Virus record (IMG/VR): IMGVR_UViG_3300037095_000059
Length of the DNA stretch: 64,000 bases
Source: a virus
Direction: 5' to 3' (one strand)
The position numbers were made by a program, and so were the translations under genes. A model generated the notes under the pieces. That model was not told the origin of the DNA and did not search any database. It saw only the letters and a list, made by a program, of their open reading frames with translations. Every line of letters begins with the position of its first letter. Position 1 is the stretch's first letter. This document shows positions 1-64,000 of the stretch, piece after piece.

Positions 1-1377
1 GGAGAGCAGGGAGCCGACATCGCCGACCAAGGCTGGTTGGCCTTCCCTTGCATAGAGGGCAACCAGATCGTCTCTGTCAAATACCGCAGCCTGCAAAGGA
101 AAAAGCCTGGTGGGTTTGCCCGGCAGCCAGGAATGGCGACTGCTCTGTGGAACACGGAAGCCATCGACTGTTTTGAACCTGTCTACCTCGTAGAAGGAGA
201 ATTTGATTGTGCTATCTTAGCGCAGGCCGGGTACAACGCTGTTTCTGTTCCAAGCGCCGGGACAAAACTAACCCCAGCCCAGAAAGACCAACTGATGCAA
301 GCCTCGATGGTTATCCTATCCGGGGACACCGACCAGACGGGCTCTTCTTATATGTCGAAACTTTGGCAAGAGCTTGGGACGAAATGCTATCTGCTTTCCT
401 GGCCTTCGCCAATGAAAGACGCGAACCAGACGTTTCTTGAGCACTGCGGACGAGACTTAGACAAGTTCCGGGCCCTGGTCGAGGAACTGACGAGCAAGGC
501 TAAGTCACAGCCGATGCCCGACATCTATTCCATTCAGGAAGTCATGCAACACGGAGAAGACACTAGCCTCGTGGACCGAGCCGACCGGCTGCGATTTCCT
601 TGGAAAGCGGTGGACGAAATGGCGGTGCTGCTTCCGGGCTCCGTACTGGGTTTGATGAGCACCAGCACCGGCCAAGGCAAGACTTGCTATTCTTTGCAAT
701 TTAGTTTATTTGGGTCTAGGAAATACAACGAAGTTGTGATAAATTGGCAATGCGAATTGTCCCCGTCTGAACTCGCCGTAATGGTAGCGGCTCAGGTTCT
801 ACATAAGAACAGGAATTTCCTATCCAAAGCAGATTTGAAACAGGCGGCGGATCAACTCAGTGACGCTCAATACTACGTGGGCAATAATTCAACCATCAAC
901 AACATCATGGACGTTCTGGATTTGATGGAGGCTGCTGTTCGGCGCACCGGGGCTACAGTTTGTGTACTGGATAACTTGACCTTTTACACAACGGGAGTGG
1001 ATGACGAGGTTCGAGTTCAAGCAGCAGCAATGAAGCGCATCAAGCAAATGGCCATTCAATATGGATTGAAATTTATTGTCGTAAGTCAGCCAAGGAAGGC
1101 TTCGGCTCAGTCCAAAGGAAAGAAAACACATATCTCTGACGCAAAAGGATCAGCCAGTCTTGGAGACACGTGCGACAGCTTCATGGCCCTTCATCGGGAA
1201 TTGTCCAAGGATACGGACGGGACTGGTGTCAATGATCCGTATGAAGAGAAAACGCTAATCGAGATGCTGAAGACGAGGTCTAAAGGTTTGGGAAAGTCCA
1301 GCACGACTCTCCAGTTCTTCGGAGAGTTCGCAGAATTTCAAGCCATCGAGAATAATTACGAAGGAGCACCAGAATGA
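1..1377 (+). CDS. DNA primase/helicase (T7 gp4-like; TOPRIM plus DnaB/RecA-type ATPase); 5' end runs off the window
   Basis: Frame is open from base 1. TOPRIM strings EGEFD and GDTDQTG; Walker A STGQGKT; Walker B-like VCVLDN. Confidence 0.75.
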   Translation, partial: GEQGADIADQGWLAFPCIEGNQIVSVKYRSLQRKKPGGFARQPGMATALWNTEAIDCFEPVYLVEGEFDCAILAQAGYNAVSVPSAGTKLTPAQKDQLMQASMVILSGDTDQTGSSYMSKLWQELGTKCYLLSWPSPMKDANQTFLEHCGRDLDKFRALVEELTSKAKSQPMPDIYSIQEVMQHGEDTSLVDRADRLRFPWKAVDEMAVLLPGSVLGLMSTSTGQGKTCYSLQFSLFGSRKYNEVVINWQCELSPSELAVMVAAQVLHKNRNFLSKADLKQAADQLSDAQYYVGNNSTINNIMDVLDLMEAAVRRTGATVCVLDNLTFYTTGVDDEVRVQAAAMKRIKQMAIQYGLKFIVVSQPRKASAQSKGKKTHISDAKGSASLGDTCDSFMALHRELSKDTDGTGVNDPYEEKTLIEMLKTRSKGLGKSSTTLQFFGEFAEFQAIENNYEGAPE

Positions 1378-1384
1378 GTGACAC

Positions 1385-1888
1385 TTGGTGAAACCCGGGG
1401 AGTTGCCCGCCAATTGGGGTTTGTACGTCGCGCAGAAGACCAAACTGAAGTGCGTAGCTCCCTGCCCGAAGATGGAACCCTTACCGATGGACCGAGGAAT
1501 GCTGACAGCCCTGCTTTACGCCGTGCAGACGAAGCACTTAAAATTGGACGCTTCTGTCCTCACCAAAGCTCGGAACGACGGCTACGCAGAAGGAGTTGCT
1601 CGGACTCAAGAGGGAACCTACGAGAAAGCATATCGAGAACTTCAGGAGAGAGTCGAAGCCTTTGATAAAGCGTCGGGGATTGATGTTCAATATGGTTGGA
1701 AAGTAGAAAAAATAGGAGAGGCTGTTCGTGTTATAATGAGTGGAGACTCGGAGATAAAGAGACTTTTATCCCAAGCCAAGTACGGGGTGCAGTCGGCGGA
1801 GAGACTAAAGACGGAACTACAGAACCACGCCGACATTTTGGAATCTGTGCTCTCTAAGCTACCCCAAGAAAAGGATGAAGAAGAATGA
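1385..1888 (+). CDS. hypothetical protein
   Basis: 167-aa ORF directly after the primase-helicase. Start is uncertain (GTG 1385 or ATG 1472). No recognisable motif. Confidence 0.45.
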   Translation: MVKPGELPANWGLYVAQKTKLKCVAPCPKMEPLPMDRGMLTALLYAVQTKHLKLDASVLTKARNDGYAEGVARTQEGTYEKAYRELQERVEAFDKASGIDVQYGWKVEKIGEAVRVIMSGDSEIKRLLSQAKYGVQSAERLKTELQNHADILESVLSKLPQEKDEEE

Positions 1889-2955
1889 ACATCGCCGCCA
1901 CCGACCTCAAACATGCCCTCAAGCGCCTATCCGGCGTGAAGACGGAGACCTACCAAGTCAGCGAGACCTCGGTCTCCGCACAAGACAGTGATGCCTGGGT
2001 TGTCGTCGATTGTCCATTATCCGGACTTGGTTCGGCCTTCAACATCGCGGGCAAGAAGTTATCGTCCGTGGTCAACAGGATGTCGGGCCAAATCGAGATT
2101 CTACGCGAAGACAAGAAGCTGACACTCCGTTCTGCCAAGGCGAGGATCGAGCTTGAAATCCAACCGGCAAAAACACCGGCAACCCCGAGCCAACCGGACA
2201 AGGTGCTGTCCCTGCCTGCCGCAGAATTCAAACAGGCTCTGGCCCTCGCTTTTGCCTCCGCATCTCCCGCCAAATCAGCGCCGTTCGGGGGCTGTGTCCA
2301 GCTTCAAAGCTTGGGTTTGGGTCTTGAGGAGGAAGGACCGAAGGGCTACCGGATCACCGGCACAGATGGTATCATTCTGACCACGGTCAACGCCAAAGTG
2401 GAACTTCCCTTCGAGTTCCGGATGCTCCTGAACCTGACTGCGGCATCCATTGTCCAACTAATGGATGGGGCCCAAATCGAAGTGGGTGAAACCAATACCC
2501 ACCTGAAGATAACCTCCGGCGGCACAACGGTCTACGCCTCGAAGCCAATCCAGACGTACCCAAATTATGACAGCTTGCTGTCCGCCGTTCCTCACACAAA
2601 ACTGAGCTTTCTCGCGGAAGACCTGCTGTCCGTCCTGCGCACGGTCGAGCCTATGGTTGATGAATCAGTAGACCAAGGGGCTGTCGCTTTACATTTCAAA
2701 GACGGTGTGGTACAATGTCTTAGTGGGGGAGTGGGGAGCGCGGCCCAGGACGAAACGGTTTACGAGCAGATTGACCCCGACCCGATCTTCGAACCCCGAG
2801 AAGTCCGCTTGAAGCTGAACGTCAAGTACCTGTCCAGTTTCCTTTCCAAGACTAAAGGACCGGCGGTTTTGAGCATTACGAACAAGCCCGTCTTTCTGGA
2901 GTCCGGAAACATGCTGGTACTGACCATGCCGATGCTTACCAAGGAGAAGAAATGA
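1885..2955 (+). CDS. DNA polymerase sliding clamp (DnaN/beta-like)
   Basis: 356 aa, the typical clamp length. DnaN-like strings YPNYDSLL and LNVKYLSSFL. ATGA overlap with the upstream ORF. Sits in the replication module. Confidence 0.6.
   Translation: MNIAATDLKHALKRLSGVKTETYQVSETSVSAQDSDAWVVVDCPLSGLGSAFNIAGKKLSSVVNRMSGQIEILREDKKLTLRSAKARIELEIQPAKTPATPSQPDKVLSLPAAEFKQALALAFASASPAKSAPFGGCVQLQSLGLGLEEEGPKGYRITGTDGIILTTVNAKVELPFEFRMLLNLTAASIVQLMDGAQIEVGETNTHLKITSGGTTVYASKPIQTYPNYDSLLSAVPHTKLSFLAEDLLSVLRTVEPMVDESVDQGAVALHFKDGVVQCLSGGVGSAAQDETVYEQIDPDPIFEPREVRLKLNVKYLSSFLSKTKGPAVLSITNKPVFLESGNMLVLTMPMLTKEKK
2012..2026. repeat. 15-bp motif copy, R orientation: gtccattatccggac
   Basis: Inside the clamp gene. 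Read as CPLSGL. Confidence 0.9.
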
Positions 2956-3311
2956 AGCGCATAATCCTGTTTCTCACTTTACTGTTGGCTCCTGCGCTGT
3001 ACGCGCAGACGGTTAAGCCTGCACTACCAACCACGGCGACGGACAATGCTGCTATCAAGCCAGCACTACCGACTATTACAGTACCTCCGGCAAGTTTGCT
3101 GCATTCTGACAACCTCGTCGATTTTTCTACTATTGCGTCGTTTGTTGTTCCGTTGTGCGGGTGGCAGGGTCGCGAGCGAGACGATGGCCAGTGCGAGATT
3201 ACAATAACTGCTCCACCTGATTACGAAAACTTCAAATGCACAGTCCATCAACATAAGCAGGGTGAACTGTACGTCATCACCTGCACATGGAAACCGAAGG
3301 CCAAGCCATGA
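2952..3311 (+). CDS. small secreted or lipoprotein-like protein
   Basis: N-terminal signal peptide MKRIILFLTLLLAPALYAQT. Cys-containing mature part. Confidence 0.5.
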   Translation: MKRIILFLTLLLAPALYAQTVKPALPTTATDNAAIKPALPTITVPPASLLHSDNLVDFSTIASFVVPLCGWQGRERDDGQCEITITAPPDYENFKCTVHQHKQGELYVITCTWKPKAKP

Positions 3312-4015
3312 CCGATCTTGAAATTCTTCCCCCGGTCAACTCAGAAGCGGCGCAGCAGAAACAGACAGAGATCGACGGGCTTCTCGAACAAATCTCTGCC
3401 CACGAGCTACGCCTGGCCAAACACTTCGCTCGCCTCTCCCGCTTGGTCCGGGAAGTGAAGGTCGAGCAGTATTGGATTCCCTTGGGGTATGACCGCTTCA
3501 CCTCCTACTTGGAAGTAATCCGAAAGAAGATAGGGAGGGAACGCAGCCAGATGTACGCCGTGCTCTCCGTGTCAGAAGTTTTACACCCTTTTCTGACAGA
3601 CGAGGAGCTTGAGACCGTCGGAATCACAAAGGCGCACGAACTCAAGCGCCTGGTCAAACAAGGAGGCAGGGTAGACGCGGAGGTTCCCGGGCTTTTGAGC
3701 CCCGTCCGGATAATGGACTTTGCTGCTGATCCAAAGACAACAGCTTTAATGCTCCGCGCCAAAGTCAGCGAGTTGCTACACGTCCACGAAGCTCCGAAGG
3801 GGTTGTGGTACGAGTTTGACCCTCCCGGGTTCTACGCCACCGCAGACGAACGGAAAGAGATCGCGGAGTTTTGGGAACTCGGAAAACTGATTTTGCAGGA
3901 TACGTTCGAGTCCGAGCACGAAGAAAAGAAGCAGGTGTTCTTGGCCGCAGCCCGGGAATCCACATCAACTTGGAGAGGGGAGTTGGCGAATGCCGAGCAA
4001 ACTCGTCCGCGTTGA
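3308..4015 (+). CDS. hypothetical protein
   Basis: ATG 3308 overlaps the upstream stop (ATGA). Motif copy 3704 is read in frame as VRIMD. Confidence 0.5.
   Translation: MTDLEILPPVNSEAAQQKQTEIDGLLEQISAHELRLAKHFARLSRLVREVKVEQYWIPLGYDRFTSYLEVIRKKIGRERSQMYAVLSVSEVLHPFLTDEELETVGITKAHELKRLVKQGGRVDAEVPGLLSPVRIMDFAADPKTTALMLRAKVSELLHVHEAPKGLWYEFDPPGFYATADERKEIAEFWELGKLILQDTFESEHEEKKQVFLAAARESTSTWRGELANAEQTRPR
3704..3718. repeat. 15-bp motif copy, F orientation: gtccggataatggac
   Basis: Inside ORF 3308..4015. Read as VRIMD. Confidence 0.9.
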
Positions 4016-4400
4016 ACTCGGGGATGAAGGACGCCCAATCCGAATTTTCAGGGACAAGTCCTGGCTGACGTGCGAGAACCCCGTCCAGTTAATGGACAGA
4101 GCTAGGGCTGTTCTCTCGATTAGAGAGCAGGTGTTTTGGCGGGCGAGAGACTTCAAGAATATGCGCCCCGTATTTTGTATCGAAGCCTACGCCTGTGAAC
4201 GCTGCGGACGACGAATAACCTGGGAGACCTTTGAAATGAACGAAATCCGGCCCAAGGGGGCCGGGGGAGGTAAGACCGGCGGAGAAGTTTCCCTCGAAAA
4301 TTGTGAGGCATTGTGCCACCAATGCCACCAGGGTAGTCCAGATTCCGCTCACGGGAATCGGCGGTGGCAAACAGCAAAACTCGATCCCGAAGGATCATAA
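3990..4400 (+). CDS. HNH endonuclease
   Basis: CERCG...NEIRPKG...CEALCHQCHQG gives a CxxC...N...CxxCH HNH zinc signature. Motif copy 4083 is read as VQLMD. Confidence 0.75.
   Translation: MPSKLVRVELGDEGRPIRIFRDKSWLTCENPVQLMDRARAVLSIREQVFWRARDFKNMRPVFCIEAYACERCGRRITWETFEMNEIRPKGAGGGKTGGEVSLENCEALCHQCHQGSPDSAHGNRRWQTAKLDPEGS
4083..4097. repeat. 15-bp motif copy, F: gtccagttaatggac
   Basis: Inside the HNH gene. Read as VQLMD. Confidence 0.9.
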
Positions 4401-4919
4401 ATGGACGCTCTCAAATACCAACCCGTAATCAAAGATGTCATGGCCAAACTGAAGGTGCGTAAAAACCAGCAGGAGGATATGACACAAGAATGCTACTTGG
4501 CTCTGCTTGCCGGAGAAGATAAGCTGAAAGCAGCAGACGACGACATGGGGTACGCAGCTACAATCTGCCGGAACAGAATTCGACAGTGTTGGTCGAAGGA
4601 GCGATTCGGGATTCCAAATTTCAACCAGATAAAAGACGACCCGCCCCAGATCAGATTCGATTCCTTGTCTGAGCCTAAGATACAGAGGAAGGCGGCCAAG
4701 GTTGCTTCTCTTTCTCCGGCCCCGGACGCTGGGCTTTTATTCATGGACCTGCGGGCGGCTGTTTCCAAGCTCTCGGAGGAGGAACAAGACGTGGTTCAAA
4801 GGATTCTTGGGGGCGAGTCCCGGGAGCAGATAGCAGCCGCTTTGGGGCTTAGTCGGAGAGCAGTGGGCAGGCGGTACAAAGCCGCTGTCGAGAAACTGAA
4901 GAAAGTGCTGGGGGTTTGA
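4401..4919 (+). CDS. RNA polymerase sigma factor (sigma-70/ECF-like, regions 2 and 4)
   Basis: Region-2-like QECYLALLAGE. C-terminal HTH SREQIAAALGLSRRAVGRRYKAAVEKLKK. Confidence 0.7.
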   Translation: MDALKYQPVIKDVMAKLKVRKNQQEDMTQECYLALLAGEDKLKAADDDMGYAATICRNRIRQCWSKERFGIPNFNQIKDDPPQIRFDSLSEPKIQRKAAKVASLSPAPDAGLLFMDLRAAVSKLSEEEQDVVQRILGGESREQIAAALGLSRRAVGRRYKAAVEKLKKVLGV

Positions 4920-4920
4920 A

Positions 4921-5319
4921 ATGGGCGTATCGAAAACAGTAACGGTTATTTGCGATTATTCCAAATGTTTGGGCAACAAAACCGGCCCGGCTGTGGTACA
5001 ATGGAATGAGACGGATGTCTCGTCTGGAAAAGCCGAACTTCCGGAAGAAGCAAAGTACCTGGTCCTCATCACGCACAACAACATTCAAAAAGCCTTTTGC
5101 TGTCAACTACACGCGGCGGAATACTTCCTTCCCCCCGGGTACGAAGCGAAGCAGAAACAAGTGATTGAGTTTCCAACCCCGAAGGAAGAGCCGGGACCTT
5201 GCCCGCCGATGCGTGCTTGGGTGGATGAACCGCTTCGGTCAGAAGAAAGTCCGGATAATGGACAATCCGGTTTTGTCTACGGCGAGAAGAACAACGGACC
5301 GGGAGGAATCAACGAATGA
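4921..5319 (+). CDS. hypothetical protein
   Basis: 132-aa ORF tightly packed between neighbours. Motif copy 5249 is read as SPDNGQ. Confidence 0.45.
   Translation: MGVSKTVTVICDYSKCLGNKTGPAVVQWNETDVSSGKAELPEEAKYLVLITHNNIQKAFCCQLHAAEYFLPPGYEAKQKQVIEFPTPKEEPGPCPPMRAWVDEPLRSEESPDNGQSGFVYGEKNNGPGGINE
5249..5263. repeat. 15-bp motif copy, F: gtccggataatggac
   Basis: Inside ORF 4921..5319. Read as SPDNGQ. Confidence 0.9.
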
Positions 5320-5681
5320 TTACTACTTCCGACTACTCCAATGCCACCATAGCCACCGCTTGCTGGCGGGCGGCCCGGGGGGAGCTACACTCGGTCATGC
5401 TGTCTGTCTGCATGGTCTTCAAGAACCGGGCGGACGCTGGGTGGTTCGAACACGACCTTTATCAGAACTGCGTTCAGTGGCTGATCGAAAACCCCGGGGA
5501 GTTTCCGGACACACGCGACCCAGAGTTCCGACAAATGCTGGCCAGGCTTGACTCCGTAACCTCGGGGTTGGTGCCTGACCGAACAGGTGGGGCTATGTAC
5601 TTCTGCCCCAAGTCTCAACTGCCCGAAAAGATCGAGGGGCAAATAACCACAACGATTGGTGGTGTTGTGTTCATCCGGTGA
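5316..5681 (+). CDS. possible SleB-like cell-wall hydrolase family protein
   Basis: ARGE...VCMVFKNR...YFC loosely resembles the SleB/Hydrolase_2 pattern (ARGE..V..V..NR). Weak call. Confidence 0.35.
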   Translation: MITTSDYSNATIATACWRAARGELHSVMLSVCMVFKNRADAGWFEHDLYQNCVQWLIENPGEFPDTRDPEFRQMLARLDSVTSGLVPDRTGGAMYFCPKSQLPEKIEGQITTTIGGVVFIR

Positions 5682-5686
5682 GGGAT

Positions 5687-5785
5687 ATGGACGAGAAATT
5701 TCAGTGGTGGGAGTTCCTGGCCGGGGTCTGCATTGGGGCCTGCCTCATGTTCCTTGGCCTGTTCCTCGCTGCCTTTTTCGAATAG
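5687..5785 (+). CDS. small membrane protein (32 aa)
   Basis: ATG 5687. Hydrophobic stretch FLAGVCIGACLMFLGLFLAAFF. Below the ORF-track cutoff. Confidence 0.3.
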   Translation: MDEKFQWWEFLAGVCIGACLMFLGLFLAAFFE

Positions 5786-5791
5786 GAGATT

Positions 5792-5956
5792 ATGCCGATT
5801 CAAACGTTTACTTGTACGAACTGCGGGCACAAGTTCGAGGAAATCGTCAGGCAGGGTGCGCCGCCTCTTCCCTGCCCGAAGTGCGGAGAGCCCACTGTTC
5901 AGGTGTGGAGTGTACCAGCCGTCGCTTTTTGGAAATGTTCGAGAGGGAGCTTGTGA
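5792..5956 (+). CDS. FmdB-type CxxC zinc-ribbon protein (54 aa)
   Basis: MPIQTFTCTNCGHKFE...CPKCGE. AGGAG lies 6 nt upstream of the ATG. Confidence 0.55.
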   Translation: MPIQTFTCTNCGHKFEEIVRQGAPPLPCPKCGEPTVQVWSVPAVAFWKCSRGSL

Positions 5957-6459
5957 TGGGAATATCAAAGCACGGCGGAAACCCGAACTATAAACCGCCA
6001 ACGAAGAAAGCCAAGACGCAAGCGCAACTCGACCGCGCCACAGACCTTCGGCTGCAAAAAGCGTACAACATCACCTTAGCCGACTATGAAAAAATGGAGA
6101 AGACCCACGGGGGCAAGTGTTGGATAAGCGGAAGACCTCCAGGTTCAAGGCGGTTGCACGTCGATCACGACCATAGCTGGAAGAAGGTAAAAATCACCAC
6201 CAGCAAACTTTCCGAAACGGGCAATTGGGTGGCAACAGCGAATTACCTTCACACGGACTACACGGGGTACGGAGCCAAGAAGTCTTTGGCTGTTCGAGAA
6301 GTCAAACGTAAACTGCTTCGTGCTTCGGTTCGGGGGCTGCTCACATACTCCATCAATGCGGGGTTGCAGAAATTTTCAGACGACCCAAAACTTCTTAGAG
6401 TGGCGGCGGACTACCTTGAGAAACACCAAGGTCCATTAACTGGACAGGAGACAACATGA
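5956..6459 (+). CDS. recombination endonuclease VII-like resolvase
   Basis: GGKCWISG...LHVDHDH...VRGLLTYSINAGL follows the Endo VII pattern. ATG 5956 overlaps the upstream TGA. Motif copy 6431 is read as GPLTGQ. Confidence 0.65.
   Translation: MGISKHGGNPNYKPPTKKAKTQAQLDRATDLRLQKAYNITLADYEKMEKTHGGKCWISGRPPGSRRLHVDHDHSWKKVKITTSKLSETGNWVATANYLHTDYTGYGAKKSLAVREVKRKLLRASVRGLLTYSINAGLQKFSDDPKLLRVAADYLEKHQGPLTGQETT
6431..6445. repeat. 15-bp motif copy, R: gtccattaactggac
   Basis: At the end of the Endo VII gene. Read as GPLTGQ. Confidence 0.9.
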
Positions 6460-6665
6460 CCGAACCCATTCCAGATTTCGCAACACCTCGCAAGTGTGGT
6501 ATCTGCCAAGAGCCCGCTAACTGCTGGCACTTCCGTCCAAACAGATCGCGGCGGAATCTCCCGTCGCATCCGTCCGCGAAGAAGCTCGCCGTTTGGTGCG
6601 GGTTACGGGTGAGCGCGTGGAGTTTGTCGATCACATGGTCGCCTGCCCACGGTGCGACGGAATGA
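6456..6665 (+). CDS. hypothetical Cys-containing protein; only the first ~26 aa look protein-like
   Basis: MTEPIPDFATPRKCGICQEPANCWHF, then a low-quality tail. May continue into the 6593 frame (see findings). Confidence 0.3.
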   Translation: MTEPIPDFATPRKCGICQEPANCWHFRPNRSRRNLPSHPSAKKLAVWCGLRVSAWSLSITWSPAHGATE

Positions 6666-6940
6666 ATCTCTCTTGCGAGTTCTGTGATGGAAGAGGACAT
6701 GTATTATCCTCGCAGGCGCGGGAGTACCGGCGGCAGTTCAACGTTGACGAGCTGATCCGCCACGATGAATCACGCACTGACGAAAAGCTCTTACATGCAA
6801 TTGCAGCGGCGGACGCGGAGGCGGACCGTGATGACGGCAGAGAGCCTGGCGACACTAGAGACGAGGAATCTCTGGAAGATCACAACATTCAAGGACTCGG
6901 AGCCTTTCGGGACGTGTTCGATGCGGGCGGTGAGCAATGA
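6593..6940 (+). CDS. hypothetical protein with a DnaJ-type CxxCxGxG zinc-finger pair
   Basis: CPRCDG and CEFCDGRG. Acidic C-terminus. The upstream part of this frame is open back to 6522 with no good start. Confidence 0.4.
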   Translation: MVRVTGERVEFVDHMVACPRCDGMNLSCEFCDGRGHVLSSQAREYRRQFNVDELIRHDESRTDEKLLHAIAAADAEADRDDGREPGDTRDEESLEDHNIQGLGAFRDVFDAGGEQ

Positions 6941-7245
6941 GCGATGACGAAATGGTTGTCAAGTCGGTTTGGAAGAGCGCCCATGCTGTGCGGGATTGGC
7001 CGGGAATGGTAACGATCCGCCGCTTTAGCCCGTTCAAGAATGAACAAGTTGAGGGCCAAGGCGCAACGGAAGCGGATGCTTGGAAGAACGTGGCCGACAA
7101 AATTCGCGCTATTGGGAAGCCTGAGTGGACTGTCGATGTTATTACGTCAGAGCAACAGGCGATTGCCGATGAAGCCGACTGGCAGGCAATGGTTGACGAA
7201 AAGGAAAAAGAAAGACGACGTGCGAATCGAAAGGCGGACCGATAA
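6937..7245 (+). CDS. hypothetical protein
   Basis: 102-aa ORF. ATGA overlap with the upstream gene. Confidence 0.45.
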   Translation: MSDDEMVVKSVWKSAHAVRDWPGMVTIRRFSPFKNEQVEGQGATEADAWKNVADKIRAIGKPEWTVDVITSEQQAIADEADWQAMVDEKEKERRRANRKADR

Positions 7246-7628
7246 TGAAGCCCATCGACAGAATGTGCCCAGCTTGCAAGGTTCCTCCTGGCGTTGGTTG
7301 CCTACCGTTTGGCGTTAAACCTGGCTGTGGGTATCCGATGAAAGGGTTCCACTGGGAACGGCGCACGCGGACGGAAAGCATTAGCGCCGGTCCTATTGAG
7401 GGCCCAGGGCGGTGCGACATCGAGATTCGCTGGAATGCGCAGGCTAGAGCGTTCTTTGTGGACTATGGCAATGTGCACTTTTCGGTGACGCGGTTAGGCG
7501 CGATTCTCCTCGGAGACGCTTTGCGCGAAGCTGTAAGGACTCTAACGGTTGCTCAGTATACCGGACATGACGACGACGATCTTATGACGAAACGGTGGTA
7601 CGCGGCAGGTTGCCGCAAGGAGGATTGA
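7245..7628 (+). CDS. hypothetical protein (N-terminal CxxC)
   Basis: 127-aa ORF starting at the TAATG junction. MCPACKVPPGVGC. Confidence 0.45.
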   Translation: MKPIDRMCPACKVPPGVGCLPFGVKPGCGYPMKGFHWERRTRTESISAGPIEGPGRCDIEIRWNAQARAFFVDYGNVHFSVTRLGAILLGDALREAVRTLTVAQYTGHDDDDLMTKRWYAAGCRKED

Positions 7629-7689
7629 CAATCGCACCAAACCACAGTACAAATCAACACAGCGGTAATCAACCGCACAAGGAGCAGCA

Positions 7690-7863
7690 ATGAAACTGCC
7701 TGACTCAGTGGTTGAAGGTTTGAGAAAGATAGCGGGCCGCCCCCTGTTGGACTACACCTTCGCCTTCGGGGAAGACCGCGACATCTACGAAGCGGGAGTC
7801 CTGGACGGGGGAGCAAGCTTGGCGCAGTATGTTCTGGACGGTCTTGAAAAGGAGTCCGAATAA
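7690..7863 (+). CDS. hypothetical protein (57 aa)
   Basis: ATG 7690 preceded by AAGGAG. Its TAA stop lies inside motif copy 7854. Confidence 0.4.
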   Translation: MKLPDSVVEGLRKIAGRPLLDYTFAFGEDRDIYEAGVLDGGASLAQYVLDGLEKESE

Positions 7864-7868
7864 TGGAC
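7854..7868. repeat. 15-bp motif copy, F: gtccgaataatggac
   Basis: Gene junction. Its TAA is the stop of 7690..7863 and its ATG is the start of 7863..8048. Confidence 0.9.
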
Positions 7869-8048
7869 AAAACTGATGAAGAATTGGTGGAGTTGACCCT
7901 GGCGGGGATGACTCCCGAGGAAGCAAAAGAAGTAGTCAAGGAGATAAGCTATCGGGCGGCCCTCCTTCTCGGTTTGCCTGTTCAATACCCTTGGTTAACA
8001 GATATGTTTAAGAAAACTCTCAAGAAAGAGGAGGTCTCGAATGCCTAA
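7863..8048 (+). CDS. hypothetical protein (61 aa)
   Basis: The start ATG is the ATG of motif copy 7854 (TAATGGAC junction). Confidence 0.4.
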   Translation: MDKTDEELVELTLAGMTPEEAKEVVKEISYRAALLLGLPVQYPWLTDMFKKTLKKEEVSNA

Positions 8049-9519
8049 GACAACCCCCGTACCCGAATACCTGAAGAAGTCAGTCCACCAGATTCATTCC
8101 TTGCATCCCGAAACATCGGCGCGGACGATTGCCAAGCAAATAGGTCTTCATCACAAGACCGTTTCGAGAATACTCAAACAGCAGGAAGTGGACGAGATTG
8201 TGCAGGGGATTCAAGCGGACGATCAGGAGCCCGTCCAGTTACTGGACGAGACAGCGAATGAAGTTCCCAACGGACAGTGGGTGGAGGGGAAGTCCTACGT
8301 CTACAACGGAACAAGTGACAGCTATGTTACAGTCCTCAAGTGCCGCCCGAAACCCCTGGTAATGACGGGAACCAAATTCCGAGCCATGAAAAAGGCGTAC
8401 AGCAACTGGGACGGAAACCCGGCGACGATCAACGAAATATGCCGTAGATTTGCTGTTCCCCGGGATCAGTTCATCGAACTAAAAGCCATTCATGGTTGGA
8501 CCCACGAGCAGGAGCCATATACCCGGGAAGAGGTGATGTCTCGTGAAGTTGACGACCTCGCCGACGACGCTTTCCAGCAACGCAGGCAGTCTATCTGGGA
8601 AGGGTTTGAGAAGAAAAAGTGGCACCAGACCAAGGAGGACGCTCAGAAGTGGAACAACTTGGAGCAGAACTTCATGCTCCCCTTGCAAGATCAACTGTCC
8701 ACTTTGATTCCTTCTTATGAGCCTCCTCGCTTGAACTTAAAGACTTCTCGTAATCCTTTTGCGGTTGTGACCAGCGCGGGAGAACTTCACTACGGGGGGA
8801 GCGGCTGGGTTCTGGAAACTGGGGAAGAGTTTAACCGAGCAGATGCGGAAGAGCGTCTGATTTATGCCCGAACCAGGATGCTAGAAGAAGTGGCGGACAA
8901 GGGGAGGCCCGAGAAGTTCTTCTATTGTGTGGGCCATGACTTCTTAACAGTTGACACCGATTTCGGAACCACGACCAAGGGAACTCCGCAGGAAATGGAC
9001 GGAACCGCCGCTCAGATTCTGGCGGAAGGCTTCGATCTGGCTGTTCGAGACATTGACGCTCTCCGAAGCGTATCTCGAATTCAGATTCTGTCAATTCCCG
9101 GGAACCACGACAGACTTTTGACTGTGGCCTTGCTCAAATTCCTCCAAGCCTGGTACAGAAACCAGGACGACGTGGAAATCGAATTCAGCGCCAAGTCTCG
9201 GTCGTATGCTGCCTATGGAGACACGCTGCTTGGGTTTGCACACGGGGATGGGGCCTTAAAACCCAAGGACTACATGGCGACAATGGCCAAGGAGGCTCCT
9301 GGGTTGTGGGCAAACACGATCTATCGGGCCTTCTTTACAGGGCACCTGCATTCGGAAGTTGTCCGCGAGTTGGTGGGGGGCACCCACTATCAGATGCCGT
9401 CTCTCAGAGGACGCGACCGATTCCACGAACGTCAAGCCTACCTGTCTGAAGCAGCTTTGGCGAGTTATGTAGTAGACCGAGCAAAAGGGATCACTAGCAC
9501 GATCTACACGCGAGTCTGA
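8041..9519 (+). CDS. HTH domain plus calcineurin-like metallophosphoesterase (Mre11/SbcD-like nuclease candidate)
   Basis: N-terminal HTH ARTIAKQIGLHHKTVSRILKQ. Phosphoesterase motifs IPGNHD, GFAHGDG, FTGHLH. Confidence 0.6.
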   Translation: MPKTTPVPEYLKKSVHQIHSLHPETSARTIAKQIGLHHKTVSRILKQQEVDEIVQGIQADDQEPVQLLDETANEVPNGQWVEGKSYVYNGTSDSYVTVLKCRPKPLVMTGTKFRAMKKAYSNWDGNPATINEICRRFAVPRDQFIELKAIHGWTHEQEPYTREEVMSREVDDLADDAFQQRRQSIWEGFEKKKWHQTKEDAQKWNNLEQNFMLPLQDQLSTLIPSYEPPRLNLKTSRNPFAVVTSAGELHYGGSGWVLETGEEFNRADAEERLIYARTRMLEEVADKGRPEKFFYCVGHDFLTVDTDFGTTTKGTPQEMDGTAAQILAEGFDLAVRDIDALRSVSRIQILSIPGNHDRLLTVALLKFLQAWYRNQDDVEIEFSAKSRSYAAYGDTLLGFAHGDGALKPKDYMATMAKEAPGLWANTIYRAFFTGHLHSEVVRELVGGTHYQMPSLRGRDRFHERQAYLSEAALASYVVDRAKGITSTIYTRV

Positions 9520-9521
9520 CA

Positions 9522-10178
9522 ATGATCGAGTCCATAAAAACTAAGATTTGTGCGGGTTGTCGATCTTTACTGGAGGCCGACAACTTTCACAAAAACCAAA
9601 ACTCTCCAGACGGGCTTTGCCGACTGTGTAAGGGCTGCACGAGAGAGTATCAAAAAAGATGGAGAGCAGACAACAAGGAGTCTATAAAAACTCGTTTTCA
9701 AAACAGACCGAAGGCTCGGAAAGAGAGGGACAACGCCCGAACAAGGGCCTGGACGGCGGAGCATCCCGAAGAAAAGAAAGCAATGGATGCCCAATATCGA
9801 AGTCTCCACAAGGACGAGAAGAAGAAACGACACGACCTCCGGATGGGAAATGATGTTCAGTACAAGTTAGCGTGCGACTTGCGTTGGAGAATGAATCGGG
9901 CTATTCGTCTCTGTTCTAAGTCTGGATCGGCTGTCAAGGATTTGGGGTGCTCAATTGAAGAACTCAAGAAGCACCTCGAATCAAAATTTCAACCGGGAAT
10001 GACTTGGGACAATTGGGGGTTTGGGGAAGGTTGTTGGCATATCGACCATGTTCGTCCTCTAATATCCTTCAACTTGGAAGATCGAACGCAGTTTCTAATC
10101 GCTTGTAACTTTCGTAATCTTCAACCCTTATGGGCGAAAGAAAACATTTCAAAGGGCGGAAAATTTACGCGAGTTTAG
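9522..10178 (+). CDS. HNH homing-endonuclease-like protein (paralog of 34501..35256)
   Basis: N-terminal CxxC...CxxC finger and a K/R-rich middle. C-terminal WHIDHVRP...NLQPLWAKENISKG. Confidence 0.7.
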   Translation: MIESIKTKICAGCRSLLEADNFHKNQNSPDGLCRLCKGCTREYQKRWRADNKESIKTRFQNRPKARKERDNARTRAWTAEHPEEKKAMDAQYRSLHKDEKKKRHDLRMGNDVQYKLACDLRWRMNRAIRLCSKSGSAVKDLGCSIEELKKHLESKFQPGMTWDNWGFGEGCWHIDHVRPLISFNLEDRTQFLIACNFRNLQPLWAKENISKGGKFTRV

Positions 10179-10192
10179 TCCGGATAATGGAC
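10178..10192. repeat. 15-bp motif copy, F: gtccggataatggac
   Basis: Begins at the last base of the HNH gene's TAG stop. Intergenic. Confidence 0.9.
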
Positions 10193-10202
10193 AGGAGGAA
10201 TC

Positions 10203-10415
10203 ATGTCAGACGGTTTGAAGATGAAGTATTTCGTGCTGAAACCCGAGGGGACGGACGACTACGCTCGGGCTTCGAGAGCCGCGATGATGACGTATGCGGA
10301 TTTTATCGTCACAAAGAACCCGGAGCTTACAGAAGAACTTCGGGCCTGGGCTGGCCGAGAATTCATCAATGCTCTTGAAACTGGGGAGAAGGAACGAGAG
10401 GCGGCAAGACAGTAA
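10203..10415 (+). CDS. hypothetical protein
   Basis: 70-aa ORF. GGAGGA lies 5 nt upstream of the ATG. Confidence 0.45.
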   Translation: MSDGLKMKYFVLKPEGTDDYARASRAAMMTYADFIVTKNPELTEELRAWAGREFINALETGEKEREAARQ

Positions 10416-10801
10416 TGGCCTACCAGAAAACCATTTGTGTCGATTTCGATGGCACCATAGTAGACCACGAGTTCCCAAAGATCGGTGCGCTCAAACCCGG
10501 GGCCCGGTCTGCGCTCCAGGCTTTCCGTCGGATGGGATTCCGCATCATTGTTTGGTCCTGCCGAACTTGTAAGTGGCAGGAAGACACCTTCGGGAGTTGG
10601 GACTGCCCGACTTTGGAACGGCCTCTAGTCCGGGAGATGATTGAGTTCTTGGACAAAGAAGGTGTTCCCTACGACGAGATTGACGACGGGGAAAAGGGTA
10701 AACCCTTGGCTGATCTTTACCTCGACGACAAAGCTCTCCGGGTCGAGGATAACTGGGGAGACGTAGCGCAATGGGTGCGTGAGAACGGGGGGCGGCTTTG
10801 A
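10415..10801 (+). CDS. HAD-superfamily phosphatase
   Basis: HAD motif I VDFDGTIV near the N-terminus. Small single-domain size. YLDDK near the C-terminus. Confidence 0.6.
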   Translation: MAYQKTICVDFDGTIVDHEFPKIGALKPGARSALQAFRRMGFRIIVWSCRTCKWQEDTFGSWDCPTLERPLVREMIEFLDKEGVPYDEIDDGEKGKPLADLYLDDKALRVEDNWGDVAQWVRENGGRL

Positions 10802-11118
10802 GCTTACTGCCGAGCGGAGCAAAAAAGCGGAAGGAAACCCCAATAGCCACAGGAGTCCTCGACTACTTCCCCAAGTCTATGGCCGAGATTTCACGTGTGT
10901 CTCTGGCGGGCAACAGGCAGCATTTTCCTCCTGGGACTCCTTTGCACTGGGACCGGGATAAGTCCGTGGACGACGCGGATGCCCTTATTCGACATTTCAT
11001 CGAGAGAGGGACAGTAGACGAGAACGGAATCAGGGCCACCGCCCGCATGGCTTGGAGAGCTTTGGCTGTTTTGGAGCGGGAACTGGACGCCGTCGAAGTT
11101 ACCGTTCAGGAATCTTAA
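10798..11118 (+). CDS. dATP/dGTP diphosphohydrolase N-terminal-like (DUF5664-like) protein
   Basis: LDYFPKSMAEISRVSLAGN...DADALIRHF...AWRALAVLE resembles that family's pattern. Called from memory only. Confidence 0.4.
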   Translation: MSLLPSGAKKRKETPIATGVLDYFPKSMAEISRVSLAGNRQHFPPGTPLHWDRDKSVDDADALIRHFIERGTVDENGIRATARMAWRALAVLERELDAVEVTVQES

Positions 11119-11161
11119 CGCAATACCGGCTTAGGACCAGAATAATGTTCCCGAGCGGGAA

Positions 11162-11176
11162 GTCCATTAACCGGAC
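11162..11176. repeat. 15-bp motif copy, R: gtccattaaccggac
   Basis: Intergenic, 6 nt upstream of the DUF1643 start. Confidence 0.9.
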
Positions 11177-11181
11177 AGACT

Positions 11182-11688
11182 ATGTACAAAGAAGCAGTTA
11201 TTAGCGACGACGAGGTTTATCGCTATTCTCTTTACCGAGAGTGGTCGGAGGACCTGTTTGATGTTCGGATTCTAAACTTCGTTATGTTGAACCCCAGTAC
11301 CGCCGACGCCGACAAGGACGATCCGACTATACGAAAATGCGTGGGGTTAGCAAAACTTGGGAACTTTAATGCAATCCGGGTAGTCAATTTATTTGCCTTC
11401 AGAGCAACTAAGCCCGGAGACATGCAGTGGTCACATATCAATGGTGGGGACATAGTAGGGCCAAACAACGATTCCTATGTCCAGGAAATTCCTCCCAAAG
11501 AGACTGTAGTAGCTGCCTGGGGAGCAACCTTCAAGAACGAATACTTCTGGAAAAGACGAGTTAGTAAAACCATAGAACTTCTTAATCGGAGTTTGTGGTG
11601 CCTGAAGAAAACCAAAGATGGAAATCCGTGGCATCCTTTGTATGTGCCCTACGGACCGCTGATTGAGTTTCAAAACGTCAACACTTAA
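11182..11688 (+). CDS. DUF1643 family protein
   Basis: YRYSLYREW...LNFVMLNPSTADADKDDPTIRKC...VNLFAFRAT...AAWG...HPLY matches the DUF1643 signature. Confidence 0.7.
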   Translation: MYKEAVISDDEVYRYSLYREWSEDLFDVRILNFVMLNPSTADADKDDPTIRKCVGLAKLGNFNAIRVVNLFAFRATKPGDMQWSHINGGDIVGPNNDSYVQEIPPKETVVAAWGATFKNEYFWKRRVSKTIELLNRSLWCLKKTKDGNPWHPLYVPYGPLIEFQNVNT

Positions 11689-11709
11689 CCACAAGTAATG
11701 AGGAGAAAC

Positions 11710-12036
11710 ATGGAGCACACTCGGGAATTTATAGCCGGATACCGGCAAGCGGTTGGAGAGGCGACAGAGCCTTTTCCACTGCTTGAAGTTCCGGGGAAGA
11801 CCGTCAACAATTTGATGGAAGACCGGCGAAAGAAACTGCTCACCAAGAAGGTAACCCGGTGGCTGATCGTAATACCGGCTACCGAACAAGGGTGCGTGTC
11901 TGACCCGGCCAGGCAGTATGAATACTACTCGTCGGATCGACTTCTTTACGACTCCAAAGAATCCGCAGAGGCCGCTTCAGTCCGTTATGAAGAAACCTTT
12001 GGCATATTCCCCGTCGAAATCGAAGTACCACTTTAG
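11710..12036 (+). CDS. hypothetical protein
   Basis: ATG 11710 sits 5 nt after GAGGAG (alternative ATG at 11698). Last plus-strand gene; its stop abuts motif copy 12036. Confidence 0.45.
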   Translation: MEHTREFIAGYRQAVGEATEPFPLLEVPGKTVNNLMEDRRKKLLTKKVTRWLIVIPATEQGCVSDPARQYEYYSSDRLLYDSKESAEAASVRYEETFGIFPVEIEVPL

Positions 12037-12050
12037 TCCGGGTAATGGAC
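12036..12050. repeat. 15-bp motif copy, F: gtccgggtaatggac
   Basis: Begins at the last base of the TAG stop of the last plus-strand gene. Confidence 0.9.
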
Positions 12051-12143
12051 AAGGTTCTCGAAGGCCGGTGTCGCATCCGCCATCAGTCGGAGCCGGTCTC
12101 ATAAAGCAAGCCGCCTGTCTTGTGAGAAAAACAGGCACACAAA

Positions 12144-12168
12144 AAGGCCCTCCGTTTTGGAGGGCCTT
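12144..12168. terminator. bidirectional intrinsic terminator at the convergence of the plus and minus gene blocks
   Basis: AAGGCCCTCC-gtttt-GGAGGGCCTT 10-bp GC-rich stem. A-run on one side and a T-rich tract on the other. Confidence 0.7.
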
Positions 12169-12190
12169 AGTGTTTGTAGCGGGTTGTTAG

Positions 12191-12832
12191 TTATTCTTCT
12201 AGTCTGAGCTTCTTCATTTCTTTCGGGTCCTTGTCTGGCATGTTTCCCTCCCCCTTGTATGAGGGAGTATACACCCTGTCCGGTGTTCCGGTATTGGTCC
12301 AGGCGTGTGTTTGTCCCGCGTATTTATCTGCCGCATCTCCGCTAGAAAAGACTCCAAGATGTTCTTTGGTTTTGACGTAGTGTTTCTTGGCCTCCTCGTA
12401 CAAAGCGTCGTTAGCCTCCTTGTCTTTTTCGTCCGGTTTCTTTCCGGAGGAGGTCAAGAACTTACCGTCGGCTATCTGCGGGATCAGGGCGTACCTCGGG
12501 GCGTGGTCGTAATCTTCTTCCGGCCACAGTTCTCCCTTTTCATCGAGGGGGATGGTTGCTGAATAAATACTGCTATAGGAGCCATCCTCGTTCCGAATTC
12601 CAGGACGGTGGTTGACATCAATATTTCCGGACTGAACCATGCCGGGAACAGGCGTTCCTTGAAGCGGCCCCACGTCGTAAACAGGAGGGGGAACCGGCTG
12701 CGGGTTTGGTTTGGTTGTTCCGGGGGTCGGGACTCCGGAGTCCATCACATACCCAGCCGGAAGAGCCGCGTCTAATACATACCCCGGGGGAGGGGTTGGT
12801 TGTCCGGATAATGGACTTGCTGGGCTACCCAT
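12191..12832 (-). CDS. hypothetical protein (Pro-rich N-terminus)
   Basis: 213-aa ORF, the last minus-strand gene. Its start overlaps the stop of the giant ORF. Motif copy 12802 is read as SPLSGQ. Confidence 0.5.
   Translation of the reverse strand: MGSPASPLSGQPTPPPGYVLDAALPAGYVMDSGVPTPGTTKPNPQPVPPPVYDVGPLQGTPVPGMVQSGNIDVNHRPGIRNEDGSYSSIYSATIPLDEKGELWPEEDYDHAPRYALIPQIADGKFLTSSGKKPDEKDKEANDALYEEAKKHYVKTKEHLGVFSSGDAADKYAGQTHAWTNTGTPDRVYTPSYKGEGNMPDKDPKEMKKLRLEE
12802..12816. repeat. 15-bp motif copy, F: gtccggataatggac
   Basis: Inside ORF 12191..12832. Read as SPLSGQ. Confidence 0.9.
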
Positions 12833-15800
12833 TTATAGGTTCTCCCGTTTGGCGATCAACCCAATTGTGCCCGTCATTCGAAGCGACCTGGTGTCCTGTT
12901 ATCGGATGAGTTGCCGTGTGAAGATACTGTTGGACGCCCGCGTTAAGATGTGCTGCTTCTTGCTGAACCGCAGGAGGAATAACAGGAGCGGGTGCCGCCG
13001 ATGCTTGCGGGATTCCCCCTGGGTGCATCATGTTCAGAATCCTCTGGAGCACCGGGTCCTTGGCTCTTTCAGAGGGAGTCATGTCCTTCATGGCCTTGGC
13101 TGTGTACCGTTTCATCACCGACTGAGTTAAGGGGATGAGCGCGGTTTTCTCGCTGTTGTTCATTGTATCGAACAGCTTGAAAAACTCAGCAGCGGGCAGC
13201 CTAGATGCTCTCGTGTACAACGAGGCCATCGTGGAGTCCATGCCTTTTGTCTTGGTCAGGTTGAGTTGGATTTTCTTCAGTTCGGACTCTTTGAGTTGGT
13301 CTGTGTTATAAGCCAACTTGACCAACTCCGGCCACGAAGTTTCCCCGGACCTTACCTGATCTTCCAGGTCCATGATTCTCCGGTGCCTGTCCATTTGAGC
13401 CTTGTCTATCGGGCCGTCTTCGTTGTGATTTGCGGCAAGCTCGGCTGCCATCTTCTGTGCAGGAGTAGCGTACACTTGGGCGGTTCCGCCCCCCGCTTTC
13501 CAAACCTGGCCCACGGTTCCAACTTGGGGCCCGGTTCCGGTGACAGCCTGTCCGATAGCCTGTCCAGGGATAGGCATCATGTTGTGGAACACGTCAGCCC
13601 ACAGGTCTTCCGGACCTAGCTTACGCCCGAAGGAGTCGCGCTGCGTCAGTAGTTCTTGTCCGGCATGAATTGTGGGCGACAACCGGCCCTTGATGAAGCC
13701 CACAGGGTCTGTAGCAGCGTGAAGAAGGTCAGTCGGCAACGTCCTCATCCCGAAGATGATTTCCTTGCCTTCCTTGTTCTTGACAGCCAAGCCGAAGGGG
13801 GCTTCCAAGTGCGGACTTCCCGTGGACAAGGTGTTGAGGACTCTTGCGATTCCCCACATTCCCAGGGTCATCATCACGACCTGTTTGCGGCCTATGTTAC
13901 CTTCTTCTCGGTTGAAGAGTCGGGCCCCACTTCTCATTTCCGATTCTAACCAGTCCGGGGCCAGAAGCATTAAGCGGCCCCAGTCCTGCGTAGTTGTGGA
14001 GCGCCCCATCGCTCTCCAATTGATACCGCCAAAACTTTCGTTTGCGTGCAGAGCCGCAGCTTTGGCCACGCGGTCATTGGACCACTCTGGGTGAGACGCT
14101 CGGTACTGGTCAAACAAGTGCTCGCCCGCCGTCGCTTTCATGGCAGGAATGTAACGTTTGAACAAGAAGTCCTGATACCAGTTCATGGAGTTGGCAATTG
14201 TGTTTCCAATTCCTGGAATCCTGCGCAAGGCATCACCCCCCGTGGACAAGCCTTCGGACATCTGTTGTTGGCCCCGGAAGTCCGTTCCAGTGGTGTAGCC
14301 CTGGCGAACCATTGCCAGGAGCTTCGTTTCTGAATGTGGATTAGATGGGTCGATCTTAGCCCCATCCAAAAGGTCAGGTCCGTGGAGAGTAAACGGGTTG
14401 ATCCCAGTCATCACACCACGGAGCCCAATCTGGACCATGTGGAATGGAGACAGAGACAGCAGGACATGCTTAGCCGCAGACCCCGCGCCCAACAACGCTT
14501 TGCCTATGGGGTTTTTGGCGATTCCAGACTCTTCCAAGCCCAGCCTGTTCTTCAGGTACTGAGCAAATTCGGGGTGGGCCTTGATGTCGGCATCAACTAG
14601 GATACCGTGCCCGGCGGAGTCGTTGGTCACAAAGTTCCAGCCGCGCATAGCGTTGTGATCCAGCGTGACGTAGTCCTGCGGGTCCCAGGCATAGACGGGC
14701 TTCTGTGCGCCGTTGAACTCGCGCAGGCCCGAGTAGTCTTTGTTCGCCAGCATGGACTTCAGGTACATGAGGTCGGTCCGAAGTTTATTGTTTCCCATTT
14801 CGTCGTACTGTGCGTTCTTACTCAGAGCCTGCTTTTCCAGACGATCAATTGCCATCCCGATGTTGTCCGGATGAACGTGGGGCGTTATGTCCTTGATGGT
14901 GCCGTCGGCCAGGAAGCGGTCGAAGTACCCCGTCTTCTTCATTTCGTCAATGTTGCTCTGCGCGATGTTGATTTTCTGCACGCGGTCCGGGGAGATGAAT
15001 GTCTTGGGGTCTTCCCCGTCTTGACCAGTTACAACTCTGCCCGATCCCGCGAGAACCACCGCCGGTCGGCCATCGCTTCCCCGGGAGAAATCGTCTCTCA
15101 GGCTACGAATGAACTGCCGGTTGGCTGCGGCCTTGATGATTTCGGCTCTGCCCCTGGCCATGTTGTTCACTATGTCGAACTTCAACTGCTTGGGGGATTT
15201 CAACAGCCCGGTCAAGGTTGAGTCATATACGCGGCGGCGTGCCATCGTTACGTTGGTGGCAAACTTTCCGTTCTTGGCATCAGAGGATATAACTCGACCT
15301 TCCGGGTTGGAGTTATCCCATGTCCGCTGGAAGTAGTCGTCGATGTAGTGTTGCAATATGTCGTTTGTCGAGCCTATTTCGAAGCTGCGGTCGTGCTCGT
15401 TCCTGATGAAGTCCATTGCGGATTTCATCTGGGGGTCAGGCGCGGTGGTTGCCGCTTTCCTATGCACACTCATCACCAAGTCCCGGTATTCCTTGGGCTT
15501 GTCTTTGAAGACGTTATTCTGGATCATGTCGTCGATGTTCGGCGGGAGATGTCCATTATCCGGACTTTCTCTTGAGAACAGCGGCTGACCTTGATGCAGG
15601 ACAGACTCACGCATGGAATCTGTGATGGGGAAGTAGGGAACAGCAGAAGTTTTGACTTCCTTTTGGATATTTAACTTTCCGCCGATTTTTTCTGCGTAGG
15701 CTTCCGATCCAAAATCCCGTACAGCTTCTGCAAAAGGAATCCGGCTATAACGCACTTCATAAGCAACAGCCCGGGCTTGCCCCTCAAGTTGAGTTCCTTC

Positions 15801-18800
15801 TGCTTCCGAAGCTATTTTGTCTAGGTCCGCTGTCGATAGGGTCGGTCCCTCATATATTCTTGTTTTAGACCCGTCAGATACCTTGATCTTCGTCTCCCCA
15901 ACCTTAGCCCCAAACTGTTTTCCAAGTTTGTTGGCAACCTGCGGGGTGATCTGATCGTAGTAGCTTTCGAATCCTTCCTTCCGGGGCATGCTCGCTCCGG
16001 TTGGCTCTGTCTGCATCCGATCCCAGAGTTTCTTGGTGACAGCGTCTACCTTCTCACGACCAGCAATATGCAGGACCCGGTGTACAATTGCTCTCAGGTC
16101 GGCTTGGGACTTTACTTGTCCTCCACTTTTGTTGAGCAATCCCCGGCGCGTAGCTTCGCCTTCTAGATCAACCCCTCCGGCATTTCCGCCGTGCTGATAT
16201 GTTCCAGCAACCGTCCATTTTCCGTCTTCGGTCTTTTCCCAATCGAAGCGTTCCGACCCCCACCGGTTGAAGTGTTCAACTCCCGGGGTCCACGAGATTC
16301 CATCATATCCGTTTTCGGCGGCGTATCGGATCATTCTCTTGAAGAATAATCCGGTCCATTCGTCTGTCTTCTTGAAGGGGGCGTCGGGGACTCCAGAATG
16401 GACAGTCTCTTTGCTGATTTCGTTCAGACGAGCCTGTAGCTCCGGATGAACGTCTCCGGCGTCCGGTCTTGTTGAGTGGGTCCGGTCGTATTCTCGGGGG
16501 TCTAGTTCTCCCGTTTCCGGGTCTATCGCATGAACCTTGACACTCCAAACACGATCCCATCCCTTTCCGTTGGGGTCTGCGGGATGGAAAGAGATTACCT
16601 TGTCTTTTCCTCCGTAGCTGTTTACAATATTTCCTGGCTTGAAGTAGTTCGCAAGTTCTTCGTCGGTTACCGGGTCCTTCAGTCTTTCGCGGAGATCGGA
16701 CGCTTCCTTACGGAGACTCTCAATTCTTGCTGGGTCGAGATTGTACCCCTGTGTCCTTCCTTTCTGGTGCCAATCAGATTGCAGTTCTTCCAGGTGCAGC
16801 AGCTTCTCGCCGTTGGGGCCTGTGCGGTCGTTGAAGCGGACATGGCCTACTACGTTGGGTTCGTCCCAGTGAGCGGAGCGGAAGTCCTCGTTATAATCGA
16901 ATACATTCTTCGATTGCCCGTAGTTTGGAAGCGTCATCAACAACTCTCGGTACGAACCTGGTTCTGCTCCGGGGAGGGTGTATGTGCCGAATTTGGCGGG
17001 GTCAAATTTTTCTCCGGCATCCCACCTGTTTACCGCACTATCAACGACCTCTCTTTGGTCTTCAGAAAGACCACCATAATCTCTTCCATAAAGCTGTCTG
17101 GAAATCCTATCCGGCGGGGGAGTGTTTTCCTGTTTCGTAACCTCTTGTACCTGCAAGTTATTCGCCGCCAGGTAGTCCTTGACTTCTTCCGGACGCACGG
17201 GGGCGCTTCCCTTCTCGCGGAGGAAGTCAGAGAGACCTGTGTATTTTAGCTCGTCCGGTTTTACGCCGTTGTTCTCCAGCATTTTGAGAACGGTGTCGGC
17301 GGGCATGGGTCCTTGCATCCGGCTATCAACTAGCTGGTTGGACTTCAAGTACCAGACGGGAGCGCGGTTATCCTTCTCTTTGGAAAACAGTCCATTATCC
17401 GGACCGAATTCTGTGTCAAATAATGAAGCTCCTGATTTCCGAGCAAGGTGTGAGGCTATCCGCGAGTCTCTGCGGGCGGCTTCGAGTCTACCAGCCGCGT
17501 TAAGAAGTTCAGGACTAGAGCCCGCAGCTTCTCCGGTGGAAGGTTTTCTTGGGACGTAGGTTTCGAGTTTTGTGTCGAGGGCATTGAGGTCTCCTCCAAG
17601 TTTCTTGATTACGCCCCTGATTTCGGGGTTGGTTTTGAGCATGTCCGCAAAGTCAGCAGAGTGTTGGGCCACAAGTTCGGGTGTTAGCAGTCCTTGCTTG
17701 ATAATTTCTTGCGGGGGTATCCAGCGGTCGTTCCCCCAACCAGACAGTTCGGCCAGAGATTTGATGAAGCACCAGATTGCGGCCTGCGCCTGGCGAGGCT
17801 CGACGCCCTCCGCCTTGGCCGCTTCGCGGACCTTGGCAGACATGGCGTCATAAACTGCTGGTTTGTTAATCCGATTCGGGTCGTGATCTCCGAAGACCGC
17901 CATCCAGGTGTCGTTTGTGACCCGGCTTGAATCCTTGCCCAGGTTCTTTGTGAAAGAAGATACCTTGGGGCCGGATAGAGGCTCTCCCTGTAAGGCGTGA
18001 ATAGCGTTGCCCATTCTTGCAGGCAGGTCTACGCCTTGTGTTTCTCCACGACCGGCGAGAACTCTGTAGAGAGAAGCGTTCTTGCTGGCGACCTTCCCGT
18101 CTTTCCAGGTTACGTCCTGGGGGCGGCCCGCCTTGTCCCACTTGGCCCAGAGGTTGAGGGCCATGCGCAGGTTGGCTTGAACCGGCTGAACCGGGGATAG
18201 AGCGGCGGTAAAGTTCAGGAACTTGTCTTTGTCCGCTTTCCCCAGCCACGGAATTCCAGAGTCGATCAGAGCGTCGAAGGCCCGGGTCGATCTTTCATAC
18301 CACAACTGTCCGGCTTTGCCCGCACGAATAGCAGCCGTCCACTCTTCGTGGTCGGGCATGGAGTTGAAGGCGGCGGTGAGCAGGTTCTGCTTTTCGGGTG
18401 TGTCGTGCTTCTGAACTTCCTCTGGGGTAAGGTGGGACTTGATGTCTTCCCACTCTGCGGGTTTTTCTCGGGAAGCCAGTCCGGATAATGGACTGATTGG
18501 TTCTCCGCGAAGAGCAGCTTTTTGAACGGCTTCCCCGCCTTGGTATGAGTCTACCCGTACCCCTTGTCCGGGTTCGTAAGGTCCTTTGTACGTTGGGTCA
18601 TACGCCATGAACACAACGTCGGGATGGCCACCGTTGTACTGCTTCATTTTGTCGTAGTTCCAACCTTCGGGGGCATATGCGTCATTCCACGGAAGACGAG
18701 CCACGACCTTCATTCCCTCCCGAGCGTTTATTGCCGGAAGGTAGGTATCGAATCCGTCGGACCGACGCCCTCCATTTTCAATAGCAACGCGCATCAAATT

Positions 18801-21800
18801 GGCATTAGCTCTTGGGGTATCAGTAGGATGAGAGAACTTCGACACAATAAGGTCTCCATCCAGAGCGATTCCGGTCTTTCCGTCCGGGCTCATAAAGGTT
18901 TTCATTCCTTTATACTCTTCTGGAGAGTAGACAGAAAGCTGCTGATCCGCTCCGGAGGACTCGTGCGCTTTCTTGACTTGGGAAATAGCAGAGTGGAACT
19001 TCTCCGCCGACGTTGGCACTATGCCATAGTCACGGAAAACTTTGACAGGTTCGAAGGATTTGACTACGTTTTGGGCTCTGTACCCGGAGAAGCCTTTTTG
19101 CTGAAGCAGCTTTTCGAGGTTATATTCAATCGGATCGCCATTTTTGCGAGTTAATTTGCGGGCCTGGTCTACAAGACTGAGCGGGTCTTTCGCCCTGTCG
19201 TAGATTTTGTTGTAGTCAAGGTTCGCAAAATACTTCTTGGAGTTTCCCTGGACAGCGGGTTCTCTGTAGGATTCTTCTCCGAAGTACGTTCCTGGAACCT
19301 GTAAACGATCCCGTTCGGCCCCGCGCACACCTGTTCCTGCCAACTCCGGGTTGGTTTCCGTGAAGTCTGGTTTTCTGCTCCAATGGTAGACGCGGCGAAG
19401 GTCCTTGTTTTCGTCCAGTTCCCGGACGCGGGAAGCTAGACCTTGCTGTTTTCCTTTAGTAGGCTCAAATCGAACTTCAGCCTGAGTGCCCTCAGATTCT
19501 GCTGCTTTGGTAGCTTCTTCGTGGGTTGGGAAAGAATCTAGGAGATGGCCTTCCCCGTCGTAGACGTACCATTCTCCTTCAGCACCTTGGCCAGCCCCGC
19601 CTTCCCCTCCTTCTTCCAGGCGTCGTACACTTCCAGCGCCCGTTCCTTGCTCGGCCAACCCACTTGCTCTTGCTTCTGCTGCTTGTCTTTCGGCATAAAT
19701 GTCCTCCACGTGTTGTCTTGCAATTTCGTTGATGCGGGCAAATTTCTCCCGCGCTTGGGGTCCGTGCTTGGCTTCAAGTTCCTTGAAATACTCATCTAGG
19801 AAATTGATTCTCTCTGTTTTTGATGCGCCCGTGTCCACGCCCGCCTGATATTTAGCAGCGGTCTCGGCCACACGAACAACCGGGTTTTGGTCATAATCCA
19901 GCGAATCAAAATATGAATGAGTCACTGTTGGTATTATACCATGTAAACGGTCCCAGGGGGAACCCGGTTCCACTTTAATTTCTCCGCTTGGAAGCCTTGT
20001 GGCCCCGTCTAGGAGGTTGTATACCTCCCCGTTTTGGGAGAGCCATCTTTGCTCGGCGTGTTGAGCTTCTTCTTGTGCAACTAGAATTGAAAACTCAGGA
20101 TTCTCCCCCGGGGTTTTGAGGACAGATGTAGGTCCGGCGAGTTGACGGGCCTTGGAAATCAACTGTCCGATTGAACTCTCTGGATTGAAACGACTTAGGA
20201 GGATGTCCGCTTCCCTCGGAGAGTAGTTTACGCCCGTGCCCGGAGCTTGAGCAATCGTTTGAAAGTCGCCGTAATCTTCTGGACTGAGCCAAACAACAGG
20301 CCGACCATCTGAGCCTACACGCACTTCTCCCGAAGAGGTAGTAGCAACGGACTTGGTTCCTGCTCTCGGCGGGGCTTCGTTGTCGGCTAGAGGGGTTCCC
20401 AGCGGGGCCGGTATGGGCTGGTACTCTCCACCACCTTGGGCTTCAACCAAAACGTTATGTAGTACCCGCGCCTTTTCCGGGTCGGTTTCTGTCGCTATAC
20501 GGGTTTGGCATTCGGCGAGGCGCTCGGTATTGAAGGCTTTATCCTCTTTGGACAAACCGAGAACTGGGTGTGCTTTTCGGAGACCTAGCAGGTCGAAGGC
20601 TGTGTTGTACTTGTTGACAGCGTCCTGCTCAGCGACCGCGTGGGCGGCCTCCCTGTCCTTGTTGACTCTCTCTATTGCCAACCAGCGGTCGGACAGCCTG
20701 GGAACGTCTGTGGAGCCTAGCAGGGGGTTAAACAACTCGCCCGCCGAGCGCAAAGCGTGCGGGGCCCCCAAAGCTCCCATAGCCCCGGAGGCGAACATTT
20801 CTGTTCCATATTCCCAAGCGTGATCGGCGTCCCCTTCTTTCAGGGCGTCGAAGAACCGGGGCGACATCTGAGCCGCTGTTTCCAACTGTTGGTAGGTGAA
20901 TCCCCAGTTCATCACAGTGTTCGCCGTGTCGGCGGCCTTGGTCAGGGCCCCAAAAGACACATCGGGCGCTGCTTTGTGCAGAATCTGGAAGGCTCCTCTT
21001 TGGAGAAGGTTTCCTCCCAGAAGGTCCTTGGTCACGTCCAGTTTTTTATCGGACAGTATGGCAGTTGCTTTTTTCCAATTGTCTACGTTGTACCCGGCGT
21101 CACGAACCGCGTCAGCCAGGGGGAGGAAACCGGACTTGGCTTTGGCTACCGTATCGCCCGTATCCGACAGAGCCTTCAGTTCGTCGGTGGAAAACCCGGG
21201 CATCTTTGTGTTCGCCGTGGCGATAGCAGACCTTTCCGCTTCGGAAAGTGTTCCTTCCTTTAGGGCAGTCCTCTGTGCTTCGCTCAAGCCTACTTCAGAC
21301 AGGTTCTTCTGAAGTTCTTCCGAGGCTAGTTCTGCGTCCCTGTTGATGGGGAAGGTTAGAGCCCGGGCTCGTTCCAACAAACCCAGGTCGTGTCCGCCCG
21401 CTTTCAGGGCACCAGAGATGACCGGCTCAATATCGGGCATACTCTTGGCGGTCTTCAGCGCGATTTTTGACGCACTTATGGCGTCGGCGATCTGAGCGGC
21501 GGTAAATTCCCCAGACTCTTTGAGCGCAGTTTCGCCCGCTCCGGCGATAAATCCTCCGGAGCCGAAAGTTGCGGCAGCTAGAGCCAGCGAAAGTGGACTC
21601 GTGAGACCCGCCGCGATGTGCTCCACACCGCGCCCAAACCCGCCCATTCCCAAATCTTCGGGAAGACCAAAGACAGAGGAGTCGAGCAGGGGGGTGTTCG
21701 CCCAATCCCAAGCGCGAGAGTACCAGCTTTGACTTGGGTCTTGGTACAAGTGCTGAGGAGGAGTGGCGGGGCCAACAGATTGTTGTCCATTACCCGGACT

Positions 21801-21956
21801 AGAAGCGGAAGAACCCCCAAATAATAGGCCAAACGCAGAAGACCCAGAACCCCCAACAGCCGGGGCCGCTGCGCCAACGGCGGCCTCTCCTGTCGAAGGA
21901 GTCTGGGTTTCTTTGTTTTCCGAAGAGAAAAGCAGGGAGTAAGCTGAATCGGGCAT
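12825..21956 (-). CDS. giant 3043-aa multidomain virion or ejection ('polyvalent'-type) protein candidate
   Basis: One uninterrupted 9132-nt ORF at the distal end of the structural block. Strings LLHLEELQSDWHQKGR and RMIRYAAENGYDGISWTPG. Hydrophobic segments near the C-terminus. Four motif copies in frame, plus copy 12802 in the 8-nt overlap with the next ORF. Confidence 0.6.
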   Translation of the reverse strand: MPDSAYSLLFSSENKETQTPSTGEAAVGAAAPAVGGSGSSAFGLLFGGSSASSPGNGQQSVGPATPPQHLYQDPSQSWYSRAWDWANTPLLDSSVFGLPEDLGMGGFGRGVEHIAAGLTSPLSLALAAATFGSGGFIAGAGETALKESGEFTAAQIADAISASKIALKTAKSMPDIEPVISGALKAGGHDLGLLERARALTFPINRDAELASEELQKNLSEVGLSEAQRTALKEGTLSEAERSAIATANTKMPGFSTDELKALSDTGDTVAKAKSGFLPLADAVRDAGYNVDNWKKATAILSDKKLDVTKDLLGGNLLQRGAFQILHKAAPDVSFGALTKAADTANTVMNWGFTYQQLETAAQMSPRFFDALKEGDADHAWEYGTEMFASGAMGALGAPHALRSAGELFNPLLGSTDVPRLSDRWLAIERVNKDREAAHAVAEQDAVNKYNTAFDLLGLRKAHPVLGLSKEDKAFNTERLAECQTRIATETDPEKARVLHNVLVEAQGGGEYQPIPAPLGTPLADNEAPPRAGTKSVATTSSGEVRVGSDGRPVVWLSPEDYGDFQTIAQAPGTGVNYSPREADILLSRFNPESSIGQLISKARQLAGPTSVLKTPGENPEFSILVAQEEAQHAEQRWLSQNGEVYNLLDGATRLPSGEIKVEPGSPWDRLHGIIPTVTHSYFDSLDYDQNPVVRVAETAAKYQAGVDTGASKTERINFLDEYFKELEAKHGPQAREKFARINEIARQHVEDIYAERQAAEARASGLAEQGTGAGSVRRLEEGGEGGAGQGAEGEWYVYDGEGHLLDSFPTHEEATKAAESEGTQAEVRFEPTKGKQQGLASRVRELDENKDLRRVYHWSRKPDFTETNPELAGTGVRGAERDRLQVPGTYFGEESYREPAVQGNSKKYFANLDYNKIYDRAKDPLSLVDQARKLTRKNGDPIEYNLEKLLQQKGFSGYRAQNVVKSFEPVKVFRDYGIVPTSAEKFHSAISQVKKAHESSGADQQLSVYSPEEYKGMKTFMSPDGKTGIALDGDLIVSKFSHPTDTPRANANLMRVAIENGGRRSDGFDTYLPAINAREGMKVVARLPWNDAYAPEGWNYDKMKQYNGGHPDVVFMAYDPTYKGPYEPGQGVRVDSYQGGEAVQKAALRGEPISPLSGLASREKPAEWEDIKSHLTPEEVQKHDTPEKQNLLTAAFNSMPDHEEWTAAIRAGKAGQLWYERSTRAFDALIDSGIPWLGKADKDKFLNFTAALSPVQPVQANLRMALNLWAKWDKAGRPQDVTWKDGKVASKNASLYRVLAGRGETQGVDLPARMGNAIHALQGEPLSGPKVSSFTKNLGKDSSRVTNDTWMAVFGDHDPNRINKPAVYDAMSAKVREAAKAEGVEPRQAQAAIWCFIKSLAELSGWGNDRWIPPQEIIKQGLLTPELVAQHSADFADMLKTNPEIRGVIKKLGGDLNALDTKLETYVPRKPSTGEAAGSSPELLNAAGRLEAARRDSRIASHLARKSGASLFDTEFGPDNGLFSKEKDNRAPVWYLKSNQLVDSRMQGPMPADTVLKMLENNGVKPDELKYTGLSDFLREKGSAPVRPEEVKDYLAANNLQVQEVTKQENTPPPDRISRQLYGRDYGGLSEDQREVVDSAVNRWDAGEKFDPAKFGTYTLPGAEPGSYRELLMTLPNYGQSKNVFDYNEDFRSAHWDEPNVVGHVRFNDRTGPNGEKLLHLEELQSDWHQKGRTQGYNLDPARIESLRKEASDLRERLKDPVTDEELANYFKPGNIVNSYGGKDKVISFHPADPNGKGWDRVWSVKVHAIDPETGELDPREYDRTHSTRPDAGDVHPELQARLNEISKETVHSGVPDAPFKKTDEWTGLFFKRMIRYAAENGYDGISWTPGVEHFNRWGSERFDWEKTEDGKWTVAGTYQHGGNAGGVDLEGEATRRGLLNKSGGQVKSQADLRAIVHRVLHIAGREKVDAVTKKLWDRMQTEPTGASMPRKEGFESYYDQITPQVANKLGKQFGAKVGETKIKVSDGSKTRIYEGPTLSTADLDKIASEAEGTQLEGQARAVAYEVRYSRIPFAEAVRDFGSEAYAEKIGGKLNIQKEVKTSAVPYFPITDSMRESVLHQGQPLFSRESPDNGHLPPNIDDMIQNNVFKDKPKEYRDLVMSVHRKAATTAPDPQMKSAMDFIRNEHDRSFEIGSTNDILQHYIDDYFQRTWDNSNPEGRVISSDAKNGKFATNVTMARRRVYDSTLTGLLKSPKQLKFDIVNNMARGRAEIIKAAANRQFIRSLRDDFSRGSDGRPAVVLAGSGRVVTGQDGEDPKTFISPDRVQKINIAQSNIDEMKKTGYFDRFLADGTIKDITPHVHPDNIGMAIDRLEKQALSKNAQYDEMGNNKLRTDLMYLKSMLANKDYSGLREFNGAQKPVYAWDPQDYVTLDHNAMRGWNFVTNDSAGHGILVDADIKAHPEFAQYLKNRLGLEESGIAKNPIGKALLGAGSAAKHVLLSLSPFHMVQIGLRGVMTGINPFTLHGPDLLDGAKIDPSNPHSETKLLAMVRQGYTTGTDFRGQQQMSEGLSTGGDALRRIPGIGNTIANSMNWYQDFLFKRYIPAMKATAGEHLFDQYRASHPEWSNDRVAKAAALHANESFGGINWRAMGRSTTTQDWGRLMLLAPDWLESEMRSGARLFNREEGNIGRKQVVMMTLGMWGIARVLNTLSTGSPHLEAPFGLAVKNKEGKEIIFGMRTLPTDLLHAATDPVGFIKGRLSPTIHAGQELLTQRDSFGRKLGPEDLWADVFHNMMPIPGQAIGQAVTGTGPQVGTVGQVWKAGGGTAQVYATPAQKMAAELAANHNEDGPIDKAQMDRHRRIMDLEDQVRSGETSWPELVKLAYNTDQLKESELKKIQLNLTKTKGMDSTMASLYTRASRLPAAEFFKLFDTMNNSEKTALIPLTQSVMKRYTAKAMKDMTPSERAKDPVLQRILNMMHPGGIPQASAAPAPVIPPAVQQEAAHLNAGVQQYLHTATHPITGHQVASNDGHNWVDRQTGEPING
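15551..15565. repeat. 15-bp motif copy, R: gtccattatccggac
   Basis: Inside the giant ORF. Read as SPDNGH. Confidence 0.9.
17390..17404. repeat. 15-bp motif copy, R: gtccattatccggac
   Basis: Inside the giant ORF. Read as GPDNGL. Confidence 0.9.
18479..18493. repeat. 15-bp motif copy, F: gtccggataatggac
   Basis: Inside the giant ORF. Read as SPLSGL. Confidence 0.9.
21783..21797. repeat. 15-bp motif copy, R: gtccattacccggac
   Basis: Inside the giant ORF. Read as SPGNGQ. Confidence 0.9.
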
Positions 21957-21968
21957 GTTGTCCTATAT

Positions 21969-23789
21969 TTACCGAGAGGCGCTGGTTGTTACGTTCGAAG
22001 AATTCAAATTGGGATAGGGAGACATTACGCGGCCATCGGTTGGGCGGGGGGCAACAGTGATCCCCTTCTCCTGCGCCTGTTGAATTACTTTCCGAAGAGC
22101 AGCTTCTCGGGACATGGGGGTCTTAGCTATCAATTGATCGGCGGCTTCCGTGGCTCTTATCCAAGGCATCGGAGTTTTGGAATCCCGCAGCGCGGCTTGT
22201 TGGTCCTCTGGTTTGAGATTAGAAGACGTGATATACCTGTAAGCGTCCGGGGTTCCTGGCTGAATTTTATCATCCTGTTGCATCTTACCCAAGAGCAGGG
22301 ATGAAGGCGCATCGGGCGGAGGTGGCGGGTTAACTATGTCTTCTTTCTTCTTCTTGGTTCCGGGATGTAGCTCGTGGTACTTGTCCACGACAGCTTTCCA
22401 ACCGTCGTCCATTTGCGTCTGAAGAGCTTTGTAATTTGGGTCTGTTGGTTGCAATTCTTTCTGTTGCTTCAAAAGCTCGTCGTTCTGTGCCTTAGTTAGG
22501 TCGAACAAGTCCTTGTATTCCCTCTCCCCCTGCTCTCTGCTTGCGTTAGTATTCGCACGGTTCATATTTTGTTGCGCTCTAAATTGATTTCCCAACCCAA
22601 TAACTCGGTCAAGAGACATGTTGACAGTGCCTTCGGGATTCGGGAACACCGTTTCTCCCGCGAGTTTGTTTACCTGCGCCTTGTCCATAGGGAACAACTT
22701 AGTCATAGAATCTACCGGAACGTCGTAAATTCGAACGTTGGTATTCGCGGTCTTGTCCATTGGCTTGCCCGTGGTTTGATCCGTCCAAGCGTTTTGGTCT
22801 GGGTCCCATTTCTCTTGGTCCCCAGTAATCGTGTCCACGAAAATGCGATGTGAGTTTTGTTCTGTCGGATCATTATCCGGGTGTAGCGCAGCCCCTTTAG
22901 TCTCCACGACTTTGTCTCGAAGAGCATAGAAATTCATAATCGGGGGCAAGTCTTTAGGGTCTTGGGCCCCCCGCGCCTCTAGCGTGTCCATTATGACTCT
23001 TGTCGAATCATTGATCTTGTCAATACGACCCTGATCCTCAAAGTCCATTGTGTGCTGGGACTCTATGATGTTGTGCTGATACATTTTTATTTGGGCTTGT
23101 GACACCAGCTTTTGTTGGTAAGCAGTATCAGCCTTCTGTGCATCTTCAGTCGCCTGCCGCTGGTTCTGCCATTGTTCTTGTGCTTGGTCGTGGGCCCGCG
23201 CTCTTGCTTTGTCTTGCATTTCGGTTGCGGCGTTCCAGCCCATACCAGCACCAGCAACACCGTGCCCCGCTCCGGAGGCGGCCCCGGCCAAAACCCCGGC
23301 CAGGAGATTGCGGAAGAAGAAGCCAGGAGAGTTTTGTTTTGGCTGATTGACCGGAGCCCCTGTAGGATTTCCATCCGCGTCTACCGGCTGAACATATTGG
23401 TCGCTCTTGCCTTCGATGGCTTGCATGATCTTTGAATGAAGAAAACCGTGCTGCACGACGGGGTCCGATAGAGTGGTATGAAACGGCTTTCCAACATCGG
23501 ACATCGGCACAAACCCGACGGTCTTCCGAACAGCAGGAGCCGCCCCCTCAGCAGGGGTTCCGCCTGCCCTCGAAGCGGGGGCCGTCGTGGTTTGAGCCGG
23601 AGCTTGAGTAGGCGCAGGAGTTCCCGGGGTCGTGTTCGCCGCCGCAGCGGGGGGAACAGAAGACACGGTAGGCGGCACCTGGGCTGCTGCGGCGTCCCCG
23701 TTAGGCGACGGGGAAAAGCCCGACATATTGGAAGTTGCTGCGGGGGAGGGGGTTGCCATTGCGTTTGGGGAGTCGGTTGGTCCTGGCAT
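21969..23789 (-). CDS. internal or virion protein candidate (606 aa, low-complexity P/A/T-rich N-terminus)
   Basis: Long ORF immediately upstream of the giant ORF. No catalytic motif recognised. Confidence 0.5.
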   Translation of the reverse strand: MPGPTDSPNAMATPSPAATSNMSGFSPSPNGDAAAAQVPPTVSSVPPAAAANTTPGTPAPTQAPAQTTTAPASRAGGTPAEGAAPAVRKTVGFVPMSDVGKPFHTTLSDPVVQHGFLHSKIMQAIEGKSDQYVQPVDADGNPTGAPVNQPKQNSPGFFFRNLLAGVLAGAASGAGHGVAGAGMGWNAATEMQDKARARAHDQAQEQWQNQRQATEDAQKADTAYQQKLVSQAQIKMYQHNIIESQHTMDFEDQGRIDKINDSTRVIMDTLEARGAQDPKDLPPIMNFYALRDKVVETKGAALHPDNDPTEQNSHRIFVDTITGDQEKWDPDQNAWTDQTTGKPMDKTANTNVRIYDVPVDSMTKLFPMDKAQVNKLAGETVFPNPEGTVNMSLDRVIGLGNQFRAQQNMNRANTNASREQGEREYKDLFDLTKAQNDELLKQQKELQPTDPNYKALQTQMDDGWKAVVDKYHELHPGTKKKKEDIVNPPPPPDAPSSLLLGKMQQDDKIQPGTPDAYRYITSSNLKPEDQQAALRDSKTPMPWIRATEAADQLIAKTPMSREAALRKVIQQAQEKGITVAPRPTDGRVMSPYPNLNSSNVTTSASR

Positions 23790-24184
23790 TATTTGTTCTC
23801 CAAGAAGTAGCTAAGTGGTGTGGTCCGGGAAATGGACGTGTCTTTCAGGGCCCTCTTCAGGAACTTCAAAATCTGATCTTGTCCAAGTTTTTCATTGAAT
23901 CCCAAGACCCTCATAAGGTTTTCGAGTTTGTCGTCCTTTTTAATACCGGCGCGAGACTCCCCTTTGATCTTGATCTCCAGGTCAAAGCAAGAAGCACGAT
24001 ACCCGGCGAGCCACGACGTAAACAACCTCATGCCTTTTTCATCTATCGAGTTTTTGCCCGGGCGACTGAAGTTCAAGACTCCAATTGGATTACGAGCCTG
24101 GTAGAGGTCTCCATCGGGGTTTGTGGTTGCCCCTTTGAGGTGCGCCAAAGCATCAACTAGGGCTTCTACGCGATTAACGGACAT
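23789..24184 (-). CDS. hypothetical protein
   Basis: 131-aa ORF. Motif copy 23823 is read as TSISRT. Confidence 0.45.
   Translation of the reverse strand: MSVNRVEALVDALAHLKGATTNPDGDLYQARNPIGVLNFSRPGKNSIDEKGMRLFTSWLAGYRASCFDLEIKIKGESRAGIKKDDKLENLMRVLGFNEKLGQDQILKFLKRALKDTSISRTTPLSYFLENK
23823..23837. repeat. 15-bp motif copy, F: gtccgggaaatggac
   Basis: Inside ORF 23789..24184. Read as TSISRT. Confidence 0.85.
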
Positions 24185-24238
24185 GGCGTACCTTCTCTCT
24201 GTGCTTTTGCTTTTGCGAGTAAGTATTCAAACATCAGG

Positions 24239-24952
24239 CTATCCTCCCGACATCACTTTAGCGGCCCCGCCCATAGCTCCGGTAGCCAGACCCATGATGT
24301 TGTTCATCTCTTCTTGGTTGGCAGCCTGAACGGCGTTGGCCTCGGAGTTGGCGGAGTTGCTCATGCCCGTGGCGGCGTTGGCCATACCCGTAGCGTTTTG
24401 CTGACCGGCCACACTTAGTTCTCCGGATAAGGCGTTGTTGTAGTTCTGATAGCCTTGGTTGTAGCTGGCTTGCAGGTTTTGGGTCAGGCCGGATTGGGTT
24501 TCGTTTGCGGCGGCGGTTGCGAGGGTGGCCGCTTGCTGCGAAGCTACGCCGGAGGGCAGCATGGAGTTTCCTCCACCTTGGGCGGCTTGGTTTTCTTGCA
24601 GAGTCTTTTTCGCCGAGGCGTACTGCTGTCCAGTATTCTGAATCACCGAGGAGTTCAGGGTGTTCATTTCCTGCGTGTTGTAGCCCTGCTGGTTCGAACC
24701 CGCAGCGATTACAGAAGCGAACGTCGTGTTCAAAGACCCCAGGATGCTTTGGTTCGCCGCAAACTGTGTGTTTACGTCGTCAAGATAAGTCTTTTGCGCG
24801 GCAAGCTCGGCGTCCTGAGCTTGTGTTTGGGCTGCCGAAGCACCTTTCAGGAGAGCAAAGGGGCCCGTCCGGGTAATGGACTTTTCATAGAGCAGGATAT
24901 AGCGGGATTGGCGCTCGCTCCAAACATAGACTGCTTTTGTAGTGACCTTCAT
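24239..24952 (-). CDS. Q/N/A-rich structural or internal protein candidate
   Basis: 237-aa ORF with low-complexity Q/N/A/G composition. Motif copy 24867 is read as KSITRT. Confidence 0.5.
   Translation of the reverse strand: MKVTTKAVYVWSERQSRYILLYEKSITRTGPFALLKGASAAQTQAQDAELAAQKTYLDDVNTQFAANQSILGSLNTTFASVIAAGSNQQGYNTQEMNTLNSSVIQNTGQQYASAKKTLQENQAAQGGGNSMLPSGVASQQAATLATAAANETQSGLTQNLQASYNQGYQNYNNALSGELSVAGQQNATGMANAATGMSNSANSEANAVQAANQEEMNNIMGLATGAMGGAAKVMSGG
24867..24881. repeat. 15-bp motif copy, F: gtccgggtaatggac
   Basis: Inside ORF 24239..24952. Read as KSITRT. Confidence 0.9.
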
Positions 24953-25363
24953 TTAGCCCTCTAATTCTCTGATCTTAACGCGGTAAACGGACCAAGGCAG
25001 CTTCTCAAAGACTTCCTGGTTCGTTGTCATGTGGTTCGTTCCGTCCTGTGTCCCCAGGAAATAAATCTCACCCACGCCCTTGAGGTGGGCTTGCGTAACC
25101 GTCTCCTGAAATAATTCTTTCATCGCGGTTGCAATTTGAAGCTTGGTGGCTCCCGGGCGGGCGGCGAAGCTGTCCATTATGAACGCTTGCTGAATCGGTT
25201 GGTAGGCCAAGGCCCCGTCTTTGTCGTAGGCGCAGAGCACGAACGTAGACGGGTATTTGACAACCTCCGGGTCGAACTCGTTGTCCGGGGTCTCCAGGGA
25301 CCAGTCTACAAATTTCTTCGTATCGTCAGGTTTTGCAGGCCGCACGAAAACAAGATTGTGCAT
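24953..25363 (-). CDS. hypothetical protein (136 aa)
   Basis: ATG 25363 chosen. The ORF-track N-terminal extension overlaps the upstream gene. Confidence 0.4.
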   Translation of the reverse strand: MHNLVFVRPAKPDDTKKFVDWSLETPDNEFDPEVVKYPSTFVLCAYDKDGALAYQPIQQAFIMDSFAARPGATKLQIATAMKELFQETVTQAHLKGVGEIYFLGTQDGTNHMTTNQEVFEKLPWSVYRVKIRELEG

Positions 25364-25377
25364 TGTTTCTCCTTTAA

Positions 25378-25764
25378 CTATTTCCAAAAATGCCCTACGG
25401 CGTACATTATGGCGGCTAAGAACAAGGGCCAAAACTTTTCCAGCAAGCTCTTCTCACCGGACGAAGAGTCACGACTTGCCCGCAGGTCGTCTATCTCCTC
25501 GCAAAGCCGCTGATGCTCCCGGTCGTACACCTCTCGCTTGACAAAGTCCGCCCGGTCTTCGGCGAGTTGTTCCTTTGTCCTGTTTAGGTGTACCAAGTGA
25601 ATATCAGTTGCTGCCTTCGCCAAATCAAGAGCTTTGGCTTCCAGCCGATGGGTCTCCGGGTGCTGATCCTGCCACTTCTCAACCACCGCCAGGCGAACAA
25701 AGATCGACGGAAGAGCGGCGTGAACCTTCTCGAATTCTTTTGAAAGGTGATCTATGTCGGTCAT
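25378..25764 (-). CDS. coiled-coil protein with a C-terminal TM segment
   Basis: Heptad-like charged region, then FWPLFLAAIMYAVGHFW. Confidence 0.45.
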   Translation of the reverse strand: MTDIDHLSKEFEKVHAALPSIFVRLAVVEKWQDQHPETHRLEAKALDLAKAATDIHLVHLNRTKEQLAEDRADFVKREVYDREHQRLCEEIDDLRASRDSSSGEKSLLEKFWPLFLAAIMYAVGHFWK

Positions 25765-26133
25765 CTACGGCATCCTTGAGAGTAAGATGTTGATGCTGTC
25801 GCTTAAACGAGAAAACCCGTCTCGTAGGTCTTCTCGCAAGCCGTATAAAGCGTCGTTGGTCTTGTCCAGCTTATCGTTGGTCTTTTCCTGCTCGGCTTGA
25901 ATGTGCGCTAAATGGTTGTCTTTGATTTGGACAAGGTCGCCGCTGGCGGTATCAAGCTTATCCCCGTATTTTTCAAACTTACGGGCGACAGAATACAGCC
26001 GCTGAAGAAATAGCAGGAGCGCAGCCCAGCCCGCAACATACTGCCAGTTTTGAGAGAGCCACACACCGGGGTTCCAAGGAGAATTAAACATTTGTCGGCC
26101 TAAAGCAAGGGATGAGTCTCTAACGTAGTCCAT
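25765..26133 (-). CDS. membrane-anchored coiled-coil protein
   Basis: TM segment YVAGWAALLLFL followed by a coiled coil. The start ATG is the ATG of motif copy 26128. Confidence 0.45.
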   Translation of the reverse strand: MDYVRDSSLALGRQMFNSPWNPGVWLSQNWQYVAGWAALLLFLQRLYSVARKFEKYGDKLDTASGDLVQIKDNHLAHIQAEQEKTNDKLDKTNDALYGLREDLRDGFSRLSDSINILLSRMP

Positions 26134-26142
26134 TATCCGGAC
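26128..26142. repeat. 15-bp motif copy, R: gtccattatccggac
   Basis: Gene junction. Supplies the ATG of 25765..26133 and touches the stop of 26142..26645. Confidence 0.9.
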
Positions 26143-26645
26143 TAATTTACTGCAATAATGCTGAAAGTCCCCCCGGCGGTTGCGGGGTGTGTCACGGTAA
26201 TCTGCCCGTTGTTGGACTTCCCCGAAATATATACACCCGTCATGGCAGCGGCTGTCGCGTTGGTCGGGGTGAGCGTTACCGAACTGTTGGAAGTCACCCC
26301 CACGATTGTGACTATGTCCGAAGTTGAAGCTGTAGTAGTTAGCGTGCCAGTTAAAGACTTAGCCGGAGCGAGTGCCGGGGCTAACGTCGGAACAACAGCA
26401 GCGGGACTAGCAGTTAAAGCAGCGGCGGGGGTAAGCCTGTACTGCGGAATTTGCCCTCCGGTCTGATATTGACGAAGGCCATCAGGCGTTGAAGCCGTGG
26501 GCATGATCGGCAAGGGGCAGCGCAGAATCGGGCTCACTCCCGAGGTGGGCAAAGGAGGATGTGGTAGACTCCGGGGGGGAATTGGTCCTGCCCCCACAGC
26601 ACCGGAGCGTGGTTCGGAATCGAGTCTGGAGGCTATGCTTGGCAT
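26142..26645 (-). CDS. fibre-associated protein with the shared C-terminal module
   Basis: C-terminal TLTPTNATAAAMTGVYISGKS..VTHPATAGGTFSIIAV is shared with 33986..34501. Confidence 0.5.
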   Translation of the reverse strand: MPSIASRLDSEPRSGAVGAGPIPPRSLPHPPLPTSGVSPILRCPLPIMPTASTPDGLRQYQTGGQIPQYRLTPAAALTASPAAVVPTLAPALAPAKSLTGTLTTTASTSDIVTIVGVTSNSSVTLTPTNATAAAMTGVYISGKSNNGQITVTHPATAGGTFSIIAVN

Positions 26646-29600
26646 TACAATTCCTGTTCCCAGTCCCCGAACAAGGACAAGCTAAGTAGCTCATTCTTAA
26701 CCACATCAGACCCAAAATTGACTTGTACCTGAAGGTGACGGCAGAGCGCGGGTTCTTCAGTTTGAGACAGCCAGAATCTTTGTGCTTCTACCGAGAGACT
26801 GGGAGACAACTGCGGGGGGTCTGTTGTGTAGACCGTCAGGGGTTCGAAATACCCGGAGGACACAGGAGCTATCTCGTCCAACTGTACAGCCAGAGTAAGG
26901 GGGGTTCCGACCTTGACCGAGTCCGTGGTGAAAAATGCGGTGTGTGCAGTTTGGCCGGGCTGTGCCAAAACCAAACTGCCCAATATGGCCCAGGCCGGGT
27001 AAGGAGCCCCGTCGTCCTCGTAAACAGCGGAATCCCGCTTCAGAATGGGTCCGCCTGCGGCTGGGGGGCCTATCAGAAGGGCATGAACCCCAGAAGAAGT
27101 CTCGACGGACTGCACCGCCGAAAAACCGGAAACGATTTGAGCTTTAGGGCTCCACACAGTTCCGGTCTCGGGCGAGGGGGTGGGACACATCCTCCACCAC
27201 GTATCGGCATAATCGGAGACGTACAGACCTTTGTCCGCCGACCCCGAAACGTGCCAAGTCAACTGAGTTTGCAGAGCGGTAAAGGTTGAGGTCGGGAACT
27301 GATCTCCAATTGGAAAGCCGATTTCGGACAGACCCGAACTGGGGTCCAGGGTTAAAATCTGATTGTCCGAGGAATACAGGAACACGATGCTTCCGTTGAC
27401 GGCAAAAGCGTCGTAGGAAGACAGCCCGATCCCGGTCATAAATGGAGTAGAGAAAAAGGAGCTAGACGAAGTCCCAAGCCCCTGAATGAGGTAGATGTCT
27501 GCTGTTGTGAAGACATACAAACCACTCGTGGTGGGGAACATCCGAATTACTGTGTCGGGGAAGACAAAGACATTGGCCGGAGGCCAAGCTTCATTTCCGC
27601 TCCCAACCAAAGCATCAGGACCGGCGGAGAAATAAACAGAGGTATTGACCGCGCCCCAGATTCTTCCCAAGTGATAAACCAAGGCGGATATTCCAACAGG
27701 CGGAGGGTCGTTCGAGTTGTCTACCGGAGCTTCAATAAGTTCGTCTAGGTTCGTGTCCGCTGTTGTGTCCGTGTAAATCCAGGTTTTTCCCCCGCCGGGG
27801 TTTGGAATTTCATCCAAGTAAAAGAGAGTGGAACCCCCTTGAACTGTGCGCCAAATGTAGATTTCATTAACCTGCGGGTCGGCTGATCCTAAACCCTGCA
27901 CCACGGCGAGGTTTCCAGCAGATACAACTATCGGAGCACTTTGAGGATCAGAAGTGCTGACTGTGTCCGTCAAAGTGTTGACGTAGCTGAAGGCATATAT
28001 CCACGCGCCCGTGTTGGCGGCTGTATACGGTCCGGTGTTTAGCCAAGTTTGCGTGTTATCATAAGTATAAGCTCCTGTGGTTGTGCTCCATCCTCCGGTA
28101 GGAACTGCCCCCGCTCCAGTTTCTCCGAACGCTTGTACTTGCTGTAAATTTCCGTTGGAGTCAAGAATCTGTGTAGCCAAACTTAGATTTTGACTAGCTC
28201 CCGGCCAGGTGGAAGAGGAAGCTCCCCGGTTAGTCCAGGACACCCCCGTGGTCTCGGTTACGGTTGTGCCGAGCCCATTAGTCCACTGCGGAGCCGAAGT
28301 CCCAGTTGTTCCCGCAACAGTGCATTGGAAAACACCCTCGGCGCTAACAAGCTGTTGGACATTGACTGTGGTGTAGGAGTAGTGGCCCGGGATCGACCCA
28401 TTAGCCGGAATCCATGTTGTTACAGTTTGCGGGACAGTGATGTAATAAAAGATGAGAGCTTCTATTACGTCCCCAACTGTGTAGGGAGTTGCGGCGACCC
28501 AAGCGGGGGTGCCAAGGCAAGTCCATTGTGCTGGGGTGGCTGGGGACCCGTGGTTGTCAATAGTAACGTGTCCTGTGTGTGTGTCCCAAGTAGGAGCCGA
28601 AGTCCCAGTTGTTCCGGCAGAAGTTAGCTGAAACAGATAGAGATTGCTCCCGACCGTGACTTCAATAACGAACGACGGAGCGTACCATGTGTTCTGTGCC
28701 CAGGATGAAGACAACGGAGCGGGAGCCTGTGTTACGAGAGGCGCGGAAACCGGAGTTGCTATTCCCCAATTCTCGGTCTGAAGCCCCGCGTTTTCCCACT
28801 GAGCCCCGCCATCTTGTGTTATTGCTCCAAACGTAGTGGCCCAGGTGGGTTGAGATGGTCCGGCTCCGCTCACTCCTGTTCCTGTGGTGGCGGTTCCGGT
28901 TTCTGCACGAGTACTTTGCGTCAGGGCGGAAGCGAATTGGACCTGTTGTCCGTTCACAACAGAAGTAACAGTTTGAGTAGTGCCGTTGAGAGCGGGAACC
29001 GAGGTTAGCCCGGTCAAATATAGCTTTGTACCAACAGGAATGGACAACTGAGTCGAAGGATCGAAAAACAGCGTGGCCGTGCCCGACCCAATCGAAATGT
29101 TGGTGATGGTCGCTGTCTGGCTGCCAATAACAACTTGTAGGTATCCGTTCGAGTCTACAATGAAGTTGCCTTGGTCATAGGAAGTCGAAGCCGTCCAGGA
29201 CAGCAGGCTTCCGACAATCTTTTGCACATCCACGCCGTCCGAAAAATACAGCGTGTTGCCCACACTCAGGAACGAGGATTTTCCAGCCCCCGCAGATTTA
29301 GTAAAGACCGGAGTTGGGCTCGCGTTTCCCGAGCCTGCGGGCGGAACATCGTAGACAGCATTCGCCGTATCCGCCAGAACTTTTATCTTCTCGGTATTGG
29401 AATTGAATAAGTGCCAGGAGTACCAGCGGTCAACGGCGGGGAAGGTGTCGGGAGTTCCTGTCTGATAGGGAGACGATCCTGGGCGACGGACAAGAGTTAG
29501 CTTGGTGCTGATCTCGGTGTTTAGGCCGTCGATCAGACATTCGGTTCTCTCGCCATAGAACTCAGCCTCAATATGCGCGGCGTTAGAACGAAGTGGGTTT

Positions 29601-29701
29601 CTTTGAGTTACGATACCGTCATAGAAGGAGTTGTTCCAGAGAACTCCGAACTTCGGCGGGCGGCTAGGCTGTGATCCCTTTTTCGCTAACTCGTTTGGCA
29701 C
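26645..29701 (-). CDS. large tail or baseplate structural protein (1018 aa)
   Basis: Repeated GTTGTSAP(T/Q)W...G..V..(D)G..W units of the kind seen in phage tail proteins. GTG start with GGAGA upstream. Confidence 0.55.
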   Translation of the reverse strand: MPNELAKKGSQPSRPPKFGVLWNNSFYDGIVTQRNPLRSNAAHIEAEFYGERTECLIDGLNTEISTKLTLVRRPGSSPYQTGTPDTFPAVDRWYSWHLFNSNTEKIKVLADTANAVYDVPPAGSGNASPTPVFTKSAGAGKSSFLSVGNTLYFSDGVDVQKIVGSLLSWTASTSYDQGNFIVDSNGYLQVVIGSQTATITNISIGSGTATLFFDPSTQLSIPVGTKLYLTGLTSVPALNGTTQTVTSVVNGQQVQFASALTQSTRAETGTATTGTGVSGAGPSQPTWATTFGAITQDGGAQWENAGLQTENWGIATPVSAPLVTQAPAPLSSSWAQNTWYAPSFVIEVTVGSNLYLFQLTSAGTTGTSAPTWDTHTGHVTIDNHGSPATPAQWTCLGTPAWVAATPYTVGDVIEALIFYYITVPQTVTTWIPANGSIPGHYSYTTVNVQQLVSAEGVFQCTVAGTTGTSAPQWTNGLGTTVTETTGVSWTNRGASSSTWPGASQNLSLATQILDSNGNLQQVQAFGETGAGAVPTGGWSTTTGAYTYDNTQTWLNTGPYTAANTGAWIYAFSYVNTLTDTVSTSDPQSAPIVVSAGNLAVVQGLGSADPQVNEIYIWRTVQGGSTLFYLDEIPNPGGGKTWIYTDTTADTNLDELIEAPVDNSNDPPPVGISALVYHLGRIWGAVNTSVYFSAGPDALVGSGNEAWPPANVFVFPDTVIRMFPTTSGLYVFTTADIYLIQGLGTSSSSFFSTPFMTGIGLSSYDAFAVNGSIVFLYSSDNQILTLDPSSGLSEIGFPIGDQFPTSTFTALQTQLTWHVSGSADKGLYVSDYADTWWRMCPTPSPETGTVWSPKAQIVSGFSAVQSVETSSGVHALLIGPPAAGGPILKRDSAVYEDDGAPYPAWAILGSLVLAQPGQTAHTAFFTTDSVKVGTPLTLAVQLDEIAPVSSGYFEPLTVYTTDPPQLSPSLSVEAQRFWLSQTEEPALCRHLQVQVNFGSDVVKNELLSLSLFGDWEQEL

Positions 29702-29717
29702 TAGAAGTCTCCGAAAA

Positions 29718-29732
29718 GTCCATTATCTGGAC
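29718..29732. repeat. 15-bp motif copy, R: gtccattatctggac
   Basis: Intergenic, 17 nt upstream of the GTG start of the 1018-aa gene. Confidence 0.9.
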
Positions 29733-29799
29733 AGAAAAGTGTTGACAAAACTTGGGCGGGTGTGGTACAGTAATCTTGGAGGACTTATCTTGAGAAGTA

Positions 29800-30894
29800 T
29801 CAGAAACCTACGCCCGGACAAGGTCCATAAGGCCAAGCCGCCCCAATGTTTTGAGGAGCGTTCATCGCCCCATAGCCGCCGCCCATCAGGCTCTGCTCCG
29901 GTGTGAATCTGAAATCTTCTTGTTGACGATCTGCGGCGCGGAGGGCTTTTTGAAGAGTTTCGAGCCATTCGCCGTACATCTGCATTCCTTGTTGTAGATT
30001 GTTTTCTCTATAGAGGGCCGCCCGAACTCCAGCACGAAACAAATAAGACAGCTCAGCGGGAAGCGGCCAGATTGTCTGCTGCAAGGTATATAGTACGGGA
30101 GGCCGTACCTGGTATTGTACAACTGCCCACCACTCCAGCCCATTCAACGCGGGAACGGGGCTCATTCTCAAGCACATCCCCAACGGATCGGCGACGGTCC
30201 ACACAACCGTCCCATCCTGAATCATGGTCCCGGGCGTTGCGTTTGGGGGAGCGAAGGGTTGTGTGCTTCCCGAAATTCCATAGGGATAAAATCCGGGTGG
30301 GGTTAGGGTAGTTCCTGTGTAGCCGGGGGACTCGATGTTCAGCCCCAGATTGGTGGAGTCGATGTACAGGATGTTCCCGTTTATGTCCATGAATTGCTGA
30401 ATGGGCGACCGGGGAAGTTGAGCCTGGCCATACCCGCAGCTATACGCAGTATTAGCCTGCCACAAGCCGAGAGAAGCAAGAGAATTGGGAATGAAGGAGA
30501 TATTGAAGGGAACCGTCTGCGCGGCTGTCCAAGTCAAATCCCGGACAGTCTCCATCTCACGAATTGGCTTCGGCGCTCCGTTGTTGTTGGATGTGGAGTT
30601 GTTGATGTCCACGACCCAAGCGTTTTCCAGCCAGCCTATGTCGGTAACTTGCGTGCAATAGTCCTGCTGTAAGCTCACGGTCAGAAATGGGGGAATGATT
30701 TTCCGGTTCCACTTCCAAGGCATGTTTTCTGCCAGAATCCGCGAAAGCACTTCATTGCAAATGGAAAGGAAAGGTTCTGTGGTGTAACCAGGAGCGCCGC
30801 CCAAGACGCTATAGAAATCCGGATTCGCCTTCATCTGCATAACGATGGTTTGCAACGTCGGGCTTGTGCTCTGGCTTCCTGACAATACTGTCAT
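29800..30894 (-). CDS. tail-associated structural protein candidate
   Basis: 364-aa ORF lying between fibre and tail genes. Confidence 0.45.
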   Translation of the reverse strand: MTVLSGSQSTSPTLQTIVMQMKANPDFYSVLGGAPGYTTEPFLSICNEVLSRILAENMPWKWNRKIIPPFLTVSLQQDYCTQVTDIGWLENAWVVDINNSTSNNNGAPKPIREMETVRDLTWTAAQTVPFNISFIPNSLASLGLWQANTAYSCGYGQAQLPRSPIQQFMDINGNILYIDSTNLGLNIESPGYTGTTLTPPGFYPYGISGSTQPFAPPNATPGTMIQDGTVVWTVADPLGMCLRMSPVPALNGLEWWAVVQYQVRPPVLYTLQQTIWPLPAELSYLFRAGVRAALYRENNLQQGMQMYGEWLETLQKALRAADRQQEDFRFTPEQSLMGGGYGAMNAPQNIGAAWPYGPCPGVGF

Positions 30895-30903
30895 ACTATC
30901 TCC

Positions 30904-30918
30904 GTCCGGTTAATGGAC
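30904..30918. repeat. 15-bp motif copy, F: gtccggttaatggac
   Basis: Intergenic, 10 nt upstream of the start of 29800..30894. Confidence 0.9.
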
Positions 30919-30944
30919 TTTTTGTGTCTGTGTTCGGATCGTTT

Positions 30945-31012
30945 CCGATTACTGGATATGCAGCGCGTCCGTGTTCTGATTTCATGCCCTAGTTTCCGTC
31001 GCAGTGATAGAA
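30945..31012. repeat. 68-bp exact repeat (copy 1) spanning the 3' end and downstream flank of a fibre gene
   Basis: Identical to 54404..54471. Covers the last 7 codons (YHCDGN plus stop) and 44 nt downstream. Confidence 0.9.
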
Positions 31013-33973
31013 CAGGTTGCCGGTCAGTGCCGGAAAAGTGAATGTCACCGCTGTCTTGCTTTGGGTGCTGTTATAGACGTTGGTTGCCAGCGTTGTACTG
31101 GAATTGGCCGTGCAGAACGCTGCGTTCGTCCAGCCTGAGTTGGCAAAGGTGATGGTGACACTCGTTGCCGCGCTCAGGCCGGTGATCTTGCCACCTGCAT
31201 TGGTGGAGTAGGCTGCGATAGTTCCCGCTGAGGTTATGGGCGCTGTTGCTGTGATGTGCTGAGTGCCATTCAGCCATGTTCCCAGCGTTGTTGTGTTGCC
31301 CAGCGTTGTTGTGTTGCTGCCCTCCCCAACTGCTCCGTTGCCAATCACATTTTCATTCGTGTCGCCGCTGGCATTTGCCTCCGTGTTAACGCCCAAATAG
31401 ACGCTGTTTGAAGAGGTTGTGTTGGCTGTCGAACCGTCGCTGATAAATTGACCAGCGCTGTACCCCTGCGCGGTGTTGTTGTTGCCGGTGGTGTTGGAGA
31501 TGAGGGCCAGATACCCATTCGCGGTGTTGTCGGCGCCGGTGCCAGTCAGGTTTCCCGCTCCCCCAGAGTAGTAGTTATTGAGTGATGTCTGCGCCTGTAG
31601 GGCCGGAACCCCATTTAACAAAACACCGTTTGATCCTATGGTCGTAGGTGTTATAGTGCCAGCCGCGACGGTGCCTGGAAATGTGCTGACCTGCGAACTT
31701 GTGCCAAGCGTGCCAGTCTGTGTTACGCCGGTGATGTTCAGGTTTGCCCCCGCTGCTGTGGTTGCGCCTGTGCCGCCCGACGCCGGAAGCAATGGCGATC
31801 CAAGCGTCTCACTGCCAGCGGCCAAATTTCTGGAGACTAGCACGTCGCCTGTGGTATTAAGGGCTGGAGGTGTAAAAGACACCACAGATTGTCCAATATC
31901 GCTGGATGATGGTAGTGCGTTAGAGTTTGGACATACACTCGCTCCACTAGCCGAATTCTGCGGAAGCTGGTGTGCCGTATCAGTTTTAAGGACATCCCAA
32001 CAAACAACACCATCAATCGAAGGGGGTACGATAGTTATATAGTGCGTAGAATCCAATGTGGCAGGCCCGCTCACAGTCGCAAAAGCAGATGGCATTGTAA
32101 TTCCGCCGTTAGCGTCATAGCCTATCACTGCATAAGTGTAAGTTGTTCCGGTACCTCCAGTGGCTGTGAGTGTCGGCGTCGCCGGATTTGCAATGGCGCT
32201 TACTGTCACCTTTCCTGTACTAGCGATCCCCGATGTTGGAATGAGTTCGCCTGCATAAAATGGAGCACCCCCATAACGACCGTAAATCGAAGTTTGTAGC
32301 CCTTGATAGGATAAGCTCAAACCGCCATTGTTCAATTGCAGTAGATTGCTAACATCGTACCCATTGCTGTACATGAACTTTGAACCAAAATAGATGCCTG
32401 TCCTTAAGCCGATGGTCGGTGTGGTAGCATCAGGCCCCCAAACGAAGTTAGTGCCGTATCCTCCGCAAGGTGCCCACGCACCACCGCCGTAGGACATCGG
32501 GCCTAGTATAAGATTGTCGGTCCCGCCAAGAACGTCACACCCGTTAGCCTCTTCATAAGGACTGATGATTGAGTCGCCATAATCGTTAAGGTTAATTCCG
32601 TGCAGACTAGCACCTTCGATATCTGGATGAATGAAGGTATTTTTCGCTCCACCAGAGAGATACAGTCCCGTAGCTCCCCACCACGTACCACCGTAAAAGC
32701 TGTTTGAGTTGACTCCTGAAGGGTAACCACTGCTGTTTTTTGTGTACAGTCCGTAGGTAGCTCCATTGGAATCAACATCATGAAAACTGTTGTAGCAGGT
32801 GCACCCTCCGGGGCCGTCCATATAAGTTCCAGTATCAAACGCATTGATGGTCAACCTCTCAATGCGAGTGCCTAGTACATTGCTTCCATTACCACCTACC
32901 ATAAGCCCGATAGAACCACTCGCAGGAGTGACCCCAAATACAGACTGAATACTAAAATCGGCAAGCTGTGCCCCCTGTAAACCAGCGAAGGTACTTCCAC
33001 TCTCGTTATAGTTTTGCACACACACGCTAGTTGTTGATGTAGCGCAATAGATGATCGAACCACTACCAGCAGGCTGTCCGTAGTAGTTATAAGTTCCGAA
33101 CATGCCCACGCCTAAGATTTGAGCGTGAGAGCGGTAAACCATATTCGTCCCTGCGGCAAACGATACTGACGCGGCAGGAAGCAGGAGCGTTACGGAGAGT
33201 GCTCCATTACCTACTGTTACCGTGCTAGACGAGGACTGGAGGCCAACGAAGTTCCGTGCATCACAAGTGCCTCCCCCTGCCACCACTACGGCTGCGAGAC
33301 AAGCGTTTACTTTCGCGCCCCAGTCCGCCCCCGGAAACTGATCCGCCTGAAAGGGTGCACCGATCTGCTTTCCAGTTACCGAAGTGGCCGCCGCAACGGT
33401 GCCTGGGAAAGTGGCCGTACCACTAGCCCCGATGGCCCCTGTCTGCGTTGCGCCAAGGTTGACTTGAGCGCCGATACTCGCTGGCACTTCCACGCTGATG
33501 TTGCTGCCGCTGTGCTTCCACGTTCCGAGCGTGTAGCCCGCGTCTGCCGTTGGCGTTGTGCTGTCCAGGTTGGGGCTGGATACTACCGTGCCGTCCACGC
33601 TGAGAGTGCCGCCTCCGCCCGAGCCTCCAGAACAAATATTGGGCATATTTTGAATCCCTTGGCCCGGGAACGAAACGGACTCCGTGACGCAGTAGCTTAG
33701 CGGTATGTAGTAGCTATAGTTGCCCGAGGCGTCTGCATGTACAACGGGGGGAGAAATCAGAGCAGTCAAAAGAGGATCAGAATAGATAGTTGCCGCTAGG
33801 CCGGTGGTGGTGCTAGTTACCGAAACCGTTGCATAGGGAACCACGTTCGCCGCAACCCCTTGGGGGGCGCGGGCGATAACCTGAGACAAACGATGGTAGC
33901 CCGTAGTGGACTGTCCGGATAATGGACAAATCGACAGGGCGGCGAGCACGACGGCGAGCAGAAACTTTTTCAT
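30989..33973 (-). CDS. tailspike/depolymerase-like beta-helix protein with an N-terminal signal peptide
   Basis: MKKFLLAVVLAALSICPLSGQ signal-like N-terminus. ADWGAKVNACLAAV..GGGTCDARNF plus a long G/S/T/N-rich repeat body. Shares identical cassettes with 54448..56058. Confidence 0.6.
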   Translation of the reverse strand: MKKFLLAVVLAALSICPLSGQSTTGYHRLSQVIARAPQGVAANVVPYATVSVTSTTTGLAATIYSDPLLTALISPPVVHADASGNYSYYIPLSYCVTESVSFPGQGIQNMPNICSGGSGGGGTLSVDGTVVSSPNLDSTTPTADAGYTLGTWKHSGSNISVEVPASIGAQVNLGATQTGAIGASGTATFPGTVAAATSVTGKQIGAPFQADQFPGADWGAKVNACLAAVVVAGGGTCDARNFVGLQSSSSTVTVGNGALSVTLLLPAASVSFAAGTNMVYRSHAQILGVGMFGTYNYYGQPAGSGSIIYCATSTTSVCVQNYNESGSTFAGLQGAQLADFSIQSVFGVTPASGSIGLMVGGNGSNVLGTRIERLTINAFDTGTYMDGPGGCTCYNSFHDVDSNGATYGLYTKNSSGYPSGVNSNSFYGGTWWGATGLYLSGGAKNTFIHPDIEGASLHGINLNDYGDSIISPYEEANGCDVLGGTDNLILGPMSYGGGAWAPCGGYGTNFVWGPDATTPTIGLRTGIYFGSKFMYSNGYDVSNLLQLNNGGLSLSYQGLQTSIYGRYGGAPFYAGELIPTSGIASTGKVTVSAIANPATPTLTATGGTGTTYTYAVIGYDANGGITMPSAFATVSGPATLDSTHYITIVPPSIDGVVCWDVLKTDTAHQLPQNSASGASVCPNSNALPSSSDIGQSVVSFTPPALNTTGDVLVSRNLAAGSETLGSPLLPASGGTGATTAAGANLNITGVTQTGTLGTSSQVSTFPGTVAAGTITPTTIGSNGVLLNGVPALQAQTSLNNYYSGGAGNLTGTGADNTANGYLALISNTTGNNNTAQGYSAGQFISDGSTANTTSSNSVYLGVNTEANASGDTNENVIGNGAVGEGSNTTTLGNTTTLGTWLNGTQHITATAPITSAGTIAAYSTNAGGKITGLSAATSVTITFANSGWTNAAFCTANSSTTLATNVYNSTQSKTAVTFTFPALTGNLFYHCDGN
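31767..31819. repeat. 53-bp exact repeat (copy 1) inside a fibre gene
   Basis: Identical to 55622..55674. Encodes SETLGSPLLPASGGTGAT. Confidence 0.9.
33402..33485. repeat. 84-bp exact repeat (copy 1) inside a fibre gene
   Basis: Identical to 55685..55768. Encodes ...AQVNLGATQTGAIGASGTATFPG... Confidence 0.9.
33913..33927. repeat. 15-bp motif copy, F: gtccggataatggac
   Basis: Inside the signal-peptide coding region of 30989..33973. Read as CPLSGQ. Confidence 0.9.
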
Positions 33974-33985
33974 CTTTCCTCTTGA

Positions 33986-34501
33986 TTAGTAGGGGGTAAC
34001 GATTATGTCGAAGGTTGCTGCCGCTGTTGCGGGGTGCGTTACCACAAAACTTCCAGCAGACTTGGACGAAATATAGGTGGAGGTGAGCATTGTTGCAGCC
34101 GCCGCGTTGGTGGGTTGTACAGAAAAATGGCTAGTGCTTAAAGCTCCTGCGAGGATGACCGTGTCCGTTGTGTTTGCGGTTGTAGTCAGAGAAGCAACTA
34201 GAGGGCCATTCTGCACAACATTCACAAGCGTCAGCAAAGCTCCGCTCGGGGAGGAAATGGTTTCGGTAACTGAGTAGTTCAGGGGGATATAGTAGTCATA
34301 AGCTCCTGTTACATCGGCTACCACCAAGGACCCAATGATAGAAATGGACAGCCCTGGGTCGGAATAAATGATTGCCGCATCCCCGGTAGAAGTCAAGGTA
34401 ACATAGATCGAAGCACCAGGGACAACCTGTTGCTCTATTCCTGCCTGTGCCCGGGCCGTAACAGAGCCAAAGCGGTGGTATCCGGTTGTGACAACTCCCA
34501 T
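33986..34501 (-). CDS. fibre-module protein
   Basis: N-terminal TTGYHRFGSVTARA..IYSDP..YYIPLNYSVTE parallels residues 23-100 of 30989..33973. C-terminal VTHPATAAATFDIIV module. Confidence 0.45.
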   Translation of the reverse strand: MGVVTTGYHRFGSVTARAQAGIEQQVVPGASIYVTLTSTGDAAIIYSDPGLSISIIGSLVVADVTGAYDYYIPLNYSVTETISSPSGALLTLVNVVQNGPLVASLTTTANTTDTVILAGALSTSHFSVQPTNAAAATMLTSTYISSKSAGSFVVTHPATAAATFDIIVTPY

Positions 34502-35256
34502 TATGAATCTCCTGTGATTAAAATCTTAGCGCCTTTTGAGAAGTTTTCTTTCTGCCAGAGAGGCTGGAGGTTTGTATAGTGGCAGACGTGAAGAACGTCT
34601 TCTCTCTTAGTGAGGTCATGCACCGCGAAAGGAATAATGTGGTCTATGTTCCATTTGTCATCGCCCGCACCATAGTTGTCCCAGGACATCCCCGATTGAA
34701 ATTTAGATTCTAGGTATACTTTTAGTTCCGCAGCGGTACACCCCAAATCTCGTACAGCGTGGCCCGTTTTATACCCTTGTTTAAGGAGCTTTTTTAGGCG
34801 AACGCGAAGGTTAGTGGCAATTCTTACCTGAGGGTTGTTAGTCCTTCTTTGCCTCACATAAAGGTTTCGCTCTTCTTGATATTCCGGACCCTGTGCTTTT
34901 ACCCACGCCCTTTGACTAATTCTTTTTCGCTCTCGCTGCTCTTCGGTGGGTTCCTCAAATTTTCTTATCGTTGCCCAATAGATAGCGTTTCTTACGGACT
35001 GCTCTTTCGCATGAGTTTTTCTGTACTCAGCCAATTCTTCCGCATGTTCTTTGCGATAAATCGTATGATAGGATTTTATTTCTTCTTCGTGTTGTTTGGC
35101 GTGTTTGGCGGAGTATGCTGCTCTTTCTGGTTTATGTTCTTCATAATACTTTTTGCTGTCTTCGGACCTACAGGGCTTACATCGAACCTTTCCGGGAGAA
35201 AAGCACGAAATATCTTTTTCAACCCCACACTTAGCGCAAACCTTAGTCATCGTCAA
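34501..35256 (-). CDS. HNH homing-endonuclease-like protein (paralog of 9522..10178)
   Basis: CAKCG..CKPC finger and a K/E-rich repeat region. WNIDHIIP...NLQPLWQKENFSKG. Confidence 0.7.
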   Translation of the reverse strand: MTMTKVCAKCGVEKDISCFSPGKVRCKPCRSEDSKKYYEEHKPERAAYSAKHAKQHEEEIKSYHTIYRKEHAEELAEYRKTHAKEQSVRNAIYWATIRKFEEPTEEQRERKRISQRAWVKAQGPEYQEERNLYVRQRRTNNPQVRIATNLRVRLKKLLKQGYKTGHAVRDLGCTAAELKVYLESKFQSGMSWDNYGAGDDKWNIDHIIPFAVHDLTKREDVLHVCHYTNLQPLWQKENFSKGAKILITGDS

Positions 35257-36191
35257 CCGCGCCCTTGCTGAACTTGCATCGTTTGGCGCATAGAGGCTAA
35301 CTTACTGTCCAGCCACAGGTTACGTTGTGTAATGTTTAATCCTTCGGACACTCCTACTAAATCTGTGAGGAAAAGCTGCAAGGCTCCCTGAGAGCGGGGG
35401 TCACCGCAATACTCGGCGCACTTCGCCAACATTCCCTCGTTGTAGATATACGATAGGTAGTCTGGTACGGGGGACCACGTTTGCGTGAGCGCGGAGAATT
35501 GAGGAGCAGATTTCTGGTACTCGACAACAATGTTGTAAATCTTGTCCGGGGCCGGGGTAAGGCGGAAGGTTATGTTGTCGGATGTGTCTCTGTATTGCGC
35601 CGCAATCCTGGTCATTTGGTTGGGCAGCGTCTCCGCCCCCATAACCAATTCGTTCTGCAACTCGAAAGCGTAGTATCCGCTGCTCGGGTCGTAGGCCACA
35701 GCTTTTTCGATCCATCCGAAAGAGGGTAGATTGACTTTGTAGTCTGTATTCCCGATTATAGTGGGAAAAGTTGGAACAGAAGGCGAGGCCCCCGCTCGGT
35801 TCCAAGACCAGGCGAAGGGGGGAGCAAGAATAGTCTGCATCACCCAGTCTGCGTTCGAGAAGGCGGGGTCAGAAGACGTGGAGGTGTTGACCTTCAAGCC
35901 GGACCCGGTCCCCCCTGTAGTGACAACTCCGGTGGCTCCGTTGATGTACCCAGCCCCGCCGGTAAGAACGTTTAGTCCGGTTACTGGACCTGTTGCTCCA
36001 CCCCCACTGATATTGGTTACTTGCGCGGTTCCGCCCGAGCCCCCAGCCACCGTAACAACATCCCCAACGGTGTACGCAGTTCCACCCGCGCTGACCGTCA
36101 GGCTAAATAGCGCGGAGAAAGTCAGCGGGCGGTTGTACAGGTATTGCTGGGCCAATCCAATGGTCCTAGACAGTTGTATGGTGCTTGCCAT
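35253..36191 (-). CDS. structural protein candidate (312 aa)
   Basis: G/T-rich N-terminal half. Sits in the tail module. Confidence 0.45.
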   Translation of the reverse strand: MASTIQLSRTIGLAQQYLYNRPLTFSALFSLTVSAGGTAYTVGDVVTVAGGSGGTAQVTNISGGGATGPVTGLNVLTGGAGYINGATGVVTTGGTGSGLKVNTSTSSDPAFSNADWVMQTILAPPFAWSWNRAGASPSVPTFPTIIGNTDYKVNLPSFGWIEKAVAYDPSSGYYAFELQNELVMGAETLPNQMTRIAAQYRDTSDNITFRLTPAPDKIYNIVVEYQKSAPQFSALTQTWSPVPDYLSYIYNEGMLAKCAEYCGDPRSQGALQLFLTDLVGVSEGLNITQRNLWLDSKLASMRQTMQVQQGRG

Positions 36192-36597
36192 TCTTTGGCC
36201 TCGGGGGAATGAGTTTCTTGGGGAGGGTTTTGCGGATGACCATCGTTATCTTTTGCGTTTGGTTTTCGAGGGTTCCCATGAACAACGGGGTCGTTGTCAG
36301 GGACAGATGCGGGTGCATCCAATCCTGAAACGGGTCAACAAAGATATGGACCATCTCATGCACGACTGCCGTGATTAAATGGTCCATTTCTCCCGCTTCA
36401 AAATCTAACCGGGACTGCCTATAAAACGTCAGGGTGGAGTACATATACAAGGAGTTGATGTCGTTCTCCGCATACGTGCCTATTTTGTCTTCCGCCTCGG
36501 AAAACTCGACAAGGATCGTCCACCCGGACAGATTAAAGTAGTCCGAGAGATTCTCTACGAAACCAACAACCCAGCTTTCGTAAGCTGATCTCTTCAT
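36166..36597 (-). CDS. putative zinc metallopeptidase (HExxH)
   Basis: AVVHEMVHIF motif followed by DPFQDWMHP. Confidence 0.45.
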   Translation of the reverse strand: MKRSAYESWVVGFVENLSDYFNLSGWTILVEFSEAEDKIGTYAENDINSLYMYSTLTFYRQSRLDFEAGEMDHLITAVVHEMVHIFVDPFQDWMHPHLSLTTTPLFMGTLENQTQKITMVIRKTLPKKLIPPRPKNGKHHTTV

Positions 36598-36612
36598 GTT
36601 TACCCTTCGGAA

Positions 36613-37263
36613 CTAGCTATCGCGCAGAACTGATTTATCCAGAGCGTCCGCGTAGTTCAACACAGTGCGCTGGCCCGCAGAAGACATCTTGCCAAACTGC
36701 GGCTTTCTCCGCCACTCCATGTACCTCGGATTGTCGGGCAGAAGGATGTCCTGGCAGATGCTGCAAACGCCGACTTCTACGCCGACATCGTTGCGGTGCC
36801 ACTGGTAGGACGTTCGTCCTTGAAGGTCCTTGAAACCCTCGCCGATCTTGTTACTGCCCGCGATGTGCTCGCAGATACCGTGGAGATACTCGTCGTTGCG
36901 TTTCTTCGTGCGCTCCAAAGCAATCTGACGGTCCTGGAACAGCTTCTCGTTTTCTTCGTCAGCGACCTGCTTGCGGGACTTGAGCGGAGCTTTGGGTGTC
37001 GCCAGGTCCTTGATGGCTCCGGCCAGTTCGGCGGTGGCAGATTGGGACGCCAGCAACTGCTTCTGCATCGAAGCAATAATGGTGAGCAAATCAGTTTGCG
37101 TCAAGGCAGGTAAAGTTTCGGGTTCGGCCTGGGTTTCCACAACTTCGTTTTCAACGGCTGTTGAATCAACGGATTCGGGTGAAACTGGGTTCTTGCGGGG
37201 TCTTCCTGCGGGCATAGCGGTCTCCTCGGGCAAATCCGGCCCGGCGGGTTGGGTTGTGTCCAT
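36613..37263 (-). CDS. hypothetical protein
   Basis: 216-aa ORF. The start ATG is the ATG of motif copy 37258. HGICEH...CSICQD Cys/His cluster. Confidence 0.45.
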   Translation of the reverse strand: MDTTQPAGPDLPEETAMPAGRPRKNPVSPESVDSTAVENEVVETQAEPETLPALTQTDLLTIIASMQKQLLASQSATAELAGAIKDLATPKAPLKSRKQVADEENEKLFQDRQIALERTKKRNDEYLHGICEHIAGSNKIGEGFKDLQGRTSYQWHRNDVGVEVGVCSICQDILLPDNPRYMEWRRKPQFGKMSSAGQRTVLNYADALDKSVLRDS

Positions 37264-37272
37264 TAGCTGGAC
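37258..37272. repeat. 15-bp motif copy, R: gtccattagctggac
   Basis: Gene junction. Supplies the ATG of 36613..37263. Confidence 0.85.
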
Positions 37273-37275
37273 TGA

Positions 37276-37947
37276 TTAGTTTTGATTGCGGTACTGACGG
37301 AGTTTCTTGTACCAAATGGAGTTCTCTCCGCCGGACGGGGGTCCGAATTCGGCGAGAACCTGGGCTTCGGTCAAAATCTTCTTCTCGATGAAACGCAGAA
37401 GAATAGACCGCCAGCCTATATGAGAAGCTCTAAGCATAATATCGCGGGCCCGGTCGAACTCGTACTTCGAGAATTCGGGCATGACACCGAGAGTAGCATA
37501 CCCGGCGTAAGCGAAAGTGTTGCCGCCCCATTCGGGTTTGGCTGTGCCGGACGTGGCGTAGAGGGCTATGTCCCCAAGGATTCCGCCTTGCGTAATATAG
37601 AGGGCTGTGTACAGGTGATGGAGCTTCTGGAGGAATAACGAGCAGTCCATCGGGCGGCCTGTGCGGTCTTGGTGGAAGAACTCTTGATCTTCGTGTCTTT
37701 GGCGACGAGTTCCGGCAGAGTTATAGTTCATCTCCTGGAGACGGGCCGTGTGTTCTTTGAGGCTGAGCCGGGGTTGGGCGAGGCACCAAGAGCACTGGTA
37801 CTTGCGTCCGCCCTCGCAAGAGGAGTCTCGGTCGAAGAAATTCCAGGTCAGGAGACGGAAGCAAGAACTACACTCGCGGCCCCGGACCTCGTTATCTACC
37901 CCGGCTTCGTAGTTTATAACGTCGTAGTCGGATTGAATTAGTCCCAT
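37276..37947 (-). CDS. hypothetical protein
   Basis: ATG 37947 overlaps the GroES stop (TAATG). CSSCF...CSWC cysteine pairs. Confidence 0.45.
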   Translation of the reverse strand: MGLIQSDYDVINYEAGVDNEVRGRECSSCFRLLTWNFFDRDSSCEGGRKYQCSWCLAQPRLSLKEHTARLQEMNYNSAGTRRQRHEDQEFFHQDRTGRPMDCSLFLQKLHHLYTALYITQGGILGDIALYATSGTAKPEWGGNTFAYAGYATLGVMPEFSKYEFDRARDIMLRASHIGWRSILLRFIEKKILTEAQVLAEFGPPSGGENSIWYKKLRQYRNQN

Positions 37948-38228
37948 TAGAGAACCCCGAGTATTTCTTCCTCGCGGAGAATAAGCAAGTCCTCTCCGTC
38001 GATCTTGACCTCGGTTCCAGAATACTTTCCAAACAGAACCCGGTCCTTGACAGAAACATCGACGGGCCACAACTTTCCATCACTTCTCCAAACGCCTTTT
38101 CCTATTGCAAGAACTTCCCCTTCTAAAGGCTTTTCTTTGGCTACGTCTGGTATATAAAGTCCGCTCTGAGTCTTCTCTTCGACTTCGACGACTTTAACTA
38201 CTACTCGGTCGCGCAAGGGCTTAAACAT
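37947..38228 (-). CDS. groES: co-chaperonin GroES (Cpn10)
   Basis: [28 protein letters not shown]...[10 protein letters not shown]...[29 protein letters not shown] is a full-length Cpn10 pattern. GAGGAG RBS. Confidence 0.85.
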
Positions 38229-38257
38229 ACAAACTCCTCTGTCCATTTCTCGGGCGG

Positions 38258-38518
38258 TTAGTTGGGGAGCCAGAGCTTTGGCTCAGGTTCTTTGTTCGGG
38301 TCGGGGAAAGCCTCGTTCAGCTTGGCCTCAATTTCCTTGACCGTTGCTTCTGCGAGTTGGTTGTCCTCCGCAGAGTCGGCGTTGACAGCAATGTCTCGCT
38401 CAAGAGTAATCGAGCCGTCTTCACCTTTTACAACAAGGGCAAGGACGTGGCCTATGACCCCATCATAGTATTTGGTGTGGTCTATATCCGACGTTTCTAC
38501 ACCTATCGTGATTGCCAT
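38258..38518 (-). CDS. hypothetical protein
   Basis: 86-aa acidic ORF. Motif copy 38532 lies 13 nt upstream of the start. Confidence 0.45.
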
Positions 38519-38531
38519 TTTACCTCACTTA

Positions 38532-38546
38532 GTCCATTAACCGGAC
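38532..38546. repeat. 15-bp motif copy, R: gtccattaaccggac
   Basis: Intergenic, upstream of 38258..38518. Confidence 0.9.
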
Positions 38547-38634
38547 AAACTTCTTGTCTTGGAAATACTAATGATTCCCAGATACGGAGGCCCAGCCGTT
38601 TGCCAGCGGGCTTCCGTATCGTGGGCGTGTGCCA

Positions 38635-39372
38635 TTAGATAGTCGAAAGCGTGAACTCCAGAGGAGTCACCTTGACCACAGCACCTGCAACGGTTGTGTA
38701 CGTCAGCGTTGCGAAGAAGTTCAACGCTGTGTAGGCAACTACCGAGGCTCCCGCTGTGTAAGCACGGGTGGCGTAGGTGGGTGTGGAGCCGTAAGCTGGG
38801 CCGTAGTGTACCCCGAAGTATTCACCACCCAGAATCTGCGTGGTAGAATCCCAGAAGAACGAAGCGCCTGCCAAGAAGTTGTAGGTTCCAGTCGCCGCTG
38901 TTGTGGTTCCGGCTACCGAGAAGAGAGCAGCCGAAGCGGAAACGAGGGCGGCGTTTCCACCTGTACCAGCAGCCAGCGCGGTTGCCATAGTAGCCGCAGA
39001 ACACTGATATACGTTGATAGTTGGGGCCACAGAGCAAGCACCAACCGACACCACATACCGGCCTTGAATCTCTAACGCGAGGGGGTGACCGTCGAAGCTG
39101 GACGAACTAAAGAATGGAGACGCCCCGCGATCCTCGCCGGTACGACCAAAGTTGTTCTTCAGCGCCGCCGCGTTCCGGTTAATGTCAAGCGGAGTTTTGG
39201 TTCCGATTACCGAAGTCTGAAGAGGGACGCTGGCAAAGTACGGAAGGTTAGTTCCGGAGTCGGTCTGAACCTGGAACAGACCAGTAGAGGCCGAACCTGA
39301 AGTTGCTGTCACGGTTGCGAAAGTGTTGCGTGTTGTGCCGAATCCGGCAGAAGAGAAGGAATCAGAGTTCAT
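38635..39372 (-). CDS. structural protein, paralog of 56960..57592
   Basis: Shared strings FDGHPLALEI/FDGHLFEVV, FFWDSTTQIL/FLWDSLTKIL and LNFF/LNFI. T/A/G-rich. Confidence 0.5.
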   Translation of the reverse strand: MNSDSFSSAGFGTTRNTFATVTATSGSASTGLFQVQTDSGTNLPYFASVPLQTSVIGTKTPLDINRNAAALKNNFGRTGEDRGASPFFSSSSFDGHPLALEIQGRYVVSVGACSVAPTINVYQCSAATMATALAAGTGGNAALVSASAALFSVAGTTTAATGTYNFLAGASFFWDSTTQILGGEYFGVHYGPAYGSTPTYATRAYTAGASVVAYTALNFFATLTYTTVAGAVVKVTPLEFTLSTI

Positions 39373-39438
39373 TTTGTGTCCTTTGTTGGTTGGTTGCCTT
39401 GTTCGGCTGTTGAGGTCATTTCGGCCATAAGCCCGAAA

Positions 39439-40074
39439 TTATGTTATTGTCTCCGCGTGGGAACCCGGAGCCTTCAGGGGTTTGAAGATAGCCTCGGCGT
39501 CGAGCTTGGACCCGTTGAAGAAAATTGCAACCGCTCCGCCAGGCTCCACTAGAAGGGCGGTATGCTTCCCTTTTAGTAGCGTTCCTATTTCATGGATGAT
39601 TGACGAGTGCGCAACAATTAACGGGGGAACCCCGCACTTAGAAAACAACTCTACTGCTTCTTGCAGGCACGGGCCAATTCTTTGCTTGAAATCGTTCAGA
39701 GATTCTCCGCCCGGAATAGGGGTATCGGGGTCATCCAAGTATGTTTGAAGGTTGGCTTCGGACTCGGGAGTGCGCTTCTGACCCGAAAATTCTCCTACGT
39801 CGAGGGCCTGCAAAGCCGCAGATGTGTGTACTTGGGCGTGCTCGACTTCGGCTATGATGTCGGCTGTCTGAGTTGCTCTTTGTTTATCGGAGCAAAAGAT
39901 GTGGGAGATTTCTATTGGCGCAAAAAGCTCGGCCAGTTCCCGCGCCTCTTTTACGCCCACCGAATCGAGGGGAGGGTTTGCTTGCCCTCGGAACGAATTT
40001 GAGGCGTTCAAGGCTGTTCTGCCATGTCTGGCAACGAAGCAGACCGCAGTTCCTTTAGGGATTTTCAGTGGCAT
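39439..40074 (-). CDS. histidine phosphatase (phosphoglycerate-mutase-like) family protein
   Basis: Catalytic RHGRTALN motif near the N-terminus. ...SDKQRATQTA... and IVAHSSIIH. Confidence 0.7.
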   Translation of the reverse strand: MPLKIPKGTAVCFVARHGRTALNASNSFRGQANPPLDSVGVKEARELAELFAPIEISHIFCSDKQRATQTADIIAEVEHAQVHTSAALQALDVGEFSGQKRTPESEANLQTYLDDPDTPIPGGESLNDFKQRIGPCLQEAVELFSKCGVPPLIVAHSSIIHEIGTLLKGKHTALLVEPGGAVAIFFNGSKLDAEAIFKPLKAPGSHAETIT

Positions 40075-40365
40075 TCGGTTCTCCGAATAAGTTTTTGGTG
40101 GTAAACCCGGCCACCATCGGCCCGGGGCCCGGCTCGGGCGCAGGATAATCAAACTGAAGTTCTCCCATTTCGGCTTCTAGTTCCCGGACAAACTCTCTCA
40201 GGTCTTCGTGTTCGGCGTAGGGGGATTTTCTTGCGAGAAGCAGTTCGACCGCGAACTTCCGGTAGTCGTGGGGGGCACTGTCGTTACGGGCCACATCCCG
40301 GAGGATCGAATCAGTAAGATGTTGCAGGTGGGAGTAGTGGTCGTCGAGCGGGTCTGCTAGGATCA
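40055..40365 (-). CDS. hypothetical protein
   Basis: ATG 40365 (MILADPLDD...). The longer ORF-track version lacks support. Confidence 0.4.
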
Positions 40366-40593
40366 TAGGTTTCCTTGGTCTTGGGTAACGGACGAGAAAT
40401 AATGTAAAAAGTGCGGGCCGATGAACTCTCGGTTTTGGACCGACGTTGCCCGGTTCGGCTTCTGAGCGGACAAGCAGGGAGATCGTCCGTTGCTTAACCA
40501 ACTCGTCGTCCTTACCTGCCGGAACAATCTTGCCTCCGCTCTAGGGCTAGTAGAGAAGCGGTTTGACCCCTGCTGAACAAAGGCCCGCTGGAA

Positions 40594-40608
40594 GTCCATT
40601 AACTGGAC
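40594..40608. repeat. 15-bp motif copy, R: gtccattaactggac
   Basis: In the 336-nt intergenic region, next to the GC hairpin. Confidence 0.9.
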
Positions 40609-40623
40609 TAAACTTGAAGGAGC

Positions 40624-40655
40624 GGGGGTCGGAGAAAGGAGAGAAGCCGACCCCC
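40624..40655 (-). terminator. strong GC hairpin in the 336-nt intergenic region (terminator candidate)
   Basis: GGGGGTCGG...CCGACCCCC 9-bp stem downstream of the KTSC gene. The trailing tract is only weakly U-rich. Confidence 0.4.
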
Positions 40656-40701
40656 GGGACCGCCGCGAAAAGGAGGAGTATGCGCGACGGTCGATCTTGA
40701 T

Positions 40702-40923
40702 TTAACTTACTCTAGTAATTTCGTGCCCACCCTTTACAAAGACCTGGTGGAAGAATTTTCCGTGGCTGTCCGCTTCTCCAAACGCTATGGCCTTGTCTTG
40801 ATCGACATTCTGGACAGCGAAGGTTCCGTCGTTGAGCTTGACGGTCAAGCGTTGGGCTCTCGGGTCGTACCGGGCCTCATGTACGTTCGTGCTCGGCTTC
40901 AAGCGCATGGGGATGTCGGCCAT
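40702..40923 (-). CDS. KTSC-domain protein
   Basis: STNVHEARYDPRAQRLTVKLNDGTFAVQNVDQDKAIAFGEADSHGKFF follows the KTSC pattern (Y-d..L.v.f..G..y.y..v....f..a.S.G.yf). Confidence 0.55.
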   Translation of the reverse strand: MADIPMRLKPSTNVHEARYDPRAQRLTVKLNDGTFAVQNVDQDKAIAFGEADSHGKFFHQVFVKGGHEITRVS

Positions 40924-41048
40924 TACTTCTCTGCCTTCTTGTCCACTTTTCGGGCAACGAGTCGTCCATCAGGAAGTCGTAAAGCAATACCCACGTGTTT
41001 GGGAAGGGGCCGGAAATCGGGAAGAAATAGAACGTAGTGCTCGTCCAT
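40923..41048 (-). CDS. small hypothetical protein (41 aa)
   Basis: ATGGAC start at a TAATGGAC junction. Weak call. Confidence 0.25.
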   Translation of the reverse strand: MDEHYVLFLPDFRPLPKHVGIALRLPDGRLVARKVDKKAEK

Positions 41049-41140
41049 TAGTTGGGCTCCTTTATGTTGGCCCCAAAGGCCAGGTAGGTCAGAAACCCGA
41101 AGCAAGCCGCCAACCCGAGTATGGTTAGGAAGAGGAGCAT
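41048..41140 (-). CDS. small membrane protein (30 aa)
   Basis: MLLFLTILGLAACFGFLTYLAFG. Weak call. Confidence 0.25.
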   Translation of the reverse strand: MLLFLTILGLAACFGFLTYLAFGANIKEPN

Positions 41141-41225
41141 TACTTTTTCTTCGGCTTCTTCTTGGTCTTCGGTCTGGGTTTGGTTCCGTAGTAGACAGCG
41201 GTCGTGCTGGGAAGTGCGGCGGACG

Positions 41226-41393
41226 TTACTGCTGAGGCGGGGCTGGCGGGCATGTGGGCTCCAAAAGTTTTTCTGCTTCTTCGAGATATTCTTCGCACTG
41301 AGAACAAGTACAACCGCAATCTTCGTCGAGCCAAAGGTGGACAAGGAACCGAAATCTCTCGCAGGCTGACTTGTATTTTTCTAGGTCGGTCAT
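41226..41393 (-). CDS. small Cys-rich protein (55 aa)
   Basis: ATG 41393 overlaps the GIY-YIG stop (ATGA). DEDCGCTCSQCEE. Confidence 0.35.
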   Translation of the reverse strand: MTDLEKYKSACERFRFLVHLWLDEDCGCTCSQCEEYLEEAEKLLEPTCPPAPPQQ

Positions 41394-42196
41394 GGGGTCT
41401 CCACGTTCTTGACTCGAATTTCTTGTTCGGGGCCGAAGCCTACGCGGTTTGATAGCTGGTAGCCCAAAGCGACCGGGGGTTGCTGGAAGGAATCGAGAGG
41501 GAAAGTTGCTCTTCGGCGATCCCAAGCTCTCTCCATACTGGCTTTAATCTTAGCCTTGGTCTCTTCCGTCTGTTTTGTTCCCAGTTTGTGGTTTCCGGTG
41601 TGGTTCTTGGCGATGTTCGCTCGTCCTTCGGGAGTATGATGCTTTCCCGTATTAGCGGCGGACATGCGGGCCGCGTACTCGGGGTCTTTCCATCTTTCTT
41701 TGCATTTGTCCCCGATTAACTTCTTAATTTCATCCGTGTGGGGTTGACCCAGGTCGTGGCGACCAAACATCGGGTTGCGCTCCCCGACTAAAAGACCTTT
41801 ACGGGATTCTGAAGCTCGCTTCTTGTTCTCGGGGTTCTGCCACCACTCTTTGCTCTTCTTTGAAATCTTAACTTTGTTCTCTGGGAGGTGTCTACCAGCC
41901 CGACCACCCAACATTCTGTTATATCCAACAGAGGGGTCGGTGGCATTAAAATGAGCGATGTAGAAGGTTTCGAGTTCGTTGCCCTCTTCTCGACTGGGCG
42001 CCTCGTCTATTTTCTCAATAACGAAGGAGTCTTTTCCGTGGTCTCGAATTGCTTGGTGAAAATCTTGTGGGGCCTTCTTAACGAGGGCGTCGTACAAATG
42101 ACGACTCCAACGCCTCCGCAGAATCTGTACCGTCTGCCCGACGTAGATAATACCGTTAGTCGAGTCTGTGACTTTGTAAATGCTTACTGTTTCCAT
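41390..42196 (-). CDS. free-standing GIY-YIG homing endonuclease with NUMOD3-like repeats
   Basis: SIYKVTD..GIIYVGQT...RRWSRH...FYIAHFN GIY-YIG core. Repeated G(K/R)H.PE..(K/A).I.K motifs. Own promoter-like element. Confidence 0.8.
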   Translation of the reverse strand: METVSIYKVTDSTNGIIYVGQTVQILRRRWSRHLYDALVKKAPQDFHQAIRDHGKDSFVIEKIDEAPSREEGNELETFYIAHFNATDPSVGYNRMLGGRAGRHLPENKVKISKKSKEWWQNPENKKRASESRKGLLVGERNPMFGRHDLGQPHTDEIKKLIGDKCKERWKDPEYAARMSAANTGKHHTPEGRANIAKNHTGNHKLGTKQTEETKAKIKASMERAWDRRRATFPLDSFQQPPVALGYQLSNRVGFGPEQEIRVKNVETP

Positions 42197-42273
42197 TTTG
42201 TCCTCATCTTGCCATGAGGGTTTGGGGCCGAGGGCAAGCTCGACCCCTTACCGTCTGATTCGAATCTACTTGT

Positions 42274-42301
42274 ATTATACCACACTTTCATGCTTCTGCA
42301 A
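42274..42301 (-). promoter_or_regulatory. sigma70-like promoter candidate for the GIY-YIG gene
   Basis: Minus-sense TTGCAG-16 nt-TATAAT with an extended -10 TG (GTGTGGTATAAT). Confidence 0.4.
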
Positions 42302-42359
42302 CAAGTATTTTCGAACTATTTTCGTCCTAGCTGGACGATGTCTGCGCCTGAATACGCTG

Positions 42360-42581
42360 TCTGTTACCCGTTTAGAATCAACGGACTGACTCATTTCTGG
42401 TCAGTTCATACGGTTTTCTTTCCCGTATGGTCGGACTATTGCATGTCCTTTCGGACCCACTTCGCTTAGTCTCTCAGCCTGCTTTCGCTTGGCCCTCCTT
42501 GGCATTTCAGCGTCGGAGTCAATCAGAAGGGGTTTATCCTGCGCCGTTGTGTTAACGCAGTGTCATTGTAGAACCCGGCGG
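42360..42581 (-). ncRNA. group-I-intron-like ribozyme core A (ORF-less); boundaries approximate
   Basis: Homologous to core B. Elements: CUGCG..CGCAG hairpin, GCUGAAAUGC, GAGAGACUAAGCGA (P7/J7-3-like), GUCC-GAAA-GGAC P8, CAUACGG..CCGUAUG P9, terminal GUAACAGAC. Confidence 0.55.
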
Positions 42582-42836
42582 CTCTGTTACCTCGTCCAGG
42601 TAATGGACGCGGGCAAGTCGTTTCTGTTCCGCTTGCCTCATACGGTTCGTTTCCCGTATGCCCAGACTGTTGCATACCCTTTCGGGTCTTCTTCGCTCAG
42701 TCGTTCACGGTCTCTTTCGAGTTCCGCCTCGTTGGCATTTCAGCGTTCGAGTCAATCAGAAGAAGTTTTACCTGCGCCGATGTTTTAACGCAGTGTGTTG
42801 GTGTAGCGAACGTTGTAGCTCACCCACGGAGACTAC
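42582..42836 (-). ncRNA. group-I-intron-like ribozyme core B (ORF-less); boundaries approximate
   Basis: Starts right at the capsid exon-3 stop. Elements: CUUCUUCUG/CGAAGAAG P3, CUC-GAAA-GAG, ACCC-GAAA-GGGU P8, CAUACGG..CCGUAUG P9, motif hairpin 42594, terminal GUAACAGAG. Confidence 0.55.
42594..42608. repeat. 15-bp motif copy, F: gtccaggtaatggac
   Basis: Hairpin near the 3' end of group-I-like core B. Confidence 0.9.
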
Positions 42837-43021
42837 TTACATCAACTTTGTTGTCGGAGGCTGGGTTTGGTCACCACCGATTTGCCGAGCGGGGTCAGAA
42901 CTGGAACCCTGCTCAGGTGCGCTCTGGATAAACAGCTTGTAGTTCTTGCTGTTATCATTCGGGTTTTTGCCCAGGAAAACGCTGAAGATCGCGTCTTCAC
43001 CGAAAATATAAGTGTTATAAA
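42837..43021 (-). CDS. major capsid protein, exon 3 (to the first in-frame stop)
   Basis: (F)YNTYIFGEDAIFSVFLGKNPNDNSKNYKLFIQSAPEQGSSSDPARQIGG... is in frame with exon 2 once the 225-nt intron is removed. Confidence 0.6.
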
Positions 43022-43246
43022 CTCTCTGTTAACTGCTGTGTTATCAGCAAGATACGTCATTTCTGCGTATCTCTCATACTTCATTTCGTATGAGAACGGA
43101 CTATCGCATCGTCCATTACCTGGACGCCCCATCGTTTAGTCTCTCACGGTCCCTTTCGGGTTCCGCCTTGTTGGCTTCTCAGCTTCCAAGTCGATTAGAC
43201 GGGGTTCTCATTCGAGGGTTTCACCTCGATGACGCCTACATTATTG
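43022..43246 (-). mobile_element. group I intron 2 in the capsid gene (225 nt, ORF-less)
   Basis: P1 ACGU|C pairs with GGCGU (U.G at the splice site). P2 CAUCGAGG/CCUCGAAUG. P3 CCCCGUC/GAUGGGG. GCU-GAGA-AGC, CCC-GAAA-GGG, GAGAGACUAAA. P8 is motif copy 43111. P9 CUCAUAC/GUAUGAG. Ends in G. Confidence 0.7.
43111..43125. repeat. 15-bp motif copy, R: gtccattacctggac
   Basis: Forms the P8 hairpin of capsid intron 2. Confidence 0.9.
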
Positions 43247-43825
43247 ACGTGTTGCCACTTATAGTCACGGTCGGAGCAGTTGTGGTTTGTTTGAACGTTA
43301 CGCCAGCGAACGAGATAACATCCTCGTTCTTCGGCAGTTCAAACAGCATGGAACGCATGGAGTCGTCGCGCTTGATGATGTCGGACAATCCGTTGAAGGA
43401 CGTGTCGTTCAGGATGTCGCGGACCACTGACGGGTGAATGATTCCGCCAAATTTGTTGTCCACGAGCGGACGTGCGTTCACGGCTACCAGGGACTGAGCG
43501 GCGGAACGAACGTTGTTGGCCGTCAGGTAGGAACCGTTTGCGAGTTGAATGTTGACCAGGTTGTCAATCGCAACAGCCGAGTCAGCGGTAAGCTGGACAA
43601 GGGTGTTGAGGGTGAGGGCCAAGCGGTAGTTCAACTCATTTGCGAGATTCTGGAGTAGACCGGGGTCGTCGATTGCGACATCAAGTGCGAGGTCGCTAGA
43701 ATTTATAAAATCGGCGTATTGCCCAATTGTGGCCAAAATCTTGTTGCTGGATTCAGAGATCGGACTTCCGACAGTGCCTTCTGCGGACTGGTTCAGGTTA
43801 GCGGAAAGCAGTGCGTAGGTGTAGA
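43247..43825 (-). CDS. major capsid protein, exon 2
   Basis: (F)YTYALLSANLNQSAEGTVGSP...ATIGQYADFINSSDLALD...GGIIHPSVVRDIL... is an HK97-fold capsid-like pattern. Open upstream of the ORF-track start. Confidence 0.7.
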
Positions 43826-43835
43826 CTTTATGTGT

Positions 43836-44723
43836 TTAGGCCGTCAGCATCTCTGCTGGGGCGCTCTCGTCGTCGCCGACGAGAACAGGCTGTGTCTTCG
43901 GATTATTGAGAAAACGAATTGCATCGCACAACTTCTTACGAAGCTCCCTATTTGGAGTTCTTGGAAGACGGACAAGCTCTAGAGCTATCTTGGCTTGCGG
44001 CCTCTTTGTTCTCAGGTAGGGTAGCACTTGGAGTAGAAAACTTTTGCGGTTCTCTTTTCCGGTGAGTTCCCAAGTGTAGAACTCTCTGGTGTTTCCTTTG
44101 GCTTCTTGCGTGTGAAACCACCCGCCGTACAACCGCAGAAACAACTGGATAAGAGGGGCATAATTGTTGCCCATTCTAATTCGTAGCATCGGTTTACCGT
44201 CAGGAGTAAAAGCTGCTGATATGCAACCTTCGCCGTCCATGATTCCGGCCACGTATGCGTGCGTTAGTTTGTCTTCAACAAACCCGTCTAGCGTGTCAGT
44301 CGTTACGCATTCCCTGTTTTTCATCCCCCGGATTTTGTCCATCAACTCTTTGCGTTTCGATGGGTTCTGCTGATCGCCGAGGTCGTAGAACTCCTGAAGT
44401 ACCAGAGCCTCTTCCTTTTTGATTCGCAGATACGGAAGGATATAAGAGAGAAATTGTGGGGCGGCATTCCTGCCGTTGATGTTCCACTGATACCAAACTT
44501 GGCCGCGTGCTGGCGTGTGCTTGGTGTAGAAGCCCCCAAAAGTTTCGACTAGCCCCTTTACCAGGGACAGTTCAACGCTGCTCATAACGATTCTAGGTTG
44601 GTAAGGAGTTGCTTTTCCGCCTTCTTTTACAGTCGGCTTGTATATCGAAAAGCACCCTTCCGCGTCCATCAAACCAGCGGCGTAGGCTTTTGTTCTTTCT
44701 CTCATAGGGTCTTTGCTCGGCAT
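43836..44723 (-). CDS. double-motif LAGLIDADG homing endonuclease (intron-encoded)
   Basis: Two LAGLIDADG motifs, YAAGLMDAEGCFSI and YVAGIMDGEGCISA. GGAG RBS before ATG 44723. Confidence 0.85.
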   Translation of the reverse strand: MPSKDPMRERTKAYAAGLMDAEGCFSIYKPTVKEGGKATPYQPRIVMSSVELSLVKGLVETFGGFYTKHTPARGQVWYQWNINGRNAAPQFLSYILPYLRIKKEEALVLQEFYDLGDQQNPSKRKELMDKIRGMKNRECVTTDTLDGFVEDKLTHAYVAGIMDGEGCISAAFTPDGKPMLRIRMGNNYAPLIQLFLRLYGGWFHTQEAKGNTREFYTWELTGKENRKSFLLQVLPYLRTKRPQAKIALELVRLPRTPNRELRKKLCDAIRFLNNPKTQPVLVGDDESAPAEMLTA

Positions 44724-44737
44724 TGTCTGCTCCAATT

Positions 44738-44769
44738 ATTATACTACCACACCGATAGTATTTTGTCAA
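44738..44769 (-). promoter_or_regulatory. sigma70-like promoter candidate inside intron 1, upstream of the LAGLIDADG ORF
   Basis: Minus-sense TTGACA-17 nt-TAGTAT (or 20 nt to TATAAT). Shares GTGTGGTA..TATAAT with the GIY-YIG promoter candidate. Confidence 0.4.
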
Positions 44770-44815
44770 GCAGATTTTCACCGATTTAGCTAGATTTTAA
44801 TTCAGCACCATAGAT

Positions 44816-44978
44816 ACTGAATCTGGTTGCCTTGGCGCAACGGCAGCGGACGCTGCTTGGTCATGCTAAGGAATGGAGTGTTTGCCTTCAGGTTAGGAAT
44901 TGCTTCCCGCTCGTAGTGAATTGCTACCAAGTTGGGGAGAGCGCCCGAGGTGACTATACTGGCTGGTGAATAACTCAT
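44816..44978 (-). CDS. major capsid protein, exon 1
   Basis: AAAGGAG RBS, then MSYSPASIVTSGALPNLVAIHYEREAIPNLKANTPFLSMTKQRPLPLRQGNQIQ. The unspliced frame stops 4 codons later. Confidence 0.7.
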
Positions 44979-44996
44979 TTGAGTTACTCCTTTGTG

Positions 44997-46136
44997 TTAG
45001 ATAGAGCGCCGACTTTTTGCAATGTGCATCTGAGTTGCCCGCCACAATGCTTGGTGGGCTTCGTCTGACATATTGTTTAAGTCCTCGGCTGAGGGCGCTG
45101 TGAGGGTCTCGGGCGGCGCGACGGGTGTTACGTCGTTTCTCCCAATTCCCAAAGCCGCTCTCGGGCGCGTCACCACTTGAACAATCCGTTCGTTGGGGCG
45201 CGGCGCAGGCAGTGCCGGTCCGTTTGACGGAACCGCTACCGGCGGAGTGGGTTCGGCCTGTGGTTCAGGCGGAATTTGTCTTGACCTCGGGGCCGTGAGT
45301 AGCAATCCATCGCTGCTCAGGTCCGCAAAAGCCTCTTCAATGTTTGAAACTGTCCATTGTCCGGCGGAGTGAAGATCGAACATATTCGCGTCGGGTTTGC
45401 CGAGCTTGAACTTGCTCAGCCAGCGGACAATGAGGTTGAAATTCTTTCCCTCTCTGTCCGGGTAATAGTCGGGGTTCCTTCGAACAAACTCCTCGCCCAC
45501 GGCCCCGGTTTCGAGGTTGGCGTCCGCGTTCGCTCCCTTTTGCGCCAAGGAGAACACTTCGTCCATTGTTACTCCCCGTGTCTTTTGCATCAGAGCATCG
45601 AAGGCAGCAGAGGGATCGGATTCCCACATGGTCTTGATCTCGAAGACTTCGTCCGCCGTCAGCTTCCGGGTAGTGGTCGCCATCTTTGGCGTGGCGGGCT
45701 GCGCGGGGGCGGGCGTTCCGAACTTCAGCTTCCCACTCAACTCCCGGATTTTCTTCGTGGCGTTCAGCTTGCCGGTCAGAACGTTAATCAGAAGCTCGTC
45801 TTTGTTCTTGCCCCAGAAGACCTCCGGTTTAGCGCCAGTGCCTGGGTCGAGCACAGCCTTCCACTGCCCTTTTTCCTTCGTGCGGGTAACGTAGGCCCCG
45901 TCTTCCAACTGAAAGACTTCCGGGCCTTCGGGCTCGGGCTCCACTACGGGAACAACGATCTCTGGTTCCGGCTGAGGATAGTTTGTAACTATCTCCGGAG
46001 TGATTAAGGGGTGCTCGTCCAAAAGGTCGGGGTTGATCTCGTCCAAGTGGGTTGCGCTAAAATCAACGTTGTTGAAAGGGTCGGGGGTGCCGTCTGAATT
46101 GAGGGCCCAGGGATCAATTACTGGTTGGTTTGCCAT
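44997..46136 (-). CDS. scaffolding protein candidate (379 aa)
   Basis: Lies between the portal-proximal genes and the capsid gene. Acidic and Pro-rich with predicted helical stretches. Called on position only. Confidence 0.4.
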   Translation of the reverse strand: MANQPVIDPWALNSDGTPDPFNNVDFSATHLDEINPDLLDEHPLITPEIVTNYPQPEPEIVVPVVEPEPEGPEVFQLEDGAYVTRTKEKGQWKAVLDPGTGAKPEVFWGKNKDELLINVLTGKLNATKKIRELSGKLKFGTPAPAQPATPKMATTTRKLTADEVFEIKTMWESDPSAAFDALMQKTRGVTMDEVFSLAQKGANADANLETGAVGEEFVRRNPDYYPDREGKNFNLIVRWLSKFKLGKPDANMFDLHSAGQWTVSNIEEAFADLSSDGLLLTAPRSRQIPPEPQAEPTPPVAVPSNGPALPAPRPNERIVQVVTRPRAALGIGRNDVTPVAPPETLTAPSAEDLNNMSDEAHQALWRATQMHIAKSRRSI

Positions 46137-46177
46137 GTCTTTCCTTCTTCCTGGAATCCCCAGGAACGCTTAGGTTT

Positions 46178-46192
46178 GTCCATTATCCGGAC
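46178..46192. repeat. 15-bp motif copy, R: gtccattatccggac
   Basis: Intergenic, between 46196..46429 and the scaffold candidate. Confidence 0.9.
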
Positions 46193-46195
46193 GGG

Positions 46196-46429
46196 TTAGT
46201 TGTAAGATTGAACTTGAGGGCCTTCGAACGTATTACAGCCGCCCGTCGTGTAAACAGGATTATAAGGCACCCAAAAAGGAATAGGATCATACGGCGAAGG
46301 ACAACCCGGCCACGGAGGGTAAGAAGGAACCGGCACCGCGTTTTTGCGTCCACAACAGGGGCAATAGCCGCAAGCAGGACATACGTGCTGTTGGCCGCTC
46401 TGATAGTTTCCCAAAGGTTCTAAAGTCAT
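46196..46429 (-). CDS. small Cys/Pro-rich protein (77 aa)
   Basis: ATG 46429 at a TAATG junction. CPACGYCPCCG. Confidence 0.4.
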   Translation of the reverse strand: MTLEPLGNYQSGQQHVCPACGYCPCCGRKNAVPVPSYPPWPGCPSPYDPIPFWVPYNPVYTTGGCNTFEGPQVQSYN

Positions 46430-46788
46430 TATGCCCCCCTCTCTTTCATTAACTGAGCTACATCCGCTGCTTTGTACGCGCCGGACAACCAAGCGGCCAC
46501 TTCTTCTGACGGGTGGTTGGCCGCCTCAATAGCCGAGTTGATGTCTTGTTGAAACTTCACAAACTGATCGTCCAAGGCAGAGGCCGCAGCGTGTACGGTC
46601 GGGACTGTGGGGTCGCCTGGGGGGAGATCGACTAAAGCTTGTACTGCCTTGTCCCTATAGTCCCGCAAAACCTGAATGACGGTTTCCCACCCGGGGTGTG
46701 TGGTGACTATGCGAAGGGCCCGGCCTTTCTCGTACAAGCCGAGTTGGGCTTCTATCTCGGAAGGTTCGTATCTCTCATCTTCCAACAT
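46429..46788 (-). CDS. hypothetical protein
   Basis: 119-aa ORF in the head module. Confidence 0.45.
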   Translation of the reverse strand: MLEDERYEPSEIEAQLGLYEKGRALRIVTTHPGWETVIQVLRDYRDKAVQALVDLPPGDPTVPTVHAAASALDDQFVKFQQDINSAIEAANHPSEEVAAWLSGAYKAADVAQLMKERGA

Positions 46789-47006
46789 TACAGTCCCCCG
46801 AGGATGTGTTCCAGGTTAACTACTCGTTTAGCGACCGGGGGCGGGGCGGAAGACAAGTTTCCTGGTCTTCCTGTCTTGACTTGGTGGGCCGCGTTGATGA
46901 GTCGCTGCAAATCGGCTTCCGACATGTTATCGAATTCGGTGCCCAGAATTCTGGCATCGGTGCTAGTATTTACTTGAAAATTGGGTTGGTACGTTGTACT
47001 AGACAT
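46788..47006 (-). CDS. hypothetical protein (72 aa)
   Basis: ATG 47006 chosen to limit overlap with 46999..47364. Confidence 0.4.
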   Translation of the reverse strand: MSSTTYQPNFQVNTSTDARILGTEFDNMSEADLQRLINAAHQVKTGRPGNLSSAPPPVAKRVVNLEHILGGL

Positions 47007-47364
47007 TCTCGGCCCCCCGTTTCCAGGGCTTATAGGCGTCCTGACCGGAGCATCCATCCCAACTAAACCCGCAAGGCGCTCCGCTGCCGTCTCTGTCGGA
47101 GACCACTAGATCATACAGCCAGCTATCTTTTGACTTGCTTGGTCGTATCTTAGCCGCGAAGTATTTATCCACGAAAGCCGCTGGGTTCTTCTTGGCTTCC
47201 CCGTAGGCTGTTCCCGCAAGCAGCAAGGCTGTGATCTGAGAGTCCGAGTATTCTTCTAAAGAACTCGGCCTAATCTTTACACCCCGAAATTCAAGCCAGC
47301 GGTATTTGAGGCGTAACTTGGCAAGTCTAAGGCGCTTCCAAAGGTCTTCAAACCAATTCTTCAT
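46999..47364 (-). CDS. hypothetical protein
   Basis: 121-aa ORF. GAGAGGAAA RBS. Motif copy 47406 lies in its upstream spacer. Confidence 0.45.
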   Translation of the reverse strand: MKNWFEDLWKRLRLAKLRLKYRWLEFRGVKIRPSSLEEYSDSQITALLLAGTAYGEAKKNPAAFVDKYFAAKIRPSKSKDSWLYDLVVSDRDGSGAPCGFSWDGCSGQDAYKPWKRGAENV

Positions 47365-47405
47365 TCAATTTCCTCTCGGCAATCCGCCGAAACGGGTAGG
47401 TTGTT

Positions 47406-47420
47406 GTCCGGGAAATGGAC
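47406..47420. repeat. 15-bp motif copy, F: gtccgggaaatggac
   Basis: Intergenic, 3 nt after the portal stop. Confidence 0.85.
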
Positions 47421-47423
47421 GGC

Positions 47424-49508
47424 TTACGCCTGACTCCCAAACCCGGTCGTCTGAGTGTCCGGAGAGCCGGAAAGTTCTTCCGGTTCCACTGCTTTCTTGA
47501 AGGTCTCGCGGAGTACGTCACGCGCGGCGCGAGCCGTGTTGTCGGCATCCGCTTGCTGTTGCTGAGCCGCTGATTTCTGAGCGAGCAGAGCTTGCTGCGC
47601 CTGGAACTTTTGTTGCAGAACCCCGCCCTGGCTTTGCTGTTGCTGTCTCTGCAAGTCCTTGGGCGTCATCGGAACAACAACATCGTTCTGATTTTTCCAG
47701 TCGCTGGCTTCAAACCACATGCGAACTATCTCGTTTACGTCAATCTTCTTGCCTTCGACCGCAAGCTGTTCTACGATGGCGGGGTTGGACAGGAACTGTG
47801 ATAGCATGGGCAAGCCCTGGGCCATGTTTCGGCGGGTCTGCATTTTGCTTCCAGCCAGTATCGCAAACTTGACTTTGGCATTCAGGATGTCGATCAAGTC
47901 GCCGCCCTGCGTCACATAGTCGTGCTTCAACTCCTCGCTCATAATCCAATCAAGCTGAGAAAGCGGAAGCATCATCTGGTTCATTTCCTGCATATCATAT
48001 AGAAACGGAACGATAACCTGGTTGGCAATTTTGTCCACGAATTCGGAGACGGGGGTGCTTGCGCCTTGCAGCAAGCCTTGGGCTCCGGCAGAGGATCGAG
48101 CGAGATTTGAGTGTCCGCTTGCTCCCGATACCCCTTGCCCGCTCATTGAGCTATTTCCCGATACCGAGTCTACTCGGCTTTGGGACATGCCCAAGATTTG
48201 TCCAGCCTCGGGGACTGGGTCTCCAAATTTGAGGACCTCTAAATCTCCCTTGGTATCCACTTCTATCATCTTGGCGGGTCCGATGCGCACGCTCTGCGTC
48301 GGGATGCTCTTGCCTCGCACGCGGACAAACGGGGCTTGCAACTTCAAACTTACTGTATCAAGCAGCAGGTTTGTGGTTCCGGTTTGCAGGCGTTGTTCCG
48401 TGCCCACGGTCCGGCCCAAACCCATGCCCCAGAAACTTCCGGGGCTGTCCCACCAGCCAATGCTGAGGAACGGAATCTTGCCGTAGACGTTCTTGTCGTT
48501 GTAGATGACAAGTTTCTTTTGCAGGACGATGATGTAGGTTTTATTGTCCCACCGCTCCAAAACCTCTAGGGGTTTTTGGAAAGGATCGGCAGTCGTCTCT
48601 TCCCACCGGGATTCAGCCCTTGCGTCATACAAGGGATTTCTTCCTTCTTCCTCTTGGATGTTGGACTCAACAGGCTCCTGTGGGGGGAAGAACAATTCGA
48701 GGAGTTTTTCCCTTGAAGGAATATCATAGCCTTCCCGGTCGCGCAGCTTGTCCAGGTCATCCCACGTCATGTAGCGGCGGCGGATAACATACTTCGCTTT
48801 GCGAATGTCCGGCACGTTTAGTCCGGGGTCCACCAAGACTTCTTTCAGGTTGACGATGTGCTCGAAGGTGGGTCGGTCTATGACCTCTTCTATGATGTCT
48901 TCTTCTAACTCATCGTCCCCAATCGTAGTATCGGGGGCTCCGGGGATCGCGCTCTTGATTGTTACCGAAGGTGTTTTGCGCTTGACTATTTTGCGCTCAC
49001 GTGTGAACTTTTCCCATCCTTCCTGGAATATGGCCGTGCCAAACAACAGGCAGTTTGCCATTCCCAAGCGCAGTTCTTCCCTGAAGTTGATGTCTTCCAG
49101 TTGGAAACCGAGCAACGCTTTTACTGCTCGGGCACATTGCGAACTTGTTCCCGGTCTTTCCTGAGCGAGGAATGGTGGGTTCTCGTAGAACAACCCGGCC
49201 AGGGCTTGGGGATTTATGCCGTTGACAGCGAGCGCGACCGTGAAGAAATTGACGGAGGCGGCTTCGAGTTGAGTGCCAGGCCAGTATCGAGCAACGAACT
49301 GCGAGTTATACAGATCGCGGGCCGTCGCAAATTGAAGAATCCATTGGCGACGATTTTCTTCCTGCTCCGCTCTTTCAGTATCCTGAATAACCAGTTTCAA
49401 ACTGGCATTCTCTTCGGAGGCCCAGGACCCGACAGAAAGGAAGGACTTCGCTTCTTTGAGCGTTATGTCTTGGTGCGGATTAGGTACGGGCTCTGGAAGA
49501 ATGCTCAT
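47424..49508 (-). CDS. portal protein candidate
   Basis: 694-aa ORF just downstream of the large terminase. Size and position are typical. Q-rich C-terminus. No search was run. Confidence 0.55.
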   Translation of the reverse strand: MSILPEPVPNPHQDITLKEAKSFLSVGSWASEENASLKLVIQDTERAEQEENRRQWILQFATARDLYNSQFVARYWPGTQLEAASVNFFTVALAVNGINPQALAGLFYENPPFLAQERPGTSSQCARAVKALLGFQLEDINFREELRLGMANCLLFGTAIFQEGWEKFTRERKIVKRKTPSVTIKSAIPGAPDTTIGDDELEEDIIEEVIDRPTFEHIVNLKEVLVDPGLNVPDIRKAKYVIRRRYMTWDDLDKLRDREGYDIPSREKLLELFFPPQEPVESNIQEEEGRNPLYDARAESRWEETTADPFQKPLEVLERWDNKTYIIVLQKKLVIYNDKNVYGKIPFLSIGWWDSPGSFWGMGLGRTVGTEQRLQTGTTNLLLDTVSLKLQAPFVRVRGKSIPTQSVRIGPAKMIEVDTKGDLEVLKFGDPVPEAGQILGMSQSRVDSVSGNSSMSGQGVSGASGHSNLARSSAGAQGLLQGASTPVSEFVDKIANQVIVPFLYDMQEMNQMMLPLSQLDWIMSEELKHDYVTQGGDLIDILNAKVKFAILAGSKMQTRRNMAQGLPMLSQFLSNPAIVEQLAVEGKKIDVNEIVRMWFEASDWKNQNDVVVPMTPKDLQRQQQQSQGGVLQQKFQAQQALLAQKSAAQQQQADADNTARAARDVLRETFKKAVEPEELSGSPDTQTTGFGSQA

Positions 49509-49546
49509 CTTTCCCCTTGTCGTTCAATATTCAAGAATATAGAATA

Positions 49547-49561
49547 GTCCATTAACCGGAC
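49547..49561. repeat. 15-bp motif copy, R: gtccattaaccggac
   Basis: Intergenic, upstream of the portal. Overlaps the stop of 49561..49830. Confidence 0.9.
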
Positions 49562-49830
49562 TACTCGCAGTCGTGGCTTCCGGAAGTTAGGTTCACGGAA
49601 CAAGCGACTTTCACCGCTGTTCCGGCATCCGCCGAACTTGAGCCAACCTTGAAGTCGGAAGCGGTCACGTCGTTATTGACGTTCTGTGTCGGGGATTGTT
49701 TGACCAACTGGCCTTCGCCAGATGAAGAACCTTCGGCTCCGGTAGGGCCTACGGCAGGATAGTCAGACGGCTTGGAATCACGAGGATTTTCGAGATTGCC
49801 GCCACTTTTTACTAGAGTTCCAACAGCCAT
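49561..49830 (-). CDS. hypothetical protein (89 aa)
   Basis: ATG 49830 sits 3 nt after the stop of the upstream gene. Confidence 0.4.
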   Translation of the reverse strand: MAVGTLVKSGGNLENPRDSKPSDYPAVGPTGAEGSSSGEGQLVKQSPTQNVNNDVTASDFKVGSSSADAGTAVKVACSVNLTSGSHDCE

Positions 49831-49832
49831 TT

Positions 49833-50225
49833 TTAACCTCTTGATGTAGGCGCGAAGCCCAGGGTTGAGTTGTTCGTTAATTGTGGTGTCGGGGCAGACG
49901 CGCCCCACATGCTTATGGGCTTAGCCCCTTGTTGTTTAGGGAGAAGCCCGGGAGGAAAGTTCGGAGGAAGCGCCGGTCCATTATTCGGACCAGGGGGCGG
50001 GGTCGTCCACCCGTTGGGGCGGTCTACTTTGAGATGCGGCTGAAACGTAATTCCGAAGATTTCATACGTTCCGTTGTTTTCCACGTCCGAGGCGTTGCGC
50101 GGCATTTTGCTTATGAGCCGCTGTCCGATAGGTATGTTCCACCGGCTAGGAGTAGACAGGTGGTCCGCGTCGTGTGTGTAGAGGACCGTTCCGTCATCAT
50201 CTTGGATTTCTACGTGGAGTTTCAT
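49833..50225 (-). CDS. hypothetical protein
   Basis: 130-aa ORF with an ATGA-type junction to the terminase. Motif copy 49976 is read as PGPNNGP. Confidence 0.4.
   Translation of the reverse strand: MKLHVEIQDDDGTVLYTHDADHLSTPSRWNIPIGQRLISKMPRNASDVENNGTYEIFGITFQPHLKVDRPNGWTTPPPGPNNGPALPPNFPPGLLPKQQGAKPISMWGASAPTPQLTNNSTLGFAPTSRG
49976..49990. repeat. 15-bp motif copy, R: gtccattattcggac
   Basis: Inside ORF 49833..50225. Read as GPNNGP. Confidence 0.85.
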
Positions 50226-52261
50226 TAACCAAATATACCAGCGCCCAAAATGTTAGGCATTCCGTGGGGGGTTCCCGACCAAACTTCTGGTTCGGGGGAG
50301 AACATATCAGAAACAACAGGTTCCGGCTGAGCACTCACGATGTTCCCGTTTTCGTCCAGGTACGAGCCTTTCCTTGCCATGTACTCTTCGTCAAACAATT
50401 GACCCCAGCCCTGTCGGTCGATATTGAAGAACATCTCCGTGCTGTTTTCGACTATGGCTTGAGTCGCCCTCGGCGCGTAGCGAGGTTGGTATCCGAGGTT
50501 GTCTGGAATATCATCGTGGTGGTGACTGGACATGCAGGCTTGGAATTCTTTGTAAAGAGCGTCCAGGGTTGGATACTTCGGCTGCATCGCAAAATTAGCG
50601 AACTTCAGTCTGCCTTCTTGAATCCAGGGGAGCAAACTGCCCATGCGAATTTTCTTGGCGTCCTTCTCGTTGCTGGGGGTTACCCAATCTATGTGCGTGC
50701 AAACCGCAATAACATAAGGATCGCCTGTCTTTTGCGCCTCGGCGTGGATGGCGGGCTCTAAGTTCTTGGAGCCGCCCGCGTCTTCTATCCCAAGGATGAA
50801 AGGTCGTTCTTCCACGACAAGTTGGACAATGGCTTGGGCCGCCGAGAAAGGGTTGAATCGGTCCCGAATGACTTTTCGAACATAGCCTACGGTTTTGCGT
50901 GCTCCGGTTCTCTTCTCAACAGAGTCAAGTACGTCTTCTTCCCCCCACATTACAGAGCTTCCAACGCAGTAGTCGGTGCCTTTCTTTTCGCTGAAGGACA
51001 AGTCCCAAAACTGGGATACTGGGCCCTGGCGCGGCAGCATGTGATAAGGAACCGTAGCGCGTAGAAGGGAAGGCAGGTCGAAGACCACCGAGCTTGCGGT
51101 CCTGGGGTTCTGATTTAGCTGCCCCTCGAAGACCCTCTCGTTGTTCGCGTACTCGCCCATCAACCAGGGATAGGGTTGCTTTTTGGGAAGCAGGAGTATG
51201 CAGCCGTCTTCTCCGGCCTCGATGTAATTTACCGGCTTACCTTCGCGTCGGAGCCGTTCTTCAACTTCTGGATTGATCTGACAGGCTTTGCCAATCAGTA
51301 TTTTAATGGCGTAGGTTTTGTTGTAAGTGAGCGTCCAACCAACTCCGGTCGTGGTTTCGATCTCGCCGTTGGTTAGGTACTTGTCGAGCAAAATCCCATA
51401 ATGATCTTCTTCCGCATAGCGGGTTCCCACGTAGTCTTTGTAAAAACCGCCAGGCATCAGCAGCTTTTCGGAAAGAAACAGCTTCTCCGACACGGTGGAA
51501 CACTGTTCCGAGGTTTCAGTATTCTTGTCCGAAACGGCGTCGTCTGACTTGATGACTTCGTAGTGCCACCCGGATTTAGTCTTTCCCACAGAGGAAGCAA
51601 CAACCGTCGGCTCTTTGCGGCCCGTCTTTTTGGCCTTGTATACCGGGGTTGTAAAAAGGGTTCCAGCCCCCATATCTTTGGGCAAGCAGCAATGTTCGGG
51701 AAAGAATAGATTGAAGAGAGTCGGAGCGTCTTCTCTCAGAGTAAAATACCCTTTCAATTCTCCGGTAAAGCCCTTGGACAGCGTGGCTTCGGCAGTTTGG
51801 TACAGGATTCTAAGTACGGGAAAAGCTATAATCCATTGAAGGGCGTCGATATGGTCATACGACGATTTTGCGCCGCCACGCGGCCAGAGCAAAACTCGGG
51901 TCTTAACCGGGTCCTGATCCTGAATGGATTTGGTTGGGTCCTTCTTAACGAACAACTCAGCGAAAATGTCGTACTGCGGGTCGAGGAAGATGTTCTCTGA
52001 AATCGGGACTTCGCCCCCGTTGCTCACGGACATGGAGTCCCACAAGAAATACTTTGCCAGCCACTTCAGGTCTGCGATGCTGCGCCTGCGAACTTCCTTG
52101 CCCAGGTTGGAATTGGGGATGTGGTCCGAGCCCAGCTTGGACATGTTGACCAGGTCCTGCTTGCCGCCCTGAAGGAGGTCATAGAGCGCGTCATCGGGGA
52201 TTAGCTCGTACCCACCGTATTGGTCATAGAGCGCGTCTATTTGGTCAGAGAAACTAAGCAT
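50225..52261 (-). CDS. terL: terminase large subunit
   Basis: 678 aa. Walker-A-like WPRGGAKSS, acidic Walker-B-like IKSDDAV, C-terminal nuclease-like ILGIEDAGG. Sits upstream of the portal. Confidence 0.65.
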   Translation of the reverse strand: MLSFSDQIDALYDQYGGYELIPDDALYDLLQGGKQDLVNMSKLGSDHIPNSNLGKEVRRRSIADLKWLAKYFLWDSMSVSNGGEVPISENIFLDPQYDIFAELFVKKDPTKSIQDQDPVKTRVLLWPRGGAKSSYDHIDALQWIIAFPVLRILYQTAEATLSKGFTGELKGYFTLREDAPTLFNLFFPEHCCLPKDMGAGTLFTTPVYKAKKTGRKEPTVVASSVGKTKSGWHYEVIKSDDAVSDKNTETSEQCSTVSEKLFLSEKLLMPGGFYKDYVGTRYAEEDHYGILLDKYLTNGEIETTTGVGWTLTYNKTYAIKILIGKACQINPEVEERLRREGKPVNYIEAGEDGCILLLPKKQPYPWLMGEYANNERVFEGQLNQNPRTASSVVFDLPSLLRATVPYHMLPRQGPVSQFWDLSFSEKKGTDYCVGSSVMWGEEDVLDSVEKRTGARKTVGYVRKVIRDRFNPFSAAQAIVQLVVEERPFILGIEDAGGSKNLEPAIHAEAQKTGDPYVIAVCTHIDWVTPSNEKDAKKIRMGSLLPWIQEGRLKFANFAMQPKYPTLDALYKEFQACMSSHHHDDIPDNLGYQPRYAPRATQAIVENSTEMFFNIDRQGWGQLFDEEYMARKGSYLDENGNIVSAQPEPVVSDMFSPEPEVWSGTPHGMPNILGAGIFG

Positions 52262-52265
52262 AGTT

Positions 52266-52280
52266 GTCCGGGTAATGGAC
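52266..52280. repeat. 15-bp motif copy, F: gtccgggtaatggac
   Basis: Intergenic, 4 nt upstream of the terminase ATG. Confidence 0.9.
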
Positions 52281-52444
52281 TATTTCTTCTTGGCTTTCTT
52301 GGGGAGCGGGATTTTAGCCCCCTCTTTCCGGGCGTATGAAATTTCAATTGCCCGGGCTTGGGCCGCGTTTTTGACGATGGGGCCGCCTTTTCCCGAGTGC
52401 AGTTTTCCGGCTCTAAAATCCGTCATTATTTCTTTGGCTGGCAT
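52280..52444 (-). CDS. small basic protein (54 aa, DUF6496-like)
   Basis: MPAKEIMTDFRAGKLHSGKGGPIVKNAAQARAIEISYARKEG. Its TAG stop abuts motif copy 52266. Confidence 0.4.
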   Translation of the reverse strand: MPAKEIMTDFRAGKLHSGKGGPIVKNAAQARAIEISYARKEGAKIPLPKKAKKK

Positions 52445-52611
52445 TCGTTCTCCAAGTCTTTGAGAATAAGATCGGCAAAAGCCGCCTCGTTCTCGTGCTC
52501 CAGGGCGACAGCTTTGTATCCGTTTTCTCGGGCGTACACGGCGGCTACTAAAGATTTGTGCCGATGTCCAAGAACAAATAGTCTGATTCTTTCCAAAGAC
52601 TCAGATGTCAT
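52426..52611 (-). CDS. hypothetical protein (61 aa)
   Basis: ORF-track ORF. 19-nt overlap with the next gene. Confidence 0.35.
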   Translation of the reverse strand: MTSESLERIRLFVLGHRHKSLVAAVYARENGYKAVALEHENEAAFADLILKDLENECQPKK

Positions 52612-52620
52612 ACGCCTCTT

Positions 52621-52640
52621 GTTAGAGCTTGTTAGAGCTT
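52621..52640. repeat. tandem 10-bp duplication gttagagctt x2
   Basis: Direct read. The second copy carries the stop codon of 52632..52787. Confidence 0.8.
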
Positions 52641-52787
52641 CTTTGCAACCGCAGTTTCGATGCCCTTCAAGCGGGCTTCAATGGTGGTTTCCAAACTTGC
52701 GACAGCGGCGGCCAACTGCTTCGAAAAGTAGTGACCCCCGACGAATCCGACGATAGCCGACAATACTGCTGTGTAAACGTAGTCCAT
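52632..52787 (-). CDS. small membrane protein (51 aa)
   Basis: MDYVYTAVLSAIVGFVGGHYF TM segment followed by a helical tail. Possible lysis-cassette member. Confidence 0.35.
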   Translation of the reverse strand: MDYVYTAVLSAIVGFVGGHYFSKQLAAAVASLETTIEARLKGIETAVAKKL

Positions 52788-52806
52788 TTGTTCTCCTATG
52801 GTGCTG

Positions 52807-53132
52807 TTATGGTGCTGGTGTGGTGGGTGGTTGAACTTGCTGGGTTGCGTTCGGTGCCCGGTTGTTCACGGCGTCCGCGCTGTATTTCAAACCGGCAAGC
52901 ACTCCGCAAAGCATAGTGGCGAACGTTCCGACCGACCCGACAAAAGTAACGATGTCAGTGACCGAGATGGCCCCGTGGAGTTTGTAAATCAGGCAGCTAA
53001 TCCAGGACAGGGCCGCTGTCACCACCATCAAGATACAAACCTTAGTGTTGCTAACCGTCCCGTCTTTGTCAGACAACTGCGACCGCAGGAACCCCGCCGC
53101 CCAGTTGCCGCCTAATGTTGAAGTTCCGTTCA
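52807..53132 (-). CDS. holin-like protein with two TM segments
   Basis: ATG 53132 abuts the upstream stop. TM segments VCILMVVTAALSWISCLIY and IVTFVGSVGTFATMLCGVLAGL. Confidence 0.4.
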
Positions 53133-53765
53133 TTACTTTTTCCCAAGGGCATAGGCCGTGCCACCCGCGACAACAGCCGTAATCCCGATGATTTTTGCGT
53201 CGTGCCGGAACCTCTGCCAAAACGTACCGCCTTTAAGCGCGGTCTTATAGGCATCCCGTTGGGTAGTAGTTTCTTTCAGTTCGTCCACAGTCGTTGCTTG
53301 AGTAAGAGTACACGCTGAGAGTTTCGCGCTGTTTTCTTCGCAGTTAATGGCGTAGTCCTGAAGGGTCTTCAAATCCACGGCAGGAATCTGAACTACAGGA
53401 GCAGACGGAACTTCCGTTGGTTTTCCGTTCACGACTTGTTGCGTCGGAGGAGGAGTAACCACTTGCAAGGGCTGAGCCAGATTGGGAAACAACTTGGAGG
53501 CCGAAATGACAATCTGCTGCGGAGTCGCTGGGAGGCTTCTTGCTGATTCCAAATCGGACAGTCTTGCCGCCAAGTCTGTTTGAACTTTGGCTGCGTTAGC
53601 TTTGTCCGCCTGAATCTGCGTCTGGGCAGTAGCCACCGTTGCCTCGGCCTTGATGCGGGCGTCGTGCTCTTGTAACCATTCGTAGGCACCAAAGATCAGA
53701 ACCGCAGCGACGACAGCGGTAACGATCCAGCCCAGCTTCGAACTTGGAACGACGGTGGTTGTCAT
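53133..53765 (-). CDS. N-terminally anchored coiled-coil protein (Rz/i-spanin-like candidate)
   Basis: TM segment WIVTAVVAAVLIFGAY, then a long A/Q/K-rich helix. Confidence 0.35.
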   Translation of the reverse strand: MTTTVVPSSKLGWIVTAVVAAVLIFGAYEWLQEHDARIKAEATVATAQTQIQADKANAAKVQTDLAARLSDLESARSLPATPQQIVISASKLFPNLAQPLQVVTPPPTQQVVNGKPTEVPSAPVVQIPAVDLKTLQDYAINCEENSAKLSACTLTQATTVDELKETTTQRDAYKTALKGGTFWQRFRHDAKIIGITAVVAGGTAYALGKK

Positions 53766-54140
53766 TTACATTCCTTGCTGCGGCGCGGGAGCCGGGGGTC
53801 CGCCCGGTCCGGGGGCTGCCGCTCCTGCGGCTGCGGGTCCTGCTTGAGACATATCCGGAGAAGGAGCGGCCTGCGGAACGGGGGCCTGATCTCCCATGTT
53901 GGCATCCATGTGCGAATGCAAGGCTTCGAGGTCTGGGAGGACATGCTCTTCATCCGGCTCGGGAGCCGTGTCGGGAGAGTTGGGGTCTGCGTCGTGAATA
54001 TGCTTGGCGATAAAGCCGCCAGACTTACCGCGCCGGATATGAATTTCCTTTGGGTGCTTCTTGGTCTTCGACTTCTTGGAGGACTTCTTGCTGCCCCCGC
54101 TCATTGCGGAATGAGCCCGGGATGTTTTTTCTTCTGCCAT
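53766..54140 (-). CDS. hypothetical low-complexity protein
   Basis: 124 aa. K/S-rich N-terminus and P/A-rich C-terminus. Motif copy 54159 lies 19 nt upstream of the ATG. Confidence 0.4.
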   Translation of the reverse strand: MAEEKTSRAHSAMSGGSKKSSKKSKTKKHPKEIHIRRGKSGGFIAKHIHDADPNSPDTAPEPDEEHVLPDLEALHSHMDANMGDQAPVPQAAPSPDMSQAGPAAAGAAAPGPGGPPAPAPQQGM

Positions 54141-54158
54141 ATTGGTTTCCTTTGTGCT

Positions 54159-54173
54159 GTCCGGGTAATGGAC
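54159..54173. repeat. 15-bp motif copy, F: gtccgggtaatggac
   Basis: Intergenic, upstream of 53766..54140. Confidence 0.9.
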
Positions 54174-54191
54174 GGGGTTAGAAAAAGTCGG

Positions 54192-54305
54192 TTACTTTTT
54201 CTTTGCGATAGCTTTCAAACCTGTGGCTACCTGTTGGGGCGAGCCCTTCAGCTTGATTTTGATCTTGGCCTCTGGGGCCTTGACTGACGGTTTCTTCGTG
54301 GTCAT
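54192..54305 (-). CDS. small Lys-rich protein (37 aa)
   Basis: MTTKKPSVKAPEAKIKIKLKG... Weak call. Confidence 0.25.
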   Translation of the reverse strand: MTTKKPSVKAPEAKIKIKLKGSPQQVATGLKAIAKKK

Positions 54306-54403
54306 GTGTTTCTCCTGTTGTACCTCTGGTCTATTGTCGCGTGAAATCTCCTCGGCCAGCATCATCTCTCCTGGCCGCTTCCCTGGCCCGTTGTTGCGCC
54401 GCC

Positions 54404-54471
54404 CCGATTACTGGATATGCAGCGCGTCCGTGTTCTGATTTCATGCCCTAGTTTCCGTCGCAGTGATAGAA
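54404..54471. repeat. 68-bp exact repeat (copy 2)
   Basis: Identical to 30945..31012. Confidence 0.9.
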
Positions 54472-56058
54472 AACTACGCCTGTTTCCGCTGCCGTGAATG
54501 TGATCGTGAACCCCGTCTTGCTGATGGCGCTGATGTAGGGAATGGCCGTCGCATTATCCGGTGTCACCACACAGAATGCCGCGTTCGTCCAGCCGGAGTT
54601 GGCAAAGGTGATATTCACACTTGTAGCTGCGCTCAGGCCAGTGATCTCTCCGCCCATGTTGCTGCTGTAAGCGGCTACGCTTCCTGCTGAGGCTGTTGGG
54701 GCTGTGGCTGTGAGCGATATTGTGCCCCCACCTTTGATCCTAAAAGCCTCTCCCAGTGTGCCATTCAATACAGTTCGGAAAACTAAATCCGCACTCAGAG
54801 TTGCTTGACGGTAATCAGTAGTTGTGGCAGAGACTTCTCCTTGTACGGTAGAATTCTGTGTGGAAGTTGGAAGCATGAAACTAAACCCAGCCTTACTTCC
54901 GTTTGCGTTTGCGTCCGCTCCTGCATATGCTTCAACTGGAATCATCAACGAGCTGTTGAAGCCGCCCGTGGTAGACTGAAAGGTTATGCCATTACCATTA
55001 CTCTGTATAAGAATGCCAGAGCTACCATTTATCTCAAAACGATTATCGCCGCCCCCAGCTATACTTATACTTCCACTATGGGTACTATTATCGGTAACTG
55101 AGAATGCTGGTATACCCATATTCAGTGGTACAGTGGAGGCAAAAGTTGTTGCGTTGACATACCCCGTTGTATTCGCGGTAGGATACGCCCCACCTGCCGG
55201 GTAGCTTGCCGCTGCTGTGTAGGTAGTAGCCGCCGCGTTCTGCTGGAAGCTCGTTCCGGTCGCTACTGAGTAGTAAGCGAACGATCCGGTATTCTTCATC
55301 CAAATGTAGCCCGTCGTGCAGCCACTCGGCAGCGTATAGCTCCAGACGATGTAGCTTGAGCCGCCGGTTGTAGTGACGTTGGCGGATGCAACGCCGAGCG
55401 TTGTGTTTGCTCCGCTAGAATCAATGCACGTTACCGCAGCTTCGTTCGTGGTGCTTGCGCCTACAGACTGGCCGGAGTTTGTCGCTACGCCTGTTGGCGC
55501 TGCTGCGTTGGCAACTGTGCTCAGCGTCAGGCCGGTCATGGACTGATTCTCTGTAAACGTGTTGGCAATCCCCGTTCCTGCCGCGCCTAGACTTGTCAAT
55601 GCCGCCGCAGCCGTAGTTGCACCTGTGCCGCCCGACGCCGGAAGCAATGGCGATCCAAGCGTCTCACTGCCAGCCGCGATGGTACCTGGGAAAGTGGCCG
55701 TACCACTAGCCCCGATGGCCCCTGTCTGCGTTGCGCCAAGGTTGACTTGAGCGCCGATACTCGCTGGCGTCGCCGAGATCACGCCTGCTGTATTGAGTAT
55801 CGTAGTCCCATCCGGCATCACGCCGCCCAGTACACTGCTGGTTGCCGTGGGCAGTGAGTAACTTGTTGCTGCCCAGGTGCCGTTATTGCAAGTATACACA
55901 ACCCCTGTAGAGATCACAACTTCAATAGGGGGAGAAGCGGGGCACGCTCCCGAGGGGGCGACTGGGACATAGATAACTTGGTTGTTCACCGGCAGTTGTG
56001 CCGAGGCTGTCCAGGTAATGGACAACATGAGCGCGGCGAGAAAAAGGAGTTTCTTCAT
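54448..56058 (-). CDS. fibre-like protein with an N-terminal signal peptide (536 aa)
   Basis: MKKLLFLAALMLSITWTASAQ. Shares 84-, 53- and 68-bp identical cassettes and the ...FYHCDGN C-terminus with 30989..33973. Confidence 0.55.
   Translation of the reverse strand: MKKLLFLAALMLSITWTASAQLPVNNQVIYVPVAPSGACPASPPIEVVISTGVVYTCNNGTWAATSYSLPTATSSVLGGVMPDGTTILNTAGVISATPASIGAQVNLGATQTGAIGASGTATFPGTIAAGSETLGSPLLPASGGTGATTAAAALTSLGAAGTGIANTFTENQSMTGLTLSTVANAAAPTGVATNSGQSVGASTTNEAAVTCIDSSGANTTLGVASANVTTTGGSSYIVWSYTLPSGCTTGYIWMKNTGSFAYYSVATGTSFQQNAAATTYTAAASYPAGGAYPTANTTGYVNATTFASTVPLNMGIPAFSVTDNSTHSGSISIAGGGDNRFEINGSSGILIQSNGNGITFQSTTGGFNSSLMIPVEAYAGADANANGSKAGFSFMLPTSTQNSTVQGEVSATTTDYRQATLSADLVFRTVLNGTLGEAFRIKGGGTISLTATAPTASAGSVAAYSSNMGGEITGLSAATSVNITFANSGWTNAAFCVVTPDNATAIPYISAISKTGFTITFTAAETGVVFYHCDGN
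55622..55674. repeat. 53-bp exact repeat (copy 2)
   Basis: Identical to 31767..31819. Confidence 0.9.
55685..55768. repeat. 84-bp exact repeat (copy 2)
   Basis: Identical to 33402..33485. Confidence 0.9.
56009..56023. repeat. 15-bp motif copy, F: gtccaggtaatggac
   Basis: Inside the signal-peptide coding region of 54448..56058. Read as LSITWT. Confidence 0.9.
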
Positions 56059-56062
56059 TTAA

Positions 56063-56383
56063 TTAGACCGTCCACCAAATCCAGAGTTTTGTTCCCGTTG
56101 CCGTCAGTCCCGTTACAGCAAAGTCGCGCCAAGTCAAAGCACCTGTTGTATCAGTCGGGCTGTCGAGAAACAATTCCGTATTGGCGGCTGTTGAAGCTGC
56201 AACTGACATTACGGGATATAGCGGAGCACTATCAGAGGGTGCGGTAATCGCTACCGTTCCTACACTGGCCGCGCTCGCCCCGACAATGAGTAGAAGTTTT
56301 TGGACCCGGATTCCCGTGGTGTAGCCAGCACCGGAAACAACTGCGCTGTTTCGCCAGGTTGTAATGTCAGAATCCAAAATCAT
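56063..56383 (-). CDS. fibre-associated small protein (106 aa)
   Basis: ATG 56383. T/A/S-rich, in the same style as 26142 and 33986. Confidence 0.4.
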   Translation of the reverse strand: MILDSDITTWRNSAVVSGAGYTTGIRVQKLLLIVGASAASVGTVAITAPSDSAPLYPVMSVAASTAANTELFLDSPTDTTGALTWRDFAVTGLTATGTKLWIWWTV

Positions 56384-56403
56384 TGGTTGTGTTGTAAGTG
56401 AGT

Positions 56404-56685
56404 TCAAAGAATTACTCCTTGTACGGAAGAAGCAAGTTTCGCGCCCCGCCCGTTGCTTCCATATTTCTCGCGCCGTTTTACCCAAGACGCAGTAACAGCT
56501 TCGCTGACGTTGGCTCTATGATTTTCAGACAAAGGCTTGCCCAATTTAGCGATCCGTTGCTTTTCTTTGGTTTCGGAAGATCGAAACTTGCCTTTGCCTA
56601 CGTAATACGGAGAACCCTCTTCGCCGTACTCCGAAGATTTAGAACGTAAATAAGCATAGACATAGTAGCCGGTCTTCTTGCTCAT
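56404..56685 (-). CDS. short GIY-YIG-like protein (possibly truncated homing endonuclease)
   Basis: YYVYAYLR...GSPYYVGKGK GIY-YIG start plus one NUMOD3-like GKPLSENHRANVSEA. Only 93 aa. Confidence 0.5.
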   Translation of the reverse strand: MSKKTGYYVYAYLRSKSSEYGEEGSPYYVGKGKFRSSETKEKQRIAKLGKPLSENHRANVSEAVTASWVKRREKYGSNGRGAKLASSVQGVIL

Positions 56686-56694
56686 TAGGTTCCT

Positions 56695-56913
56695 TTACAA
56701 CTTGAAGTGTTTTCTGATTAGAACTTTGATAGCAGCAACCTGCGCCTGGTAGTAAACCTTTATTGATTTTTCTGCGGCGTCTCGGGCAACCAATGAATCG
56801 CCCAAGAATTCTTTCAGGTCCTTTTCGATTTCCTTGATCCACAACTGCCGATCAGCAGCGAAAATCACCGTCAAGACGAAAACCACAACGAGTACCCAAA
56901 GCATGGCTTCCAT
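56695..56913 (-). CDS. small membrane protein
   Basis: N-terminal TM segment MLWVLVVVFVLTVIFAA. Confidence 0.4.
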   Translation of the reverse strand: MEAMLWVLVVVFVLTVIFAADRQLWIKEIEKDLKEFLGDSLVARDAAEKSIKVYYQAQVAAIKVLIRKHFKL

Positions 56914-56959
56914 ATTGATCTCCTTGTAGGGGCCCGAAGGCCCCCATAAGTTGTTGATT

Positions 56960-57592
56960 TTATATCCGGTTAATGCAAAACTCCTTGAAGTTGATTGTCG
57001 TCGTAGCTGCGGACGCCAACGTGAAGGACGGAATGAAGTTCAGGTCGGTAACGGCAACGGAAGTGGCGTTGGCATTTGCCGCGTTGGAAATCAACACACC
57101 GTTCTGATACTGAGAAGTTCCAGCCCAAGACAGAATCTTGGTAAGACTGTCCCACAGGAACTGGGTCTTCATCACGTAGTTGACAGTAACGCTCGAAGTC
57201 AGGTTCGCGGTCGCCGTGCCCGTAACAACCTTGGTACAGCCCGTGCTGAGAGTACCCAGGGTGTATCCCGTGGCTGCTGGGCCGCCCGCGAATGTCGATG
57301 CCTTGGCATTGTACAGGTTAACCAACAGGTTGGTTGTCGCCGTGCTTGACGCGGTGAAAGCCAGAACAACCTCGAACAGATGACCGTCGAAAGCGCCGCC
57401 CGCGATGTCAGACGAAACACCAACATATACGCCGGACGGGTAGGTCGAAGTCGAAAGCGGAAATTCGGGGGAAGGGAAGTAGGGAGATACTCCAGCGGCG
57501 GTGGGGGCGAGAAGCGGAGTTTCGGAGGTTACCGCGATCACCTGCGAGTAGTTAAAATTGGGGAAGCCTGCAACTGTGTCTTGACGAGCCAT
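56960..57592 (-). CDS. structural protein, paralog of 38635..39372
   Basis: ATG 57592 (MARQDTVAGFPNF...). The ORF-track N-terminal extension is not supported. Confidence 0.5.
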   Translation of the reverse strand: MARQDTVAGFPNFNYSQVIAVTSETPLLAPTAAGVSPYFPSPEFPLSTSTYPSGVYVGVSSDIAGGAFDGHLFEVVLAFTASSTATTNLLVNLYNAKASTFAGGPAATGYTLGTLSTGCTKVVTGTATANLTSSVTVNYVMKTQFLWDSLTKILSWAGTSQYQNGVLISNAANANATSVAVTDLNFIPSFTLASAATTTINFKEFCINRI

Positions 57593-57611
57593 GATGTTTG
57601 TCCTTTGGAGG

Positions 57612-57860
57612 CTAAAGAGCCTCGATTGTGATCTTGAGTTTTCCGATGGAAGGAAGAACGGGATGTCCGGGAGGAGTGGTAAAGTGGAGGGAAATAGGAT
57701 ACGGAATTTCTGATTTCCAAATCCCTTCGGCTTTGATCTCCCAAACCTCTTCAGTTTTCTCGTTCCAATAAGGCAATGCCTTTTTGGGGGGCTTGGGGAA
57801 TCGGCCAACCACACAACTCTTCACGCGCAGTTCCGCGACGATTTTGGATTCATCTGTCAT
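57612..57860 (-). CDS. hypothetical protein
   Basis: 82-aa ORF lying between the HNH gene and the structural paralog. Confidence 0.4.
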   Translation of the reverse strand: MTDESKIVAELRVKSCVVGRFPKPPKKALPYWNEKTEEVWEIKAEGIWKSEIPYPISLHFTTPPGHPVLPSIGKLKITIEAL

Positions 57861-57903
57861 TTTTGGCTCTCTGGGATTCCGGCGCTCTGGCTCGGATCGG
57901 CGA

Positions 57904-58554
57904 TTAGTCCATTACCCGGACTAAAACTTTTTGTTTCTTCTTTGGTCTCCTCGAAGGAGCTTTCTTTCTGCAATCAATACATTGACCTTGCAGCCCGTTC
58001 CAACGAGAAGCATTTCTTTCGAAACTAGAAAGGGAGATAAAACTTTTGTGTGTGCTACACCAGGAGGTTCCTTCTGGACCCACTTTTCTAATGTTTCTGG
58101 GGGCTCTTTTTGGCTTCTCCGGAAGAGGAGGAAGCTCGGCACCTACCATTTGGAAAAGCTCTTGCCAGACTTCTCTGTCGTACCATTTCTTTCGGGCGGA
58201 GAAAATATCCCAGAGTTCGGATAGGGTCAGCGTCGGCTCGTCTTTTTCCAAACGAGAAATGGTTCTTATTCTGTGGCAATTGGCACAAACTAATTCGCAC
58301 TTTTTAAGCTCAGAAACCAGAGCCGCAGGAGTGCAGCGCCTGACTATTGAGGCTATATTCATAACTTTGTCCCCGTCGATGTGGTCAAAATCCATAGCAC
58401 AAGAGGGGAATTTTCCCCCACAATCCAGGCAGGGTCTGTTTTTCAAAAGGACCAAAAGGGCTTCAAAAACCCTTTTATACTGTTTATTCTTTTGTAAATA
58501 GTCCTCTTTGTTTTCCTCGTAGTGGGCGCGATGATAGGCGGGGTCAGAGGGCAT
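57904..58554 (-). CDS. HNH endonuclease
   Basis: CLDCGG...DFDHIDGDK...CANCHRIRT. ATG 58554 chosen because the longer ORF runs through two tRNA genes. Ends VRVMD inside motif copy 57907. Confidence 0.7.
   Translation of the reverse strand: MPSDPAYHRAHYEENKEDYLQKNKQYKRVFEALLVLLKNRPCLDCGGKFPSCAMDFDHIDGDKVMNIASIVRRCTPAALVSELKKCELVCANCHRIRTISRLEKDEPTLTLSELWDIFSARKKWYDREVWQELFQMVGAELPPLPEKPKRAPRNIRKVGPEGTSWCSTHKSFISLSSFERNASRWNGLQGQCIDCRKKAPSRRPKKKQKVLVRVMD
57907..57921. repeat. 15-bp motif copy, R: gtccattacccggac
   Basis: Last five codons (VRVMD) of the HNH gene 57904..58554. Confidence 0.9.
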
Positions 58555-58566
58555 ACTTCTCCAGAA

Positions 58567-58648
58567 TGGAGCGGAAGACGGGATTCGAACCCGCATGTCA
58601 AAGACAGTTGCTTGGAAGGCAACGGCTCTACCACTGAGCGACTTCCGC
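58567..58648 (-). tRNA. tRNA-Gly(UCC) with an extra variable-region hairpin
   Basis: Anticodon arm GUUGC-CUUCCAA-GCAAC. T-loop UUCGAAU. CCA encoded. 12-nt variable region UGUC-UUU-GACA. Confidence 0.75.
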
Positions 58649-58656
58649 ATGAAACT

Positions 58657-58730
58657 TGGTAGGCGACTGTGGAATCTAACCACAATGACACCCCTATCGA
58701 GGGTGCGTCCTAACATTGGACGAGTCGCCC
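58657..58730 (-). tRNA. tRNA-Ile(GAU)
   Basis: CACCC-UCGAUAG-GGGUG (C at position 33). CCA encoded. Confidence 0.7.
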
Positions 58731-58735
58731 GTAAA

Positions 58736-58811
58736 TGGTGTGGTCGGCAGGACTCGAACCTGCGGTGAACTGGGTGTAGGCCAGCCGATTTAGCCGCTAA
58801 TCTACGACCAC
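58736..58811 (-). tRNA. tRNA-Val(UAC)
   Basis: GCUGG-CCUACAC-CCAGU (C33). T-loop UUCGAGU. CCA encoded. Confidence 0.7.
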
Positions 58812-58816
58812 AGAAA

Positions 58817-58891
58817 TGGGGCGCGTAGCCGGAATCGAGCCGACATTCTGACCTTCGGAGGGTCGAGTTCTGTCCGTTGAACTATACGCGC
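58817..58891 (-). tRNA. tRNA-Arg(CCG)
   Basis: Anticodon loop CUCCGAA. Acceptor GCGCGUA/UACGCGC. CCA encoded. Confidence 0.75.
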
Positions 58892-58895
58892 AAAC

Positions 58896-58971
58896 TGGAA
58901 CCGACCACGGGACTTCAACCCGCATCAACTTCGTTAGGACCGAAGGGCTCTGTGCATTGAGCTAAGTCGGC
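58896..58971 (-). tRNA. tRNA-Arg(CCU)
   Basis: CUUCG-GUCCUAA-CGAAG. CCA encoded. Confidence 0.75.
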
Positions 58972-58975
58972 GAAA

Positions 58976-59050
58976 TGGAAACCCCATCCGGAGTCAAACC
59001 GGAATCTAACGAATAGAAGCCGTTGCTCTCTTCCCTTGAGCTATGGGGTC
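58976..59050 (-). tRNA. tRNA-Arg(UCU)
   Basis: AACGG-CUUCUAU-UCGUU. CCA encoded. Confidence 0.7.
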
Positions 59051-59056
59051 AAAATT

Positions 59057-59132
59057 TGGTGCCTCGCCAGGGAATTGAACCCTGTCCAATCGGCTTAAAA
59101 GGCCGTTATGCCAGCCATCACACTCACGAGGC
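59057..59132 (-). tRNA. tRNA-Lys(UUU)
   Basis: CGGC-CUUUUAA-GCCG. T-loop UUCAAUU. CCA encoded. Confidence 0.7.
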
Positions 59133-59180
59133 AACGTTTGTCGTCCTCGGATTTTCGACTTGTCATAACGTCCTCCAAAA

Positions 59181-59257
59181 TGGTGGGTCGCCAGGAACTC
59201 GAATCCTGCTCTGTCGGGTAAGAACCGACTGCTTCAAACCATCAAAGCTTGCAACCC
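59181..59257 (-). tRNA. tRNA-Lys(CUU)
   Basis: GUCGG-UUCUUAC-CCGAC. T-loop UUCGAGU. CCA encoded. Confidence 0.8.
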
Positions 59258-59258
59258 G

Positions 59259-59352
59259 TGGTAGGCGACCAGGGGGTCGAACCCTGCCGTTGCGCTATTC
59301 GAGGCGCTCTCCCGGGGATATAAAGCCCAGCCGCACACCGATGCTATCGCCC
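59259..59352 (-). tRNA. class II (long variable arm) tRNA-like gene with an enlarged anticodon loop; identity unresolved
   Basis: Good acceptor, T arm (CAGGG-UUCGACC-CCCUG) and variable arm (GCGC..GCGC). The anticodon stem closes an 8-9 nt loop CUUUAUAU(C). Confidence 0.5.
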
Positions 59353-59718
59353 AAAACTTTTGTCCATTAACCGGACAATATCCTTCTTCAACTGTGCAAC
59401 CTTCGCGGGCGGCATGTACAACTCGCCCTTCTTGACCAAGGCTATTCCTCCCTTTTTCACCGTGCCGCCTTTGTGAAAAGTAGCGGGAGACGCTTTGCTA
59501 AAATTGGGAGTCGGCAGGCTCGGGGTGTAGCTGGGGCCCGGGGCTTGCCTTGTATTCGCTTGTAGATCGTCTGTTGTTGCTGCGCGAGCAGCGGCGTTCT
59601 TGGCTTCAGCGGCCTGCATAGCAGAGCCCACGGCCCCGACGGCGGACCCTACTTTCTGCTTAGTGGTCTGCGGTGTTTTGGAGTCCGGTTTGTCGGTGCC
59701 TACCATTGCGTTTGCCAC
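59344..59718 (-). CDS. hypothetical protein embedded in the tRNA array
   Basis: 124-aa ORF with an A/T/K-rich N-terminus. C-terminus VRLMDKSFGR is read through motif copy 59362. The stop lies inside the adjacent tRNA-like gene. Confidence 0.4.
   Translation of the reverse strand: MANAMVGTDKPDSKTPQTTKQKVGSAVGAVGSAMQAAEAKNAAARAATTDDLQANTRQAPGPSYTPSLPTPNFSKASPATFHKGGTVKKGGIALVKKGELYMPPAKVAQLKKDIVRLMDKSFGR
59362..59376. repeat. 15-bp motif copy, R: gtccattaaccggac
   Basis: Near the C-terminus of 59344..59718 (VRLMD), 10 nt from a tRNA-like gene. Confidence 0.9.
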
Positions 59719-59738
59719 GTATTCTCCTTGTGTTGTCT

Positions 59739-59812
59739 TGGTGCCGCACGAGCTAATCGAAAGCTAACTCCGAAGTCCTTATGAGAGACTCGTCCAACCT
59801 TTGGTGCGCGGC
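59739..59812 (-). tRNA. tRNA-Met(CAU)-type (Met, fMet or Ile2 not distinguished); reduced D arm
   Basis: AGUCU-CUCAUAA-GGACU. D arm CCAA-AGG-UUGG. CCA encoded. Confidence 0.6.
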
Positions 59813-59858
59813 TTACGCAAACTGCGTACATTTGTACTCAAAACGAGTACATTCAAAA

Positions 59859-59933
59859 TGGCAGGAGATGTAGGATTTTAACCTACAAGTTCCGTTTTGG
59901 AGACGGACAGTTTGACATTGAGCTTAATCTCCC
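59859..59933 (-). tRNA. tRNA-Trp(CCA)
   Basis: UCCGU-CUCCAAA-ACGGA. CCA encoded. Confidence 0.75.
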
Positions 59934-59940
59934 GTAAAAC

Positions 59941-60015
59941 TGGTGCCCGGTAGAGGAGTCTAACCTCTGTCTCGAAGTTCGTAGCTTCGTGTCTTATACG
60001 TTATACGAACCGGAC
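59941..60015 (-). tRNA. tRNA-Arg(ACG)
   Basis: CGAAG-CUACGAA-CUUCG. CCA encoded. Confidence 0.75.
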
Positions 60016-60086
60016 TCAGCGCGAATCGAATCGAACGATTTCCACGAGCATCCGAGGCTCGGAGGCGACCACTACCCCACGCACTG
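60016..60086 (-). tRNA. tRNA-Pro(CGG)
   Basis: C1-G72 acceptor pair. CGAGC-CUCGGAU-GCUCG. T-loop UUCGAUU. No CCA encoded. Confidence 0.7.
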
Positions 60087-60093
60087 CTTAATA

Positions 60094-60169
60094 TGGTCAG
60101 CGGGCCGGGCTCCGCTTCCGGGACACGTGCTTCCGGAGCACGGAGGTTACTAGGCTACACTACCCACTG
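60094..60169 (-). tRNA. tRNA-Pro(CGG)-like, atypical T-loop
   Basis: C1-G72. CGUGC-UCCGGAA-GCACG (C33). T-loop AGCGGAG. CCA encoded. Confidence 0.5.
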
Positions 60170-60175
60170 ATAAAT

Positions 60176-60249
60176 TGGTCTGGGAGGGGAATTATGCTAT
60201 CCCGACACAAGCTTCCAGAGCTTGGATGTTTCTTCTACACTACTCCCAG
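60176..60249 (-). tRNA. tRNA-Pro(UGG), atypical T-loop
   Basis: C1-G72. CAAGC-UCUGGAA-GCUUG (C33). T-loop AGCAUAA. CCA encoded. Confidence 0.55.
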
Positions 60250-60250
60250 G

Positions 60251-60327
60251 TGGTCAGGGCGGTGGGAAATCGAACCCACTCCACAAGTCTCCCAGACTTG
60301 GATGCACAACCTCTACACTACACCCTG
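60251..60327 (-). tRNA. tRNA-Pro(GGG)
   Basis: C1-G72. CAAGU-CUGGGAG-ACUUG. CCA encoded. Confidence 0.7.
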
Positions 60328-60335
60328 ATAAAACA

Positions 60336-60413
60336 TGGTGCGGATTCAGCGAATCGAACGCTGTTCTTTCGCTCTTCAGGCGAACGCTAAATCACCAGAC
60401 TAGCTCAATCCGC
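60336..60413 (-). tRNA. tRNA-Phe(GAA)
   Basis: UUCGC-CUGAAGA-GCGAA. T arm CAGCG-UUCGAUU-CGCUG. CCA encoded. Confidence 0.8.
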
Positions 60414-60505
60414 AAAACTGTGCGTGGTCTCTCCCCGCCGTCACTCCACTCAGCCCCAGGCGATCAACGGGAGACTGCTGCCGCAGGTGTCGCGGTTCTC
60501 AGCTT

Positions 60506-60569
60506 TGGTGGACCAGGAGGGGCTTGATTCCTCGCGCAGACGCTTGCATCCATCTGAAAGTACTGGCCC
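60506..60569 (-). ncRNA. 64-nt tRNA-like element lacking a D arm (CCA-ended)
   Basis: Acceptor GGGCCAG/CUGGUCC, T-arm-like GAGGA-AUCAAGC-CCCUC, central CAGAUG-GAUGCAAG-CGUCUG hairpin, ACCA end. Confidence 0.35.
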
Positions 60570-60581
60570 ATTGTTAAACCA

Positions 60582-60806
60582 CTACCAAATATCCCATGCC
60601 ACAGTCTTTTTCACAGCAGGCATTTCTTTCTCCTGCGCGACTGCTGCCGTTGCAGCACGTCGATACTTGCGATTCCTGATCTTTGCCCAGGATTTACGCC
60701 CCGGCCATGCTCCACCATAAGCGCCAGGATAACCACAGAGTTTGCGCCACGCCTCACGAGTCGCTTCCTGTATCTTCCAAGGCATCGTGTTAATCGTTCG
60801 GGACAC
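60582..60806 (-). CDS. small basic W/R-rich protein embedded in the tRNA array
   Basis: 74-aa ORF. GTG start 7 nt after GAGGAG. Confidence 0.4.
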   Translation of the reverse strand: MSRTINTMPWKIQEATREAWRKLCGYPGAYGGAWPGRKSWAKIRNRKYRRAATAAVAQEKEMPAVKKTVAWDIW

Positions 60807-60823
60807 AACTTACTCCTCAAACT

Positions 60824-60879
60824 TGGTGGAGCCTGTTGTCAGCCACCGGATCGCGCCCGGCCCCATGATGGTTTACATT
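60824..60879 (-). ncRNA. CCA-ended hairpin or minihelix (tRNA remnant?)
   Basis: GGGGCC...GGCUCC-ACCA acceptor-like pairing enclosing CCGG-GCGCGAU-CCGG. No full cloverleaf. Confidence 0.3.
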
Positions 60880-60954
60880 TGGTGGAAAAGAGGAGAATCG
60901 AACTCCTACCTACTGGGTGCAGACCAGTCGTGCTCCCATTACCACTACTTCCCC
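60880..60954 (-). tRNA. tRNA-Ala(UGC)
   Basis: G3.U70 wobble present. ACUGG-UCUGCAC-CCAGU (C33). T-loop UUCGAUU. CCA encoded. Confidence 0.75.
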
Positions 60955-60991
60955 ACATTTCAAACTTACGCCGAGGTCCTACCTTAGATGA

Positions 60992-61129
60992 TGGTGCGGA
61001 ACTCACCGCATATTCCAGGGAGAGTCGAACTCCCGTTTCTCGGCGCTTCTCGCCAGACGCTTTACCCAAAGCTACTAGGTGGTTTTACCCGGGCCTAGTC
61101 CGGACTCGAACCGGATTCTTCTGGCTGCT
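60992..61129 (-). ncRNA. composite of tRNA-like fragments (two T arms, one D arm, CCA-ended hairpin); no intact cloverleaf found
   Basis: UCCGG-UUCGAGU-CCGGA and GGGAG-UUCGACU-CUCCC T arms, GCUU-UGGGUA-AAGC D arm, 3' GCGG-UGAGUU-CCGC-ACCA. Confidence 0.35.
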
Positions 61130-61205
61130 TGGAGGGAAGGGGACGAGTTGAACGTCCTAGAGAGTGGATTCACAGACCACCGCCGCACCGTTTGGCTTCC
61201 GACCC
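61130..61205 (-). tRNA. tRNA-His(GUG)-like (two acceptor-stem mismatches)
   Basis: GUGGU-CUGUGAA-UCCAC. T arm GGACG-UUCAACU-CGUCC. CCA encoded. Confidence 0.55.
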
Positions 61206-61313
61206 AAAATTTTCCGAGCTTTAGGCTGATCTGCTGGCCAGCTAAAGGGCTAGGCCCACGATCAACTTTTCACTGCACCCTATTTCTAGGGGGTACCCGG
61301 TGTAGGACTTGTT

Positions 61314-61328
61314 GTCCATTACCTGGAC
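61314..61328. repeat. 15-bp motif copy, R: gtccattacctggac
   Basis: Spacer in the tRNA array, between the His and Thr blocks. Confidence 0.9.
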
Positions 61329-61384
61329 GAATCTTGAAGCAAGGTTTACTCTGAAACCCGGCAGAAAAGTCAGACCACTTCGTT

Positions 61385-61412
61385 TGGTAGAACCAGGCAG
61401 GTGTCGCCTGTG
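61385..61412 (-). ncRNA. T-arm/acceptor-like minihelix ending in CCA, immediately 3' of tRNA-Thr(UGU)
   Basis: CAGGC-GACACCU-GCCUG followed by GUUCUA-CCA. There is no room for a 5' half. Confidence 0.3.
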
Positions 61413-61487
61413 TGGAGCGCCCGGACAGATTCAAACTGCCTTCTCCCGGGTACAGGCCGGGCGAATCTTCTGGTATTCTTCAGGCGC
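61413..61487 (-). tRNA. tRNA-Thr(UGU)
   Basis: CCCGG-CCUGUAC-CCGGG (C33). D arm GAAU/AUUC. CCA encoded. Confidence 0.75.
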
Positions 61488-61556
61488 AAATCTCAACTAA
61501 AGACATTGTACCACAGCAGTCTTCAGCTTGTCAACAACTATTTCAGAAAAACTTTG

Positions 61557-61630
61557 TGGAGCCGACGAGGGGAGTTCAACCCCTATTTCTGACGTACCAG
61601 GTCAGCGTTGTAGCGTTGAACCACATCGGC
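61557..61630 (-). tRNA. tRNA-Thr(GGU)
   Basis: CUGAC-CUGGUAC-GUCAG. CCA encoded. Confidence 0.8.
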
Positions 61631-61631
61631 T

Positions 61632-61705
61632 TGGAGCCCGGTCGGGGAATTCAACCCCGGTCTTCGCGGTACGAAGGCGAAAGTCTAGCACTGACCTAAC
61701 CAGGC
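61632..61705 (-). tRNA. tRNA-Thr(CGU)
   Basis: UCGCC-UUCGUAC-CGCGA (one stem mismatch). T arm CGGGG-UUGAAUU-CCCCG. CCA encoded. Confidence 0.7.
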
Positions 61706-61708
61706 GTT

Positions 61709-61723
61709 GTCCATTATCTGGAC
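61709..61723. repeat. 15-bp motif copy, R: gtccattatctggac
   Basis: 3 nt upstream (5') of tRNA-Thr(CGU). Confidence 0.9.
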
Positions 61724-61907
61724 GAAACATTGCCGCTTGAGGGCCGGATGCTTCCCCGGCTTTTACGAACCGCGTGGTAGGGCGGCCAACCTCGGAGTGC
61801 GCATCTCCTGCGGCAAACTAATCGCGCCGTTCCGACCTGCTTAGACCTTCCATAGAAGGCGAGGTTTGCAACCCTCGACAGGCACCTTTCTGGATACTGC
61901 GCGAACT
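61724..61907 (-). ncRNA. unassigned structured spacer S1 (~185 nt)
   Basis: Multiple hairpins: GAGG-GUUGCAAA-CCUC, CCUUC-UAUG-GAAGG, GCCGG-GGAAGCAU-CCGGC. Internal ...CCGCCCUACCA. No cloverleaf found. Confidence 0.35.
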
Positions 61908-61982
61908 TGGAGCGAAGGACCAGACTCGAACTGGCGTCTACGGACTGGCAATCCGAGGTACTAGCCGCTGTACGACCTTCGC
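61908..61982 (-). tRNA. tRNA-Gly(GCC)
   Basis: CGGA-UUGCCAG-UCCG. T arm GCCAG-UUCGAGU-CUGGU. CCA encoded. Confidence 0.8.
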
Positions 61983-61987
61983 AAAAA

Positions 61988-62062
61988 TGGCAGGGGGTAC
62001 TGGAATTGAACCAGTCTTCAGGGCTTCAAAGACCCTTACCTAAACCAATCGGTCAACCCCCT
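61988..62062 (-). tRNA. tRNA-Gln(UUG)
   Basis: AGGGU-CUUUGAA-GCCCU. CCA encoded. Confidence 0.75.
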
Positions 62063-62067
62063 AAACT

Positions 62068-62141
62068 TGGCTCGGGCAGATGGAATCCAACCACCGCCAT
62101 TCGGGTCAGAGCCGAATGTCCTAGCACTAAACGATGCCCGA
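62068..62141 (-). tRNA. tRNA-Gln(CUG)
   Basis: U1-A72. UUCGG-CUCUGAC-CCGAA. CCA encoded. Confidence 0.75.
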
Positions 62142-62149
62142 TTAAATTT

Positions 62150-62225
62150 TGGCTCACCCGGAGGGCCACGATCCCCCAACCTCTCGGTTAACAGCCGAGC
62201 GTTCTGCCAATTGAACTACAGGTGA
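62150..62225 (-). tRNA. tRNA-Asn(GUU)
   Basis: CUCGG-CUGUUAA-CCGAG. D arm GUUC/GAAC. CCA encoded. Confidence 0.8.
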
Positions 62226-62235
62226 ACATTAAACT

Positions 62236-62312
62236 TGGTAGGGTTGATGGAGCTTGCATCCATTAGGGCCTGCGTGAAGGGCAGGGTGCTCGACTACTTT
62301 GCATTCAACCCC
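62236..62312 (-). tRNA. tRNA-Glu(UUC)
   Basis: CCUGC-CCUUCAC-GCAGG (C33). T arm AUGGA-UGCAAGC-UCCAU. CCA encoded. Confidence 0.7.
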
Positions 62313-62404
62313 AAAACTAAAACGGATGGTGGCCCTACACTTCTTACGCCACTGTCGATGAGGCTTAACTTCCCCTCGTTGCCGAGTGTTGCATCCGTTT
62401 AACT
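62313..62404 (-). ncRNA. unassigned ~90-nt structured element S4 closed by an 8-bp helix
   Basis: AACGGAUG...CAUCCGUU closing stem. Internal CUCG-GCAA-CGAG hairpin and an internal GGGCCACCA. Confidence 0.35.
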
Positions 62405-62478
62405 TGGCGGCCTACCAGGGAGTCAAACCCTGATCGTGAGGATGAGGACCTCACATCCTGTCGTTAGAAGAGTAGGCC
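62405..62478 (-). tRNA. tRNA-Glu(CUC)
   Basis: UGAGG-UCCUCAU-CCUCA (C33). T arm CAGGG-UUUGACU-CCCUG. CCA encoded. Confidence 0.75.
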
Positions 62479-62752
62479 AAAACATGGCCGACTTACATCC
62501 CGAAGGAAAGCGGCAAAACTTTGCCGGTCTTTCCCGGCGGTCAGGAGTAGCACTAATCGAGCCTTCTTAACCACGCTCGGGTGGAACCATCAAGGTGAGG
62601 GGTTGCCCACGGTTTCCAAACCGTCTCGTTACTGGACTTCGCTGTGCTCACCACAGCCGCCCTATCCGAGTAGCGCGGAAGAAGGGTGCTCAATTAGCTC
62701 CTTGAGACGGAGGGGAGCCTGTACAAGCCTACCGGCGGGTACAACATCAAAA
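62479..62752 (-). ncRNA. unassigned structured spacer S2 (~270 nt)
   Basis: Dense hairpins: GCUGUG-GUGAG-CACAGC, ACGGUU-UGGA-AACCGU, CCGG-GAAAGA-CCGG, UCC-UUCG-GGA. Long-range CCCGCC/GGGCGG pairing. No ORF and no cloverleaf. Confidence 0.4.
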
Positions 62753-62831
62753 TGGCGCGAGCGAGGGGACTCGAACCCCCGAATAAATCCTCATGGACAG
62801 TGAGGTGCAGTTGCCGCTGTGCTACGCCCGC
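62753..62831 (-). tRNA. tRNA-Asp(GUC)
   Basis: CCUCA-CUGUCCA-UGAGG. T arm GGGGG-UUCGAGU-CCCCU. CCA encoded. Confidence 0.75.
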
Positions 62832-62992
62832 GTAAGATTGTACTCCAGATTATAAGAGATGAATTTTATCACATCTCCCGCTGCCGGGGTATTAAGTCCA
62901 TTGTCTGGATGAAGTTCGCAGTATTTGTCCCACGCAGTCTTGTGCGGACATGGTCTGCTGTAATAATTAGAAATACATTCTTCCAGATTCAT
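62822..62992 (-). CDS. small Cys-containing protein (56 aa) embedded in the tRNA array
   Basis: GAGGAAG RBS. MNLEECISNYYSRPCPHKTAWDKYCELHPDNGL... The degenerate motif 62896 is read as HPDNGL. The stop lies inside tRNA-Asp. Confidence 0.35.
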   Translation of the reverse strand: MNLEECISNYYSRPCPHKTAWDKYCELHPDNGLNTPAAGDVIKFISYNLEYNLTRA

Positions 62993-63004
62993 GCTTCCTC
63001 AAAT

Positions 63005-63081
63005 TGGTTCAGGGAGGGCGATTCGAACGCCGCTATTCATTCGAGCTTATGAGGCTGAATGCCACACCAACGGGCCCCTGT
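63005..63081 (-). tRNA. tRNA-Met(CAU)-type, atypical (A1.A72 mismatch, long anticodon stem)
   Basis: Anticodon loop CUCAUAA. T-loop UUCGAAU. CCA encoded. Confidence 0.55.
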
Positions 63082-63102
63082 ATAAACATTATACCACAAA
63101 AC

Positions 63103-63193
63103 TGGTGCAAGCAGAGGGATTCGAACCCCCAATGTCATCAAAGATAATCCAGATTTACAGTCTGGCGCACCCAACCGTATGTGCCTTACTTGC
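63103..63193 (-). tRNA. tRNA-Tyr(GUA), class II
   Basis: CCAGA-CUGUAAA-UCUGG. D arm GCAC/GUGC. Long variable arm. CCA encoded. Confidence 0.8.
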
Positions 63194-63194
63194 G

Positions 63195-63279
63195 TGGAGG
63201 AGAGCAGCCGAATCGAACGGCCATCCTTGCGGAGCCCCGGTTTTCAAGACCGGCTGTATCACCATCAACAGTGCTCTCC
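63195..63279 (-). tRNA. tRNA-Ser(UGA)
   Basis: CCGGU-CUUGAAA-ACCGG. Long variable arm. CCA encoded. Confidence 0.8.
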
Positions 63280-63525
63280 AAAACTTACCGCAATCCCTGC
63301 GGCCTCACTTTCTGAGCGGTTCAGAGGAAGTGTGTTCAGTAACCCCGAATCCAGGGTGAGCCTTACAGACCGCTAGCGGTACAACGTCAAAACTTAACTC
63401 CCCGACTTCTACGCGACACCTTGCTGAGCTTGTCAGGGCCAGCCGGGCTCGGGGAACCGGGTCATATTCCAACCCTTTGACAAGGGAATAAGGAACAGGG
63501 GACGACCGGCGGCACACGTCAAACA
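63280..63525 (-). ncRNA. unassigned structured spacer S3 (~245 nt)
   Basis: GC-rich helices (CCGG..CCGG, GAGCCCGGCU, ACCGCUAGCGGU palindrome, CUCAC../..GUGAG). No ORF and no cloverleaf. Confidence 0.35.
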
Positions 63526-63612
63526 TGGCGGAAGATGAAGTATCGAAACCTTGTCCATTATCTGGACAGCACCGGGTTCGAGCCGGTTTGGGCACCTTGC
63601 CCGCCATCTTCC
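63526..63612 (-). tRNA. tRNA-Ser(CGA) whose variable arm is a copy of the 15-bp motif
   Basis: ACCGG-CUCGAAC-CCGGU. Variable arm GUCC-AGAUAAU-GGAC (motif copy 63553). Weak T stem. CCA encoded. Confidence 0.65.
63553..63567. repeat. 15-bp motif copy, R: gtccattatctggac
   Basis: Forms the variable arm of tRNA-Ser(CGA). Confidence 0.9.
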
Positions 63613-63617
63613 TAAAA

Positions 63618-63703
63618 TGGCGGAAAGTACAGAACTCGAATCTGAATCCTTGCGGATCGCACCGCTTTCCAAGCGGGCCCAGGCCCTGCCCGGTCTACTT
63701 TCC
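63618..63703 (-). tRNA. tRNA-Ser(GGA)
   Basis: CCGC-UUGGAAA-GCGG. Variable arm GAUCC-GCAA-GGAUU. CCA encoded. Confidence 0.75.
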
Positions 63704-63749
63704 ATTAAGGAAAAACTACCTACTTTTTCTTGCACAAAACTTGACAAAA

Positions 63750-63837
63750 TGGCGGAAGAGGGGAGACTCGAACTCCCAATACCCGAAGGTATCGCTGCCT
63801 TAGCAGAGCAGTGCAGTACCAATTGTGCCACTCTTCC
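63750..63837 (-). tRNA. tRNA-Ser(GCU)
   Basis: CUGCU-CUGCUAA-GGCAG. Variable arm AUACC-UUCG-GGUAU. T arm GGGAG-UUCGAGU-CUCCC. CCA encoded. Confidence 0.8.
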
Positions 63838-63842
63838 AAACT

Positions 63843-63925
63843 TGGTGCCGATGAGGGGGATCGAACCCCTACCCCGAAGGACTAGGTTTTGAATCTAGCG
63901 TGGCTCCCAATTACACCACATCGGC
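63843..63925 (-). tRNA. tRNA-Leu(CAA)
   Basis: CUAG-(A)UUCAAAA(C)-CUAG. Variable arm with a UUCG loop. CCA encoded. Confidence 0.7.
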
Positions 63926-63929
63926 AAAG

Positions 63930-64000
63930 CTACTCTTCGTCACACCCGACGTACTCAGACAAAGCGTCGGCAGCCTCGACGTAAGCCCGGCGAAGTTTGT
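63930..64000 (-). CDS. C-terminal end of a gene that continues beyond the window
   Basis: Frame reads ...KLRRAYVEAADALSEYVGCDEE, stop at 63930. Open to the window edge. Confidence 0.3.
   Translation of the reverse strand, partial: KLRRAYVEAADALSEYVGCDEE

Follow-up and report, generated by a model that had tools for sequence, protein, structure and literature searches.

A 15-bp word, GTCC-NNNN-AATGGAC, recurs about once per 1.7 kb across the window, a 64,000-nt stretch of the genome of a soil podophage that is related to Acidobacteriota phage Tunturi 3 and has an SU10-type portal, its own sigma factor and at least 26 tRNAs. Purifying selection acts on the motif regardless of strand or coding status, and the motif marks out an entire clade of uncultured relatives. 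Judged from these sequence patterns, the chances are about even that it is a protein-binding double-stranded DNA site of some kind.

An earlier note, made from the sequence alone, had counted 37 copies, and a search with GTCCNNNNAATGGAC returned exactly 37 matches at the same coordinates, 17 on the plus strand and 20 on the minus strand (Table 1). As described before, positions 5 and 6 are purines in 37/37, and 35 copies have T at position 8, the other two (23823 and 47406) having A. The reported excess over chance was borne out by dinucleotide-preserving shuffles (mean 0.02, maximum 1) and by a codon-preserving null consisting of 300 synonymous-codon shuffles of 56 ORFs, in which copies wholly inside an ORF numbered 0.32 on average and 3 at most, compared with 18 observed. 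GTCC-N7-GGAC is the sole enriched dyad in the window (41 copies vs. 8 or fewer for any other), and there are eight one-mismatch copies, including a perfect 7+1+7 palindrome at 8233. The full site spans ~19 bp, Y-H-GTCC-R-R-N-T-AATGGAC-D-R. The claim that many copies extend to AGTCC...GGACT was not supported: bases -1 and +15 are complementary in only 12/37 copies, and in 58 among 194 copies overall vs. 62.8 expected by chance.

Table 1. Copies of the motif in the window, with position, strand and context. Sense and antisense are given relative to the gene; L numbers denote related contigs.
Feature	Position	Strand	Context
Copy GTCCGGATAATGGAC	2012..2026	-	antisense, frame 1 (..CPLSGL..), in processivity-factor-like ORF 1885-2955
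Copy	3704..3718	+	sense, frame 0 (VRIMD), within ORF 3287-4015
Copy	4083..4097	+	sense; 5' end of conserved small HNH ORF 3990-4400
Copy	5249..5263	+	sense, frame 1 (SPDNGQ), within ORF 4921-5319
Copy	6431..6445	-	antisense; 14 nt before stop of EndoVII-like ORF 5656-6459
Copy	7854..7868	+	sense; gap between ORFs 7245-7628 and 8041-9519
Junction copy	10178..10192	+	TAG stop of ORF 9522-10178 ends on G1; then AGGAGG and ATG 10203
Intergenic copy	11162..11176	-	antisense; 5 nt before ATG 11182 of DUF1643 gene
Junction copy	12036..12050	+	stop of ORF 11698-12036 ends on G1; + strand gene block ends here
Copy	12802..12816	+	antisense; 9 nt past 3043-aa ORF stop; first codons of ORF 12191-12832
Copy in 3043-aa ORF	15551..15565	-	sense, frame 1 (SPDNGH); kept in L009 despite flanking indels
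Copy in 3043-aa ORF	17390..17404	-	sense, frame 1 (GPDNGL); kept in L009, L037
Copy in 3043-aa ORF	18479..18493	+	antisense, frame 1 (SPLSGL)
Copy in 3043-aa ORF	21785..21799	-	sense, frame 1 (SPGNGQ)
Copy, A at position 8	23823..23837	+	antisense, within ORF 23789-24184
Copy	24867..24881	+	antisense, within ORF 24239-24952
Junction copy	26128..26142	-	contains entire intercistronic junction
Intergenic copy	29718..29732	-	sense; 16 nt before start of 1018-aa ORF (Tunturi 3 gp19 homologue)
Intergenic copy	30904..30918	+	antisense; 9 nt before ATG 30894
Copy	33913..33927	+	antisense; near 5' end of ORF 30989-33973; kept in L023
Junction copy	37258..37272	-	motif ATG starts ORF 36613-37263; upstream stop 3 nt before motif
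Intergenic copy	38532..38546	-	sense; 13 nt before ATG 38518; kept in L046
Copy	40594..40608	-	sense; non-coding stretch 40502-41047; kept in L046, L018
Copy in split major capsid gene gap (putative intron 2)	42594..42608	+	antisense; flipped in L054, L044, L218; TTCC...GGAA variant in L230
Copy in split major capsid gene gap	43111..43125	-	sense; ordinary short hairpin in relatives (CACCC-CGAA-GGGTG and similar)
Intergenic copy	46178..46192	-	sense; 41 nt before ATG 46136; kept in L044, L046, L018
Copy, A at position 8	47406..47420	+	antisense; 3 nt past portal stop; L230 also has a copy directly after portal gene
Junction copy	49547..49561	-	sense; 38 nt before portal ATG 49508; G1 is last base of an upstream TAG
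Copy	49976..49990	-	sense, frame 1 (GPNNGP), ORF 49833-50225; GCCC...GGGC in L049
Copy	52266..52280	+	antisense; 4 nt before ATG of terminase-large-subunit ORF (50225-52261); flipped in L088
Copy	54159..54173	+	antisense; 18 nt before ATG 54140; L060, L022 retain CCAGGTAATGGAC (alignment without first two bases)
Copy	56009..56023	+	antisense, within ORF 54448-56058; kept in L056, L010
Copy	57907..57921	-	sense; between ORF 56960-57814 and tRNA array; kept in L060, L022
tRNA-array spacer copy	59362..59376	-	same direction as tRNAs
tRNA-array spacer copy	61314..61328	-	kept in L056
Copy	61709..61723	-	3 nt upstream of tRNA-Thr(cgt) 5' end; kept in L059, flanked there by an inserted 48-nt hairpin
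tRNA variable-arm copy	63553..63567	-	tRNA-Ser(CGA), ~63520-63612; opposite orientation in L050; L059 has an ordinary hairpin
One-mismatch copy GTCCAGTTACTGGAC	8233..8247	.	
One-mismatch copy GTCCAACTAATGGAT	2452..2466	+	
One-mismatch copy GTCCGGGAACTGGAC	19413..19427	-	within 3043-aa ORF
One-mismatch copy GTCCGGTTACTGGAC	35975..35989	+	
One-mismatch copy GCCCGAGAAATGGAC	38241..38255	-	
One-mismatch copy GCCCAACTAATGGAC	41043..41057	-	
One-mismatch copy ATCCAGACAATGGAC	62896..62910	-	

With gene calls that are crude greedy ORFs, the described division of copies between genes and junctions was reproduced, ~15 lying in real ORFs and ~22 at junctions or in non-coding or RNA sequence. Four of the five copies said to touch the 3043-aa ORF are inside it; the fifth sits just past its stop. 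The word is placed where it costs least: on a TAG stop (at G1), with its own TAA or ATG serving as stop or start codon, at a GGAG ribosome-binding site or a TTGTCC -35 element, or at hairpin tips in the capsid-gene gap and a tRNA variable arm. At copy 26128, for example, G1 is the last base of the stop codon (TAG) of ORF 26142-26645, and ORF 25765-26133 starts at the motif ATG. The ATG of copy 4083 (at 4092) is in frame, 68 nt past the previous stop, and may be the true start of the small HNH ORF, and copy 7854 resembles a translation start (GGAG, 8 nt, motif ATG) because AAGGAG precedes the motif. Within proteins, the word encodes turn-like peptides (P-D/G/N-N-G, P-L-S/T-G). The non-coding gap that holds copies 42594 and 43111 splits the major capsid gene and adjoins a GIY-YIG ORF; an Rfam search there called no intron, so the labels "P8" and "core B" given to these copies are putative. 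The placement of copy 63553 in a tRNA variable arm was upheld, the tRNA-Ser(CGA) being missed by ARAGORN in the window and called in the L059 orthologue.

Between orthologues at 60-90% nucleotide identity, in comparisons that are phylogenetically non-independent, the motif is retained at 65% of sense positions in ORFs, 55% of antisense positions in ORFs and 59% of junctions, compared with a neutral expectation of ~4%. In-ORF copies are balanced (59 sense vs. 58 antisense) and are found in all frames that contain no stop, the variable positions show the same base use in both orientations, and orientation switches cleanly between orthologues. Orientation-free retention, balanced strands in ORFs and orientation-independent base use suggest that the motif is read as DNA rather than RNA. 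Point substitution, rather than insertion, accounts for both the gain and the decay of copies: losses are point changes, with a gap in only 3 of ~290 comparisons, and at position 1545 of L041 the word formed within coding sequence through substitutions alone. Sites are maintained by selection at about one per gene, or one in every 1-2 kb, with even spread and in either orientation; the coefficient of variation of inter-copy gaps is 0.50, vs. 0.96 for random and 1.03 for junction-aware placement (P < 5e-5), and no gap is shorter than 379 bp or longer than 3590 bp.

The motif is present in multiple copies in dozens of IMG/VR contigs (portal identity 47-98%, 0.2-1.5 copies per kb) and absent from the Tunturi 3 genome and from more distant relatives. 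As a multi-copy word it is also missing from the 120 bacterial loci sampled: the matches listed there are single copies, except for two at an unrelated locus (L157), and no relative of the phage is encoded at any of these loci; among the matches listed, the motif is thus specific to the phage clade and not the host-wide word that the earlier note had considered. In one subclade the word is TTCCAGATAATGGAA (TTCC...GGAA) throughout the genome, also where the orthologous site reads GTCC...GGAC. AGAA or ACAA cores are favored in other subclades, and five sites of the form GTCC-N6-CGGA, several of which read GTCCG-N5-CGGAC, occur in a distant relative. Pairing between the outer bases in the TTCC subclade is at chance level (17 cases vs. 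14.9 expected), G..A and T..C intermediates are present, and each of the two outer bases changes on its own. The concerted shift of the word between subclades suggests co-evolution with a trans factor.

Of the roles proposed earlier, an operator for a phage DNA-binding protein is favored by orientation-free function, DNA-level conservation, the lack of hairpin covariation (none at -1/+15 or -2/+16) and the concerted specificity shift in one subclade, while a sigma promoter, an RNA signal, a cruciform and a recombination hotspot have lost ground. A promoter for the phage sigma factor is a weaker explanation: ~36% of all copies run antisense, Shine-Dalgarno sequences lie right beside the motif, and identity of the sigma gene falls to 37% with the motif unchanged. 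An RNA processing or hairpin signal is likewise weaker, since antisense copies are equally well conserved; RNA from sense copies would form a 5-bp stem capped by a G-N-U-A-A pentaloop, which resembles boxB, and this fold keeps the RNA reading alive for those copies. Extrusion as a cruciform is weakened by a stem of 4-5 bp whose extension is at chance level, and a recombination hotspot or module linker by the weak enrichment of similarity breakpoints at the motif (P = 0.06). A mobile element is a weaker reading, and so, probably, is a nick site; a modification site is a further candidate. Genome marking or organization takes most of the remaining probability.

The operator reading would be that of a pseudo-dyad double-stranded DNA site whose candidate reader is a co-evolving phage protein. 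This sequence-specific protein, encoded by the phage clade and acting as a dimer or through two domains, would touch two GTCC half-sites with centers 11 bp apart, one helical turn, and would also recognize the asymmetric AT-rich center. A simple homodimer site would not usually have a strongly conserved asymmetric center (TAAT), which counts against this reading, and searches with Pfam and PHROGs for an HTH repressor in the window and in the early, motif-dense region of related genomes found none. More tentatively, and at clearly less than even probability, the motif could be a genome-wide operator that modulates transcription by host RNA polymerase. Junctions hold more copies than expected, 71% of them sense. 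Relative to promoter-like TGnTAnAAT sites, copies lie at +6..+8 (5 cases) or -30..-26 (6 cases), and most are distant from any recognizable promoter; binding would occlude a subset of host-type promoters with the motif at +1 or -35, and elsewhere the bound motif would act as a roadblock or organizer. A role in lysogenic silencing is doubtful because the nearest cultured relative is a lytic phage (PMC11924767).

Similar dispersed repeats are already known in a few other phages, where they may serve a different function. The nearest analogues are the 17-bp repeats of Cluster O and the mycobacteriophage stoperators, of which the proposed role would be an orientation-tolerant version: stoperators are strictly co-oriented with transcription, whereas only 64% of the copies here are sense.

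The 15-bp word GTCC-NNNN-AATGGAC, whose bases we number 1 to 15, was counted in the window as GTCCNNNNAATGGAC. This expression matched 37 times, 17 times on the plus strand and 20 on the minus strand, and recovered every copy that the earlier note had located, with T at position 8 in 35 copies, A in the other two, and purines at positions 5 and 6 in all 37. One hundred dinucleotide-preserving shuffles of the window gave a mean of 0.02 matches and never more than one. When synonymous codons were shuffled within ORFs, leaving the proteins unchanged, the 18 copies that lie inside 56 long ORFs compared with a mean of 0.32 and a maximum of 3. Chance, composition, and codon usage are therefore excluded as sources of the excess. 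GTCC-N7-GGAC is the sole enriched dyad of the form 4+N+4 (41 copies versus at most eight for any other), and eight more copies carry one mismatch. No other repeated word turned up in the window: GAACTTCA and CGGGCGGC occur scattered through coding sequence. The suggestion that the arms extend to AGTCC...GGACT did not hold, as the bases at -1 and +15 are complementary in only 12 of the 37 window copies and, among 194 copies across the clade, in 58 versus the 62.8 expected under independence. A logo built from 196 non-identical copies reads Y(-2) H(-1) GTCC R R N T AATGGAC D(+15) R(+16), with no conserved flank beyond 2 nt on either side, and the flank bias stems in part from stop codons, since in many copies the first G of the word is also the last base of a TAG.

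An IMG/VR search with one exact variant returned many contigs with several matches each. Related DNA was fetched through the portal, primase-helicase, and recombinase genes and compared as stretches of 22 kb or less, within which the degenerate word reached 21 copies per 14.4 kb. Almost all relatives with a portal at least ~65% identical carry the word, at 0.2-0.8 copies per kb. In more distant ones its occurrence is patchy, and it is missing from several relatives at 47-57%, in which we found no substitute repeated word; Tunturi 3, the nearest cultured relative, has no copy. The exact word was also searched in 185,579 genomes, one per bacterial or archaeal species, and gave scattered matches in unrelated taxa. 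Among the matches listed (at least 120 loci), 119 of 120 bacterial loci have one copy and one (L157) has two, and none encodes a relative of the window phage. Multiple copies in phages and single bacterial matches among those listed suggest that the word belongs to the phage clade and not to a host chromosome. The earlier note had allowed for a host-wide word, and no comparable density appeared among the bacterial matches listed.

Greedy longest-ORF calls place the genes of the window rightward to ~12.2 kb and then leftward to ~58.7 kb, beyond which lies a leftward tRNA array (24 genes by ARAGORN, additional ones by Rfam). The rightward block encodes a primase-helicase, a processivity-factor-like protein, a small HNH protein, a sigma-70-family protein, two EndoVII-like nucleases, and an Mre11-like exonuclease; the leftward block encodes a 3043-aa protein, virion proteins, an SU10-type portal, the large terminase, and a major capsid protein whose gene is interrupted twice, the interruptions carrying a LAGLIDADG ORF and a GIY-YIG ORF. 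An Rfam scan of the capsid-gene gap gave no group I intron match. No deposited phage is close to the window at the DNA level, and the closest isolate is Tunturiibacter phage Tunturi 3, with portal, terminase, capsid, and gp19 proteins 27-43% identical. Tunturi 3 is a 97.6-kb lytic podovirus of Acidobacteriota (PMC11924767). The 3043-aa protein is presumably a giant virion or ejection protein; we rejected an N4-like virion RNA polymerase with hairpin promoters, as the ORF has no PDB sequence match and its single domain match is to DUF7178. The sigma-like protein is 28-37% identical to its counterparts in L274, L275, and other related loci, in which the primase-helicase is 81-83% identical and neighboring genes are 50-65% identical, which suggests that the sigma-like gene has evolved unusually fast or been exchanged. 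The weak MazZ-like and strong DUF1643 matches (see table) may hint at nucleotide-pool or DNA-modification chemistry.

Coordinates of features in the window and in related loci
Locus	Coordinates	Strand	Feature	Observation
Window	1729	+	Very strong promoter	A-rich upstream, TTGACA-like -35, TGTGGTATAATG
Window	3287-4015		ORF	No PDB sequence match
Window	3990-4400		Small HNH protein	
Window	4401-4919		Sigma-like protein	Regions 2 and 4
Window	10798-11118		ORF	Weak dATP/dGTP diphosphohydrolase N-terminal domain match (MazZ-like), under Pfam cut-off
Window	11182-11688		ORF	Strong DUF1643 match
Window	12825-21956	-	3043-aa ORF	DUF7178 match at aa 1212-1399
Window	19941	-	Very strong promoter	A-rich upstream, TTGACA-like -35, TGTGGTATAATG
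Window	41048-44978	-	Major capsid gene	Apparently three pieces: ~44978-44817, 43916-43236, probably 41344-41048
Window	41390-42196	-	GIY-YIG/NUMOD3 ORF	In capsid-gene intervening stretch
Window	42282	-	Very strong promoter	A-rich upstream, TTGACA-like -35, TGTGGTATAATG
Window	43836-44735	-	LAGLIDADG ORF	In capsid-gene intervening stretch
Window	63096	-	Very strong promoter	A-rich upstream, TTGACA-like -35, TGTGGTATAATG
Window	~63520-63612	-	tRNA-Ser(CGA)	Missed by ARAGORN and Rfam
L059	1749-1836		Orthologue of tRNA-Ser(CGA)	Called normally by ARAGORN
L021	10-668, 2852-3625, 5944-6377		Early ORFs	Short peptide repeats in long tandem runs (for example SVWASVWDSV, GDAWVYGNARVS); all three reading frames open throughout these stretches
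L021	6365-7465		Tyrosine recombinase, full length	Phage_integrase domain; adjoins family A DNA polymerase
L270-L272	10001-11104		Tyrosine recombinase, full length	Phage_integrase domain

The evolution of individual sites was followed by aligning each copy, with 150 nt of flank, to all related loci; the comparisons are linked by descent and do not count as independent. At 60-90% identity, the word was retained in 65% of cases when in sense within an ORF, 55% when antisense within an ORF, and 59% at junctions, compared with ~4% neutral survival for eleven positions at 75% identity. Purifying selection thus clearly acts on the word on both strands, irrespective of coding status. When a copy is lost, the change is almost always a point change or a differing sequence of similar length: of the ~290 orthologous alignments that span a site, 94 showed an absence through substitution and three an absence of the gap type. 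At position 1545 of L041, a related locus, the word lies in coding sequence and four relatives have gap-free but unrelated sequence, indicating that the word was built there by substitutions. The sole large change that leaves the word intact is an exact inversion of the 7-bp center with arms and flanks unchanged, found in fourteen distinct orthologous pairs (for example, the copy at 42594 in the window versus L054, and that at 63553 versus L050). These flips may be visible only because they are neutral, and such neutrality would imply that orientation matters little.

About 22 of the 37 window copies occupy junctions, non-coding sequence, or RNA sequence, and across the clade 40% of 196 copies lie outside called ORFs. 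Junction copies occur in several registers: a TAG stop may end on G1, the word's own TAA may be the stop of the upstream gene, its own ATG may be the downstream start with a GGAG overlapping G1 as ribosome-binding site, or the word, in either orientation, may immediately precede the Shine-Dalgarno sequence and end 4-20 nt short of the start. At 26128 the entire intergenic space falls within the word. Copies inside ORFs use every stop-free frame and encode turn-like peptides such as P-D-N-G and P-L-S-G. The claim that one copy forms a tRNA variable arm was borne out, as the copy at 63553 is the variable arm of tRNA-Ser(CGA); the variable arm of the L059 orthologue is an ordinary hairpin. An odd T arm, together with a variable arm made of the 15-bp motif, probably explains why this tRNA was missed in the window. 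The copies at 43111 and 42594 lie in the second capsid-gene gap, at places where relatives have ordinary hairpins (CACCC-CGAA-GGGTG and GTTC-GAAA-GAAC). Such replacements suggest that the word is squeezed in wherever a short dyad is tolerated. Beside its orthologue of the window copy at 61709, L059 alone has an inserted 48-nt hairpin with a perfect stem (CATATATGGGTC...GACCCATATATG), directly adjoining a motif copy.

The copies are spaced more evenly than random placement would give. The coefficient of variation of the gaps in the window is 0.50, versus 0.96 for random placement and 1.03 for a junction-aware model in which 21 copies were put on randomly chosen gene junctions and the others anywhere, and all gaps fall between 379 and 3590 bp (P from below 5e-5 to 3e-4 for these departures). 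In a relative's dense early-gene region, 21 copies in 14.4 kb have a coefficient of 0.42. Copy density tracks gene density, at 1.3-1.5 per kb among small genes and ~0.5 per kb among large virion genes, and long ORFs are not spared, with four copies within the 9.1-kb ORF. The order of orientations along the window is random by a runs test. Relative to local gene direction, 59 copies deep in ORFs are sense and 58 antisense, compared with 35 and 14 at junctions of co-directional genes, 106 and 36 in portal-centered loci, and 145 and 82 over all 227 copies with an unambiguous direction. There is therefore a moderate sense bias, carried by the junction copies, where TAATG can double as stop and start.

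The word itself differs between subclades. In the portal-centered loci of three contigs of one subclade (portal 70% identical) there is no canonical GTCC...GGAC copy, and TTCCAGATAATGGAA, the TTCC...GGAA variant, occurs instead at ~0.5 per kb. The loci in which this variant predominates are L228-L230, L013, L015, L006, L270-L272, and L276-L277, and a few canonical copies remain in L013, L015, L006, and L277. Canonical and variant words occupy orthologous sites, such as 16960 in L230 versus 42594 in the window and its counterpart in L054, and 15391 in L230 versus L233. The outer bases of 26 distinct copies from the TTCC subclade are T..A in 15, G..A in four, T..C in two, G..C in two, and others in three, so that 17 outer pairs are complementary versus 14.9 expected from independence. 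Each half-site has gone from G to T independently, as would be predicted by a changed preference of a protein touching both halves and not by a base-paired stem. Other subclades favor AGAA or ACAA centers (GTCCAGAAAATGGAC in L237, L239, L260, L268, and L286; GTCCACAAAATGGAC in L226). A locus with a portal 49% identical to that of the window (L264, from IMGVR_UViG_3300050016_000047) lacks the canonical motif. Its five GTCC-N6-CGGA sites compare with 0.3 expected, and several are of the form GTCCG-N5-CGGAC (for example GTCCGCAAAACGGAC, twice); they may represent an older or divergent dialect.

Host-type promoters, with TTGACA-like and TGnTATAAT elements and A-rich upstream sequence, are numerous in the clade, including the late region and the tRNA array. 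Very strong ones recur across relatives, also within the tRNA array and, in the capsid-gene gap, shortly before the GIY-YIG ORF, and the promoter-upstream sequence aaaataattcgaa is itself conserved in relatives. The positions of the word were compared with those of 208 non-identical TGnTAnAAT sites from 1.7 Mb of related loci. In five cases the sense word starts 6-8 nt past the -10 hexamer, about at the transcript start, and in six the antisense word starts at -30 to -26, over the -35 region, with ~0.4 expected per 10-nt bin. The TTGTCC of antisense copies can serve as a weak -35 element. Promoter-linked copies are a small minority, and some may be orthologous.

We favor, at about an even chance of being right, the reading that the word is a double-stranded DNA site bound by a protein. 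The conservation of the word on either strand and in coding and non-coding sites alike, the lack of stem-like covariation, the two GTCC half-sites centered 11 bp apart, and the genome-wide, concerted change of the word, with half-sites shifting independently, all point to a trans-acting reader of double-stranded DNA. Pfam and PHROGs searches with 70 proteins of the window and L021 gave no HTH regulator. Nor did presence and absence single out a reader: L285, a motif-free relative with no replacement motif, retains homologues of p242, the HNH protein, the sigma-like protein, p132, and p121. In a transcriptional version of the protein-binding reading, to which we would give about half of that weight, the word would act as a genome-wide operator on host RNA polymerase, our best guess for its role, prompted by the junction enrichment, the density that tracks gene density, and the placement over the +1 or -35 of some promoters. 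A genome-marking or organizing role fits the even spacing, the copies deep in ORFs, and the weak orientation bias equally well. One form of it, which we think unlikely as a specific proposal, is that the word is a "self" label that distinguishes the phage chromosome from host DNA and co-evolves with its reader, a viral counterpart of uptake sequences or of matS- and NBS-type chromosome marks. Such a label could protect against a phage or host nuclease, load a packaging or condensing factor, or recruit the chromosome into a replication compartment, and its dialects (GTCC...GGAC, TTCC...GGAA, and the AGAA and ACAA cores) could isolate subclades during co-infection.

Enzymatic and RNA-level functions can be set against protein binding. 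The word might be an enzyme target, cut or nicked by a nuclease, nickase, or topoisomerase-like protein of the phage in the manner of the localized nicks in T5, phiKMV, and tf; such breaks would serve replication, recombination, or torsion relief. Candidate enzymes are the small HNH protein, whose gene lies beside the sigma gene in all relatives holding that module, the products of the two EndoVII-like ORFs, and the tyrosine recombinase of relatives, which is encoded in the motif-dense early region of L021, with a homologue at 48% identity in the TTCC subclade. An asymmetric 7-bp core flanked by inverted arms is the layout of a recombinase core site, a distance between copies that is never less than 235-379 bp would avert double-strand breaks from nicks on opposite strands, and clean core inversions could arise by nick-induced template switching. 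Known phage nick sites, however, lie on one strand and number from a handful to about 15, whereas this word occurs on both strands and at more than 1 per kb in relatives' densest regions. The HNH, p242, sigma, p132, and p121 homologues all occur in L285 without the motif or a substitute, EndoVII_a is absent from the motif-bearing locus L286, and the recombinase is found in five contigs of two subclades only; enrichment, moreover, would not be needed unless the cut itself were useful. The core length matches that of recombinase sites, but the 4-bp arms, with degenerate flanks, are far shorter than the 9-13 bp arms that surround their 6-8 bp overlap. We consider an enzyme target doubtful, and we rejected the tyrosine recombinase as a clade-wide partner, given that it was found in two subclades only; the region that encodes it in relatives lies outside the window. 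For a recombination hotspot, as suggested earlier, or a linker at module boundaries, there was a slight excess of HSP ends near motifs (10 versus 5.1 expected), which at P = 0.06 is not convincing. The word might instead act in RNA, as an intercistronic hairpin with a 5-bp sense stem (GUCCR/UGGAC) and a G-N-U-A-A pentaloop, bound by a phage protein such as an N/boxB-like antiterminator or a RegA-like repressor, or serving processing or stability. The predicted folding energies (-4.6 to -9.7 kcal/mol, z = -3.7 to -5), the match of the only freely variable loop base to the N of a GNRA-like fold, the sense bias (145:82 overall, 106:36 in portal loci, and 35:14 at junctions), and the typical site directly 5' of a Shine-Dalgarno sequence or over a start codon are consistent with such a hairpin, as are the five host-type promoters that would start transcripts at the first base of the motif and the ordinary hairpins that it replaces in the capsid-gene gap and tRNA variable arm. 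Yet ~36% of copies are antisense and as well conserved as sense copies, orientation deep in ORFs is 1:1, and orthologous sites flip freely. The G5-U11 wobble becomes an A-C mismatch in antisense RNA, yet antisense copies show no preference for A5 (P = 0.26); neither -1/+15 nor -2/+16 covaries as a stem, the outer pair is non-complementary in many copies of the TTCC subclade, and a termination U-tract is absent. An RNA hairpin is, in our judgment, quite unlikely. We also rejected an intrinsic terminator, as the stem is 4-5 bp with an energy of -3.4 to -4.6 kcal/mol and the downstream logo has no T-run.

The remaining alternatives concern how the word could have accumulated, or a narrower transcriptional role. 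Molecular drive, which is thought to accumulate DNA uptake sequences in Neisseria and Haemophilus, could make the word a by-product without benefit to the phage if some process with a sequence bias, for example in mismatch repair or in gene conversion as co-infecting genomes recombine, turned near-matches into it. Birth in place by substitution even within coding sequence, the use of both orientations and all tolerated frames, an even spacing of ~1 per kb, the concerted shift of variants between subclades, and a genome rich in recombination and repair nucleases would all agree with such a process. A specificity of 15-19 bp is long for a repair bias, though, and drive alone predicts neither the upper limit on gaps nor the lack of close pairs; it would still need a sequence-specific protein and so differs from the protein-binding reading only in who benefits. 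We regard it as improbable. A promoter element of the phage's own sigma factor is suggested by TAATG, in some copies GTAATG, which the word has in common with the phiEco32 gp36 and 7-11 promoters (PMC8948821), by the presence in the window of an SU10-type portal and of a sigma-like ORF that has regions 2 and 4, and by the enrichment and sense bias of junction copies. We find this very hard to reconcile with the 82 antisense copies among 227 orientable ones, with the many copies deep in ORFs, and with the many junction copies whose Shine-Dalgarno sequence begins 0-5 nt past the word, since a phiEco32-like start 6-8 nt downstream would remove it. Nothing is conserved at -35 distance, 37 or more copies compare with 6-8 promoters in phiEco32 and 7-11, and the sigma is the most divergent protein of its module, at 37% identity where the primase is at 81-83%, in the same comparison in which the word is constant. 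Likenesses to a DnaA box, an IHF site, and an ECF promoter, judged by eye, were rejected because key positions were variable or missing. Least probable of all, and close to untenable, is a miniature mobile palindrome of the REP, MITE, or Rickettsia RPE type inserting at tolerant places. A length of 15 bp, or five codons, and the presence of both orientations in spacers, in frame within ORFs, and in RNA genes would suit a mobile element, and promoter orthologues in L058 and L030 differ by a 10-12 nt indel at the motif. It is largely refuted, however, by the near-lack of empty sites, with three gap cases among ~290 and losses by point change or same-length sequence; there is no conserved flank, target duplication, or associated transposase, and the bacterial matches listed are single copies save for one two-copy locus.

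A protein that reads the word in double-stranded DNA, as we favor, should be findable by covariation with the dialects across complete genomes, and the 19-bp site is a ready pull-down probe. The clade, which is large, uncultured, and known from environmental metagenomes, probably infects Acidobacteriota and amounts to a natural replication over hundreds of sites. It adds purifying selection on two strands, the birth of sites in place within genes, a tRNA, and the capsid-gene gap, center flips, and dialects. If the word does mark the genome or exert global transcriptional control in a lytic phage, it would represent a new regulatory principle for such phages and a useful signature for assigning metagenomic contigs to the clade.

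To our knowledge, short words dispersed over a whole phage genome have been described few times, with a known reader and role only for the Cluster A stoperators, the Cluster O repeat being unexplained. Stoperators, the sites of the L5 gp71 repressor, are asymmetric 13-14 bp words. About 50 kb of genome has 20-36 of them, the majority between genes in short gaps and some within genes, and some overlap promoters as true operators; word and repressor co-evolve between subclusters. The word described here likewise is asymmetric, occurs in tens of copies genome-wide (~1 per 1.7 kb), is enriched between genes, and would co-evolve with its reader. Stoperators, however, share one orientation relative to transcription, lack dyad arms, and serve lysogenic silencing by an identified repressor, whereas only 64% of the copies here are sense, Pfam and PHROGs searches found no repressor-like protein, and Tunturi 3 is reported to be lytic. 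Some relatives encode a tyrosine recombinase. The USS and DUS of Haemophilus and Neisseria occur at ~1 per kb in both orientations, mostly in genes in tolerated frames and peptides, arise by point mutation and not transposition, and form lineage-specific dialects read by a specific protein. Our word would seem to resemble them in density, orientations, genic placement, point-mutation origin, and dialects. They are, however, bacterial chromosomal words for DNA uptake, a step that a phage lacks, so that an analogous self-marking is hypothetical. The boxB of lambdoid nut sites is a 15-nt hairpin with a 5-bp stem and a purine-rich, GNRA-like pentaloop, found twice per genome, in sense orientation only and with boxA nearby. 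The sense word also folds as a 15-nt hairpin with a 5-bp stem and a GNRA-like pentaloop; unlike boxB, it occurs in dozens of copies, one third of them antisense and equally conserved.

Promoters of the phiEco32 gp36 (tAATGTAtA) and 7-11 gp47 (GTAAtg-N16-aCTA) sigma factors number 6-8 per genome, are co-oriented with the genes they drive, and have mapped starts 6-9 bp from the element (PMC8948821). Those phages are of a related type, with an SU10/phiEco32-like portal and a sigma factor of their own, and share the TAATG core. The word differs from their promoters in its 37 or more copies, mixed orientation, frequent position within ORFs, and abutting Shine-Dalgarno sequences. The closest described feature is the 17-bp dyad repeat 5'-TGTTCGGNNNCCGAACA of Cluster O mycobacteriophages (Cresawn et al. 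2015, PMC4351075). Each of their genomes has over 30 copies along its whole length, and neither the hosts examined nor other mycobacteriophages contain the repeat. Some 40% of its copies occupy short intergenic gaps, with the remainder near gene starts or within genes, and the authors propose that a dimeric protein binds it. Both repeats have inverted arms around a short, asymmetric, A/T-rich center and no meaningful orientation relative to transcription, both stay at the same sites from one relative to the next and disappear through single base changes, and both are clade-specific. The sequences are unrelated, and Cluster O phages are siphoviruses of Actinobacteria, whereas our clade consists of podoviruses with probable Acidobacteriota hosts; the arms here are 4 bp instead of 7, and the 7-bp center is highly conserved. 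Even spacing, clean flips, the concerted shift of the word between subclades, and copies in a tRNA variable arm and a split capsid-gene gap were not reported for Cluster O. The word is thus neither a new category of feature nor an already-described element, but a dispersed dyad of the same kind as the Cluster O repeat with a different sequence.

What the first reader, a model, noticed from the sequence alone, without database searches (positions are those of the whole stretch)
42197..42836. Two more homologous group-I-like cores lie in tandem after the capsid stop, followed by a free-standing GIY-YIG endonuclease
Two roughly 200-250-nt elements, B (42836-42582) and A (42581-42360), lie between the first in-frame capsid stop (42837) and the GIY-YIG gene. 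They align with each other over most of their length and share the core architecture of capsid intron 2. Shared parts include the P2-like CUGCG..CGCAG, P3 pairs, GNRA-capped P5, P6 and P8, GAGAGACUAAG or CGACUGAG at P7, the CAUACGG..CCGUAUG P9, and a GUAACAGAG/GUAACAGAC tail.

I could not find convincing P1 helices or exons for them. Short open frames do flank them: ...AGFYN between B and A, and TAYSGADIVQLGRK-stop after A. The capsid protein might therefore extend through two further micro-exons.

Alternatively they may be intron remnants in the 3' UTR. They may also work with the adjacent promoter-bearing GIY-YIG gene, either as collaborative homing of ORF-less introns by a free-standing endonuclease or as a twin-ribozyme-like arrangement upstream of a homing endonuclease gene. 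Any of these outcomes would be unusual.
Basis: partly seen in the sequence, partly recalled or inferred. Interest (0 to 1): 0.72.

Follow-up and report, generated by a model that had tools for sequence, protein, structure and literature searches.

The report
Tandem capsid introns plus core-less mini-intron
The two elements are real, compact self-splicing-type (group I) introns that cut the end of a phage capsid gene into tiny coding pieces, and just upstream lies a 46-base insert with a group I intron's splice-site guides but no catalytic core, which may be a new helper-dependent kind of intron.

Summary
A (42554-42357, 198 nt) and B (42787-42579, 209 nt) are ORF-less group I introns on the minus strand.

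Removing five insertions gives a 327-aa capsid colinear with intron-less homologues.

Twenty-nine family members support the fold by covariation, including the P3/P7 pseudoknot and the bulged G-binding P7. A covariance model built only from other phages hits A, B and intron 2, and nothing else in the window. Rfam's group I model misses this family but detects related introns that share its 3' half.

The closest precedent is phage Twort orf142, which has two similar introns around a 23-nt exon. GIY-YIG genes co-occur with insertions at these sites, so collaborative homing is plausible but untested.

The most novel item is the 46-nt insert at 42872-42827. It has P1 and P10 guides, follows a U and ends in G, but has no core. 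Relatives carry such mini-introns at four capsid sites, and each lies 16-52 nt upstream of a full-size intron.

The parts
42873..43021 (-). Capsid exon 3 (codons 249-297), ending ...ARQIGG with GGT at 42875-42873
   Evidence: Colinear with the intron-less homologue P0001.
42827..42872 (-). 46-nt core-less mini-intron. It follows U and ends in G. The P10 guide ACCCA (42866-42862) sits directly 5' of the P1 guide GCCUCC (42861-42856).
   Evidence: It is absent from intron-less homologues and shifts the frame by +1. The guides pair with both flanking exons (12 bp, shuffle p 0.012). Twelve distinct homologous or analogous inserts occur in related phages.
42788..42826 (-). Micro-exon 4, 39 nt, WVSYNVRYTNTLR (codons 298-310)
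   Evidence: 13 of 13 residues identical to P0001. Its last 6 nt, CUGCGU, form the 5' strand of B's P1.
42579..42787 (-). Intron B, 209 nt, ORF-less group I intron. Helices: P1 guide 42777-42772; P3 42765-42759 with 42694-42688; P7 42702-42698 with 42669-42665, plus A42705-U42664 beyond bulged C42703; tail GUAACAGAGCCG ending in omega-G at 42579.
   Evidence: Covariance model 137.4 bits, E 1.4e-29. Helices mapped. The 3' splice site was fixed by comparison with B-type introns in L059, L042, L039 and L060. MFE z-score is -3.96.
42555..42578 (-). Micro-exon 5, 24 nt, PGSTMTLR (codons 311-318)
   Evidence: 8 of 8 residues identical to P0001. It ends in the same ACACUGCGU as exon 4.
42357..42554 (-). 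Intron A, 198 nt, ORF-less group I intron. Helices: P1 guide 42544-42539; P10 guide ACG 42547-42545; P7 42471-42467 with 42438-42434, plus G42473-C42433 beyond bulged A42472; omega-G at 42357.
   Evidence: Covariance model 123.4 bits, E 2.1e-26. Helices mapped. MFE z-score is -3.84. A 90%-identical intron sits at codon 310 in L056.
42327..42356 (-). Micro-exon 6, RIQAQTSSS plus the TAG stop: the true end of the capsid gene
   Evidence: Matches the RLQSETSSS-stop ending of homologues.
42197..42326 (-). Spacer holding TGGTATAAT (a perfect -10 with an upstream TG) and two hairpins. The second hairpin overlaps the ribosome-binding region of the GIY-YIG ORF.
   Evidence: Read directly from the sequence. 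The consensus scan did not list it because the -35 is weak. No terminator-like site was found on this strand between 45100 and 41300.
41390..42196 (-). Free-standing GIY-YIG homing-endonuclease-like ORF, 268 aa
   Evidence: Pfam GIY-YIG 38 bits and NUMOD3 23 bits. Homologues lie just downstream of the capsid gene in 15 of 27 loci with C-terminal insertions, against 2 of 33 without.
43022..43246 (-). Capsid intron 2, 225 nt. Same family as A and B but with a P2 hairpin.
   Evidence: Covariance model 141 bits. It is precisely absent from the closely related contig L081.
43826..44815 (-). Capsid intron 1, 990 nt, carrying a LAGLIDADG ORF (44723-43836). Given as context only.
   Evidence: It follows U and ends in G, with an 8-bp P1. 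Pfam LAGLIDADG_1.

Best explanation
A and B are two related, ORF-less, compact group I introns of about 200 nt. They sit in the last 30 codons of an N4-gp56-type major capsid gene, after codons 310 and 318. Both sites end in the same nine bases, ACACUGCGU (the Thr-Leu-Arg codons).

In each intron the guide GCGCAG pairs with exon CUGCGU to form P1, with the splice-site U opposite G. The core is a P3/P7 pseudoknot with a reduced P4-P6 domain. P7 carries a bulged base next to an invariant G-C pair, which is the guanosine-binding site. Each intron ends in G.

Inferred steps: after transcription, each intron removes itself by the two guanosine-initiated transesterifications. This joins micro-exons of 39, 24 and 27 nt to the body of the gene, so that a 327-aa capsid protein is made. 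The apparent stop at 42837 lies inside a third, 46-nt insert that must also be removed.

The introns belong to a family that has spread to at least eight sites in the capsid genes of a clade of uncultured phages. Spread probably occurs by homing, helped by free-standing and intron-borne endonucleases, or by reverse splicing into sites that match the guide. A looks like a copy of a codon-310 intron that moved to the look-alike site 24 nt downstream.

Shown here: homology, fold, splice-site rules and exon continuity. Inferred: catalytic activity, the mode of spread and any role of the GIY-YIG enzyme.
For: Exons: intron-less homologues of 327-329 aa end in ...ARQIGGWVSYNVRYTNTLRPGSTMTLRRLQSETSSS. 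Joining the six window exons at U|...G| boundaries gives 984 nt, or 327 codons, with no stop. The product is 297/327 identical to P0001 without gaps, and 27/30 over the part beyond the apparent stop.

Fold: in a MAFFT alignment of 29 distinct members, RNAalifold on its own predicts P3, P4, P5, P6, P8, P9 and P9a, and 34 of 38 pairs show compensatory changes. My full structure with P1, P2, the P7 pseudoknot and P9b has 92.9% of cells paired, against 35-41% when partners are slid. 48 of 60 pairs have double changes, and 0 of 500 shuffles reach the observed values. The P7 pair G171-C213 is invariant, and the pair beyond the bulge switches from G-C to A-U in 7 sequences.

Independent model: a covariance model built from 21 members at other sites in other phages, none above about 80% identity to A or B, finds exactly three hits in the 64-kb window. 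These are intron 2 (141 bits), B (137.4) and A (123.4).

Single-sequence folds recover the same helices, with z-scores of -3.8 and -4.0.

Link to curated group I introns: Rfam RF00028 scores 14 other introns of the same capsid genes at 51-65 bits. Those share J6/7-P7 (AGAGACUA), J8/7-P7' (GAUGNNAUAGUC), P9, the CAGAAAUGA loop and the GUAACA tail with A and B.

Splice-site rule: 86 of 139 distinct insertions in related loci sit at U|...G| as placed by a blind DNA aligner, against about 10 expected by chance.

P1 follows the exon: CUGCGU/GCGCAG versus CUCCGU/GCGGAG at both codon 310 (L039) and codon 318 (L049).

Mobility: intron 2 is precisely absent from L081. Between the window and L081, the mini-insert, exon 4, B and exon 5 are 98-100% identical and A is 96.5%, while exons 2 and 3 are 89-93%. 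An intron 90% identical to A occupies codon 310 in L056.

No terminator-like site was found on this strand across the region.
Against: No RNA or protein data exist: splicing is inferred.

Rfam's Intron_gpI model gives no hit to A, B or intron 2 even at E <= 10 on a 461-nt query.

The P4-P6 domain is unusually small, with P4 of 4 bp and P5 of 2 bp. Self-sufficiency in vitro is therefore not assured, and a protein or neighbouring-RNA helper may be needed.

B has only 1 bp of P10.

A and B have identical guides. That invites skipping of exon 5, as seen in phage Twort.

A search for a spliced or intron-less copy of this exact gene found nothing.
Confidence: 0.86

Rival explanations
1. A and B are group I introns that are not independently self-splicing. 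They would act together as one large ribozyme, or depend on a protein cofactor, and skipping of the 24-nt exon 5 would be a regular and possibly regulated outcome, giving a capsid 8 residues shorter.
For: A and B have identical P1 guides and identical 9-nt 5' exon ends. The P4-P6 domain is very reduced. In Twort orf142, two similar introns around a 23-nt exon do skip the exon, and engineered tandem introns around a 24-nt exon do both (PMC10136302).
Against: PGSTMTLR is conserved in all full-length homologues, so inclusion must be the main product. Each intron has a complete set of core helices supported by covariation. Family members also occur singly, for example as the only full-size intron in L006.
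Confidence: 0.1
2. The elements are decaying intron relics in the 3' untranslated region. On this view the capsid ends at the TAA at 42839-42837.
For: An in-frame stop follows ...QIGGDQTQPPTTKLM. Gene callers in public data end such genes there (P0078).
Against: The truncated protein would lack 30 residues that are conserved in over 100 homologues. Those residues are encoded, in order and without error, in three pieces exactly between the elements. The core helices show compensatory changes, not decay. The same architecture is kept in L081 and L059.
Confidence: 0.02
3. The tandem ribozymes mainly serve expression of the downstream GIY-YIG gene, in a twin-ribozyme-like way or by processing its mRNA.
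For: They lie upstream of the endonuclease ORF. Hairpins cover its ribosome-binding region.
Against: The ORF lies outside both introns, 130 nt beyond the capsid stop, and has its own -10 element. Neither element resembles a branching ribozyme, and both have ordinary splice sites that flank coding exons. Family members occur at many capsid sites with no endonuclease gene nearby.
Confidence: 0.02

Closest known systems
Staphylococcus phage Twort orf142 introns 2 and 3 (Landthaler and Shub 1999, as summarised in PMC10136302)
   Same: Two highly similar ORF-less group I introns sit in one phage gene, separated by a micro-exon (23 nt there, 24 nt here). The gene also holds further introns.
   Different: The Twort introns are subgroup IA2 and were shown to splice and to skip the exon. 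Here the introns are a smaller family with a reduced P4-P6 domain, have identical guides, are untested, and are preceded by a core-less mini-intron.
Compact bacterial group I introns of the Azoarcus / cyanobacterial tRNA type, and Rfam RF00028
   Same: They are about 200 nt long, with P7 GACUA/UAGUC, a bulged base, J6/7 ...AGA and a short P9 region. RF00028-positive introns in the same capsid genes share the 3' half with A and B.
   Different: A and B lack P2, have a 4-bp P4 and a 2-bp P5, and do not reach any reportable RF00028 score. Assignment to a subgroup was not tested. The resemblance to Azoarcus rests on my memory of that sequence.
Collaborative (trans) homing: free-standing F-CphI with the cyanophage psbA intron, and T4 mobE with the nrdB intron (PMC3984707, PMC2790892)
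   Same: ORF-less introns lie next to a free-standing homing-endonuclease gene with its own expression signals. The endonuclease gene and the introns co-occur across relatives.
   Different: No cleavage site is known here. An intron-less relative (L003) has an HNH-like gene in the same slot, so the slot may simply be a landing place for endonuclease genes.
Engineered trans-excision-splicing ribozymes and 'spliceozymes' (PMC2532722, PMC4094466)
   Same: A group I core removes an internal segment from another RNA. It uses P1 and P10 pairing and a G at the end of the removed segment, which is what the 46-nt mini-intron would need.
   Different: In the engineered systems the guides are on the ribozyme. 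Here they are on the excised segment, and the arrangement is natural and conserved.
Phage T4 gene 60 50-nt translational bypass
   Same: A short insert of about 50 nt with a stop codon interrupts an essential phage gene, in a region rich in homing endonucleases.
   Different: There are no matched take-off and landing codons in the right frame. In seven relatives the Trp codon is split by the insert (U|...|GG), which only RNA joining can repair.

Membership tests
Group I intron | The 5' splice site follows a U that pairs with G of an internal guide sequence in P1 | tested here: met
   In both A and B, exon CUGCGU pairs with GCGCAG at intron positions 11-16, 6 bp ending in U.G. The guide changes with the exon in relatives (CUCCGU/GCGGAG).
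Group I intron | The intron ends in G (omega-G), and removing it restores the reading frame | tested here: met
   A ends ...ACAGACAG| and B ends ...AGAGCCG|. The joined exons give a 327-aa capsid colinear with P0001. 86 of 139 insertions in relatives fit U|...G|, against about 10 expected.
Group I intron | Conserved core: P3-P8 and P4-P6 domains, with P3 and P7 forming a pseudoknot | tested here: met
   92.9% of cells are paired, 48 of 60 pairs show double changes, and slid controls give 35-41%. RNAalifold finds the nested helices on its own.
Group I intron | Guanosine-binding site: a G-C pair in P7 next to a bulged nucleotide | tested here: met
   G171-C213 is invariant in all 29 sequences. 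Column 170 is a bulged A or C, and the closing pair 169-214 covaries between G-C and A-U.
Group I intron | Reaches the gathering score of Rfam RF00028 (50 bits) | tested here: not met
   No hit even at E <= 10. The same search scores 14 related capsid introns at 51-65 bits. I take this as a limit of that one model, because its consensus has a larger P4-P6 domain.
Group I intron | Guanosine-dependent self-splicing | not testable with these tools
   Needs in vitro transcription and splicing, or RNA from infected cells.
Twort-type tandem homologous introns around a micro-exon | Two similar group I introns separated by an exon of a few tens of nucleotides in one phage gene | tested here: met
   A and B are 77% identical and are separated by 24 nt.
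Twort-type tandem homologous introns around a micro-exon | Exon skipping observed | not testable with these tools
   Identical guides make it possible, but no RNA data exist.
Collaborative homing (free-standing endonuclease plus ORF-less intron) | ORF-less intron with a free-standing homing-endonuclease gene nearby | tested here: met
   No ORF longer than 50 aa lies in A or B. A GIY-YIG plus NUMOD3 ORF lies 130 nt past the capsid stop.
Collaborative homing (free-standing endonuclease plus ORF-less intron) | The endonuclease cuts intron-less alleles at or near the intron insertion site | not testable with these tools
   Only co-occurrence is available. GIY-YIG homologues follow the capsid gene in 15/27 loci with C-terminal insertions against 2/33 without (Fisher p 3e-5; loci are not independent). 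The split is 11 of 13 loci with an insertion at codon 310 or 318, against 0 of 6 with only the codon-303 intron.
Twin-ribozyme intron | Two ribozymes and an endonuclease ORF inside one intron, one ribozyme being a branching or capping ribozyme | tested here: not met
   A and B are separate introns with their own splice sites and a coding exon between them. The ORF is outside both.
Programmed translational bypass (for the 46-nt insert) | Matched take-off and landing codons flank the gap in the correct frame | tested here: not met
   In the window, GGU recurs only out of frame. In L006, L052, L067, L039, L085, L087 and L088 the Trp codon is split across the insert.

The most novel reading that the evidence does not exclude
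The 46-nt insert at 42872-42827, and the 11 other distinct inserts of 38-59 nt characterised in related phages (longer ones of about 58-67 nt in four further contigs), would be a natural class of non-autonomous, 'guide-only' group I introns. Each keeps a P1 guide, an adjacent P10 guide, a short tail and a terminal G, but has lost the whole catalytic core. The catalytic core of the full-size group I intron that always lies 16-52 nt downstream (B in this window) would excise it, in cis before that intron leaves or in trans afterwards. That would be a natural counterpart of engineered trans-excision splicing. It would also be a group I parallel to the step from self-splicing to helper-dependent introns. 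The tandem pair B-24 nt-A would be the ancestral state: contig L049 has a 38-nt mini-intron at B's site, followed by the same 24-nt exon and a full intron at A's site.
Probability: 0.5. Interest if true: 0.9.

Novelty: new variant of a known kind. Interest (0 to 1): 0.74.

Why it matters
Taken alone, A and B add a new compact subfamily of group I introns that the standard Rfam model cannot see. They also give a second natural case, after phage Twort, of similar introns flanking a micro-exon.

This has a practical consequence. Gene callers truncate these capsid genes: many database entries end at ...QIGG plus a few junk residues. Intron density in uncultured phages is therefore under-counted.

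The larger point is the mini-intron. If it is removed by a neighbour's catalytic core, it would be the first natural group I intron that depends on another intron's ribozyme. It would show how self-splicing introns can decay into helper-dependent ones, and it would give a simple in vitro system to test that.

Tried and rejected
- Rfam at gathering threshold on the whole window, and at E <= 10 on 3.8 kb and on 461 nt: no group I hit for A, B or intron 2. I do not accept this as evidence against a group I fold, because the same model detects sister introns and the fold is supported independently.
- blastn ('distant' mode) of 42200-45000 against 50,697 phage records: no match.
- A 3' splice site for B after ...GUAACAGAG (which would give PPGS): rejected, because B-type introns in L059, L042, L039 and L060 all end just before CCN GGN.
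- +1 frameshifting across the 46-nt insert: impossible, since the incoming frame closes (TAA) before the outgoing frame opens (after TAG).
- Translational bypass: no matched codons, and the Trp codon is split in relatives.
- Exact look-up of the conceptually spliced 327-aa protein: not in the collection.
- One metagenome scan for the spliced exon 3-exon 4 junction: it found only another intron-bearing phage contig (L082), so there is no direct evidence of splicing.
- Search for near-identical pairs of intron-less and intron-bearing capsid genes among 81 loci: none above 91%.
- Literature searches for phage mini-introns or micro-exons with group I introns: nothing relevant.
- Database proteins ending ...KLAA or ...REAA, which looked like further mini-introns: they turned out to be full-size introns (L083, L084).
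Full report
**What is there**

All genes in this part of the window run on the minus strand. An N4-gp56-type major capsid gene starts at 44978.

A protein search with the obvious exons found more than 270 homologues. Most are 327-329 aa, about 30 residues longer than the apparent window protein. They all end ...SDPARQIGGWVSYNVRYTNTLRPGSTMTLRRLQSETSSS.

A three-frame translation of the window shows those 30 residues in three pieces and in other frames than the one entering from exon 3:
- WVSYNVRYTNTLR (42826-42788)
- PGSTMTLR (42578-42555)
- RIQAQTSSS-stop (42356-42327)

The gene model has six exons:
- 44978-44816
- 43825-43247
- 43021-42873
- 42826-42788
- 42578-42555
- 42356-42327

Joined, they give 984 nt, or 327 codons, with no stop. 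The product is 297/327 identical to the intron-less homologue P0001 without any gap, and 27/30 over the last 30 residues. Each of the five insertions follows a U and ends in a G.

**A and B are group I introns**

Exon CUGCGU pairs with GCGCAG at intron positions 11-16, and the splice-site U lies opposite G. A also has a 3-bp P10 (ACG with exon CGU). B has only 1 bp.

I collected relatives by fetching 80 capsid loci from IMG/VR, plus contigs found through truncated proteins. BLAST and nhmmer then found dozens of copies of the A/B/intron-2 family, at eight or more different capsid sites.

Evidence for the fold:
- A plain MAFFT alignment of 29 distinct copies was folded by RNAalifold. It predicted P3, P4, P5, P6, P8, P9 and P9a, with compensatory changes in 34 of 38 pairs.
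- I added P1, P2, P9b and the P7 pseudoknot and counted pairs. 92.9% of cells are paired, against 35-41% for slid partners. 48 of 60 pairs have changes on both sides, and no shuffle in 500 reached the observed values.
- P7 has the group I signature. There is an invariant G-C pair, a bulged A or C beside it, and a closing pair that switches from G-C to A-U in seven sequences.
- Single-sequence folding of A and B recovers the same helices, with z-scores of -3.8 and -4.0.
- A covariance model built only from 21 members at other sites in other phages hits the 64-kb window exactly three times. The hits are intron 2 (141 bits), B (137 bits, E 1e-29) and A (123 bits, E 2e-26).

**Why Rfam is silent**

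RF00028 gives nothing for A, B or intron 2, even at E <= 10 on a 461-nt query. The same model scores 14 other introns of these capsid genes at 51-65 bits.

Those introns align with A and B from J8/7 through P7', P9, the CAGAAAUGA loop, P9b and the GUAACA tail. They also share the AGAGACUA segment of J6/7-P7.

So the A/B family is a relative with a shrunken P4-P6 domain (P4 of 4 bp, P5 of 2 bp), and with no P2 in A and B. I file it as a group I intron on the structural tests, and I record that the Rfam score test is not met.

**Boundaries**

| Element | Window coordinates | Length |
|---|---|---|
| B | 42787-42579 | 209 nt |
| A | 42554-42357 | 198 nt |

B's 3' end was fixed by comparison. All introns at this site in L059, L042, L039, L060 and L056 end just before CCN GGN (Pro-Gly).

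**Mobility**

Both insertion sites end in ACACUGCGU (Thr-Leu-Arg codons), followed by C.
- The nearest relative of A outside the sister contig L081 is a 90%-identical intron at codon 310, which is B's site, in L056.
- Codon 318 is also occupied in L059, L068, L079 and L049.
- The guide follows the exon: CUCCGU/GCGGAG in L039 (codon 310) and L049 (codon 318).
- Between the window and L081, exons 2 and 3 are 89-93% identical. The mini-insert, exon 4, B and exon 5 are 98-100% identical, A is 96.5% and the GIY-YIG gene is 97%. Intron 2 is precisely absent from L081.

This is the mosaic pattern expected of recently exchanged mobile DNA.

Related capsid genes carry from 0 to about 10 insertions each. 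As placed by a blind aligner, 86 of 139 distinct insertions obey U|...G|, against about 10 expected by chance.

**The GIY-YIG gene**

The 268-aa ORF (42196-41390) has GIY-YIG and NUMOD3 domains. It lies 130 nt past the true capsid stop, behind TGGTATAAT and two hairpins. It is therefore free-standing.

Co-occurrence with capsid insertions:

| Loci compared | With a GIY-YIG homologue within 1.5 kb downstream |
|---|---|
| Insertion after codon 285 | 15 of 27 |
| No such insertion | 2 of 33 |
| Insertion at codon 310 or 318 | 11 of 13 |
| Only the codon-303 intron | 0 of 6 |

The first comparison gives Fisher p 3e-5, but the loci are not independent.

This fits collaborative homing (PMC3984707) but does not prove it. 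An intron-less relative (L003) has an HNH-like ORF in the same slot.

**The 46-nt insert**

It cannot be read through: the incoming frame closes before the outgoing one opens.

It begins with a hairpin. The 3' arm, GCCUCC, pairs with the last bases of exon 3 (GGUGGU, ending in U.G). The five bases just 5' of that arm, ACCCA, pair with the first bases of exon 4 (UGGGU). This is the P10-P1 guide layout of a group I intron. The insert follows U and ends in G, but it has no room for a core.

I found 12 distinct inserts of this kind (38-59 nt), in 14 loci, at four capsid sites: codons 30, 186, 297 and 310. Further copies of about 58-67 nt lie in L085-L088.
- Each has 11-17 bp of contiguous P10-plus-P1 pairing with its own exons. 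Per-element shuffle p values are 0 to 0.019. Pairing with exons of other sites averages 3.4 bp.
- Both guides change with the exons. Examples are GGAGGGU/GCCCUCC and GGUGGAU/GUCCACC for P1, and GGUGC/GCACU, CCCUA/UAGGG and GAAGGCG/CGCCUUU for P10.
- In seven contigs the Trp codon is split (U|...|GG), which rules out ribosomal bypass.
- Every case is followed, after a micro-exon of 16-52 nt, by a full-size intron. The product of the chance probabilities over 10 lineages is about 1e-7.5. In L006 that intron is the only full-size intron in the gene.
- L049 has a 38-nt mini-intron at B's site, then the same 24-nt exon, then a full intron at A's site.
- Several tails keep a (G/A)UAAC-type motif like the family's 3' tail.
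- No full-size intron was seen at codon 297 in any locus.

My reading is that these are core-deleted group I introns excised by the neighbour's core. Engineered trans-excision splicing and 'spliceozymes' show the chemistry is feasible (PMC2532722, PMC4094466). This is inference. There is no RNA evidence, and a scan for the spliced junction found nothing useful.

**Comparison and novelty**

The tandem pair closely parallels Twort orf142 introns 2 and 3, which flank a 23-nt exon and show exon skipping. On their own, A and B are therefore a new member of a known kind, in a subfamily that Rfam misses. Their identical guides make skipping of exon 5 possible.

The mini-intron, and the sheer fragmentation of these capsid genes, go beyond what I could find described.

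**Verdict**

The finding is real. Its micro-exon interpretation is right in substance, and it points to something more unusual immediately next to it.

Noticed in passing
window 42827-42872 (-); also L081 824-869, L042 4954-4999, L059 4900-4958, L076 4851-4906, L080 1358-1414, L006 3681-3732, L052 4898-4937, L067 5319-5364, L039 5121-5165, L057 4559-4597, L064 4559-4605, L069 4090-4141, L049 about 2985-3022, and L085-L088: Core-less 'mini-introns' of 38-67 nt. Each has a P1 and a P10 guide, follows U and ends in G, and always lies 16-52 nt upstream of a full-size intron. They occur at capsid codons 30, 186, 297 and 310.
   Followed up: yes
L006 3688, L064 4564, L067 5323: Mini-introns at different capsid sites (codons 297 and 186) share the P1-loop sequence AGCAGCAU(A/G)A but have different guides. 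This hints that mini-introns spread as such, or that the loop has a function such as docking to a helper.
   Followed up: partly
window 42841-42827 (-): The tail of the window's mini-intron (AUGUAAGUAGUCUCCG) resembles J8/7 plus the P7 3' strand of the full-size family (AUGCAAUAGUCCG). It could pair with B's P7 5' strand GACUG. This is not seen in all mini-introns and remains unexplained.
   Followed up: partly
window 42793-42788 with 42777-42772, and 42560-42555 with 42544-42539 (-): A and B have identical P1 guides and identical 9-nt 5' exon ends. Cross-use of splice sites would skip exon 5 and give an in-frame capsid lacking PGSTMTLR.
   Followed up: no
window 43826-44815 (-): Capsid intron 1 is 990 nt with a LAGLIDADG ORF and an 8-bp P1. 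No Rfam hit was found, and its ribozyme core must overlap the ORF. Homologous endonuclease-bearing introns sit at the same site (codon 55) in L040, L058, L055 and L072, while other relatives carry a 228-nt ORF-less intron there; the one checked, in L042, is RF00028-positive.
   Followed up: partly
window 44752-44738 and 42289-42276 (-): Both endonuclease ORFs (LAGLIDADG and GIY-YIG) are preceded by the same motif, GTGTGGTA(G)TATAAT. It may be a phage-specific promoter type for the mobile genes.
   Followed up: no
window 42257-42200 (-): Two hairpins lie just upstream of the GIY-YIG start: GGGGUCGAG...CUCGGCCCC and CCUCAU...AUGAGG. The second overlaps the ribosome-binding region and might limit translation from read-through capsid transcripts.
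   Followed up: no
81 related loci (L001-L081): Capsid genes of this uncultured phage clade carry 0 to about 10 insertions, at roughly 20 or more sites. L067 has 10 insertions. Many public protein entries for them are truncated at intron boundaries (for example ...QIGG plus 3-17 junk residues).
   Followed up: partly
L003 5120-5659: An intron-less relative has a 179-aa ORF with an HNH-like motif between the capsid gene and the conserved downstream small ORF. This is the slot where the window has GIY-YIG.
   Followed up: no
window 58570-63925 (-): An array of 21 tRNA genes.
   Followed up: no
L039 6262-6505: A permuted tmRNA (Rfam RF04321, 77 bits) lies on a related phage contig, about 800 nt downstream of the capsid gene.
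   Followed up: no
L082 80-345: In another relative, the codon-303 intron begins and ends with the same 15-nt stretch, UUCGUUUUUGAAAC, which forms a hairpin at the 3' end. Unexplained.
   Followed up: no
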